Assembly: GCF_007748075.1 (NCBI RefSeq)
Contig: NZ_CP036280.1
Span: 1,530,001 to 1,562,000, forward strand
From: Mucisphaera calidilacus
GTDB taxonomy: Bacteria; Planctomycetota; Phycisphaerae; Phycisphaerales; Phycisphaeraceae
Direction of reading: 5' to 3'
DNA: 32,000 nt
Shown here: positions 1 to 32,000 of the stretch, piece by piece
How positions within the stretch are numbered: position 1 is the stretch's first letter
Layout: each line of letters begins with the position of its first letter
Program-made: the position numbers and the translations under genes
The notes under the pieces: model-generated
Databases searched by the model: none
What the model was told of the DNA's origin: nothing
What the model saw: only the letters and a program-made list of their open reading frames with translations

Positions 1-1298
1 CCGTCCCGCCCTCCGAGGCCGACGGCACACCCACCCTCGACGCATCCGGACTCCTCGTCACCCCCGGACTCATCGACATCCACGTCCACTTCCGCGAGCC
101 CGGCCAGGAACAGAAAGAAACCATCGCCACCGGCGCCGCAGCCGCCATCGCAGGCGGATTTACCTCCGTCTGCTGCATGCCCAACACCACACCCGCCATC
201 GACGACGACGCCAGCATCGACTTCATCGACGAACGAGCCCACCGCGCCAACCTCGCCAACGTCTTCGCCACCGGATGCCTCACACGAAACCGCGCCGGCG
301 AGGAACTCGCAGAAATCGCCCTCATGGCACAACGCGGAGCCGTCGCCTTCACCGACGACGGCACAGGCGTCGCCTCCGCCGACCTCATGGCCAAGGCCAT
401 GACCTACGTCGGCATGACCGGACGCGCCGTCTTCCAGCACTGCGAAGACCCCACCCTCGGCGGGGGCGCCATGAACGCCGGACCCCTCGCCACGAGGCTC
501 GGTCTCCCCGGATGGCCCGGCCTCGCCGAAGAACTCATGATCCAACGCGACCTCATGATCGCCCGATCACAGAACTACCACACCCGCTGGCACGCACAGC
601 ACATGACCACCGCCAACGGCGCCGAACTCCTCCGACGCGCCAAACACGACGCCGGCGACAACGCACACCGCATCACAGGCGAGGTCTCACCCCACCACCT
701 GCTCCTCACCGAAGAAGCCTGCGCCGAATACGACACCCACGCCAAGATGAACCCGCCCCTCCGCACCACCGCCGACATCGAAGCCCTCCGACAGGCCGTC
801 GCCGACCGCACCATCACCATCCTCGCCACCGACCACGCCCCCCACACCGCCGAGGAAAAAGCCCTCGAGTTCGAGGACGCGCCCTACGGCATCATCGGCC
901 TCGAACCCGCCCTCGCCCTCTACATCAAGGCGCTCATCGACGCCGGCACCATCGACTGGCCAAGACTCATCGAGATGATGACCATCCGCGGAGCCGAACT
1001 CTGCAACCTCGACGGCCGAGGACACCTCGCCACCGGTGCCCACGCCGACGTCACCCTCATCGACCCCAATCTCAACTGGACCATCGACGCCCACGCCTTC
1101 GCCGGCAAGGCCGCCAACTGCCCCTTCCACGGCTGGAACGTCCGCGGACGCGCCGTCGCCACCATCGTCTCAGGCGACATCAAGCTCCTCCGCGACGCCG
1201 ACCGACTCTCCGACGCAACCGCAACACCCCCCGCCGACGAAGCCGCACTGGCAACATTCGCCGCCGAACGCGCCGCCGCACCACCGCGTCAGGGCTGA
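1..1298 (+). CDS. pyrC: dihydroorotase, 5' end cut by window edge (reading frame begins at nt 3)
   Basis: The frame of ORF 177..1298 stays open to nt 3 and translates to ...GLLVTPGLIDIHVHFREPGQEQKETI..., the metal-binding HxH region of dihydroorotases. Downstream it has ...ILATDHAPHTAEEK..., the conserved DHAPH motif. The ATG at 177 is internal. Confidence 0.9.
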   Translation, partial: VPPSEADGTPTLDASGLLVTPGLIDIHVHFREPGQEQKETIATGAAAAIAGGFTSVCCMPNTTPAIDDDASIDFIDERAHRANLANVFATGCLTRNRAGEELAEIALMAQRGAVAFTDDGTGVASADLMAKAMTYVGMTGRAVFQHCEDPTLGGGAMNAGPLATRLGLPGWPGLAEELMIQRDLMIARSQNYHTRWHAQHMTTANGAELLRRAKHDAGDNAHRITGEVSPHHLLLTEEACAEYDTHAKMNPPLRTTADIEALRQAVADRTITILATDHAPHTAEEKALEFEDAPYGIIGLEPALALYIKALIDAGTIDWPRLIEMMTIRGAELCNLDGRGHLATGAHADVTLIDPNLNWTIDAHAFAGKAANCPFHGWNVRGRAVATIVSGDIKLLRDADRLSDATATPPADEAALATFAAERAAAPPRQG

Positions 1299-1302
1299 AC
1301 CC

Positions 1303-3126
1303 TCACTCCCCCTCCGGCCCGACCAGAACCTGCCCCCTGCGCAAACCGTAATACCCGCCCATCGGCTCCGGCACCGTCGCCTTGCCGCCCACGTCACAAC
1401 CCGAGTGCGACAAACGCGAACCCGTGTGCACCGACATGTGCAGGTGCGGCCAGGTCGTGCCCGAATCACCCGACTTGCCGATCACCTCGCTCCGCTTCAC
1501 CCACACCTCCGGCTCGCCATACGCCACCTCCGGGAAACGACGCTCTGAAAGATGCGCATAGATCGACGTCACGCCCTCGCCGTGATCGATCACCACGTAC
1601 TGACCGTAACCATCCTCACGGTGCTGGCACGTCACCACACGACCCGGCGCCACCGCCAGCACCTCCGTCCCGGCGGGCAGATCAAAGTCCAGCGCAAAGA
1701 AATCATTCGCCGCACCATCGCGCCCGATCGTCTTGTGCGTCCACCAACGCGCCTCGTGACCATACCCCTCCTCCACCGTGAACGAACCGCGGAACGGCAG
1801 CGACAAACGCATCCCCTCCGGCAGATGAGCCGTCCCCGACATCAGATCCCTCGGCCGAGGCGTCAGAAATCGCATCTCACGCACCGCCTCCGCCGACGCC
1901 GCCGGCTTGCCCAGCACCGCTCCGCCCACGATCGTCGCCACGTCACGACGCACTGGCGCCGCCTTCCCATCCGCGTCCGACGGGTGCACCCGATTCGTCA
2001 GCAGCACGTAAAACAAATCATGCACCGGGTCCACCCACATCGCCGTGCCCGTGTAACCCGTGTGCCCCACCGACCCCTCGAAGTCCATCACCGCACCCCG
2101 CGACGACCGCGCCGAACCACGCCCTCCAAGCCCCAGCGAACGCCAGCCCGTGCCGTCCGGCAGCGACACCGCCGTCAGCATCAGACCCACCGCCTCCTCC
2201 GACAGCACACGCACCCCGTCCAGTTCGCCACCATTCAGCAGCATCCGGCAGAACCGCGACACGTCCCGCGCCGTCGAAAACAGCCCCGCGTTCCCCGACA
2301 CACCGCCCAGCGCCAACGCCCGCGGATCGTGCACCCGCCCCAGACGCGGCTCGCCGTTGATCACCTCCGTCGGCGCCGTCCGGATCACCAGATCGTCACC
2401 CGGGTTGAACGTCGAGTCGGTCATCCCCAACGGCTCGAAGATGTTCTCCTTCGCATACCGGTCAAACGGCACACCCGAAACCTCCGCCACCACCTCGCTC
2501 AGCAGGATGAACCCCAGGCACGAGTACGCATACCCCGTCCCCGGCTCGTGACGCAGCGCACACGTCGCAACGTTCCGGATCATCGCATCACGCTCACCCC
2601 GGTACTGACTCATGCTGTTCACAGGCGGGATCCCGCTGTGGTGCAGCAGCAGATGACGAATCGTCATCCCCGACTTGTCCGCCTGATCCGCCAGCGCCGG
2701 CAGGTAATCCGCCGCCGGACGATCCAACTCAATCTTCCCCTCGTCCACCAGCTTCAGGACCGACGCCGTCGTTGCGATCGGCTTGGTCAACGACGCCATG
2801 TCAAAAACCGTGTTGACACCCATCCCCACACGCCTGGGCACCACCGCCCGGTCGCCATACGCCTTGCGATAAAACACCCCCCTGCTGTCCCCCACGCACA
2901 GCACCGCACCCGGGATCTCGCCCCGCGCCATCGCCGCAGCCACCGCATCGTCCGCACGCATCAGGTGCTCGTAATCAATCACCCGATCCGTCCGCGGCAC
3001 GATCCCTGTCGCATCCAGCGCCGCAATCGGTTCATCCACCTGCTCAGGCCGAACCGGCTCGCTCTGACCCGACACCGACGCACCCACACTCATCACAACC
3101 ACCAGCAACAGCAAGATCCGTAACAC
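1303..3126 (-). CDS. secreted fusion protein: N-terminal beta-lactamase-fold serine hydrolase (PBP/esterase-like) plus C-terminal M23/LytM-type peptidase domain
   Basis: Serine-hydrolase motifs are SLTKP (SxxK), YAYSCLG and VGHTGYTGT (KTG-like HTG). The C-terminal part has VIDHGEGVTSIYAHL and GDSGTTWPHLHMSVH (M23 HxH). I place the start at GTG 3126 (VLRILLLLVVVMSVGASVSG, signal-peptide-like). The track's 5' extension to 3243 overlaps the upstream gene and is Arg/Trp-rich junk. Confidence 0.75.
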   Translation of the reverse strand: MLRILLLLVVVMSVGASVSGQSEPVRPEQVDEPIAALDATGIVPRTDRVIDYEHLMRADDAVAAAMARGEIPGAVLCVGDSRGVFYRKAYGDRAVVPRRVGMGVNTVFDMASLTKPIATTASVLKLVDEGKIELDRPAADYLPALADQADKSGMTIRHLLLHHSGIPPVNSMSQYRGERDAMIRNVATCALRHEPGTGYAYSCLGFILLSEVVAEVSGVPFDRYAKENIFEPLGMTDSTFNPGDDLVIRTAPTEVINGEPRLGRVHDPRALALGGVSGNAGLFSTARDVSRFCRMLLNGGELDGVRVLSEEAVGLMLTAVSLPDGTGWRSLGLGGRGSARSSRGAVMDFEGSVGHTGYTGTAMWVDPVHDLFYVLLTNRVHPSDADGKAAPVRRDVATIVGGAVLGKPAASAEAVREMRFLTPRPRDLMSGTAHLPEGMRLSLPFRGSFTVEEGYGHEARWWTHKTIGRDGAANDFFALDFDLPAGTEVLAVAPGRVVTCQHREDGYGQYVVIDHGEGVTSIYAHLSERRFPEVAYGEPEVWVKRSEVIGKSGDSGTTWPHLHMSVHTGSRLSHSGCDVGGKATVPEPMGGYYGLRRGQVLVGPEGE

Positions 3127-3136
3127 ACAACACCTC

Positions 3137-3676
3137 TCATTCAGGCAAACGCTCTTCCCCCGCAGGCTCCATCGTTTCCACCTCCACCACGCCACCACCC
3201 GCCTCAGCCTCACGAAACTCCGGGTGCCGAATCTGCCCCCCATTGTTCGCCACCAACGCCATGCCCGGCAGACTCAGCAGCGCCATCGCCAGCGCCCACC
3301 AGGCCACACGCCGCTGCCAACGCGTCCAGAACCAACGCATCCCGATCGCCACCGTCGCCAGCAACGCCGTCACGTACACCGGCTTCGCCCAGCGCTCCGC
3401 CGCGTGGTAATGCTCCTCCAGAATCTTCCACGACGCCTCGTCCAGGTACGCCGCAATCCCCATCCCCTGATCCGCAAGCTCCTTCGCCGTCTCACCCGAC
3501 GACATCACCGCCGCGATCGACCAACCCGACAACGCCACCATCCACAAACCCGTCTCGATCATCAGACGCTGCTTCGCGATCAAACCCACCAGCAAAGGCA
3601 CCGCCCCAAAAAACAAACCCAGCAGCGGGACGTGCACCAGCATCACATGAACATGCGCAGCACTCAGATCCATCAC
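3137..3676 (-). CDS. integral membrane protein of unknown function (about 4 TM helices, possibly DUF2231-like)
   Basis: 179-aa ORF with four hydrophobic segments and a GGQIRHPE motif after the last helix. Its codon style matches other minus-strand genes in this arm. No confident family assignment. Confidence 0.6.
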   Translation of the reverse strand: MMDLSAAHVHVMLVHVPLLGLFFGAVPLLVGLIAKQRLMIETGLWMVALSGWSIAAVMSSGETAKELADQGMGIAAYLDEASWKILEEHYHAAERWAKPVYVTALLATVAIGMRWFWTRWQRRVAWWALAMALLSLPGMALVANNGGQIRHPEFREAEAGGGVVEVETMEPAGEERLPE

Positions 3677-3690
3677 AAATAACCTCTCAA

Positions 3691-4221
3691 CTAGCCCTGC
3701 GCACGACGCGCCAGAATCAGATCACACAACTCACGCACCGCACCAAAACCGCCCCGACGCTCCAGCACAAAGTCCGCCGCCGCCAGCGCCGGCTCGTAAG
3801 CATCCGCCACCGCCACGCCGCAACCCGACGCCTCGATGCACGCCACGTCATTCACGTCATTGCCCACGTAAACCACCGAATCCAACCCGAACCCCAGCCG
3901 CTCCGCCCACGACCGCAGCTTCGGCAGCTTGTCATCAATCCCCTGCACGCACTCGATCCCGAGCTTCTTGCACCGAGCCGCCACCACCGGGTTCCGCTCC
4001 TTCGACAGCACGCCCACCGCGACCCCCGCGTCACGCACCATCTGCAACCCCAGCCCGTCACTCCGGTCGCACACCACCGACTCCAGACCATCCTCGCGAA
4101 CGATCACGCGGTTGTCCGTCAACACCCCGTCAAAATCACAGATCAACGCACGCACCGGGCTGGGCAGCCGCTCCACACGCAACGCCAAATGCTCCGCCGT
4201 ACTCTCAGCTGATTCAGTCAT
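3691..4221 (-). CDS. kdsC: HAD-IIIA phosphatase, KDO-8-phosphate phosphatase (KdsC/YrbI) family
   Basis: Length is 176 aa. HAD motifs are LICDFDGVLTDNRV (DxDGxLTD) and VVYVGNDVNDV. Size and motif spacing are typical of KdsC. Confidence 0.75.
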   Translation of the reverse strand: MTESAESTAEHLALRVERLPSPVRALICDFDGVLTDNRVIVREDGLESVVCDRSDGLGLQMVRDAGVAVGVLSKERNPVVAARCKKLGIECVQGIDDKLPKLRSWAERLGFGLDSVVYVGNDVNDVACIEASGCGVAVADAYEPALAAADFVLERRGGFGAVRELCDLILARRAQG

Positions 4222-4240
4222 CCCCAGAGTCTAACCGAAC

Positions 4241-5374
4241 CTACGCCGCGCCCGCCTTCTCACTTGCCCCGCTATCGATACCCAGTTGCACCATCGGCCC
4301 GTGCGGCTTCTTCGCCTCCTCCGCCAGACGCTTACCCGCCGACGGATTCGCGTACAGATTGAACAGCATCGCCTTCACCGTCCCCCACATCCCGCCAAAC
4401 GACGAGAACGTGTGGTCCACCGCCGAAGGCTCATAACCGCAGTGAACCATGCACTGCTGGCACGCCGTGTTCCCCGACGCCCGGCCGTAGTTCTCCCAGT
4501 CTGTTGTCTCCATCAGCTCCCGGAAACTCTCCACGTAACCGTCCTGAATCAGATAGCACGGCTTCTGCCACCCGAACAGGTTGTACGTCGGGTTCCCCCA
4601 AGGCAGGCACTCATACTCACGACGGCCCATCAGAAACTCCAGAAACAGCGGGCTCTGATTAAACACCCAACGCTTCTTACGGTTGCTCAGCAGCATCTCG
4701 AAGAACGACGTCGTCTTCTCACGCTCCGCCATGAAGTTCGCCTGATCCGGAGCCTTCGGATACGCGTACCCAGGCGACACCATCATCCCCTCAACACCCA
4801 GGTCCATCATCGTGTCGAAGAAACCACGCAACGCATTCGGGTCAGCGCCGTCAAAAATCGTCGTGTTCGTCGTCACGCGGAAACCACGCTCCACCGCCAG
4901 CCGGATCCCCGCCGTCGCCTTCTCGTACGTCCCCTCTCGGCACACCGCGAAGTCATGATGCTCCCCCTCACCATCCATGTGCACCGAGAAAGTCAGGTAC
5001 TTGCTCGGCGAAAACTTCCCCTCCTCCAAAGCCTTCTTCAGCAGGACCGCGTTCGTGCACAGGTACACGTACTTCTTCATCGCGATCAGACCCTCGACGA
5101 TCTCCGTGATGTCCGGGTGCAGCAACGGCTCACCACCCGGGATCGACACCATCGGTGCCCCGCACTCCTCCGCCGCGTCCAGACACTGCTGAACACTCAA
5201 CTCACGCTTGAGCACGTGCGCCGGGTACTGAATCTTCCCGCAACCCGCACACGCCAGATTGCAGCGGAACAGCGGCTCCAGCATCAGCACCAGCGGGTAA
5301 CGCTTGCGACCCGACCAACGCTGCTTCAACACGTAAGAAGCCACCGTCCACATCTGCGATACAGGTACACCCAT
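4241..5374 (-). CDS. hpnH: radical SAM protein, adenosyl-hopene transferase HpnH-like (hopanoid side-chain biosynthesis)
   Basis: The N-terminal sequence ...YVLKQRWSGRKRYPLVLMLEPLFRCNLACAGCGKIQYP... matches the characteristic HpnH CxxxCxxC region. At 377 aa the length is as expected. Confidence 0.8.
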   Translation of the reverse strand: MGVPVSQMWTVASYVLKQRWSGRKRYPLVLMLEPLFRCNLACAGCGKIQYPAHVLKRELSVQQCLDAAEECGAPMVSIPGGEPLLHPDITEIVEGLIAMKKYVYLCTNAVLLKKALEEGKFSPSKYLTFSVHMDGEGEHHDFAVCREGTYEKATAGIRLAVERGFRVTTNTTIFDGADPNALRGFFDTMMDLGVEGMMVSPGYAYPKAPDQANFMAEREKTTSFFEMLLSNRKKRWVFNQSPLFLEFLMGRREYECLPWGNPTYNLFGWQKPCYLIQDGYVESFRELMETTDWENYGRASGNTACQQCMVHCGYEPSAVDHTFSSFGGMWGTVKAMLFNLYANPSAGKRLAEEAKKPHGPMVQLGIDSGASEKAGAA

Positions 5375-5500
5375 GCCTGGTCCTTATCTCTAGGCGCTCA
5401 ACACGCTTATTCTCGTTCGACGGAACCCGTCCCCAACACCCTATACTCCCGATCAACACCCCTCAGGTCAACCATAGCCACCCACATCCACGCCAGCCGC

Positions 5501-6037
5501 ATGACATCAACACACCTCTCACTCCCCAATCACACCGTCCACTGGCACGATCACCCGCCCGACGGACCCGACACCGTCGGCACCGCCGACACCCCCCTCG
5601 GCACCATCCGCCTCCTCGCCCGAGGCCACACCATCCGCGCCTTTGACCTCCTCGAACGCCACAACCACCTCACACCCGCACCCGACAACGCCACCACCGA
5701 CGACGATCTCGCCACCGACATCCTCGGCCACGTCTTCGACGACCAGCCCCACACCTTCCACGTCGCCCCCCAAGGCACCGCCTTCCAGAAAGCCGTCTGG
5801 CACGAACTCCTCAACATCCCCCATGGCAGCACCGCCACCTACGCCGACATCGCCCGACGACTCCACCGAACACCCTCAGCCGCCCGCGCCGTAGGCGGAG
5901 CCGTCGGCGCCAACCCCGTCGCCATCCTCATCCCCTGCCACCGCGTCATCGGATCATCCAACCAACTCACCGGCTTCGGCTGGGGACTCGAACGCAAAGA
6001 AACCCTCCTCCGCGCCGAAGGCATCACCCTCTTCTAA
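5501..6037 (+). CDS. ogt: methylated-DNA--protein-cysteine S-methyltransferase
   Basis: C-terminal sequence is ...FQKAVWHELLNIPHGSTATYADIA...AVGGAVGANPVAILIPCHRVIGS..., containing the PCHRV active site. The ATG at 5501 is in frame within track ORF 4286..6037. The upstream 1.2 kb of that ORF is antisense shadow of hpnH. Confidence 0.88.
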   Translation: MTSTHLSLPNHTVHWHDHPPDGPDTVGTADTPLGTIRLLARGHTIRAFDLLERHNHLTPAPDNATTDDDLATDILGHVFDDQPHTFHVAPQGTAFQKAVWHELLNIPHGSTATYADIARRLHRTPSAARAVGGAVGANPVAILIPCHRVIGSSNQLTGFGWGLERKETLLRAEGITLF

Positions 6038-6490
6038 AACCCATCATCACTACCCTCCGGATGCCTTCCACTGACTCGGTGCCACGGACCTGTGTAGTGC
6101 AACGAAGCAGGTCCGTGCTCTCCACAACCTTGCCATCACCCTCCTCTAAAACCCATCATCACTGCCCTCCCGGGTGCCTTCCACCTGCTCGGTGCCACGG
6201 ACCTGTGTAGTGCAACGAAGCAGGTCCGTGCTCTCCACAGCTTTGCCATCACCCTCCTCTAAAACCCATCATCACGGCCCTCCGGATGCCTTCCACTGAC
6301 TCGGTGCCACGGACCTGTGAAGTGCAACGAAGCAGGTCCGTGCTCTCCACTCCATTGCCATCACCCTCTTCGAAAACCCATCATCACGGCCCTCCGGATG
6401 CCTTCCACTGACTCGGTGCCACGGACCTGTGTAGTGCAACGAAGCAGGTCCGTGCTCTCCACAACCTTGGCATAACCCTCTTCGAAAACC
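6022..6490. repeat. tandem repeat, 112-113 bp unit x 4 plus a 20-bp partial fifth copy; each full unit carries a 10-bp-stem hairpin
   Basis: Units start at 6022, 6134, 6247, 6359 and 6471 (partial). All begin CATCACCCTC(T/C)TC(T/G)AAAACCCATCATCAC. Each full unit contains CACGGACCTG-15 nt-CAGGTCCGTG (first copy 6083-6117). Unit 1 starts inside the last 16 nt of ogt. Confidence 0.95.
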
Positions 6491-6500
6491 CCTCCCCCCC

Positions 6501-6860
6501 TTACGACACCCCGTGCTCCCGCAGCACATCCAACTCCACAAACTCCAACGCCGACATGTGCGTCGCCTCCAGAACCACAGGCGGCGCAACCCCCGCCTCC
6601 ATCGCCTCACGCCAACGCTCCACACACAGGCACCACCGGTCACCCGCCTTCAATCCCGGAAACCCATACTCAGGCCGAGGCGTCACCAGGTCATTCCCAC
6701 GCGATACCGTGAACGCCAGAAAGGCCTCAGTCATCACCGCACACACCGTGTGCAACCCCACATCGTCCGGCCCCGTCTGACAACACCCGTCACGGTAAAA
6801 CCCCGTCACCGGGTCCGTCCCGCACACCGCCAACTCCGTACCCAACACATTCTTCGCCAT
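6501..6860 (-). CDS. DUF2237 family protein
   Basis: 119 aa. MAKNVLGTELAVCGTDPVTGFYRDGCCQTGPDDVGLHTVCAVMT...GDRWCLC...APPVVLEATH matches the conserved DUF2237 pattern as I remember it. Confidence 0.8.
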   Translation of the reverse strand: MAKNVLGTELAVCGTDPVTGFYRDGCCQTGPDDVGLHTVCAVMTEAFLAFTVSRGNDLVTPRPEYGFPGLKAGDRWCLCVERWREAMEAGVAPPVVLEATHMSALEFVELDVLREHGVS

Positions 6861-6909
6861 GACGAACCCACTCCCAATTCACACGCAACCTGAGGCGCAA
6901 ATCAATCAA

Positions 6910-7791
6910 TTAACGACTTGTATTCAGCCGCACCGCATGCCCCGCACGACCCCTCACACCCACGTCCGTCACGAACACACGACCCGCCCCCGGCTGAGCC
7001 TCAAGCTCATCATCCCTCAGCCCCGCCGACGCCGTCGTGATCACCAGCCGATCCAGGCCCTCACCCGCAAAACAGCAACTCGTCACACGCTCCGCCGGCA
7101 CCGCCACCTCACGCAGCTGCTCCCCCGTCTCCCCGTCAAAACAACGCACGCACGACCCGCCCCAGAACGCCACCCACGCATGACCATCCGCGTCCAGGCA
7201 CATCCCGTCCGGACCGCCCGCATCCTCGCCAAACACCACCAGAGGCTGACGGTTGCTGATCGCACCCCGCTCCATGTCAAAGTCAAACACGTCCACACGC
7301 TTCGTCGGCGTGTCGATGTAATACATCCGCGAACCGTCCGCCGACCAGTCCAGACCGTTCGAGATCGTCACCCCCGTCAGGTGCGTCGCGATCCCACGAC
7401 CATGCTCATAACAGTAAAACGACGCCGAACCCGCACCACGCTCCGTCGCAATCGTCCCCACCCAGAAACGACCCCGAGGGTCAGCCTTCCCGTCGTTCAT
7501 CCGGAACGGCACGTCCCGCAGCACATCACTCACCACCTCACGCTCGTCCCGATCCCAGTCATAAAGCATCAACCCATCTTCATACGCCAGCAGCCACCGC
7601 CCGTCGTCGCAAGGCGAAGCAGCACCCAGCAGCTCCACCAACGCCCGCCACTCAAACCCCGACCCGTCCAGCCCGACACGACACAACGCGCCCCTCTGGA
7701 TGTCCACATACCACAACATCCCCTCATGCCACACCGGCCCCTCAGCCAGCAACGCCCGGTACTCTGGTGTAATCACGTCCATGCGAGGCAT
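6910..7791 (-). CDS. SMP-30/gluconolactonase/LRE family protein
   Basis: 293 aa. The N-terminal LAEGPVWHEGMLWYVDIQRGAL, plus NDGKADPRGRFWVGT and SNGLDWSADGSRMYYIDT, are typical of beta-propeller lactonases. Confidence 0.8.
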   Translation of the reverse strand: MPRMDVITPEYRALLAEGPVWHEGMLWYVDIQRGALCRVGLDGSGFEWRALVELLGAASPCDDGRWLLAYEDGLMLYDWDRDEREVVSDVLRDVPFRMNDGKADPRGRFWVGTIATERGAGSASFYCYEHGRGIATHLTGVTISNGLDWSADGSRMYYIDTPTKRVDVFDFDMERGAISNRQPLVVFGEDAGGPDGMCLDADGHAWVAFWGGSCVRCFDGETGEQLREVAVPAERVTSCCFAGEGLDRLVITTASAGLRDDELEAQPGAGRVFVTDVGVRGRAGHAVRLNTSR

Positions 7792-7822
7792 CTTAACGCC
7801 TCAACACACAGCCGACGCACAC

Positions 7823-8188
7823 CTACGCCTTCGGATTCGGACCGTGCTTGTTCTCGCCCGGTTCGCTGTCGAGAACCATCAGAATCAGCAACGCAATCGC
7901 GCCGATCACGGGAACAAACACAATAAGCATCAGGAACCCACTCTTGCCCGAATCATGCAGACGCCGAACACCCACCGCAAAACTGGGAATCAGCACGGCC
8001 AGAGCAAAGATCGACCCGAGAACGCCAATCCCTATCTCAGCATTATACGTGCCCATCAGCCCGTCAATGAACGCCAGCACAAACGCCAGCAGCGTGTTGC
8101 ACAGCACAAACGTCCAGTACTCCTTTCGCCGCGCTCGTCCCGTGAATACCGCATACTTCTCGAGAGGTTCCAGATACCAGTCCATCAT
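7823..8188 (-). CDS. DUF805 domain inner-membrane protein
   Basis: 121 aa. KYAVFTGRARRKEYWTFVL... and RRLHDSGKSGFLMLI... are hallmark DUF805 motifs, flanked by TM helices. Confidence 0.8.
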   Translation of the reverse strand: MMDWYLEPLEKYAVFTGRARRKEYWTFVLCNTLLAFVLAFIDGLMGTYNAEIGIGVLGSIFALAVLIPSFAVGVRRLHDSGKSGFLMLIVFVPVIGAIALLILMVLDSEPGENKHGPNPKA

Positions 8189-8320
8189 GTTCCCTTCATT
8201 TGAATGAACAACGACGCCTCAGAACGAATCTCTGCAATCACTTGATGACATCATATCATTCAACTGCCCGTCGCCAGCACCCCCTTGATCCACCAACCAA
8301 CCCTGACCTAGTCTGCCCTC

Positions 8321-9892
8321 ATGACACGCCCCTACCACCGTCTCCGACACACCGTCTACGGCTCCGCCGCCGTCGCCTCCTCGCAACCCCTCGCCACCGC
8401 CGCAGGACTCCACGCCCTCCGCTCAGGCGGCAACGCCCTCGACGCCGCGCTCGCCACCGCCATCACACTCACCGTCGTCGAACCCTCCTCCAACGGGCTC
8501 GGCAGCGACGCCTTCACCATCATCCACAAGGACGGCAAGCTCCACGCCCTCAACGGCTCGGGACGAAGCCCCAGCCGCTGGACGCCCGACCGCTTCGCCG
8601 GCCTCGACGAATTCCCCCTCTTCGGCCCCGACTCCGTCACCGTCCCAGGCGTCGTCCACGCCTGGGCCACCGCCCACCAGCGCTTCGGCAAACTCCCCTT
8701 CGCCGACCTCTTCCAGGACGCCATCCGGCACGCACGCGACGGCTTCCCCGTCGGCCCCATCACCGCCGCCGCATGGGCACGCGGCGCCGACCGCTACAGC
8801 CAACGGCCCGACTGGTCCAGCACCTTCCTCACCAACGGCAAACCGCCAACCGCCGGCCAGCGATTCGCCATGCCCGATCACGCCCGAACCCTCGAAACCA
8901 TCGCCAAAGACCACGGCCAATCCTTCTACCAGGGCGAACTCGCACAACGCATCGCCGCACACATCCAGGCCGAAGGCGGAGCACTCCACGCCGACGACCT
9001 CGCCGCCCACCAGTCCGACTGGGTCGACACCATCCACACCACCGCCTTCGACCGAACCCTCCACGAACTGCCGCCCAACGGCCAGGGCATCGCCGCACTC
9101 ATCGCCCTCGGCATCGCACGCAACCTCCCACTCGCCGACCTCGACCCCGACTGCCCCGACGCCATCCACCTCCAGGCCGAGGCCATCCGACTCGCCTTCG
9201 CCGACCTCCACACCCACGTCTCCGACCCCAACACCGCCCACATCGACACCCGACAACTCCTCGACCCCGACTACCTCAAACAACGCGCCGCACAGGTCAA
9301 CCCACGCAAGGCAGGCGACCCAGCACCCGGCATCCCCAGGCGAGGCGGAACCATCTACTGCTGCGCCGCCGACAACCAGGGCATGATGGTCTCATGGATC
9401 CAGTCCAACTTCTGGGGGTTCGGCTCAGGACTCGTCGTCCCCGACACCGGCATCGCACTCCAGAACCGCGCCGCCGGCTTCACCCTCGAACCCGGTCACG
9501 CCAACCAGGCCGCACCCGCCAAACGACCCTTCCACACCATCATCCCCGGCTTCATCACCAACAACCACCAACCCGAGGCCGCCTTCGGCGTCATGGGCGG
9601 ATCCTTCCAGACACAGGGACACCTACAGGTCTTCCTCCGACGCTACCTCTGGAAACAGGACCTCCAGGAAGCCGCCGACGCGCCGCGATGGATGATCACC
9701 TCCTCCCGCAAACTAGCCCTCGAACCCGCATGGGACAAAACCACCGCCGACGACCTCACCACCCGAGGACACAACATCATCGAACTCCCCTTCATCTACT
9801 TCGGCGGCGCACAAGGCATCTTCAGACAAACCGACAACACCTACGCCGCCCTCTCCGACTGGCGCAAAGAAGGACAGGCCGCCGTCATTTGA
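8321..9892 (+). CDS. ggt: gamma-glutamyltransferase family protein (no obvious signal peptide)
   Basis: 523 aa. The N-terminus AVASSQPLATAAGLHALRSGGNALDAALA is typical. The putative autoprocessing Thr nucleophile lies in RRGGTIYCCAADNQGMMVSWIQSNF. The C-terminus has GVMGGSFQTQGH. Confidence 0.85.
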   Translation: MTRPYHRLRHTVYGSAAVASSQPLATAAGLHALRSGGNALDAALATAITLTVVEPSSNGLGSDAFTIIHKDGKLHALNGSGRSPSRWTPDRFAGLDEFPLFGPDSVTVPGVVHAWATAHQRFGKLPFADLFQDAIRHARDGFPVGPITAAAWARGADRYSQRPDWSSTFLTNGKPPTAGQRFAMPDHARTLETIAKDHGQSFYQGELAQRIAAHIQAEGGALHADDLAAHQSDWVDTIHTTAFDRTLHELPPNGQGIAALIALGIARNLPLADLDPDCPDAIHLQAEAIRLAFADLHTHVSDPNTAHIDTRQLLDPDYLKQRAAQVNPRKAGDPAPGIPRRGGTIYCCAADNQGMMVSWIQSNFWGFGSGLVVPDTGIALQNRAAGFTLEPGHANQAAPAKRPFHTIIPGFITNNHQPEAAFGVMGGSFQTQGHLQVFLRRYLWKQDLQEAADAPRWMITSSRKLALEPAWDKTTADDLTTRGHNIIELPFIYFGGAQGIFRQTDNTYAALSDWRKEGQAAVI

Positions 9893-9989
9893 ACACTGAC
9901 AGCTTCGGATACCCTGCCTCCACGAGCCCCGAGGCGCAAGCCCGGGGTGCAATCATCGGACCAAGCCGGCCAGAAACCGAACCACGTCG

Positions 9990-10232
9990 CTACCAGAAAT
10001 GCCGCTTGGCGAAGGCGTGACCCGAGCCCGATTTGAGATAGCGTTCGAATGCCTCGGCCTTCAGGTCATCATCAAAGCGAAGCACGACCACAGACCTCCA
10101 GGGACGGAAGCGTGCCGTATAGGGCGACTCACCCGAGTTGTGCTGTTTGAGCCGCTTCGGGTAGTCCCCGGTCGACCCGACGTAAGTCTGATTCGGGCTT
10201 GATTCACTACGGAGTAGGTAAACGTATCTCAT
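9990..10232 (-). CDS. small stand-alone GIY-YIG nuclease-domain protein
   Basis: 80 aa. It has VYLLRS...YVGSTGDYPKRLKQHN (GIY...YIG plus the conserved R and H/N). No other domain is present. It lies directly downstream (same strand) of tRNA-Pro and the 44-bp array. Confidence 0.75.
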   Translation of the reverse strand: MRYVYLLRSESSPNQTYVGSTGDYPKRLKQHNSGESPYTARFRPWRSVVVLRFDDDLKAEAFERYLKSGSGHAFAKRHFW

Positions 10233-10277
10233 GGGCCCCCTCAGGCTTCGCTGTCGCTTCCCCCGGCTTCAAAAGAC

Positions 10278-10564
10278 GATTCTGCACACCCCGCCTAGGC
10301 AGCCCGGCTCTGACACACCAAGATTCTGTACACCCCGCCGAGGCATCCCAGCTCTGATACACAAAGATCCTGCACACCCCGCCAAGGCATCCCAGCTCAG
10401 ATACACAAAAATTCTGCATAGCTCGCCAAGGCATCCCAGCTCTGATACACAAAGATTCTGCATAGCTCGCCAAGGCATCCCAGCTCTGATACACAAAGAT
10501 TCTGCATAGCTCGCCGAGGCATCCCAGCTCTGATACACAAAGATTCTGCATAGCTCGCCGAGGC
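10278..10564. repeat. tandem repeat, 44-bp unit x 6 plus a 23-bp partial copy
   Basis: Copies start at 10278, 10322, 10366, 10410, 10454, 10498 and 10542 (partial). The unit is GATTCTGCATAGCTCGCC(A/G)AGGCATCCCAGCTCTGATACACAAA. The three tRNA-proximal full copies differ from one another at no more than two positions, and the distal ones diverge progressively (CACACCCCGCC variant). Confidence 0.95.
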
Positions 10565-10590
10565 AAAGCCTCGGCGAGCGTCGCAGAATC
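10542..10590 (-). terminator. long imperfect hairpin immediately 3' of tRNA-Pro, intrinsic-terminator-like
   Basis: On the minus strand the sequence is GATTCTGC-GAC-GCTCGCCGAGGC-TTT-GCCTCGGCGAGC-TAT-GCAGAATC, followed by TTTGTGT. That gives 12 + 8 bp of stem with a 3x3 internal loop. The 5' arm overlaps the last 2 nt of the tRNA. The U-tract is short, so function is not certain. Confidence 0.5.
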
Positions 10591-10662
10591 GGGGCGACTG
10601 GATTTGAACCAGCGACCTCCACACCCCCAGTATGGCGCGCTACCAAGCTGCGCTACGCCCCG
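10589..10662 (-). tRNA. tRNA-Pro (anticodon GGG), 74 nt, no encoded CCA
   Basis: Minus-strand sequence CGGGGCG-TA-GCGC-AGCTTGGTA-GCGC-G-CCATA-CTGGGGG-TGTGG-AGGTC-GCTGG-TTCAAAT-CCAGT-CGCCCCG-A folds by hand into a full cloverleaf. It has a 7-bp acceptor stem, a TTCAAAT T-loop, anticodon loop C-T-GGG-G-G and G37. Confidence 0.9.
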
Positions 10663-10837
10663 AGCTGTCTCTCCGCAATCCGCGGAGCCCAATAGCGTAG
10701 CCGATACCACCACCAACGCAACCCAATCCACACCCCGAAACACGAGTTAACCGCTTTCTCCGGTACAATAGGCAAAGCCTGCGGGGTGGAACAGCGACCC
10801 GGCCGCCACGGCCAGCCTTCGGGATCAGGAACCCGCC

Positions 10838-12571
10838 ATGTCACTCGTGCCCTCACAGGCCGAACAACACGCCGCACCGCCCGTCTCCACCACCGGGCAA
10901 ATCGCCCTCGTCTCCGTCGCCGGCCCCCGCGCCGTCACCCACCACCTCAAACCACCCGGGCCCGTCACCATCGGCCGACGCGCCGGCAACGCCCTCCAAC
11001 TCGTCGAAACCGACTCCGTCTCGCGCGAACACGCCACCCTCGTCGCCGAACGACACACCGACCCCAACGACACACCACGATGGTTCCTCATCGACCGGCA
11101 CTCACGACACGGCACACGCCTCAACGGCATCCGCATCCAGCCCGAACAACGCTACCCCATCCAGCCCGACGACCTCATCGAACTCACACCCTGGGTCTTC
11201 CAGGTCGTCGACCCCAACCTCCGAAACCGCCAGCGGAAACTCTCGCAAACCTTCGACGATACCACCTGGCGTGGCGACGCGCAGATCACCCTCATCCCCG
11301 AAGACCAACACCCGCAGGCACGCACCGGCCCCTGGATGAACATCCTCATCACCTGCGCCGAAACCATCCACGCCGCCACCTCCGAACAGGAGGTCGCACA
11401 CGCCGCCCTCGAAGCCGCCGCACTCGGAACCGGATACACCAACGCCGCCATCCTCCGACCCATGACCGACGACGGCAGCGTCCCCGTCGTCGCCGCCCGA
11501 GGCGACTTCGCCGCACAGGACCAGACACCCAGCTTCAGCCGATCCCTCATCCGACGCGCCGCCGACGAGGGACTCCCCACTCGACTCTCACGCCAACAGT
11601 CCGACACCGACCTCGCCGTCTCCGTCTTCGAACTCGGCATCGACGAGGCCCTCTGCGTACCCCTCAAACTCGGCACCACCGTCGCCGGATTCCTCTACCT
11701 CGACAACCGACACGGATCCGCCAGCGGCCAGCGCATGCCCACCGAGACCACCGACTTCGCCGTCCGCCTCGCACAGATCGTCGCCCTCGCCCTCTCCAAC
11801 CTCATGCGCCTCGACCTCCAGCAACGCTACGCCCGCGTCGAACACGACCTCGCCGCCGCCGCCGAAGCGCAATCCTTCGTCCTCCCCGAACGTACCGGAA
11901 CCGTCGGCCCCATCACCTACGCCGGAGAATCACGACCCGGTCGCATCGTCTCAGGCGACTTCTTCGACGTCATCCCACTCGACGACCACCGCATCGCACT
12001 CACCCTCGGCGACGTCGTCGGCAAAGGCATCGCCGCCTCCGTCCTCATGACCGCCTCCCAGGGCTACGTCCACGCCGCCTTCCACAACGACGACAACCCC
12101 GCAAGCGTCGCCATCGCACTCAACACCTTCCTCGAAGGACGATGCGCCGACCACCACTTCGTCACACTCTGGGCCGCCGTCATCGACCTCCACCAGAAAA
12201 CACTCACCTACGTCGACGCAGGACACGGCTACGCCATGATCCGATCCGCCGACAACACCGTCACGCCCCTCAACAAGGCCGGCGGACTACCCATCGGCGT
12301 CGACCCCACCTACACCTACAAGCCACAGACCATCCCCCTCGCACCCGCCGGATGCCTCGTCATCGTCTCCGACGGCATCGTCGAACAGCAGGGACGCCCC
12401 GACGACCGCGGCTACGCCGAAGAATTCGGCTTCACACGACTCCAGCAACTCATCCGCTACATCCCCGACACCAACTGCCCCGTCGACACCATCTACCAGC
12501 ACGTCTGCGACCACGCCGGAACACCCCACCTCGCCGACGACGCCACCATCGTCGCCGCAAACTGGGCGTAG
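10838..12571 (+). CDS. FHA - GAF - PP2C/SpoIIE-type serine/threonine phosphatase
   Basis: The N-terminus VTIGRRAGNALQLVETDSVSREHATL...RHGTRLNG is an FHA domain. The middle ...ALCVPLKLGTTVAGFLYLDNR is GAF-like. The C-terminus SGDFFDVIPLDDHRIALTLGDVVGKGIAASVLM...LVIVSDGIVEQ is SpoIIE/PP2C. An AGGAA Shine-Dalgarno sequence lies 7 nt upstream of the ATG at 10838. Confidence 0.8.
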   Translation: MSLVPSQAEQHAAPPVSTTGQIALVSVAGPRAVTHHLKPPGPVTIGRRAGNALQLVETDSVSREHATLVAERHTDPNDTPRWFLIDRHSRHGTRLNGIRIQPEQRYPIQPDDLIELTPWVFQVVDPNLRNRQRKLSQTFDDTTWRGDAQITLIPEDQHPQARTGPWMNILITCAETIHAATSEQEVAHAALEAAALGTGYTNAAILRPMTDDGSVPVVAARGDFAAQDQTPSFSRSLIRRAADEGLPTRLSRQQSDTDLAVSVFELGIDEALCVPLKLGTTVAGFLYLDNRHGSASGQRMPTETTDFAVRLAQIVALALSNLMRLDLQQRYARVEHDLAAAAEAQSFVLPERTGTVGPITYAGESRPGRIVSGDFFDVIPLDDHRIALTLGDVVGKGIAASVLMTASQGYVHAAFHNDDNPASVAIALNTFLEGRCADHHFVTLWAAVIDLHQKTLTYVDAGHGYAMIRSADNTVTPLNKAGGLPIGVDPTYTYKPQTIPLAPAGCLVIVSDGIVEQQGRPDDRGYAEEFGFTRLQQLIRYIPDTNCPVDTIYQHVCDHAGTPHLADDATIVAANWA

Positions 12572-13312
12572 TCACGCCTTATCCCCCCGGTACAACCGCG
12601 CCACACCAAACGTCAACGCCCGACTCCGAACCGCACCAAAACCCGCCTCACCCATCGCACCCATCAACGCACCACGATCCCAGAACGTCGACACACTCGC
12701 CGGCAGATACCGATACGCATTCACACGATCCCGCGCAATCAGCGCCGCCGTCCTCGGCATCACCACCTCGCAATACAACCGATTCATCCACCGCACCGGC
12801 GCGAAACCCGGCTGCGAAAACTCCAGAATCACCAGACGCCCGCCCGGCCGGAGCACACGATAAAACTCACCCAACGCCACCTCCGGCTCGTCAACGTTCC
12901 GGATCCCGAAAGCGATCGACACCACATCAAACGAACCATCCGCCACCGGCAGACGCTTCGCGTCACCCGCCACATACAACGGCCGCGGATGTCCCTCAAC
13001 CCGCTTGCCCCGCGCGATCCGCAGCAGCTCAGGCGTGAAGTCAACCCCCAGCACCTCCGCGTCACGCCGCGCAAACGCCAACGCCACGTCGCCCGTCCCC
13101 GTCGCCACATCCAGCACACGCTCCCCCGCCGCCACACCCGACATCCGCACCAGCGCTCGACGCCACAGCTGATCCATCCCGAAAGAATGCAGCCGATTGT
13201 TCAGGTCATAACTCGGCGCGATCGCCGCAAACATCGACCGCACACGCGTCGCCTTGTCCGAACGACGATGCACATCACCCAACTGATCCGACTGCCAGCC
13301 CTTGTCAGACAT
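12572..13312 (-). CDS. ubiE: demethylmenaquinone/ubiquinone C-methyltransferase (UbiE/MenG family)
   Basis: 246 aa. VRSMFAAIAPSYDLNNRLHSFGMDQLWRR, the SAM motif VLDVATGTGDVA and FGIRNV are classic UbiE motifs. Confidence 0.85.
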   Translation of the reverse strand: MSDKGWQSDQLGDVHRRSDKATRVRSMFAAIAPSYDLNNRLHSFGMDQLWRRALVRMSGVAAGERVLDVATGTGDVALAFARRDAEVLGVDFTPELLRIARGKRVEGHPRPLYVAGDAKRLPVADGSFDVVSIAFGIRNVDEPEVALGEFYRVLRPGGRLVILEFSQPGFAPVRWMNRLYCEVVMPRTAALIARDRVNAYRYLPASVSTFWDRGALMGAMGEAGFGAVRSRALTFGVARLYRGDKA

Positions 13313-13315
13313 CCC

Positions 13316-14272
13316 TCAACCACCACCCGCCGCATGAACCCCGCCACAAGCACACAACCCCGCCGGCAACCACGCCGCGGCACCCTTCGCCGGATGCCGC
13401 GCAGGCGGCAACGCCTCCAGCCGATCCAGAACCTCACGCCGGAAACGCGCCTCGCCAAACCCGTAAGCCGACGTCTCCGAACCCGGATAACGCTCCGCGA
13501 TCATCTCCACCAACCGCTCGATCCGGCTCTCAGGCAGCGGGTGCGTCGACAGCATCTCAATCCCCCCACCCCCGCCCGACGCATCCTTCAGGATCCGCAT
13601 CACCTGCACCTGCCCCAGAGGGTCATAGCCCAGCCGCGTCATGTAACGCAGCCCCAGCTCATCCGCCTGATGCTCCTGGTCACGCCCATACTTCAGCAGA
13701 TACATCCCCGCACCCAGCTCGCCCCCCACCAGCCCGAGCGTCGCCAGCCACGCATCATCCGTCGCCTGATCGATCGCGATACCCGCCGCGATCAGACCGA
13801 TCTGAATCCCCATCGCCTGCGTCATCTGCTGACCAATGTGCTGCGCCGTCACGTGACCCACCTCGTGCCCCAGAACCCCCGCCAGCTGAGCCTCATTCGT
13901 CATCCGCTCCAGCAGACCACGCGAAATAAAAACCTTCCCCCCCGGCAACGCAAATGCATTGATCACCGACGAGTCCACCACGTGAAACTCCCAAGGCAGC
14001 TGCGAACGCTCACTCACCGCCGCCAGCTGCTGACCGAGTTGTCGGACGTGCGCCACAATCTGCTCATCAGGTAAAGACCCGCCGTACTGCTCCAGAAACC
14101 CCGGAGCCGCCTCCCTGCCCAGACTGATCTCCTCCGACTCACTCAGAATGTTCAGCTGCGCCCGGCCCGTCGCCGGATTCGTCGAACACCCCACCGACAC
14201 CACCGCCGTGACCCATAAAACAGACACCCACAGCCACCAGCCCGCGATCCGTCGTTGCTCAAGCTTCATCAC
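13316..14272 (-). CDS. M48 family zinc metalloprotease, probable lipoprotein
   Basis: It has a signal peptide with a lipobox-like VSVGC. It also has INAFALPGGKVFISRGLL, an HEVGHV (HExxH) motif and a downstream E ligand region. It probably forms an operon with ubiE (3-nt gap). Confidence 0.8.
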   Translation of the reverse strand: MMKLEQRRIAGWWLWVSVLWVTAVVSVGCSTNPATGRAQLNILSESEEISLGREAAPGFLEQYGGSLPDEQIVAHVRQLGQQLAAVSERSQLPWEFHVVDSSVINAFALPGGKVFISRGLLERMTNEAQLAGVLGHEVGHVTAQHIGQQMTQAMGIQIGLIAAGIAIDQATDDAWLATLGLVGGELGAGMYLLKYGRDQEHQADELGLRYMTRLGYDPLGQVQVMRILKDASGGGGGIEMLSTHPLPESRIERLVEMIAERYPGSETSAYGFGEARFRREVLDRLEALPPARHPAKGAAAWLPAGLCACGGVHAAGGG

Positions 14273-14546
14273 TCCATTTTAGGGCACACCCACGCATCAG
14301 ACACGCCGCCCCGCCACAACCCCGCTCCAGCCCGCATCACCACCCCACACCACACAGCCCGCCCCGCCCGCATCCCCTATATCGGGCCTCCACTCCGGAC
14401 CTCAAAACCACTTGCTCCCCAAAGCAGCGCCTTTCTCCGATGAAAACAGGGCAGGCAAAGGGAAAACCCGATGCCCTGGCACGGAGCGCACGGGCGGGCA
14501 TGGCAGCCCCACAGGCAGGTAATCCTGAGCGTGTAGGAACAGGCGA

Positions 14547-15263
14547 ATGCCGAGCGAGCGACACATCAGTATTGAACGGTTTTTCAGCTTCCTCATCAGT
14601 GGCGACCGCCGCCAGGCGCACAGCCTCGTCGATGAGGCACTCGAAGGCGTCAACGACCCCGTCGAGATCATCGCCAACCTCATCTGGCCCTGCCTCGAAC
14701 AGCTCCACAAGCTCAACCGTGAAGACCAGCTCACCAACCTCGCCTACCACTACGCCACACGTCTCCTGCACCAGGTGATCGATCAGATCCAGCCCAAGCT
14801 CCCCTCACGCGGACGACGCAACCAGCGCATCCTCCTCACCTGTGGCGACGAACTCCTCGAAGAACTCGCCGCCCAGCTCGCCACCGACCTCCTCGAAGCC
14901 GACGGCTACGACGTCTTCCTCGCCGGTGGAGGCGTCGCCAACGACGAGATCGTCGAGGAACTCGGATCCATCAACGCCAACCGGCTCGTCGTCTTCGGCG
15001 TCATCCCCGCCACCGTCCCACAAACACGACAACTCATCGACCGACTCCACGACATCGGCGTCTGCCCCAACCTCCAGATCATCGTCGGCGGAGGCGTCTT
15101 CAACCGCGCCGAAGGACTCGCCGAAGAAATCGGCGCCGACCTCTGGGCGCTCGACCCCATCGAACTCGTCGAGGTCATCGACGAAGAACCCGAACGACGC
15201 ATGATCCCCGAGCAGCGAACCGTCGGACGACGACGCAAGCCTACCGGCAGGAACGCCGCCTGA
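14547..15263 (+). CDS. B12-binding-domain-like protein (helical cap plus Rossmann-like domain), canonical DxHxxG histidine absent
   Basis: The N-terminus ...FLISGDRRQAHSLVDEAL... resembles B12-binding_2. It is followed by RILLTCGDELLEELAAQLATDLLEADGYDVFLAGGGV...LQIIVGGGVF. The position of DxHxxG reads DELLEE, so the lower-axial His ligand is missing. Confidence 0.6.
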   Translation: MPSERHISIERFFSFLISGDRRQAHSLVDEALEGVNDPVEIIANLIWPCLEQLHKLNREDQLTNLAYHYATRLLHQVIDQIQPKLPSRGRRNQRILLTCGDELLEELAAQLATDLLEADGYDVFLAGGGVANDEIVEELGSINANRLVVFGVIPATVPQTRQLIDRLHDIGVCPNLQIIVGGGVFNRAEGLAEEIGADLWALDPIELVEVIDEEPERRMIPEQRTVGRRRKPTGRNAA

Positions 15264-15277
15264 TCACAGGACGAGCC

Positions 15278-15598
15278 ATGACCGACAACAAGAACCAGGA
15301 CCGACGCAGACACCCACGCTGGCCCATCGAAAAGCCCGTCAAGGTCCGCGACCGCACCACCGGACGCTACCTCGCCGGGCAAAGCCTCGACGCCTCATGG
15401 TCAGGCATCCGACTCCGATTCACCAACCCCACCAACCTCCGGCCCGGCCAGACCGTCGACGTCTCCCTCCCCGACGACGCCCAACGCGGCTTCCTGCGCT
15501 CCGAAGCCCTCATCCCCGCCGCCGTCGTCCGCGTCGACAACCACGACACCATCGCACTCAGACTCGGCATCGACACCCCGCAGCGACAAGCCGCCTGA
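15278..15598 (+). CDS. PilZ domain protein (putative c-di-GMP receptor)
   Basis: 106 aa. It has RRRHPRWP (RxxxR) and DASWSGIRL (D/NxSxxG) at typical spacing. It starts 14 nt after the upstream gene and has an AGGA Shine-Dalgarno sequence, so the two are probably an operon. Confidence 0.7.
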   Translation: MTDNKNQDRRRHPRWPIEKPVKVRDRTTGRYLAGQSLDASWSGIRLRFTNPTNLRPGQTVDVSLPDDAQRGFLRSEALIPAAVVRVDNHDTIALRLGIDTPQRQAA

Positions 15599-15616
15599 TC
15601 CGCACACGCCCGAAAC

Positions 15617-17152
15617 TCAGCCGAGGATGCGCAGACGGATATTCTCGGTGTTCGGCGGCTCAGCGATCAGGTCATAGCCCGAAGCGCCCGTAACCTCCGC
15701 GTGGATGAGTTCGCCCGGCACGAACCGCTCGTTGGCGACGACATAAGTGATGCCGTCGACACCCGGGGCCTGGTGGGGGCCGCGGCCCACGTGCCAATGC
15801 ATGTCCGCCAGAGGGTCGTCGGAATCAAGCCCGTCCGGCGGAGCAGGGAGGGCTTCGTCGATGAGCACCGGCAACTCTGCCGCGTCCTCGGCGAGCTGCT
15901 CGTTAGCCTCGATGGCCACCTGCTGCTGAGTGAGCATGAGCTCCTCCACCCGCGCACCCACCTCAGCGTCCTCGATGGCCTCTCCCTTCGCATAAAGCGA
16001 GCCCGCCGGCGTACCCGGCTCGGGCGAGTAAGGAAACACACCCAGAGCCTCGAAGCCAAAGTCGCGCACGAACCCGACGAGTTCCTCGTGCTCGGCCCGG
16101 GTCTCGCCGGGGAAGCCCGAGATCAGGGTCGTCCGGATAGCGATACCCGGGATCCGCTCCCGGAGCTTCTCCAAAAGGGTCTCGATCAGGTTCCGACTCG
16201 TCTTCCGCCGCATCAAGTCGAGGACGCGGTCGTTGATGTGCTGCAGGGGCATGTCGATGTACTTCACCACGCTGTCGAGAGAAGCGATGGTGTCGATCAT
16301 CTCGTCCGTGAAGCACGAGGGGTAGGCATACATCAGCCGCAGCCACCCGGAACCGTGCTGCCGGGTCACGGCATCGAGCTCGCGGAGCATCCCCGACAGC
16401 CCCGCCGCGTAGTCGATATCCTCGCCGAAACTCGTCGTGTCCTGCCCGATCAGGTTGAGCTCAAAAGCACCGTCGGCCATGAGCTCGTGGGCCTCGGCGA
16501 TCAGCCGGTCCACCGGCTTGGAACGCATCTTCCCACGGATCGACGGGATCGTGCAGAAAGCGCAGTTCTGGTTGCACCCCTCGGAGATGCGCAGGTAGGC
16601 ATAGTGCCGCGGCGTCAGACGCATGCGTGCGTTGTCCGGCTCGTGGTAACCCGGGGTCTCGATTTCACGACGCCGCTTGGCAATCGCGTCGTTGGTCGCG
16701 ATGCTCGAATAAACGGGCAACTCCACAAGAACATCATCGCCCGACGAGGTGTTGCCACGGACGGCCGCCGTGATCCGATCGCGGTCGAAGACGCCGATGA
16801 TGGCATCGACGCCGGGAACCCAGTCCAGAATCTTCGCGCGGTGCCGCTGGACCAGGCAGCCCGCCACGACCACACGCTGGACCTCACCCGACTTCTTACG
16901 CTCAACAGCCCGGCTGATCTCGTCCACGGACTCCTGCTTGGACGCTTCGAGAAACCCGCAGGTGTTGATGATGATCGCGTCGGGCCCGTCGTCCTCAGGA
17001 ACGATGGCGATGCCGTCCTCGGCGAGCAGGCCCAGCATCTTCTCGCTGTCGACGAGGTTCTTCGGGCATCCCAGGGAAACCATCGCGACACGACGCACAT
17101 CAGCGGCTGGCGGCTGGGTACCCGGACTCGGCTTTGCCGTGCTCTGGCTCAA
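15617..17152 (-). CDS. rimO: ribosomal protein S12 methylthiotransferase RimO (radical SAM MTTase)
   Basis: It has VAMVSLGCPKNLVDSEKMLGLL (RimO N-terminal signature), the radical SAM cluster motif CNQNCAFC and a C-terminal TRAM-like region. The start codon is uncertain: TTG at 17152, or an internal GTG/ATG up to 23 codons downstream. Confidence 0.88.
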   Translation of the reverse strand: MSQSTAKPSPGTQPPAADVRRVAMVSLGCPKNLVDSEKMLGLLAEDGIAIVPEDDGPDAIIINTCGFLEASKQESVDEISRAVERKKSGEVQRVVVAGCLVQRHRAKILDWVPGVDAIIGVFDRDRITAAVRGNTSSGDDVLVELPVYSSIATNDAIAKRRREIETPGYHEPDNARMRLTPRHYAYLRISEGCNQNCAFCTIPSIRGKMRSKPVDRLIAEAHELMADGAFELNLIGQDTTSFGEDIDYAAGLSGMLRELDAVTRQHGSGWLRLMYAYPSCFTDEMIDTIASLDSVVKYIDMPLQHINDRVLDLMRRKTSRNLIETLLEKLRERIPGIAIRTTLISGFPGETRAEHEELVGFVRDFGFEALGVFPYSPEPGTPAGSLYAKGEAIEDAEVGARVEELMLTQQQVAIEANEQLAEDAAELPVLIDEALPAPPDGLDSDDPLADMHWHVGRGPHQAPGVDGITYVVANERFVPGELIHAEVTGASGYDLIAEPPNTENIRLRILG

Positions 17153-17408
17153 GGCTGGGGCTCCGTTTCGTGGGGGTTGCGACTTGCTTCGCAGCAGGGA
17201 CAGCGTTACAACTCTATCAGGAGACCGACTTCAAGACCGGGCTTTCGCTCCTGATTTGATGGAGAAACCGCTCATCTCACGACGCGTGTCGTGTCCGTGG
17301 GCATCGCAGAACAAGTTGAATCAAGCCGTCATGGTTGGCGGTGTTCCACCACGTCCCGGCGTGTTCGATCGCGCGGACCGCTTCGGGCCTCTCAGGAAAT
17401 GAGCTTTC

Positions 17409-18617
17409 ATGAGTCATGTTTCGGGCATTCTCGAGATCGGCAGCCGACCCGATGGCCGTCTTCGGCAGCTGGGAACCAGTTACATCGCCTCGCCCTCGGA
17501 CCCGCTGATCCCCAAGCAGCTCATCGAGAAGTACGACCTGCGCTCCGGCCAGGCGCTGGAGGTGGAACTGGGCAAACCGGTTGGCGGCACCAAGGGCCAA
17601 AAACAGAACTCCGGCGGAAACAAGCCCAAACGCCAGCGCATCTCGGCAGTGGCTCCCGACGCACGCCGCGCAACCAGAGTGCTGACCGTCGAGGGCGTGG
17701 ACTCTGAAAAACTCGGCGAACTCCGACGCTTTGAAGACCTGACGACCATCGATCCCCAGCCGCGGATCGTGCTGGAGTACGAAGGCTGTCCCGCCGCCTG
17801 CCGGCTGATCGACCTCTTCTGCCCCATCGGCTTCGGCCAGCGCGGGATGATTGTCTCGCCACCCAAAGCGGGCAAGACAACGCTCCTCCATAACATCGCG
17901 AACGCCGTCTCACGCAACCATCCCGAGGCCGAGGTCTTCGCGCTGCTCATCGACGAGCGCCCCGAAGAAGTGACCGACTTCCGACGCAACGTGCCCTGCA
18001 CCGTCTGGGCCTCCTCCAACGACCACACCCCCGACCGACACTGCGGCCTCGCCGTGCTGGCGATCGATCGTGCCCGCAGACTGGCCGAAGAGGGCAAGAA
18101 CGTCGTCATGCTCCTCGACTCGCTGACGCGTCTCGGCCGTGCGTTCAACACCGCTCCCGGGATGCAGGGAACCGGCCGCACGCTCTCCGGAGGGATCGAC
18201 GCCGGCGCGCTCGGCGTGCCCAAACAGCTCTTCGGCGCGGCTCGAAAATTCGAGGAAGGCGGATCCCTCTCCATCATCGCCACAGCCCTCATCGACACCG
18301 GATCGCAGGGCGACCAGGTGATCTTCGAGGAGTTCAAGGGCACGGGCAACATGGAGCTGATCCTCGACCGCAAGATCGCCGAGCGACGACTCTTCCCCGC
18401 AATCGACCTCGCCGCTTCGGGAACACGCAAGGAAGAGAAGCTGATGCCCGAGGCAGAGATCACGACCGTCAACGCCCTGCGTCGACGCCTGCTGAACATG
18501 CAGCCGATCACGCAGATCGAGCAGCTGCTCCGCGCCCTCGAACGCTTCCCGACAAACGCCGATCTCGTGGGATCACCCCAGTCCCCCGGGAACCCTCAGG
18601 CCACGCAGCGCGTCTGA
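17409..18617 (+). CDS. rho: transcription termination factor Rho (no N-terminal helix bundle; basic insertion in RNA-binding domain)
   Basis: It has PPKAGKTTLL (Walker A), LLIDERPEEV, GGSLSIIATALIDTGS, EEFKGTGNMEL and RRLFPAIDL. An in-frame TGA at 17400-17402 precludes an N-terminal extension. An AGGAAA Shine-Dalgarno sequence lies 10 nt upstream. Confidence 0.93.
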   Translation: MSHVSGILEIGSRPDGRLRQLGTSYIASPSDPLIPKQLIEKYDLRSGQALEVELGKPVGGTKGQKQNSGGNKPKRQRISAVAPDARRATRVLTVEGVDSEKLGELRRFEDLTTIDPQPRIVLEYEGCPAACRLIDLFCPIGFGQRGMIVSPPKAGKTTLLHNIANAVSRNHPEAEVFALLIDERPEEVTDFRRNVPCTVWASSNDHTPDRHCGLAVLAIDRARRLAEEGKNVVMLLDSLTRLGRAFNTAPGMQGTGRTLSGGIDAGALGVPKQLFGAARKFEEGGSLSIIATALIDTGSQGDQVIFEEFKGTGNMELILDRKIAERRLFPAIDLAASGTRKEEKLMPEAEITTVNALRRRLLNMQPITQIEQLLRALERFPTNADLVGSPQSPGNPQATQRV

Positions 18618-18620
18618 ACC

Positions 18621-21407
18621 CTAACGGCTGCCGCTGTGGGCGTCGTCAAAACGAAGCAAACGCGTGAGCATCGAAGGCCCGCGCGCCTCCCGGATGCCCA
18701 CCCGGATAGGCGTGCTCTGAATGTCGCCGCCGACGTCATTGAAACGAAAACGCTCGATGACCGACTGCCCGGGGTTGAGCGAGGCGATGATCCGTTCCTT
18801 GCTCTGTCGCCCTCGCATCGACGCAAAGCCGTACAGCGACTGCGGGAATTCCGAGAGATTCGTCACCACCATGATCGCGACGGCGTCGATCGCACCCTCC
18901 TCACCCGCCACCAGCGAAAGCGATGAGCTGAGCTGGATCTCCTTGAGCCCCAGTTCCAGGGGCAGCGTGAGATCAATGTCGTAGTTGCGGCCCGCCGCGA
19001 AGGTCGCACGCGCCGTAAGCTGCTTGAGCCCCGAAACCTCTTGAATCGGAAAGCTCATGCCGATGGGCAGACGCATGGTCGCGCCGGAATCGAGAATGAA
19101 ATCATGCTGACGCGGCTGGATACGCCACTCCGGCGGACCGATAAATCGCAGACGCCCCTGCATCGTCACCGGGAAGGGGTTCGTCAGCGAGATCTCGCGG
19201 CGATGGACGATCTGCCGGGAGGGAATAAAGTCGTCATCAATGGTGAAGGAAGCACGAAGCCGCGCCAGATCGACATCAATCCCCTGAACGAAGATGGGCA
19301 GCTCGCCGAGAGTGAGCAGGTGCTGACGACCCACACGCTCAACCGAGGTGGTGTTGCCCCAGATGTCGGTCACGGTAGGGTTGGGCCCGAGGTACATCGC
19401 CAGCGTGTCGCGTCGGTCTTCGACGTCCCACAGAACCATCAGCGACCCGGGGTCGCCATCGAGAACCTTGGCGTGTCGCTGACCTCCGAGGTTGAGCCGG
19501 GTGACGTACCGCCGCTCGGCGAGCTGCTGGGCGACGTTCGCGAAGGCGGGCAGCAGCGGATCAGGAAGCAGAGAGTCGCGTCGCTCAAAACCCGCGGTCC
19601 ACGGCTTCGGGAGACTCACGCCGCTCTCACTCACGATCCAGCCGACAACCATTCTCCGAACCAGCGATGAGAGCCTCTGACGGTGAGGGTACAGCTCCGC
19701 GTCAGGCTCGAGCAGGTGCAGGCTGTGCTCCAGAGGCGGCGAACGCCAGGCCTCAAGATAACGCTCCAGTGTGCCGGCGTTGATGCTCTCGGGCACGTCG
19801 ATCGCATAGCCGACATCGCTGGGCATGTCATCGCGTCGCTGCTGATCCAGCCGCCAGGGAAGGTGGATGCGTGGCGAAGGACTCAGCTTGCCGAGCTTGA
19901 GCTCGATCTCACGCGCCATCCCCGCAAGACGGTCAACGAAGAACGGCTCATCAGATTCGAGAAGCCCAAGGTGCCAGTCGCGGATGCGCTGCCCGTGCCG
20001 CAGCATCACCGGCGCAACATAAGGATCCCACAGGTTCGCGTCGGTGAGGAGCATCGCCATCGGGCTGTTGGTCTCCACACCCGGCACGAGCGCGAGCGCA
20101 GAGGGCAGCGGACTGAATGAAAGCCCCACCAGACGGTTACGCGCCATGATCCGTCGCAGCAACGCCTCCAGCTCGTGCTGCTCGCGATTGAGGCTCTCCA
20201 GCGTCGTTCCGGGCTGCCAGACACTGAGAATCACACTCCGCAGCCCGGTCTGGTCCAGAATCTCGGGGATCAGATCACGCTCGTGCGTGGTCACGCCCTC
20301 AGCAACAAGCGTGAATCGATCCAGATCCGAGGAGATGCGCGGACGCCTTGGCGGCAGGTAACCCAGCGCACTGACCGAACGTGCCAGAGGATTACGCCCG
20401 ATCCCGCCGCCCTGATCGACCTCAAACACGGACATCTCGAGCAGATACCAGCCGTAACCCGGGAGCTCCGGCTGCCACGACCACCGGTCACTGGTACCGT
20501 CGCCGAGAAGCCATGTCCCGCGATCCACACGCCGACGGTCATGGTCGAACACACCGATCTCGACCCGAAGCATCTGGCCGGTGAGGTCACGCACATTCGC
20601 CTCGATAACCGGCTCCTCAGGAGCGACGATCAGGTTCGTGTCGTACTGCGTGCCGATCTCGACGTGAGGCAACAGCCAGACGCCGATGTCGTCGATCCAC
20701 ATCTGCGCATCAAGGTCCTCCAGCACAATCTGCTGATTGCCCAGGGGATTCTCAGGCGAGGGTTCCGGCTGAAGCAGTTCGATCTCAAGGCCGATCCACG
20801 CCGCGTCGGGGTAGATGCCGATGAGCTTCACCGAGGCCCAGACCCAGTTGCCCTCAGCGTCCAGAGGCTCGGTGCTTCGCTCACTGCCGGGGATACGGTT
20901 GCCCTTCTTGTCGAGAAAATAAGCCCGGATCCGCCCCGCCGCACGCGTAACATCCTCGGTCCGAACACGCGCGGTGATCATGTAGTCACTGCGTGGCAGC
21001 ACGGGGAGCGCACCCACCTGGAGATAGGCCCCGGCGTTGCCGCCATCGAGTGCGAGGTGCAACGCGTAGTCGCCCGAGGAACGGTGGGTGTCGTCGAACC
21101 CGACCTTGTTGAAGGAGGGATACCCCCGTCGCGCGATCAGCTCGGCGTGGACCGGCTGGTTGCGGAAGGTCGCGTTGGGATTCATCGGGTCGCGGCCGAT
21201 GGCATACCAGTACTTCGGCATGGCGTAGCTGGCACCGATCTTCACGCCTTGCTCGTTGCGTTCCTCGAAATCAAAGAGCTGCTCAAGTCGCTTCGGGTTG
21301 ACCAGCACCTGCTCCCGGGCAAGTGCATACGGCGCCAAGCAGAGGACCACAGTAGCCGCGCACAGCAGCCAAAGCGTCCAGCGGGCCTGTCGCGACACGA
21401 AGTACAT
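18621..21407 (-). CDS. large secreted or membrane-anchored protein of unknown function (928 aa)
   Basis: This is a long uninterrupted ORF with ordinary amino-acid composition. The N-terminal hydrophobic segment is WTLWLLCAATVVLCLAPYALA. Residues about 100-230 look like a jelly-roll/CBM-like module by eye (my impression only). No catalytic motif was recognised. Confidence 0.7.
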   Translation of the reverse strand: MYFVSRQARWTLWLLCAATVVLCLAPYALAREQVLVNPKRLEQLFDFEERNEQGVKIGASYAMPKYWYAIGRDPMNPNATFRNQPVHAELIARRGYPSFNKVGFDDTHRSSGDYALHLALDGGNAGAYLQVGALPVLPRSDYMITARVRTEDVTRAAGRIRAYFLDKKGNRIPGSERSTEPLDAEGNWVWASVKLIGIYPDAAWIGLEIELLQPEPSPENPLGNQQIVLEDLDAQMWIDDIGVWLLPHVEIGTQYDTNLIVAPEEPVIEANVRDLTGQMLRVEIGVFDHDRRRVDRGTWLLGDGTSDRWSWQPELPGYGWYLLEMSVFEVDQGGGIGRNPLARSVSALGYLPPRRPRISSDLDRFTLVAEGVTTHERDLIPEILDQTGLRSVILSVWQPGTTLESLNREQHELEALLRRIMARNRLVGLSFSPLPSALALVPGVETNSPMAMLLTDANLWDPYVAPVMLRHGQRIRDWHLGLLESDEPFFVDRLAGMAREIELKLGKLSPSPRIHLPWRLDQQRRDDMPSDVGYAIDVPESINAGTLERYLEAWRSPPLEHSLHLLEPDAELYPHRQRLSSLVRRMVVGWIVSESGVSLPKPWTAGFERRDSLLPDPLLPAFANVAQQLAERRYVTRLNLGGQRHAKVLDGDPGSLMVLWDVEDRRDTLAMYLGPNPTVTDIWGNTTSVERVGRQHLLTLGELPIFVQGIDVDLARLRASFTIDDDFIPSRQIVHRREISLTNPFPVTMQGRLRFIGPPEWRIQPRQHDFILDSGATMRLPIGMSFPIQEVSGLKQLTARATFAAGRNYDIDLTLPLELGLKEIQLSSSLSLVAGEEGAIDAVAIMVVTNLSEFPQSLYGFASMRGRQSKERIIASLNPGQSVIERFRFNDVGGDIQSTPIRVGIREARGPSMLTRLLRFDDAHSGSR

Positions 21408-21730
21408 GAACGGGTTATCGGGTGTTGAGGGCTGCGAGGTGGAGAATCCCTACTCCCCCTAAAACCCGCGTGGCTCTGTCCACCACGCCCAGGCAAGGGC
21501 CTGCCCGCAGAATCCAACGCCACGACACCCACGCTGGGGTGATTCACCCCCTCTCAAAGCCGACGGAATGAAAATCGATACCTCCGTGTATCATGATAAA
21601 GGGCTTGCCCAGCTTGCCCACAACCTCCGAGGCGACGGAGCGCCTACGCAACAACCGACTTTGGTTTGGTGATGGATACCGGCCGGGTCACACTTCCTGT
21701 ACCCACGGACCACTACCGGTCCGCTCAGGA

Positions 21731-22198
21731 ATGGCGATGCCCGAGCGAAACACATCGCGACGTCTCCGACTCGTCCGGCCAGGCGAAGGCCGACGCGCAT
21801 CACGTCGCCCCGAAACGCTACGACGCACACCCGCCGAAGCAACACCCCCCAAACTCACCGCCACCGACCCCCGATGGGTCATGGCCGTCCGCGTCGCCGA
21901 GGCCATGGAACCCGCAGGCGTCCTCCCCGCCGACAAACGCGAACGACTCACACGCATGGGCAGGATGATGGGCCTCACACCCTTCGACATCAGCCTCATC
22001 GTCGCCGTCATTCAGGACCAGGTCCGACGCGGCCACCAACTCGACCGCGCCGCCTCCGCCGGCGCCGACCAGCTCGCCATGATCCTCCTCAAGAAGCAGG
22101 CCAACCCCCGCTCCCTCCGCAGCTGGCTCCCCGCCATCATCGTCACCGCGGCCATCCTCGCCGCCGAAGCCGCCCTCCTCATTGCCTGGCTAACCTGA
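21731..22198 (+). CDS. hypothetical protein with Arg-rich N-terminus and single C-terminal TM helix
   Basis: ATG at 21731 or 21737 (AGGA at 21727-21730) is preferred over the track start at 21593. Codons before 21731 are mixed (TTG, CTT, GGT, TGT), while those after follow the strict C/A-ending style of + genes in this arm. The C-terminus is WLPAIIVTAAILAAEAALLIAWL. Confidence 0.5.
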   Translation: MAMPERNTSRRLRLVRPGEGRRASRRPETLRRTPAEATPPKLTATDPRWVMAVRVAEAMEPAGVLPADKRERLTRMGRMMGLTPFDISLIVAVIQDQVRRGHQLDRAASAGADQLAMILLKKQANPRSLRSWLPAIIVTAAILAAEAALLIAWLT

Positions 22199-22459
22199 GT
22201 GAGCACAGATCACACTCGTGTCATACTCGGCAGTGTGTGTGCGCACCAACCTTGAAAGTGAACGAGTTTCGCGTGTCACTTTGTGCGCCAGAATGGCCCG
22301 ATTTCGACCCAAACCGAACCGAAACGAATCAAAACGACCCGAAACCGACTCAAATTACTTTGCGCAGCACCCAAATCTCACGTAAATCGGCGCAAACATC
22401 ACACTTCGTGCGCGCTGCTGATCCCCGGTCTCATGTTGAAATGGAAGTCTGGGCAAACT
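22199..22459. other. AT-richer, motif-dense intergenic region between convergent genes; candidate replication-origin or regulatory DNA, or an unannotated ncRNA
   Basis: The region is visibly lower in GC than its flanks. It has six (T)TGCGC-type motifs, near-identical direct repeats ATCACACTCGTG (22210) and ATCACACTTCGTG (22398), and paired CGACCC(A/G)AAACCGA(A/C)C repeats (22305, 22335) in a T-poor tract. It lies 450 bp from the strand-skew polarity switch. No canonical DnaA box was found by eye. Confidence 0.2.
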
Positions 22460-22912
22460 TCAAGCCGTCTTGCGCACCTTGGCATCAGGCTCGTCCGGCC
22501 GCTTCGACACCCCCTCCGACCCCGCGCGATCGGTCGTCGGGCCGGGTGACGAGTCCTCTTCCTCCGGGCCGAAAAGCGTGTCTTCCAACGCCTCCGCGTA
22601 CTTCTCCGCCGTGCCCAGCGTCTTTTCCAACGCGCTGTGCCTGGCCCGGATCTTGATCAGCAGCTGACGCGCCCAGACAAACTCCGTGCCCAGAATCACC
22701 AGACCTACCGGGACCACGAACCAGCCCAGCGGCGCGGGTAGGATAAACAGCACCAGGCCGATGAGGATGATTGTGAAGCCAATGATGCCTATCCCAATAC
22801 GGCGCAACCACTTAGGCGTGCGGACGCGTGCCGGCAGACGGCCGGTGACCGGCAGGCCCTCCGTCTTGTGCGGCAGCGGCGTGTTCTCGTGGACGGATCG
22901 CTTCATGCTCAC
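22460..22912 (-). CDS. PGPGW-domain small membrane protein
   Basis: 150 aa. IIGFTIILIGLVLFILPAPLGWFVVPVGLVILGTEFVWARQLL matches the two-helix PGPGW family layout (here PAPLGW). Confidence 0.65.
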   Translation of the reverse strand: MSMKRSVHENTPLPHKTEGLPVTGRLPARVRTPKWLRRIGIGIIGFTIILIGLVLFILPAPLGWFVVPVGLVILGTEFVWARQLLIKIRARHSALEKTLGTAEKYAEALEDTLFGPEEEDSSPGPTTDRAGSEGVSKRPDEPDAKVRKTA

Positions 22913-22973
22913 GTTGTCGTATCGGCCAAGGGGTGTTTTCGCATTGGCTCACAGGGGTTTACGTTCGTGAACA

Positions 22974-24194
22974 TCAAAGGCTTTCGGTGCCGCCGAGCAG
23001 CCGGATCGCCTCGTCGAGGTCCTTGTCGCCCCGCCCCGAGACGTTGATCAGCACGACCTGTTCCTTGGGCAACGAGCTCGCCAGGTCCAACGCGTGGGCG
23101 ATGGCGTGGGAGGACTCGAGCGCGGGCAGGATCCCCTCGTCGCGGGTGAAAGCCTTGAACGCGTCGAGTGCCGCTTCGTCGGTGCAGGCGGTGTAGCGGA
23201 CGCGGCCGGCGTCATGCCAGTAGGAATGCTCGGGCCCGACGCCGGGGTAGTCAAGACCGGCGGAGATGGAATGGACGTCGGAGGTCTGGCCGTCGTCGTT
23301 CTGCAGGACGTAGGAGAGGGATCCGTGGAGCACGCCGGGCTGGCCGAAGTTCAGGGGCGCGGCGTGGTCGCCGAGGATCTGGGACCGGCCGCCGGCCTCG
23401 ACGCCGACGAGTCCGACCTGGGTGTCGTTGATGAAGGGGTAGAAGATGCCGGCGGCGTTGGAGCCGCCGCCAACACAGGCAACGATCTGGTCGGGGAGTC
23501 GTCCGATCTGCTCGAGGCACTGCTGGCGTGCTTCGCGGCCCATGACGGACTGGAAGTTGCGGACGATCATCGGGAAGGGGTGGGGCCCGACGACGGAGCC
23601 GATGATGTAGTGGGTGTTTTCGGAGGTGGCCATCCAGTCGCGCATGGCGGCGTTGGTGGCGTCCTTGAGGGTGCAGGAGCCGGATTCGACGGGGACGACG
23701 TTGGCGCCCATGAGTTTCATGCGCTGGACGTTGGGCCGTTGTCGGCGGATGTCCTCGGTGCCCATGAAGACGTCGCACTGGAGGTCCATGCAGGCGGCTG
23801 CGGTGGCGGTGGCGACGCCGTGCTGCCCGGCGCCGGTCTCGGCGATGATGCGTTTCTTGCCCATGCGTTTGGTGAGCAGGGCCTGGCCGAGTGAGTTGTT
23901 GATCTTGTGGGCGCCGGTGTGGGCGAGGTCTTCGCGTTTGAGCCAGATCTGAGCTCCGCCGGCGCGGGCGGTGAGTCGTCGGGCGAACTGCAGGGGTGTG
24001 GGTCGTCCGACGTAGACCTTGAGCAGTTCTTCGAATTCCCCGGTGAAGGCGGTGTCGTTGATGGCGTCGTTGTAGGCGGCTTCGAGGGCGCGGACGGCGG
24101 TGATGAGGGTTTCGGGGATGTAGACCCCGCCGAACTGACCGAAGTAGCCGTTGGCGTCGGGGTTGGTGATGATGGGCGAGGTCGAGGTACTCAT
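22974..24194 (-). CDS. trpB: tryptophan synthase beta subunit
   Basis: [29 protein letters not shown] (PLP lysine), GGGSNAAG and the 406-aa length all fit TrpB. No trpA is adjacent. Confidence 0.95.
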
Positions 24195-24271
24195 GGAGCT
24201 ATTTTAGCCGAGTCGGGGCGTGGTGACAGGGTGATTCGGGACGCGGTGTGAATGTAGTGAGGGGCGTGGGA

Positions 24272-25354
24272 TCAGAGGTTGGCGAGTCGTTGGGCGCGGT
24301 CTTCGGCGATGAGGGCATCGACGAGCGGGGCGAGTTTGCCGGCCATGACTTCCTGGAGGTTGAAGCTCTGGTTGAGTCGGTGGTCGACGGCGATGTTGTC
24401 TTTATAGCGGTAGGTTCGGATGCGTTCGCTGCGTGCGCCGGAGCCGATCATGGAGGACCGCTGTTCGGATCGCTGGGCGTCGGCCTGCTCTCGGGCGTGC
24501 TGGTAGAGCCGGGCGCGGAGGAGTTGCCAGGCCTTCTCGCGGTTCTGCTGCTGGCTCTTGGACTCCTGCATGCGGACCTCGATGCCGGTGGGTTTGTGGA
24601 TGAGGTGGACGGCGGTGGCGACCTTGTTGACGTTCTGGCCGCCGGGGCCTTGTGCGGTGGTGATGTGGATGTCGACGTCTTCGGGTGCGATCTGGACTTC
24701 GACTTCTTCGGGTTCGGCGAGGACGGCGACGGTGGCGGTGGAGGTGTGGACGCGTCCCTGGGTTTCGGTGGCGGGCACGCGTTTGACGCAGTGGACGCCT
24801 CCTTCGTAGCCGAGTCCCTGCCAGACGGCTTCGCCTTTGACGCTGACGGTGGCGGCGCGGATGCCGCCCTGCTCGCCGGGCGAGACGGCCATGAGTTCGA
24901 ATTTCCAGCGTCGTTCGGCGGCGAATCGCTGGAACATCTCGAGGATGTCGCCTGCCCAGAGCGCGGCCTCGTCGCCTCCGGTTCCGGCGCGTACTTCGAG
25001 GATGACGGCGGCGACGGATCGGTCGTCGGCGGTGACGAGTTCGTGGCTGATTTCGTCGAGGAGTTGTTCGGCCTGGTCGCGTAGTCGCGGCAGTTCGTCT
25101 TTGGCGAGCGCGGTGAGTTCGGGGTCTTCGGCGTCGTCGATGAGTTGCTGGTGCTGGTCGGCCTCGTCGGTGAGTTTGCGCCAGTGTGCGAAGCGTGTGG
25201 CGACGGGTTCGAGGGCGGCTCGGCGTACGGAGAGCTGCCTGAGTCTGTCGGGGTCGCGCAGGACGTCCGCGGACTGGAGTTGCTGGTTGATCCCGGCGAA
25301 TTCTTCGCTTAGCGCGTCGAGCTTGCCGATGAGGCGCTGCTGAAAGTCAGCCAT
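24272..25354 (-). CDS. prfA: peptide chain release factor 1
   Basis: It has [12 protein letters not shown] (RF1 PxT tripeptide motif) and [10 protein letters not shown] (GGQ). Length is 360 aa. Confidence 0.95.
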
Positions 25355-25387
25355 GCCGGCCGTTCACCGTAGCGTGAGGGGTTGGTC

Positions 25388-25651
25388 TCAGCCCTTTTTC
25401 TTGAAGTAGCCGCCGGCGAACTTCCGCTGGAACTTCTCGACGCGACCTGCGGTGTCGAGGAACTTCTGCTTGCCGGTGAAGAAGGGGTGCGAGGCGGAAG
25501 AGATGTCCACCTTGACGAGGGGGTATTCCTTGCCGTCGTCCCATGTGGTGGTGTCTTTGGTCTGGACGGTGGAGCGCGTGATGAAGCGCTGTCCCGCGGA
25601 GACGTCCTCGAAGACAACGGGTCGGTAGGTTGGGTGGATGTCCTTCTTCAT
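25388..25651 (-). CDS. rpmE: 50S ribosomal protein L31, type B (Cys-less, zinc-independent form)
   Basis: [16 protein letters not shown]...HPFFTGKQK... starts at ATG 25651. There is no cysteine in the 87 aa. The track's longer start at 25735 adds non-conserved residues and overlaps the divergent neighbour. Confidence 0.9.
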
Positions 25652-25726
25652 GGCAAGCTCCTGGGCCTTTCCGGCCCCATCAGTCGAGCCGAATAATGTA
25701 ACCTTTTCCGGGTCAGGAGCCAAATC

Positions 25727-26650
25727 GTGACCCAAGAAACGTCAACGCCTACCTATCACACCCTTCTCAACGGCCAGTTCTGCGAGCCGGGCGAGGCCCG
25801 AATTTCGCTGGACGATGCTGGGTTCCAGCATGGTATCGGACTCTTTGAGACGCTTTATGTGCAAAATAGTCGGGTTTTTCGCGGTCGAGAGCATCTGAGT
25901 CGGCTAGCTAACTCCGCTCGTGAGCTGGGGTTACTGGAGGATCTGGATGTTGACCCGCTGCTGGCCTCGCTCGATAAGACGATTGAACATAATCACTTAG
26001 ATCGCGCACGGCTGCGTCTGACGCTGACGGCGGGTGCGGTGAGTCTGCTTCCGGGGCGTGAGGCACCGGCGCGGCCGATGCCGACACTGGCGATTCAGCC
26101 GTCGCCGGTGACGGCGTATGACCCTCAGTATTTTGAGGATGGTGTGCTGGTGCTGATTGCGCCGTCGCATGTGAATCCGCTGGACCCGACGGCGGGTCAC
26201 AAGACGCTGAACTACTGGCAGCGTCTGCGGTCGCTTCGTCAGGCGGCGGCGGCGGGTGCCGGCGAGGCGGTCTGGCTGTCGGTGACGAATCACCTGGCGT
26301 CGGGTGCGATCAGCAATCTGTTTCTGGTGCGTGACGACACGATTCAGACGCCTATCGCGCATGGCGAGGAGCCGGAGGGTTCGCTTCAGGCACCGGTGCT
26401 GCCCGGGGTGACGCGTGGCGCGGTTCTGGAGTGTGCCGAGGCGTTGGGGATCACGGCGGTGAAGGCGATGCTGACGATTGATGATCTGCTGACGGCGGAC
26501 GAGGTGTTTCTGACGAACTCGGGTTGGCAGGTGCTGCCGGTGACGCGTGTGGAGCGTTCGCAGATCGGTGACGGTCGGCCCGGGCCGGTGACGGGTCGGG
26601 TGCGTGAGGCGGTGTTGGGGTTGATCGAGCGGGAGACGGCGCAGAGGTGA
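25727..26650 (+). CDS. class IV (fold type IV) PLP-dependent aminotransferase family: aminodeoxychorismate lyase or branched-chain/D-amino-acid aminotransferase-like
   Basis: 307 aa with a GTG start. It has [22 protein letters not shown] (candidate PLP Lys), [10 protein letters not shown] and EVFLTNS. Substrate class cannot be decided by eye. Confidence 0.75.
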
Positions 26651-26748
26651 TGCGGCGTTTTTCGACGAGTCTGGATTGGTTTTGAGGTTGGGAGGGTTTC
26701 ACACACAGCAACCTCGGGGACTCAGTTGTGGTGTGCCAGCCGGGGGTG

Positions 26749-27771
26749 TCAGGTGAGTGTGATGTTGAGTTGGTAGTCGCGGGATTCGCCGGGCTGGATC
26801 CGGGGTCGGGGGTTTGATCCGTCGGAGTCGGGTCCGGGTGTGGGTCCGACGAAGGGTTCGATTCCGCAGACGTATCCGGCGGGTCCGACGTGCTGCCAGA
26901 CGGTGAGGCCCGGGAGTTGTTGAGTGTGGTAGGCGAAGGTGAGTTTGAGTTTGCGGTGCGGGTTAATGACGGAGGCTTGGGCGAGTCCCTGGGCGTCGGA
27001 TTCGGGTTGGATGACGACGCCGCCCTCGCCTGCGCCGGCGTGGTCGTCGCGGGGGGCGGTGATGTGCTTGAAGGCGTTGGGGTCCTGATCGTGGAGGAGG
27101 GTTCCCCAGCGAGACTGGATGTCGCCTTCGATATCGAGTTGTGTGCCTTCGGTGAGGAGCGGGTGTCCGAGGTTGCAGTGGTAGAGGAGGGCTTCGGGTA
27201 TGGGTGTGTCGCCTCGGTTGGTGAGTGTGTCGTGGATGTGGATGGCGGGTTGGCCGAGCGTTCCGCTGATCGAGCGTTTTGTTTCGACGCAGGGGCCGAA
27301 CATGGAGGTCTGGTCGATGCGGAGTTTGAGGGTGAAGTCGCGTTTGCCTGTGCGGGGGTCGGCGTTGTCGACGGCGAGGATGGCGGCTGGCGTGAGGTGG
27401 TGTCTTCCGTGGACGCCTGCCTGCCAGGGTTCGCCTCCTTCGACGGGTCTTCCGACGTGGAGGGGTCCGCAGGTGGTGACGAGCCCCCCCGCCCAGCTCG
27501 CGAGCCATGCCATGTCGACGCCGTCGGCGCGTTCGGCTGGTTTGAGGCCGTTCTGGGTGAGGTAGGCGAGTGGACAGTCCATGTAGGTGGCGTCGTAGAT
27601 GTCGCCGCCTCGGTCGAGCGCGACGGTGTATCGGAGTCCGGCGCCGGTGTCGATGAAGGCGACGCGTGTGTTCTGTCCGCCTAGGGGCTGTGGTGCGTCG
27701 AGTGTTCCGGTGCGGATGCCGCCGGCCTGTGCGGGGCATTCCATGAGGGCGTAGTCGATGGTTGTGGGCAT
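26749..27771 (-). CDS. DUF4432 / aldose-1-epimerase-like superfamily protein
   Basis: 340 aa and beta-rich. Segments such as FIDTGAGLRYTVALDRGGDIYDATY and GVHGRHHLTPA resemble DUF4432 proteins found in sugar loci. It lies downstream of the AraC gene on the same strand. Confidence 0.6.
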   Translation of the reverse strand: MPTTIDYALMECPAQAGGIRTGTLDAPQPLGGQNTRVAFIDTGAGLRYTVALDRGGDIYDATYMDCPLAYLTQNGLKPAERADGVDMAWLASWAGGLVTTCGPLHVGRPVEGGEPWQAGVHGRHHLTPAAILAVDNADPRTGKRDFTLKLRIDQTSMFGPCVETKRSISGTLGQPAIHIHDTLTNRGDTPIPEALLYHCNLGHPLLTEGTQLDIEGDIQSRWGTLLHDQDPNAFKHITAPRDDHAGAGEGGVVIQPESDAQGLAQASVINPHRKLKLTFAYHTQQLPGLTVWQHVGPAGYVCGIEPFVGPTPGPDSDGSNPRPRIQPGESRDYQLNITLT

Positions 27772-27819
27772 GTTCGCGGCTCCGAGGGTGCTACAGCTTA
27801 AGGCGGAATTGTCTGGTGT

Positions 27820-28665
27820 TCATGTCGCTGTCTGGCCGTGGCCCTTGTGTTTGCGGAGGTTGGTGGGCGAGTGTCCGGTGTGCTGTCTGACGTGTCGTGC
27901 GAGGGAGTGTGTGGAGGTGTAGCCTGACTGCCTTGCGATGTCTGTGATGGCGAGGGTGGTCTGTGTGATGAGGTTGACGGCGGCTTCGACGCGGTGCCTG
28001 GAGAGGTAGGCGTGGGGCGTTTCGCCGACGCGTTCGTGGAAGACGCGACAGAGGTGTTCGCGTGAGATGCCGAATCGGTCGGCGACGCGTTTGATGGACC
28101 ATGGTGCGAGAGGCTGTCGGACGAGTTGATCGACGGCCTGCTGTGCGGGGGGGAGTTGTTCGCGTCGTGTCTGTCGGACGTGGTCGAAGAGTCTGGTGAT
28201 GTAGTTGTAGGCCAAGGCGGCGATCTGGGTCGGGTCGGTGCCTCGCGCGGGTTCGGTGGCGTCGATGAGTTGGTCGAGGTTGTCGAGGAGGGTGGGGTTG
28301 GAGGCGGTTTCGATGACGGGTCCGCGTATGGCTCGCAGCGCGTCGGCGTGTTGGTGGACGCCTGCGCCGACGAGACCGATGAAGGCGCATCGGTAGGGTC
28401 CGTCGTTGGGGTCGGGGCGGTAGTAGGTGGTGGGTTCGCCGTAGCGGAAGATGATGAGCGATCCCTGGGGTGCGTGGTGCTGGCCGTTGCTGTCTTCGAT
28501 GACGAGTCGGCCGAGGGTTGAGGCCTGGATGACGACGATGCCAGCGGGCTGTCGGTGTGTGTTGTCGAACCAGTAGGCTCGTCCGGCGGGGTTGTGTTCG
28601 CGGCCGCACTGGCGGAGTTCCCAGAGTGTGGGGGAGTTGGCCGGTATTCGGGGGCGGGCACGCAT
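27820..28665 (-). CDS. AraC family transcriptional regulator
   Basis: The C-terminal HTH pair is IKRVADRFGISREHLCRVFHERVGETPHAYLSRHRVEAAVNLI...ITDIARQSGYTSTHSLARHVRQHTGHSPTNLRK. ATG 28665 is preferred over GTG 28692, because the extra 9 codons (AGA AGA AGT ... ATA) are atypical for this genome. Confidence 0.85.
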   Translation of the reverse strand: MRARPRIPANSPTLWELRQCGREHNPAGRAYWFDNTHRQPAGIVVIQASTLGRLVIEDSNGQHHAPQGSLIIFRYGEPTTYYRPDPNDGPYRCAFIGLVGAGVHQHADALRAIRGPVIETASNPTLLDNLDQLIDATEPARGTDPTQIAALAYNYITRLFDHVRQTRREQLPPAQQAVDQLVRQPLAPWSIKRVADRFGISREHLCRVFHERVGETPHAYLSRHRVEAAVNLITQTTLAITDIARQSGYTSTHSLARHVRQHTGHSPTNLRKHKGHGQTAT

Positions 28666-28765
28666 TATCACATATTGCACACTTCTTCTCACACAATCAA
28701 GTTATTCATGGGTTTTATTCGTGATATACCTCACGAACTGGCTTTTGTTCTGATCACCCCCCTGC

Positions 28766-30226
28766 ATGAGGTTTTTTGCGATGGCGACTGAAGAGAAGGC
28801 GGGTCATGCGGCCCACATGAAGAAATCGGACGAGCGTGGTCTGCCTGGCGAGCTGCCGCGGCCGATCAACCTGACGTTTCTGGGTGCGGGTTCGATGTTC
28901 TGCCCGGTGCTGAGTCGTGACCTTGTGTTGATTCCGGGTGGTGCTCGGGGTGAGATCCGTCTGGTGGATGTTGATGCTGATCGTCTGGCGACGATGCACA
29001 AGCTGGTGGGCAAGCTGGTGAAGGATCTGGGGCGCGAGGATGACTGGGTGGTCACGTCGCACACGGATCGTCGTGCGGCGTTGCCTGGGACGGACTACGC
29101 GGTGTGCTGCGTTGAGGTTTCGGGCCCGGCGTGTGTGGCGATGGAAAACGACATCCCGCTGAAGTACGGGGTGGATCAGTGCATCGGCGACACGATGGGT
29201 CCGGGCGGCCTGTTCAAGGGTTTGCGGACGATCCCGGTGTTTCTGGACATCCTGCGTGACATGAAGGAGCTGTGTCCGCGTGCGTTGATGCTGAATTACA
29301 CGAACCCGATGAGCATGATGTGCCTGGCGGCGGGTCGTGCTGTGCCTGAGATTTCGGTGGTGGGTCTGTGCCACAGCGTGCAGGGGACGAGTCATCAGTT
29401 GGCGGAGAAGGCGGGCGTGCCTTACGAGGAGCTTGCGTGGGAGTGCGCGGGGATCAATCACCTGGCGTGGTTCACGCGGCTGGAGCACCGGGGAGAGAAT
29501 CTTTATGAAAAGGTTCTGTACCGGCAGTTCCGTGAGCTGGTGGATCAGGCGATGGCGGCGGAGACGCCTGACGATGAGTTGCAGGACATTGTGCGTGCGG
29601 ACATGTGTCTGAACTTTGGGGCGTACATCACGGAGAGTTCGGGTCACTTGTCGGAGTACCTGCCTTATTATCGCAAGTCGGATTCGGGTCGGAAGCTGCT
29701 GCGTTCGGGGTATTGCGGTGAGAGTCGTTTTTATGCGTCGAACTGGCCGACGTGGCGTTCGGATTCGGACAAGCACCGGCTGGAGATCATCGAGGGGACG
29801 CGTGATTTCGATCTGGAGCGTTCGTGGGAGTACGCGTCGTGGATCATCGAGGCGTGCGAAAAAGATGTGCCTTACCGGATTCACGGGAACGTGATGAACA
29901 ACGACGGGAGTTCGGGTGAGGCGGGCAAGCTGATCACGAATCTGCCGGGTGATGGTTGTGTGGAGGTGGCGTGCGTGATCGATCAGAACGGTGTGAACCC
30001 GACGCGTTACGGTGCGTTGCCGGCGCAGATGGCTCATATCTGCGCGAGCAACATGGCGTTCTTTGATCTGGCGGCGACGGCGGTGGTTGAGGGTTCCCGG
30101 GAGGCGGCGACGCACGCGTTGATGCTGGACCCGCTGACGCAGGCGGTCTGCACGCCTGGGGAAATCAAGTCCATGTCGGATGAGATGTTTGATGCAGAAT
30201 CGGAGTACCTGGGGCATTATGCTTAG
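28766..30226 (+). CDS. glycoside hydrolase family 4 (NAD+/Mn2+-dependent alpha-galactosidase/alpha-glucosidase)
   Basis: It has INLTFLGAGSMFCP (Rossmann GxGS), MLNYTNPMSMM and VGLCHSVQGT (the GH4 Cys-His metal site). The true start may be ATG 28817 (MKKSDERG...). Confidence 0.85.
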   Translation: MRFFAMATEEKAGHAAHMKKSDERGLPGELPRPINLTFLGAGSMFCPVLSRDLVLIPGGARGEIRLVDVDADRLATMHKLVGKLVKDLGREDDWVVTSHTDRRAALPGTDYAVCCVEVSGPACVAMENDIPLKYGVDQCIGDTMGPGGLFKGLRTIPVFLDILRDMKELCPRALMLNYTNPMSMMCLAAGRAVPEISVVGLCHSVQGTSHQLAEKAGVPYEELAWECAGINHLAWFTRLEHRGENLYEKVLYRQFRELVDQAMAAETPDDELQDIVRADMCLNFGAYITESSGHLSEYLPYYRKSDSGRKLLRSGYCGESRFYASNWPTWRSDSDKHRLEIIEGTRDFDLERSWEYASWIIEACEKDVPYRIHGNVMNNDGSSGEAGKLITNLPGDGCVEVACVIDQNGVNPTRYGALPAQMAHICASNMAFFDLAATAVVEGSREAATHALMLDPLTQAVCTPGEIKSMSDEMFDAESEYLGHYA

Positions 30227-30262
30227 CGGCGTGATGGTTCGTGTCTTCGTGTCCAGGTTGCC

Positions 30263-31906
30263 ATGAAGTATCTATTCGGCTCGATATTTGCGGCGCTGGT
30301 TGTGGCGAGTTTTGTGATCCGCGCGACGTTCCCGGACACGGCGACGCGTGTGCCGGTGCTGTACTGGGTGACGGACCCGGCACCGGCGCGTGTGGAGCAG
30401 GTGAATCGGTTCCATCAGTGGCTGATCGAGACCGGGCGGTACACGGAGGATGTGATTGCGGATGAGGCGGGTCTGGCTCGTTTTCGGCGTGAGGTTCCGG
30501 AGGCGTTGATTGATGACATCATCGTGACGCAGCCGGCGTTGGCGGGTGTTCTGGGGGATGAGCCTGACCTGTCGGTGTTGCCTGTGACGGTGCGGGTTCC
30601 GGCGTGCGAGATGCGTCTGGACACGGCGAACCGTGATGACACGAAGCAGAAGGTTCAGGCGGTGTCGGGTGTGGCGGCGGACGTGATGGACGTGTTCAAC
30701 GGTTCGAGCATGCGGATGTTCGCGGCGATGGGGGTTCTGCGTGACGTGACGGAGGATGCGGAGCGTCTGGGTTTCGGGTTGTCGGAGACGTATGCGGCGC
30801 TTCGTCCTGAGGTGATTGTTGACGGTCGTCAGTACATGTACCCGTGCAATGTGTCGTCGTCGTATTACACGGTGAACAACGACCTGTTTCGTTCGCTGGG
30901 GATGGAGCCACCGCCTCGTCGCTGGACGTTTGATGAGTTTGAGCGGATCGGTATTGCGTTCTGCGAGCGTGCGAATGAGGGCAAGCGTCGTCGGGACACG
31001 TTCTTTCTGAACAAGATCGACTGGACGCGGATGCATCGGGGGTTGGGGGTGTCTCGTTTCAACGAGACGATGACGGCGTGTGTGCTGGACTGCGCGGGAT
31101 ATGCGGAGGGGATGGAGCGTGGCAAGCGTTGGATGTATGAGATCAATATCATCCCGACGCCTGACGATGTGGATGCGTTTGCGTCGGCGCGGACGTATGG
31201 GGGGGCGGACCCGGCGATGTTCGGCGCGGGCCATTTCGGCATGATCGAGGGTGGTCGGTACTGGCTGATGCAGTTCCGGGAGTTTGATGAGTTGGGGGAG
31301 TTGGGGTTTGCGGAGCCGCCTCACGGGGGTTTTCCGAACACGACGATCGGGACGCGTGGGGCGCTGGTTTACAAGGGGACGCGTTACCCTGAGCTGGCGA
31401 CGTTGTTTCTGGCTTACCTGGCGAGCGAGAAGTACAACAATCTGATTGTTGAGGATTCGGATGCGTTGCCGCCTAACCCGGTGTACGCGCAGAGCGAGGC
31501 GTATCTTCGTCCGGCGGATCATCCGAACGAGTGGCTGATACACGGCCCGGCGTTCGAGATTGCGCAGACGATTGCGATCGGTGACGAGTACAGCCCGTTC
31601 GTGCTGCCGACGGTGGTGGAGGCGGAGATCAACTATCACCGTGATCGCTTTATTACGGGTCAGAGCACGGCGGCGGAGGCGGCGCGGAACACGGCGTCTG
31701 CGATCAACCAGGAGATCGCGAAGCGGTTGGGTCGTGAGCCGCGGCTGGTGCCTGAGTATGAGGAGCGTGTCGAGCGTCAGGCGCGGATTGATGCGTTGAA
31801 GGCGTCGGGGGAGCCGATTCCGGCGTCGTGGATTGATAACCCGTTTCTCAAGGCGTATTACAGGCATCTGGGTATGACGCGTGACGATGACGGGGGTGGG
31901 CTGTGA
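30263..31906 (+). CDS. extracellular solute-binding protein of a carbohydrate ABC transporter (N-terminal membrane anchor or signal)
   Basis: 547 aa. It has an N-terminal hydrophobic helix, and its composition and length fit family-1 sugar SBPs. It is followed by a translationally coupled permease gene (GTGA overlap). Confidence 0.6.
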   Translation: MKYLFGSIFAALVVASFVIRATFPDTATRVPVLYWVTDPAPARVEQVNRFHQWLIETGRYTEDVIADEAGLARFRREVPEALIDDIIVTQPALAGVLGDEPDLSVLPVTVRVPACEMRLDTANRDDTKQKVQAVSGVAADVMDVFNGSSMRMFAAMGVLRDVTEDAERLGFGLSETYAALRPEVIVDGRQYMYPCNVSSSYYTVNNDLFRSLGMEPPPRRWTFDEFERIGIAFCERANEGKRRRDTFFLNKIDWTRMHRGLGVSRFNETMTACVLDCAGYAEGMERGKRWMYEINIIPTPDDVDAFASARTYGGADPAMFGAGHFGMIEGGRYWLMQFREFDELGELGFAEPPHGGFPNTTIGTRGALVYKGTRYPELATLFLAYLASEKYNNLIVEDSDALPPNPVYAQSEAYLRPADHPNEWLIHGPAFEIAQTIAIGDEYSPFVLPTVVEAEINYHRDRFITGQSTAAEAARNTASAINQEIAKRLGREPRLVPEYEERVERQARIDALKASGEPIPASWIDNPFLKAYYRHLGMTRDDDGGGL

Positions 31907-32000
31907 GTCGCAAGGTGAAGGATTTCGCGGCGGGGGTTGCGTTTCTGGCGCCGAACATCGCGGGCGTGCTGGTGTTCACGGTGTTCCCGGTGGTGGTGAG
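31903..32000 (+). CDS. ABC transporter permease (sugar type), 3' end cut by window edge
   Basis: GTG at 31903 overlaps the SBP stop codon. The translation VSRKVKDFAAGVAFLAPNIAGVLVFTVFPVVV resembles the N-terminus of MalF/UgpA-type permeases. Confidence 0.55.
   Translation, partial: MSRKVKDFAAGVAFLAPNIAGVLVFTVFPVVV

Follow-up and report, generated by a model that had tools for sequence, protein, structure and literature searches.

What makes the two strands of a bacterial chromosome differ sharply in base composition regardless of the genes they encode, and why does the difference change sign within a single locus? The question is raised by a stretch of 32,000 nucleotides of contig NZ_CP036280.1 (positions 1,530,001 to 1,562,000, forward strand), hereafter the window, for which an A+C versus G+T asymmetry independent of gene orientation had been predicted from the letters alone. 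The RimO, Rho, TrpB, PrfA, HpnH, and GGT proteins encoded in the window were exact matches to Mucisphaera calidilacus proteins QDU71394-QDU71412. M. calidilacus Pan265 is a free-living aerobic heterotroph and a mesophile with an optimum at 30-33°C, and its closed isolate genome comprises 3,486,541 bp (3.49 Mb) with 63.9% GC (PMC8882080).

On the + strand, GC skew was -0.331 at 1-15600, -0.067 at 15601-22970, and +0.252 at 22971-32000, with AT skews of +0.225, +0.089, and -0.210, respectively. The left arm (1..15598; GC skew -0.33, AT skew +0.23) has an A/C-rich + strand and a G/T-rich - strand. Its genes, which lie on both strands, are pyrC (truncated by the window edge), bla/M23, one for a membrane protein, kdsC-like, hpnH, ogt, DUF2237, SMP30, DUF805, ggt, tRNA-Pro, FHA-PP2C, ubiE, M48, a gene for a B12-binding protein, and PilZ. 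The right arm (22974..32000; GC skew +0.25, AT skew -0.21) is G/T-rich on the + strand and carries, again on both strands, trpB, prfA, rpmE, a class IV aminotransferase gene, DUF4432, AraC, GH4, and SBP. In 1-kb windows, for which the binomial SD is ~0.04 at ~640 G+C, GC skew was negative throughout 1-15 kb (-0.22 to -0.41) and positive throughout 23-32 kb (+0.13 to +0.34). Under a mitochondrion-like scheme, longer single-stranded exposure should raise the skew and so create a gradient along the replicon; no trend was observed along the 15.6-kb and 9-kb arms, which span <1% of one replichore, too small a distance for a verdict. Third-position GC skew of the + strand, with ogt left out, ranged from -0.40 to -0.77 for left-arm genes of either strand and from +0.30 to +0.74 for right-arm genes of either strand. 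Non-coding DNA was skewed at nearly full strength (-0.29 left, +0.28 right), and the skew at codon positions 1 and 2 was much weaker than at the third position. These two positions and amino-acid use nevertheless moved with the skew, Val, Met, Cys, and Glu being raised and Gln, His, Thr, and Ile lowered. The compositional asymmetry follows the DNA strand and not the gene: as predicted, each arm has one sign for genes on both strands, the rule is mirrored after 22.97 kb (-0.33 at 1-15600 vs +0.25 at 22971-32000), and |GC skew| on the arms (0.25-0.33) lies above about 0.1. The sharp step at 15.6 kb and the cumulative-skew minimum at 22.7-22.8 kb also agree with the boundaries given originally. 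The only repair or polymerase gene in the window is an ordinary ogt.

At fourfold sites of genes coded on the G/T-rich strand, the base frequencies were G.72, T.20, C.07, and A.02, and genes on the other strand gave the mirror image, with a GC skew of ~0.83 whatever the gene orientation. Within the arms, the leading frequencies were C.79 and A.16 for left-arm + genes, G.73 and T.18 for left-arm - genes, G.70 and T.22 for right-arm + genes, and C.74 and A.15 for right-arm - genes. The codon tables of the two gene sets (23 genes, one window) split cleanly by strand (chi2 = 3844, 58 df). The G/T-strand set used GCG (87%) for Ala, CTG (69%) for Leu, ACG (90%) for Thr, and GAG (94%) for Glu, and the A/C-strand set used GCC (78%), CTC (90%), ACC (79%), and GAA (77%). 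Because the asymmetry was strongest at fourfold and non-coding sites, each gene takes one of two sets of synonymous codons according to its strand. Some codon-level selection is also visible on the G/T-rich strand, where GGC (20%), GGT (37%), and CGT (46%) were retained well above other C- or T-ending fourfold codons. The codon usage described earlier for pyrC, hpnH, bla/M23, GH4, SBP, trpB, and prfA held for every gene, and the gene identities were supported; the four hand counts of 60-nt samples were right except that 29001-29060 contains 11 C instead of 10. The long shadow ORFs are real, stop trinucleotides being 2.4 times rarer on the A/C-rich strand. The origin-type switch, the rearranged flat block, the patchy spread within the order, and the asymmetric transversions described below go beyond the original prediction.

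A substitution model was fitted on 1,817 fourfold sites, with rates expressed for the G/T-rich strand. C>T exceeded G>A ~7-fold (0.29 vs 0.04), A>G exceeded T>C ~3.5-fold (0.73 vs 0.21), and C>G was 0.70 vs 0.02 for G>C. Strand-symmetric transversions (LRT 110, df 4) and strand-symmetric transitions (LRT 39.7, df 2) were both rejected. A direct C>G change fitted best, with a C>A>G path as the next-best alternative; the fit was imperfect (G2 = 35.9, df 17), and the timing parameter stood at its bound of 1.0. Under this model, deamination-type transitions and a flux of C-to-purine transversions are both strand-asymmetric, with C>G as the best-fitting form of the latter. The purine excess at fourfold sites of the G/T-rich strand was 74:26, for which transitions alone are an insufficient source, and the model suggests that transitions of the deamination type cannot by themselves explain the pattern.

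The asymmetry appears to be linked to replication direction, with the G/T-rich strand as leading-strand sequence and thus the parental lagging-strand template. On the left arm, the - strand is taken to be the leading-strand sequence of a leftward fork. In E. coli, C>T was reportedly found by Bhagwat et al. in 2016 to be higher on the lagging-strand template; the C>T excess on the G/T-rich strand matches this pattern, which agrees with calling that strand leading. Damage to the lagging-strand template while it is single-stranded would produce its excess of C>T and A>G, and the same damage may cause the large C-to-purine transversion flux, one possible route being the bypass of abasic sites after uracil removal. 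In the M. calidilacus lineage, poor or absent repair would enlarge the bias. Damage of this kind is the weakest step of the explanation. A biochemical cause other than exposed-template damage, namely polymerase error spectra, strand-biased mismatch repair, or guanine oxidation (seen as G>T or G>C on the A/C-rich strand), is a possibility to be taken seriously, although we consider it somewhat unlikely. Among the fitted rates, a transversion, C>G, is the most asymmetric, and the purine excess does not come from transitions alone. One related locus, L013, also combines strong G/C exchange with weak A/T skew, and the C>A of the next-best model corresponds to G>T on the complement, a change of the 8-oxoG type. 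However, C>T and A>G were both strongly asymmetric in the direction expected of single-strand deamination, which favors damage on the exposed template.

If the asymmetry is linked to replication, the change of sign should mark a place where forks diverge or converge. The switch of polarity at ~22.2-23.0 kb appears to be of the origin type, with forks diverging at or next to an origin. The switch stretch (22460..22973) consists of the PGPGW gene (-) and a 61-bp spacer, and the minima of cumulative GC skew and cumulative keto skew (22727 and 22811) fall inside it. Third-position skew was -0.23 in PGPGW and +0.55 in the next gene, trpB. The value for PGPGW misfits a right-arm position, though the gene is small. 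A non-coding region of 261 bp at 22199..22459, which has the lowest G+C of the middle region (52%) and sits 0.3 kb left of the cumulative-skew minimum, is put forward with low confidence as the candidate origin region. It contains four TKTGCGCV boxes within 158 bp, the window total of 12 matches being the chance expectation, and a CGAAAC-type A-rich repeat with a 10-bp period at 22305-22345. A comparable box cluster was absent from the relatives' loci, and the region had no DNA match in two of them, L081 (a Mucisphaera congener) and L082. The canonical DnaA box, TTATCCACA, whose consensus may not be that of Planctomycetota, gave two matches in the window with at most one mismatch (2.4 expected), none of them in the switch region. 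With at most two mismatches, nothing notable was detected in the intergenic regions of the window, L081, and L082. No dnaN was found in the 32-kb window, and no dnaA was found by tblastn in the window or in 82 relatives' loci with an approximate E. coli DnaA query. An oriC adjoining dnaA or dnaN is common but not universal. The assignment of the switch as an origin therefore rests on the general G>C rule together with the C>T asymmetry. Under this assignment, 12 of the 23 genes would be co-oriented with replication, a proportion that is uninformative.

The switch would instead be a replication terminus if the leading strand were C/A-rich and forks converged at ~22-23 kb. This is improbable in our judgment. 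DnaA boxes, dnaA, and dnaN are all absent from the 32 kb, rpmE, prfA, and trpB would run in the direction of replication, and the opposite polarity of L081 at the same locus means that one of the two assignments is unusual. By contrast, the ~7-fold higher C>T and the ~3.5-fold higher A>G of the G/T-rich strand are as expected for a lagging-strand template, a switch of the same polarity lies by rho in L082, L008, and L010, and no dif-like site was found. No bacterium is known to have a C-rich leading strand.

Between the left arm and the switch lies a nearly flat block, block A (15617..21407; GC skew ~-0.05), containing rimO (-), rho (+), and a gene for a conserved 928-aa protein (-). Its left border, the PilZ/rimO junction at 15599..15616, is a rearrangement breakpoint that coincides with the skew step: across these 18 bp, third-position skew changed from -0.71 in PilZ to +0.03 in rimO. 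In L081, L082, and L083, rimO is followed by a homologue of the window's hypothetical gene, and PilZ does not adjoin rimO. Gene order in the relatives (prfA then the 928-aa gene; rimO then the hypothetical gene) places a second breakpoint at 21408..21592, the junction of the 928-aa gene with the hypothetical gene, which is inverted relative to block A in the window. This hypothetical gene (21593..22198, +), a homologue of h171 of L083, is the last left-arm gene, with a third-position GC skew of -0.51 and AT skew of +0.57, and it shares 82% identity with L083 8652-9024 in the opposite relative orientation. A third breakpoint, also evident from the relatives' gene order, is the trpB/prfA junction at 24195..24271; in relatives, trpB adjoins PilZ and prfA is followed by the 928-aa gene. 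Within the window, only trpB and PGPGW matched L081 in the same orientation.

Comparison with the closest relative, L083, indicated what has happened to block A. At 782 fourfold sites of the block, the frequencies in L083 were A.22, C.70, G.05, and T.03, and those at the same sites in the window were A.04, C.32, G.46, and T.17. C sites were retained at 37% in block A vs 83% in neighboring control genes, and DNA identity to L083 was 71% vs 82% at similar protein identity. The L083 copies of the three genes carry the full skew (-0.64 to -0.75), so nothing intrinsic to these genes blocks it. Third-position A/T skew in block A already had the sign of the left arm (rimO, +0.73; the 928-aa gene, +0.65; rho, +0.30). 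Block A is thus bounded by lineage-specific rearrangement breakpoints, and the composition of a former A/C-type strand is being overwritten there. Re-equilibration is only partial, the C-to-G exchange being ~60% complete and the A/T skew already of the left-arm type. In the lineage leading to M. calidilacus, block A probably changed replication strand. Two inversions nested around the origin, from X A h ^ P Y to X P' ^ h' A' Y and then to X P' ^ h' A Y, would place it on the opposite replication strand; after the flip, A and T would have equilibrated first, with the exchange of C for G being slower. Because the timing parameter is at its bound, a single recent flip is too simple.

It is quite improbable that the flat block (15.6-22.97 kb) arose without a flip, that is, from recently acquired foreign DNA, codon use maintained by selection, bidirectional replication from two origins or over a wide zone of initiation, or an assembly chimera. 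Both borders are sharp, the switches of L082, L008, and L010 likewise lie in low-skew zones 3-6 kb long, and the bound timing parameter shows a single recent flip to be oversimple. Nevertheless, rimO and rho are core genes and syntenic in all relatives and hence not foreign, and the full skew of the L083 copies means that selection does not protect them. Two-way replication would be expected to leave neither skew, as at 12-20 kb of L081, where neither GC nor AT skew was found, but block A has the left-arm A/T skew. A chimera is countered by the closed isolate genome and by independent MAGs with the same kind of switch.

The same extreme skew as in the window was observed in L082, L083, L084, and L089, and |skew| across 83 loci of the order had a median of 0.07. 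The trait is common to close relatives and absent from most of the Phycisphaerales loci sampled. Orthologues switch codon sets between species according to strand; the coding-strand skew of prfA, for example, was -0.58, -0.44, and +0.38 in three species. In L082, the switch lies at rho/rimO without rearrangement relative to L083, so the switch point wanders beyond what the inversion model covers. In L081, the shared genes are skewed with reversed polarity; either origins move or polarity is no safe guide in this group. L013 has an equally extreme G/C exchange, and its weak A/T skew means that the G/C and A/T components can be uncoupled. Selection, whether it acts through codon preference in translation, purine loading of mRNA, or transcription-coupled repair, is hardly credible as the source of the asymmetry, since the retention of GGC, GGT, and CGT and the differing amino-acid use of the gene sets are outweighed by a sign set by arm and strand (opposite-strand genes of one arm have opposite coding-strand skews), nearly full skew in non-coding DNA, orthologues that change codon sets between species, and two codon sets that are base-complementary mirror images. 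The strand-specific mutational or repair bias of the original prediction fits the peak at fourfold sites, the non-coding skew, the independence from transcription, the orthologues, and the flipped block, all of which agree. We regard the explanation as a whole, comprising replication-linked mutational asymmetry, an origin-type switch, a flipped block, and template damage, as likely.

A culturable, free-living bacterium whose skew is 6-8 times as large as is typical, together with sister lineages that lack it, makes the debated cause of GC skew testable. Since the skew is strong and is rewritten after a change of strand, it dates inversions around the origin, and it may also expose a relocated origin in the congener. 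It further produces long false ORFs on the A/C-rich strand, splits codon statistics in two, a potential source of error in gene calling, binning, and the detection of horizontal transfer, and biases both amino-acid composition and measures of sequence identity between relatives. A more far-reaching reading, which we consider rather unlikely, is that Mucisphaera and a few other Phycisphaerales replicate or repair DNA in a mode unlike that of other studied bacteria, with rates differing 3- to 30-fold between strands and a moved origin in L081. Such a mode might involve a long-lived single-stranded lagging template, a damaging or editing activity associated with the fork, or a lost repair route. 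C-to-G transversions would be among the strand-differing rates, the bias would act strongly and quickly enough to preserve a record of replication history, and the ancestral origin locus of L081 would now be a diffuse zone of fork convergence, with its origin on the far side.

In ordinary bacterial skew (Lobry type), the leading strand has G>C and, in non-Firmicutes, T>A. The M. calidilacus skew resembles it in a sign that stays the same throughout an arm whatever the gene orientation, a single flip point, joint enrichment of G and T, and greatest strength at third positions and in non-coding DNA. It differs in size: the excess of G over C amounts to 16-21% of all bases, whereas the SkewDB paper gives GC skew as "typically around 2.5%" and its cause as "not yet satisfactorily explained." The claim that the asymmetry is far outside the usual bacterial range stands on that value and on the local sample of relatives rather than on a whole-database ranking. 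No report of the M. calidilacus skew was found in the literature.

Most genomes with strand-separated codon usage are AT-rich. They include those of Borrelia burgdorferi, Treponema pallidum, Chlamydia, Buchnera, Blochmannia, Bartonella, Tropheryma, Lawsonia, and Ehrlichia (PMC2671203, PMC3023944, PMC4613354); all are under 2 Mb (PMC4613354), and 7 of the 11 cases are obligate intracellular parasites. As in these genomes, synonymous codon choice in M. calidilacus depends chiefly on the replication strand, and amino-acid use is shifted as well. Unlike them, the genome of this free-living organism is neither small nor that of a host-dependent bacterium (3.49 Mb, 63.9% GC), and its codon sets barely overlap (GCG 87% vs GCC 78%).

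Strand-biased deamination of C occurs in E. coli, and the eukaryotic APOBEC/UNG/REV1 signatures combine C>T and C>G through deamination of cytosine in the lagging template and bypass of abasic sites. The joint rise of C>T and C>G on the lagging-strand template in M. calidilacus would be a mechanistic resemblance to these signatures and not membership among them; A>G is also raised here, and sequence context is confounded by codon constraints. In vertebrate mitochondrial DNA, the fourfold GC skew is ~0.8 and the pattern is usually ascribed to transitions. The likeness lies in a G+T-rich and an A+C-rich strand (heavy and light), a similar fourfold GC skew, and an excess of C>T and A>G on the strand that is believed to stay single-stranded for more time. 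Unlike these mitochondria, M. calidilacus has a bacterial chromosome with two mirrored arms, and strand-asymmetric transversions are required (symmetric transversions rejected, LRT 110, df 4). The asymmetry is a known kind of replication-linked bias, here in a new and extreme form that is as strong as in animal mitochondria.

The + strand of the window was strongly skewed, with opposite signs on its two arms. In the 1-kb windows, GC skew lay between -0.22 and -0.41 in all windows from 1 to ~15 kb, was ~0 over 15.6-22 kb, and ranged from +0.13 to +0.34 over 23-32 kb; the sign of AT skew was opposite to that of GC skew. By segment, the GC and AT skews were -0.331 and +0.225 at 1-15600, -0.067 and +0.089 at 15601-22970, and +0.252 and -0.210 at 22971-32000. 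Because the sampling SD is ~0.04 (~640 G+C per 1-kb window), chance can be ruled out. Expressed on the + strand, third-position GC skew was -0.40 to -0.77 for left-arm genes (1-15598) and +0.30 to +0.74 for right-arm genes (22974-32000) on either strand, these per-gene ranges leaving out ogt. The composition profile closely matches the mirrored A+C and G+T asymmetry described in the original prediction, whose four 60-nt hand counts were right in all but a single base.

We next pooled the genes by coding strand into a G/T-rich set and an A/C-rich set. The codon tables of the two sets differed (chi2 = 3844, 58 df), and their fourfold sites were near-exact complements (G.717, T.195, C.068, A.021 in the G/T-rich set; C.766, A.155, G.061, T.018 in the A/C-rich set). 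Ala was encoded by GCG (87%) in the G/T-rich set versus GCC (78%) in the A/C-rich set, Thr by ACG (90%) versus ACC (79%), and Glu by GAG (94%) versus GAA (77%). Stop trinucleotides were 2.4 times fewer on the A/C-rich strand than on the other strand, and this scarcity accounts for the long Arg/Pro/His/Thr-rich shadow ORFs that had been noticed there at the outset.

The RimO, Rho, TrpB, PrfA, HpnH, and GGT sequences were exact matches to Mucisphaera calidilacus Pan265 proteins within QDU71394-QDU71412, and the accession run agrees with the gene order of the window, whose + strand is in record orientation. Four related genomes were sampled: a Logan assembly from the closest relative (L083/L086, ~80% protein identity), two metagenome-assembled genomes (MAGs; L082/L089 and L084/L085) that are 96% identical over 4 kb of L082-L084 overlap, and a 3.25-Mb contig labelled Mucisphaera sp. 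(L081; ENA ERZ26867466). At the protein level, the window, L081, and L082 are 71-74% identical to one another.

The strand asymmetry is mutational, not selective. Non-coding DNA keeps nearly the full skew (GC -0.29 and AT +0.17 on the left arm; +0.28 and -0.30 on the right), and the bias peaks at fourfold sites and is weaker at codon positions 1 and 2. Amino-acid use is shifted as expected, with Val, Met, Cys, and Glu up and Gln, His, Thr, and Ile down in the G/T-coded set. Orthologues in relatives adopt the codon set of their own strand: left-arm genes in L084, L089, and L086 are equally extreme (third-position skew 0.5-0.84), and the coding-strand skew of prfA in three species is -0.58, -0.44, and +0.38. 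Some codon-level selection is superimposed on this mutational bias, since the G/T-rich strand still has high levels of GGC, GGT, and CGT.

Across 83 loci of the order, median |GC skew| was 0.07, and 12 loci reached at least 0.2. In an unrelated MAG (L013, 2001-21143), fourfold sites were G.78 vs C.09 in one gene set and C.79 vs G.07 in the other, whereas fourfold sites in low-skew relatives (a MAG labelled Phycisphaera mikurensis among them) were C.43-.54 and G.33-.43; genes of relatives were called with a crude caller that recovers the annotated window values. The trait is therefore patchy. GC skew was equally extreme in Phycisphaerales MAGs outside the Mucisphaera group (L013, L020, L025, and L071), and A/T skew was weaker there, so the G/C and A/T components are separable. 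The skew would presumably extend genome-wide, judging by the 32 kb sampled from M. calidilacus and by a few pieces of relatives, each 5-22 kb long.

Repeats and a possible insertion were also observed on the left arm. The non-coding DNA that separates ogt from DUF2237 holds a tandem array (6022-6491) of 4.2 copies of a 112-bp unit (93% matches), and each unit has a hairpin GGACCTG...CAGGTCC. A 44-bp array (10278-10565, 6.5 copies) adjoins tRNA-Pro(GGG) at 10588-10663. Between this tRNA gene and SMP30 (7823-10663), ggt and DUF805 are present in M. calidilacus only, being absent there in L081 and L084. Both genes carry the full skew, so any insertion at that place would be old.

The flat-skew segment, hereafter block A (15617-21407), contains rimO (- strand), rho (+ strand), and a gene for a 928-aa protein (- strand). 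GenBank and RefSeq disagree on the start of rimO (15617-17152; 488 aa vs 511 aa, the longer form from TTG at 17152). The 928-aa protein (18621-21407) has a hydrophobic stretch at its N terminus, and Pfam gave no match for it. All four Mucisphaera-like genomes retain its gene beside rho (identity 64-70%, mean column identity 78%), and two scans of metagenome collections yielded only two short contigs with distant relatives.

An rRNA operon was rejected as the cause of the flat block, as Rfam and ARAGORN gave tRNA-Pro only. A foreign origin was rejected by synteny with relatives. Codon selection keeping the skew of rho and rimO low was rejected as well: in L083, rimO, rho, and the 928-aa gene are fully skewed (-0.64 to -0.75), and the genes themselves therefore offer no resistance to skew. 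The gene order in L081, L082, and L083 is class IV aminotransferase, rpmE, and prfA; then the 928-aa gene, rho, and rimO; then a hypothetical gene (21593-22198 in the window, homologous to L083 h171), (PGPGW), and trpB; then PilZ, B12-binding, M48, ubiE, and FHA. Read in the same direction, the window has prfA; then trpB, the PGPGW gene (within 22460-22973), and the hypothetical gene, inverted; then the 928-aa gene, rho, and rimO; then PilZ. The new junctions lie at 15598/15617, 21407/21593, and 24194/24272, and the exact site of the skew step is among them. Two nested inversions about a point between the hypothetical and PGPGW genes would produce the window order and would leave block A alone on the "wrong" strand.

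The composition of block A fits this flipped-strand reading. At 782 shared fourfold sites, L083 has A.22, C.70, G.05, and T.03, and the window has A.04, C.32, G.46, and T.17. C sites of L083 were retained in the window at 37% in block A vs 83% in neighbouring control genes, and DNA identity to L083 was 71% in block A vs 82% in the neighbours, with similar protein identity. A and T in block A are at their new equilibrium, and the C-for-G exchange is ~60% complete. Its A/T skew is of left-arm sign, so block A now belongs to the left arm in replication rather than to a two-way zone. In the fit, the flip dates back to the divergence from the L083 line (timing parameter at its bound), so a block "in transit" need not be recent.

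Furthermore, a 12-rate strand-specific model was fitted to 1,035 control and 782 block A fourfold sites. On the G/T-rich strand, rates per branch were 0.70 for C>G vs 0.02 for G>C, 0.29 for C>T vs 0.04 for G>A, 0.73 for A>G vs 0.21 for T>C, and 0.60 for A>C vs 0.23 for T>G; the values describe substitution and not raw mutation, and the fit behind them is imperfect (G2 = 35.9, df 17). Strand-symmetric transversions (LRT 110, df 4) and strand-symmetric transitions (LRT 39.7, df 2) were rejected. C/G symmetry was also rejected (LRT 35.5, df 1), the fit then going first through C>A and next through A>G. A model-independent argument comes from composition: the two gene sets have similar total G+C at their fourfold sites (.79,.83), while 74% of these sites on one strand are purines. 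The skew therefore consists mainly of C exchanged for G and A exchanged for T, which requires asymmetric transversions.

The cumulative GC and keto skew minima lie at 22727 and 22811. The leading strand is G-rich as a general rule, and a change from minus to plus along the + strand corresponds to diverging forks. In the substitution fit, the deamination-type changes on the G/T-rich strand were faster, ~7-fold for C>T and ~3.5-fold for A>G. Because of these faster rates, this strand may be read as the exposed lagging-strand template, an independent hint of diverging forks. Work by Bhagwat and colleagues in 2016 is said to have found C>T higher on the lagging-strand template in E. coli. We infer that the switch marks an origin. 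A switch of the same polarity adjoins rho in the relatives L082, L008, and L010. Gene orientation was uninformative in separating origin from terminus (12 of 23 genes co-oriented), and dif-like ATAA-N6-TTAT cores were absent from the window, L081, and L082.

The last left-arm-type gene is the hypothetical gene, and the first right-arm-type gene is trpB (22974-24194). The 261-bp non-coding stretch at 22199-22459 (52% G+C), which holds an A-rich repeat with a period of 10 bp and a cluster of four TKTGCGCV boxes, is a candidate origin. It is a candidate only, because canonical DnaA boxes are absent (window; intergenic regions of the window, L081, and L082), dnaA is not nearby (none in the window or 82 sampled loci by tblastn with an E. 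coli DnaA query), and the region is unconserved, with no DNA similarity to the sister genomes L081 and L082. The TKTGCGCV cluster was rejected as a conserved origin motif, since relatives have no comparable cluster.

The position of the switch relative to genes varies even among genomes sharing one gene order. In the window, it falls between the hypothetical gene and trpB (22199-22973); in L082 (8000-11000), it is spread over ~3 kb across rho and rimO; and in L083 (1-9087), it lies beyond the homologue of the hypothetical gene, the entire 9-kb contig being of one sign. Small lineage-specific insertions were seen near the switch. L082 (12465-13793) has a DUF7453 gene of foreign appearance (third-position G+C just 0.56) at the place that PGPGW holds in other genomes, and in L084 (5876-6420), SMP30 and DUF2237 are separated by a VapBC toxin-antitoxin pair.

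L081 1-21557 (contig 2,747,621-2,769,177) has the ancestral gene order and the opposite skew polarity. Searches with HpnH and with the beta-lactamase/M23 protein yielded no protein from its 3.25-Mb contig. Its skew is +0.27 at the class IV aminotransferase end and falls gradually via an ~8-kb stretch (12-20 kb) with no GC or A/T signal, and its last two genes, SMP30 and DUF2237, have third-position skews of -0.33 and -0.45. No inversion explains this polarity, because the reverse complement of a minus-to-plus change is again minus to plus. Either forks converge in L081 at the locus that is of origin type in its relatives, or the sign of the bias has flipped. In L081, the gap between the hypothetical and PGPGW genes, the place of the candidate origin in the window, is taken up by a 320-aa ORF without a match in Pfam.

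The species paper describes M. calidilacus as a free-living, aerobic heterotroph (optimum 30-33 C) with a closed chromosome of 3,486,541 bp, 63.9% G+C, and 2,856 protein genes, and makes no mention of skew or an origin (PMC8882080). In the full-text literature, excluding subscription journals and the SkewDB tables, we found no report of this asymmetry for Phycisphaerae, Planctomycetota, or Mucisphaera. The kind of phenomenon, replication-associated skew, is already well known. When strong, it gives the two strands separate codon usage, as described first in Borrelia burgdorferi and then in about ten further genomes, small and mostly from host-dependent organisms (PMC2671203, PMC3023944, PMC4613354). 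The G-C excess in the window is 16-21% of bases, whereas the SkewDB paper gives "typically around 2.5%". Unlike the Borrelia-type genomes, that of M. calidilacus is GC-rich, 3.5 Mb in size, and from a free-living organism, and in contrast to known replication-associated skew, the asymmetry here needs asymmetric transversions. In both size and strand pattern, it most closely resembles that of vertebrate mitochondrial DNA.

Follow-up and report, generated by a model that had tools for sequence, protein, structure and literature searches.

A sharp strand-bias switch of origin polarity between trpB and a PGPGW gene of Mucisphaera calidilacus

Two adjacent genes on the same strand of the Mucisphaera calidilacus chromosome are written in opposite synonymous codons, which raises the question of whether replication forks diverge from the DNA between them. 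Strain Pan265 (genome CP036280.1; 63.9% G+C) is a mesophile of the class Phycisphaerae (PMC8882080), and its chromosome measures 3,486,541 bp; the trpB product of the window matches the NCBI protein of this species at 100% identity. Our literature search found no report on skew or on the origin in Mucisphaera or Phycisphaerae. We analyzed a stretch of 32,000 nucleotides, hereafter the window, in which a first-pass annotation had described an origin-type flip of skew polarity within the 61-bp spacer between the two genes, with an inversion breakpoint or an assembly join as the alternative. The flip centres on that spacer and is a strand-bias switch of replication type with origin polarity. We propose, with a probability of about 0.6, that the replichores diverge here, on the origin side, from a point that lacks a canonical make-up and lies in a rearrangement-prone neighbourhood.

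Reading frames were picked by the GC3 > GC1 > GC2 pattern and named with Pfam and NCBIfam (29 ORFs for Pfam). The relatives compared were a Mucisphaera sp. metagenome-assembled genome (MAG), the congener, whose trpB locus is called L001, and a Phycisphaeraceae MAG (L002/L003). L001 lies on the same MAG contig as a second locus, L087 (ERZ26867466 ctg28227; 3.25 Mb, 11x, ‘linear’). The nearest cultured outgroup examined was Algisphaera agarilytica (L092).

Strand bias across the window and the flip between trpB and PGPGW

Third-position skew tracks the strand rather than the gene throughout the window (Table 1). On the plus strand of the left arm, GC3 skew lies between -0.40 and -0.77 in 14 of the 15 genes (1–15.6 kb) whichever strand they occupy, the sole exception being the GIY-YIG ORF, which is neutral (+0.04); AT3 skew runs from +0.55 to +1.0 and is about +0.85. 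Read along the coding strands, the same 15.6 kb have a GC3 skew of about -0.7 in plus-strand genes and of +0.4 to +0.75 in minus-strand genes, and these signs are opposite in the right 9 kb. There, plus-strand GC3 skew is +0.30 to +0.74 in all eight genes (about +0.55) and AT3 skew is -0.08 to -0.90 (about -0.8). G is coupled with T and C with A, AT3 skew being the stronger of the two, and over all sites GC skew amounts to -0.33 on the left against +0.25 on the right. The composition of both arms is at equilibrium, with strong and coupled GC3 and AT3 skew over 9–15 kb. We found no report of a strand asymmetry of this size in Planctomycetes.

Table 1 Features of the 32,000-nucleotide window, with positions counted from its first letter
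Feature	Position	Strand	Remarks
Left arm	1–15598		Plus strand C-/A-rich at third codon positions; genes of both orientations
Amidohydrolase, beta-lactamase/M23, HAD, radical SAM protein, DUF2237, SGL, DUF805 and GGT genes			Left part of the window
GIY-YIG, tRNA-Pro, FHA-GAF-SpoIIE, UbiE, M48, B12-binding protein and PilZ genes			Left part of the window
Block B (RimO, Rho, 928-aa protein)	15617–21407		GC3 skew about 0, AT3 skew still of left-arm type (+0.3 to +0.73)
RimO	15617–17152	-	Block B
Rho	17409–18617	+	Block B
928-aa protein	18621–21407	-	Block B; function unassigned
201-aa ORF	21593–22198	+	GC3 skew -0.51, left-arm type; matches no known family
261-bp spacer	22199–22459		Between the convergent 201-aa and PGPGW genes; 52% GC, lowest in the neighbourhood
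PGPGW-family membrane protein gene	22460–22912	-	
Transition zone of strand bias	22568–23218		10–90% span of the logistic fit
61-bp PGPGW–trpB spacer	22913–22973		Homologous to the spacers of both relatives, sharing ...CGTAAACC...CTTGG...
Right arm	22974–32000		Plus strand G-/T-rich; genes of both orientations
trpB	22974–24194	-	
prfA, rpmE and class IV aminotransferase genes			After trpB, middle part of the window
Synteny breakpoint	26651–26748		Between the class IV aminotransferase gene and the DUF4432-AraC-GH4-SBP cluster
DUF4432, AraC, GH4 and solute-binding protein (SBP) genes			Right part of the window

The codon preferences listed by the first-pass annotation agree with our counts. PGPGW uses ACG 9 times to ACC 2, CCG 9 to CCC 2, CTG 11 to CTC 1 and GCG 7 to GCC 2, and trpB uses ACC 24 times to ACG 0, CCC 17 to CCG 1, GCC 34 to GCG 7 and GAC 24 to GAT 0; the ratio of G to C at third positions is 77:48 in PGPGW versus 82:279 in trpB (Fisher p = 8e-15). 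The description of PGPGW as written almost entirely in G- or T-ending codons is overstated, only 61% of the codons ending in G or T. The strand bias is nevertheless strong enough that neighbouring genes prefer opposite synonymous codons.

We fitted a logistic curve to G/(G+C) at third positions. Its centre is at 22,893, its width parameter is 148 bp and its 10–90% span is about 650 bp, and the skew changes from -0.50 to +0.56. The fit worsens by about 4.5 log-likelihood units both when the transition is narrowed to a step of at most 30 bp and when the width parameter is at least 300 bp. If only a single step is allowed, the maximum-likelihood position is 23,094, which gains 104 log-likelihood units over no change. 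The earlier placement of the flip inside the 61-bp spacer is thus right for the centre to within about 20 bp, but not for the whole transition, which spreads about 300 bp into each neighbour, taking in the final ~200 bp of trpB and, in PGPGW, the 5′ half. The coding strand of PGPGW is G-rich (third-position skew +0.23), and on the plus strand its 3′ half has a skew of -0.35 and its 5′ half about 0. The coding strand of trpB is C-rich (GC3 skew -0.55); its last ~200 bp (23007–23184) show +0.14 on the plus strand, followed by +0.6.

Along the plus strand the bias passes from C>G to G>C, which is origin polarity; the terminus polarity (G>C to C>G) is absent. The origin-type polarity proposed earlier is borne out by the change of the plus strand from C/A-rich to G/T-rich, given that leading strands in Planctomycetes are G+T-rich and follow the usual rule (PMC4070872).

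GC3 and AT3 skew are decoupled within the window only in block B, the edges of which are sharp and fall exactly at the PilZ–RimO and 928-aa–201-aa junctions, both of them synteny breakpoints. Decoupling was also found in another displaced segment, L090, where GC3 skew is weakly positive and AT3 skew is already of the opposite type. From these displaced segments we infer that, once orientation has changed, AT3 skew is reset sooner than GC3 skew. Because both arms are fully coupled and the displaced segments are not, neither arm appears to be a recent arrival, and the flip thus records a lasting change of replication direction, that is, an origin or a terminus. The apparent order of resetting also offers a clock for dating rearrangements and for separating switches from scars.

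Origin landmarks and switches in related genomes

If the flip is the origin side, leading-strand identity would change there, with forks running leftward through 1–22.9 kb and rightward through 22.9–32 kb. An exceptionally strong replication-linked mutation bias would have rewritten third codon positions, the leading strand gaining G and T through C-to-T and A-to-G changes on the strand that is single-stranded at the fork. trpB and PGPGW, although on the same strand, would then use opposite synonymous codons because they lie on opposite sides of the switch. The narrowness of the transition and its centring beside an intergenic spacer argue for an origin, as do the sharp switches of the same polarity that equally skewed relatives have on or next to spacers. 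The head-on orientation of prfA, rpmE and trpB to such forks, rated a weak objection by the first-pass annotation, indeed counts for little because the median gene-strand bias of Planctomycetes is about 50% (PMC11040001). A central spacer of only 61 bp speaks against a canonical oriC.

The landmarks of a DnaA-dependent oriC were searched for and not found, which speaks against that form of origin at the flip. The earlier observation that dnaA and dnaN are lacking was confirmed for the whole 32 kb by tblastn with the DnaA proteins of E. coli and Algisphaera and by Pfam annotation of the 29 ORFs, and tblastn placed dnaA in no syntenic locus of the relatives. Sites matching TTATCCACA with at most one mismatch are absent within ~1.5 kb of the flip, the nearest being at 8520 and 24603, both inside genes, and with up to two mismatches no cluster occurs in any spacer near the switch. 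As a positive control, the same scan finds five sites in 500 bp beside the dnaA gene of Algisphaera, namely a perfect TTATCCACA, one TTGTCCACA and three weaker sites directly downstream of it. No parS site was found in the window with up to three mismatches, and no site lies within 10 mismatches of three dif sequences; the latter says little, since no dif prediction has ever been made for Planctomycetes (PMC3025954). Family searches with the 201-aa, 928-aa, 320-aa and 166-aa proteins beside the switch gave no replication-related match. Because DnaA boxes are absent, an origin at this point would be non-canonical or separate from dnaA.

Of the non-coding DNA nearby, only the 261-bp spacer has the size of an origin, and it lies 0.4–0.7 kb left of the fitted centre. 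It contains 40-mers of at least 60% A+T at 22321–22387 and a repeat of 10-bp period (CGAACCAAAA, four times, 22305–22354) and has no DnaA box; tracts with a higher AT content are present elsewhere in the window (28658–28756). The 61-bp spacer has neither a repeat nor a DnaA box.

Two relatives provide switches for comparison, in genomes whose skew is as extreme as that of the window. In L002, a sharp negative-to-positive switch is centred at 17,855 inside the RimO–Rho spacer (span ~3.1 kb), in the same gene neighbourhood as the switch of the window and 5 kb from it in gene order. In L087, a sharp switch of the same polarity (-0.76 to +0.68, span ~1 kb) is centred at 2,648 and adjoins the 212-bp spacer between AhpC and Ank; it is 5.4 kb from the DUF4432-GH4 cluster, which lies 3.8 kb from the switch of the window. 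None of the three sharp switches has a DnaA-box cluster, and a search for a motif common to the three switch regions gave nothing above chance, TTGTGCGC and GTGCGCAC occurring near chance frequency. In Algisphaera, AhpC, Ank and GlgA lie 7.5–12 kb from dnaA, and the switch genes therefore appear to trace to an ancestral origin neighbourhood. Algisphaera skew itself is weak and follows gene orientation. A possible link of the FHA-SpoIIE gene to the Algisphaera dnaA was rejected, the two proteins sharing only 31% identity over the SpoIIE domain, and when metagenomes were scanned with Algisphaera DnaA, the DnaA loci recovered had at most 56% identity and included no informative strong-skew relative.

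The trpB locus of the congener (L001) behaves differently. The trpB-...-prfA block carries a sharp negative-to-positive switch in the window and in L002, whereas in L001 the switch is positive-to-negative and broad (width parameter at least 3 kb) with coupling at equilibrium. It is the only switch of that polarity that we saw, and its breadth is as expected of a terminus or termination zone rather than of an origin. The possibility that L001 belongs to a weak-skew genome with inverted polarity was rejected, since L087, on the same contig, has full-strength, normally coupled skew. Either the MAG contigs are unreliable at this scale, or the switch relocated, possibly with origin- and terminus-type roles swapped at one locus. 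The broad, opposite switch of the congener counts against an origin at trpB to the extent that a relocation would be needed, and a single inherited origin element is not demonstrable because the switch lies between different genes in each genome. Of the origin interpretation offered by the first-pass annotation, the polarity and the change of direction thus stand and the join or breakpoint is rejected, but the landmarks are lacking and the genes at the switch differ among the three genomes.

A special case of the origin reading, rather than an addition to it, is that the flip is an active, DnaA-box-independent initiation site that has moved in evolution; a variant has an origin set up at a locus that is still terminus-type in the sister lineage. 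The three related genomes have their sharp negative-to-positive switches at three unrelated spacers, and the trpB locus switches from negative to positive in two genomes and from positive to negative in the third, as such movement would predict. In the genome of L002, the AhpC-Ank locus is strongly negative on its left side and decays on its right side, where AT3 is already reversed, so that it looks like a recently abandoned switch. The lack of gene-strand bias in the phylum would also make reversals of replication tolerable (PMC11040001). The argument is weakened by its reliance on MAG contigs, the congener’s being the 11x ‘linear’ one on which the two switches are 761 kb apart, by the possibility that ordinary origin-spanning inversions explain much of the movement, and by that of divergent DnaA boxes; we consider a moved initiation site unlikely. 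We found no set of simple origin-spanning inversions that derives the arrangements of the three genomes from one another.

A broader proposal, which we regard as more doubtful still, is that the Mucisphaera group initiates at box-less sites that shift between close relatives and that the strand asymmetry is a by-product of an unusual mode of replication. One strand would be left single-stranded for long, in keeping with silent-site skews of about 0.7 for GC and 0.9 for AT, and in one version a locus that is terminus-type in one species would have become origin-type in two others.

Rearrangement of the neighbourhood and the remaining alternatives

The neighbourhood of the flip has been rearranged repeatedly. 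In both relatives the gene order is PilZ; trpB+ PGPGW+ 320aa+ ... 166aa-; RimO- Rho+ 931aa-; prfA-, and in the window it is PilZ; RimO- Rho+ 928aa-; 201aa+ PGPGW- trpB-; prfA-. Relative to these genomes, a block A running from trpB and PGPGW to the 201-aa ORF has been inverted and swapped with block B, and the 320-aa gene has been lost; the 201-aa ORF is homologous to the relatives’ 114/166-aa genes and is inverted with respect to them. The DUF4432-AraC-GH4-SBP cluster lies ~166 kb from the trpB locus in the genome of L002 and ~770 kb from it in that of L001. Two nested inversions, of A and B together and then of B alone, would be the simplest route to the order in the window, the sequence of the two events being our reconstruction. 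If the second was recent and put B back in its former orientation, its GC3 skew would be neutral because it is passing through zero, with the faster AT3 already reset; block B accordingly appears to have been inverted recently and to be re-equilibrating.

These events raise the possibility that the flip is nothing but a rearrangement scar or an assembly join, in which oppositely skewed segments were brought together and replication direction did not change. The window has four synteny breakpoints relative to the two relatives (15.6, 21.5, 24.2 and 26.7 kb). Sharp flips elsewhere, which the first-pass annotation had listed as evidence for rearrangement, are present in part, as further skew discontinuities and rearrangement scars at 15.6 and 21.5 kb, and relatives have decaying skew zones (L090, and a gradient in L088); rearrangement therefore appears frequent relative to the time over which skew re-equilibrates. 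The 61-bp junction itself, however, is ancestral: trpB and PGPGW are adjacent, with a homologous spacer between them, in L001, L002 and L003, and because both features are kept in the two relatives, an assembly join and an inversion breakpoint can both be rejected for this junction. A scar is also at odds with arms that are coupled at full strength over 9–15 kb, when displaced segments have AT3 reset and GC3 lagging, and with the persistence of a same-polarity switch in the L002 neighbourhood despite saturation of synonymous sites between the two genomes. We therefore judge a scar or join highly improbable as the whole explanation, and the irregularities around the flip are better read as scars of rearrangements around a switch point.

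Least probable is a replication terminus in a group with inverted mutational polarity, forks converging on the flip and the leading strand being C/A-rich: the lack of an origin landmark at the flip, the convergence of the conserved flanks (trpB versus 928 aa-prfA-rpmE) in several Phycisphaeraceae, the variability of the DNA between them (L004 has a TIR island there and L002 a foreign gene of low GC, and there are local inversions) and the drift of the switch position among relatives would suit it, but inverted mutational polarity is, to our knowledge, without precedent in any bacterium. The coupling of G with T is the normal leading-strand signature, the congener has its sharp negative-to-positive switch at AhpC–Ank, a dnaA-proximal locus in Algisphaera, and the breadth of the sole positive-to-negative switch is the wrong way round for a terminus here. 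Planctomycetes obey the usual polarity (PMC4070872), and gene orientation weighs little at a strand bias of ~50% (PMC11040001). A skew flip after trpB across more distant Phycisphaeraceae was considered as a family-wide feature and rejected as an orientation effect, because coding strands are C-rich there and genes converge on the region. Among these distant relatives, only the flip of L004 may be strand-wise.

Comparison with known replication systems

Bacterial oriC is commonly located from the GC-skew minimum, as in Lobry-type analyses and in Ori-Finder and DoriC practice. The flip resembles such origins in the passage of the plus strand from an excess of C to one of G, accompanied by a reverse change in A/T, in its sharpness and intergenic centre and in its equilibrium arms, and differs from them in having no DnaA-box cluster, dnaA/dnaN or parS and a central spacer of 61 bp. 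Its skew of ~0.3 over all sites compares with an excess that is ‘typically around 2.5%’ in SkewDB (PMC8941118). The dnaA-linked box cluster of Algisphaera, a putative oriC in the same family, lies in the AhpC, Ank and GlgA neighbourhood that carries the switch of the Mucisphaera sp. MAG, whereas the window has no dnaA and no cluster of TTATCCACA, TTGTCCACA or weaker sites near the flip.

Origins away from dnaA, such as those at gidA-mioC in E. coli and at hemE in Caulobacter, keep clustered DnaA boxes and an AT-rich unwinding element. The switch of M. calidilacus likewise lies away from dnaA, among housekeeping genes, but DnaA boxes were searched for at the flip and not found. If the flip is an active origin, M. 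calidilacus would have an origin away from dnaA with no recognisable DnaA boxes, in a phylum already atypical in its replication and division machinery.

‘Flip-flop’ inversions around the origin and terminus give rise to X-alignments between related bacterial genomes. The window shares with these cases breakpoints within a few kilobases of the switch, a block A inverted and swapped with block B, and differing genes at the switch among relatives; it differs in that block B, caught while re-equilibrating, displays a recent event directly, and in that the switches lie at non-homologous spacers. The opposite-polarity switch at the orthologous locus of the congener suggests that replication architecture can be reorganised over short evolutionary times in a lineage without gene-strand bias.

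The strand asymmetry of animal mitochondrial genomes is attributed to deamination of a strand that stays single-stranded, in a strand-displacement replicon with one polarity. The silent-site magnitude in the window is similar and the coupling of G+T versus C+A is the same, but here they belong to a bacterial chromosome (3.49 Mb) that has a polarity switch.

Magnitude and proposed resetting of the strand asymmetry

In the window (1-32000), GC and AT skews at third codon positions (GC3 and AT3 skews) reached 0.5-0.8 and up to 0.9-1.0, respectively, with an all-site GC skew of 0.25-0.4, and the same held for the trpB locus of a Phycisphaeraceae MAG (L002), the AhpC-Ank locus of a congeneric Mucisphaera sp. 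MAG (L087) and a further locus from relatives (L088). An asymmetry of such magnitude is extraordinary among bacterial chromosomes. No fewer than three related genomes share it, namely those of M. calidilacus, the Mucisphaera sp. MAG and the source of L002, GCA_040222855.1, and we found no published account of it in the literature searched.

Both ends of the RimO-Rho-928aa block (Table) coincide exactly with synteny breakpoints. Because the block has lost its GC3 skew while its AT3 skew is already of the left-arm type, and because its edges are breakpoints, we suggest that AT skew regains equilibrium sooner than GC skew after an inversion, an order of resetting that could be used as a rearrangement clock.

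Coordinates of features in the window and in loci from related genomes.
Feature	Location	Strand	Remarks
GIY-YIG ORF	window 9990-10232		skew-neutral (+0.04)
tRNA-Pro	window 10588-10663	-	
RimO-Rho-928aa block	window 15617-21407		GC3 skew ~0; AT3 skew of left-arm type
10-bp-period repeat	window 22305-22354		phased A-tracts; CGAACCAAAA x4 (20-bp unit x2.2)
Terminator-like hairpin	window 22325-22341	-	overlaps 10-bp-period repeat
Synteny breakpoint	window 26651-26748		junction of aminotransferase gene and DUF4432-AraC-GH4-SBP
Sharp - to + skew switch	L087 1787-3342 (Mucisphaera sp. MAG; record position ~2.001 Mb)		between convergent AhpC and Ank genes
Weak, broad + to - gradient	L001 1-21224 (orthologous trpB locus, Mucisphaera sp. 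MAG)		strand effect from ~+0.4 to ~-0.45 across 20 kb
dnaA and 372-bp spacer	L092 19389-21284 (Algisphaera agarilytica)		spacer holds perfect TTATCCACA, one TTGTCCACA and three weaker sites

Skew switches in the window and in close relatives

The phased A-tract repeat, which may form bent DNA, sits in the 261-bp spacer separating the convergent 201-aa and PGPGW genes of M. calidilacus. In the Mucisphaera sp. MAG, the gradient at the trpB locus has the reverse polarity of the window's switch, yet skew is strong elsewhere on the same contig. The sharp switch of this MAG lies in an AhpC-Ank spacer of 212 bp, compared with 10 bp at the orthologous junction of GCA_040222855.1 (L090), which places ~200 bp of additional DNA exactly at the switch. 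In L090 (contig JAVKCD010000003.1, 1-21860), the leftmost 3 kb (DLH, GT2 and CBS) are strongly negative in skew and are followed by ~17 kb of decoupled, weak skew spanning NrdR to AhpC-Ank-GlgA; the region looks like a switch that was given up recently. Near the switch of the same genome, the 320-aa and 166-aa genes are separated by an inserted gene of 576 aa (L002 13302-15032). Its GC3 is 0.49, versus ~0.78 in its neighbours, and it carries no strand skew; a foreign origin and recent acquisition are probable.

A probable insertion and a synteny breakpoint in the window

DUF805, GGT and the GIY-YIG ORF lie between SGL and tRNA-Pro (window 7823-10743) and are missing in both relatives. GGT shows the left-arm skew at full strength, unlike the GIY-YIG ORF, which is probably a recent insertion beside tRNA-Pro of a mobile or homing-endonuclease-like gene. 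Of the three genomes compared, M. calidilacus alone has the DUF4432-AraC-GH4-SBP sugar-utilisation cluster next to the aminotransferase gene; in the two relatives (cluster loci L087 and L088) the distance between cluster and trpB locus is ~166 kb in the genome of L002 and ~770 kb in that of L001.

Outgroup and more distant Phycisphaeraceae

In Algisphaera agarilytica, the spacer that follows dnaA probably represents oriC and lies at a distance of 7.5 kb from GlgA. Among more distant Phycisphaeraceae (L005-L014, L023 and L083), coding strands are C-rich at third positions, with gene-wise GC3 skews of -0.1 to -0.36, so that convergent gene arrangements imitate an origin-type skew flip; this gene-wise bias is a pitfall when origins are called from skew in this family. 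The sign of the overall skew reverses at 11280-13905 of L004, the trpB locus of a circular 3.75-Mb MAG, where a TIR-domain gene of low GC (43-52%) lies downstream of trpB. After this gene come ~1.5 kb in which no genes were called; this stretch contains a palindromic 20-mer, GACAGGCAGGAATGCCTGTC, in four copies, as well as units of ~85 bp in tandem.
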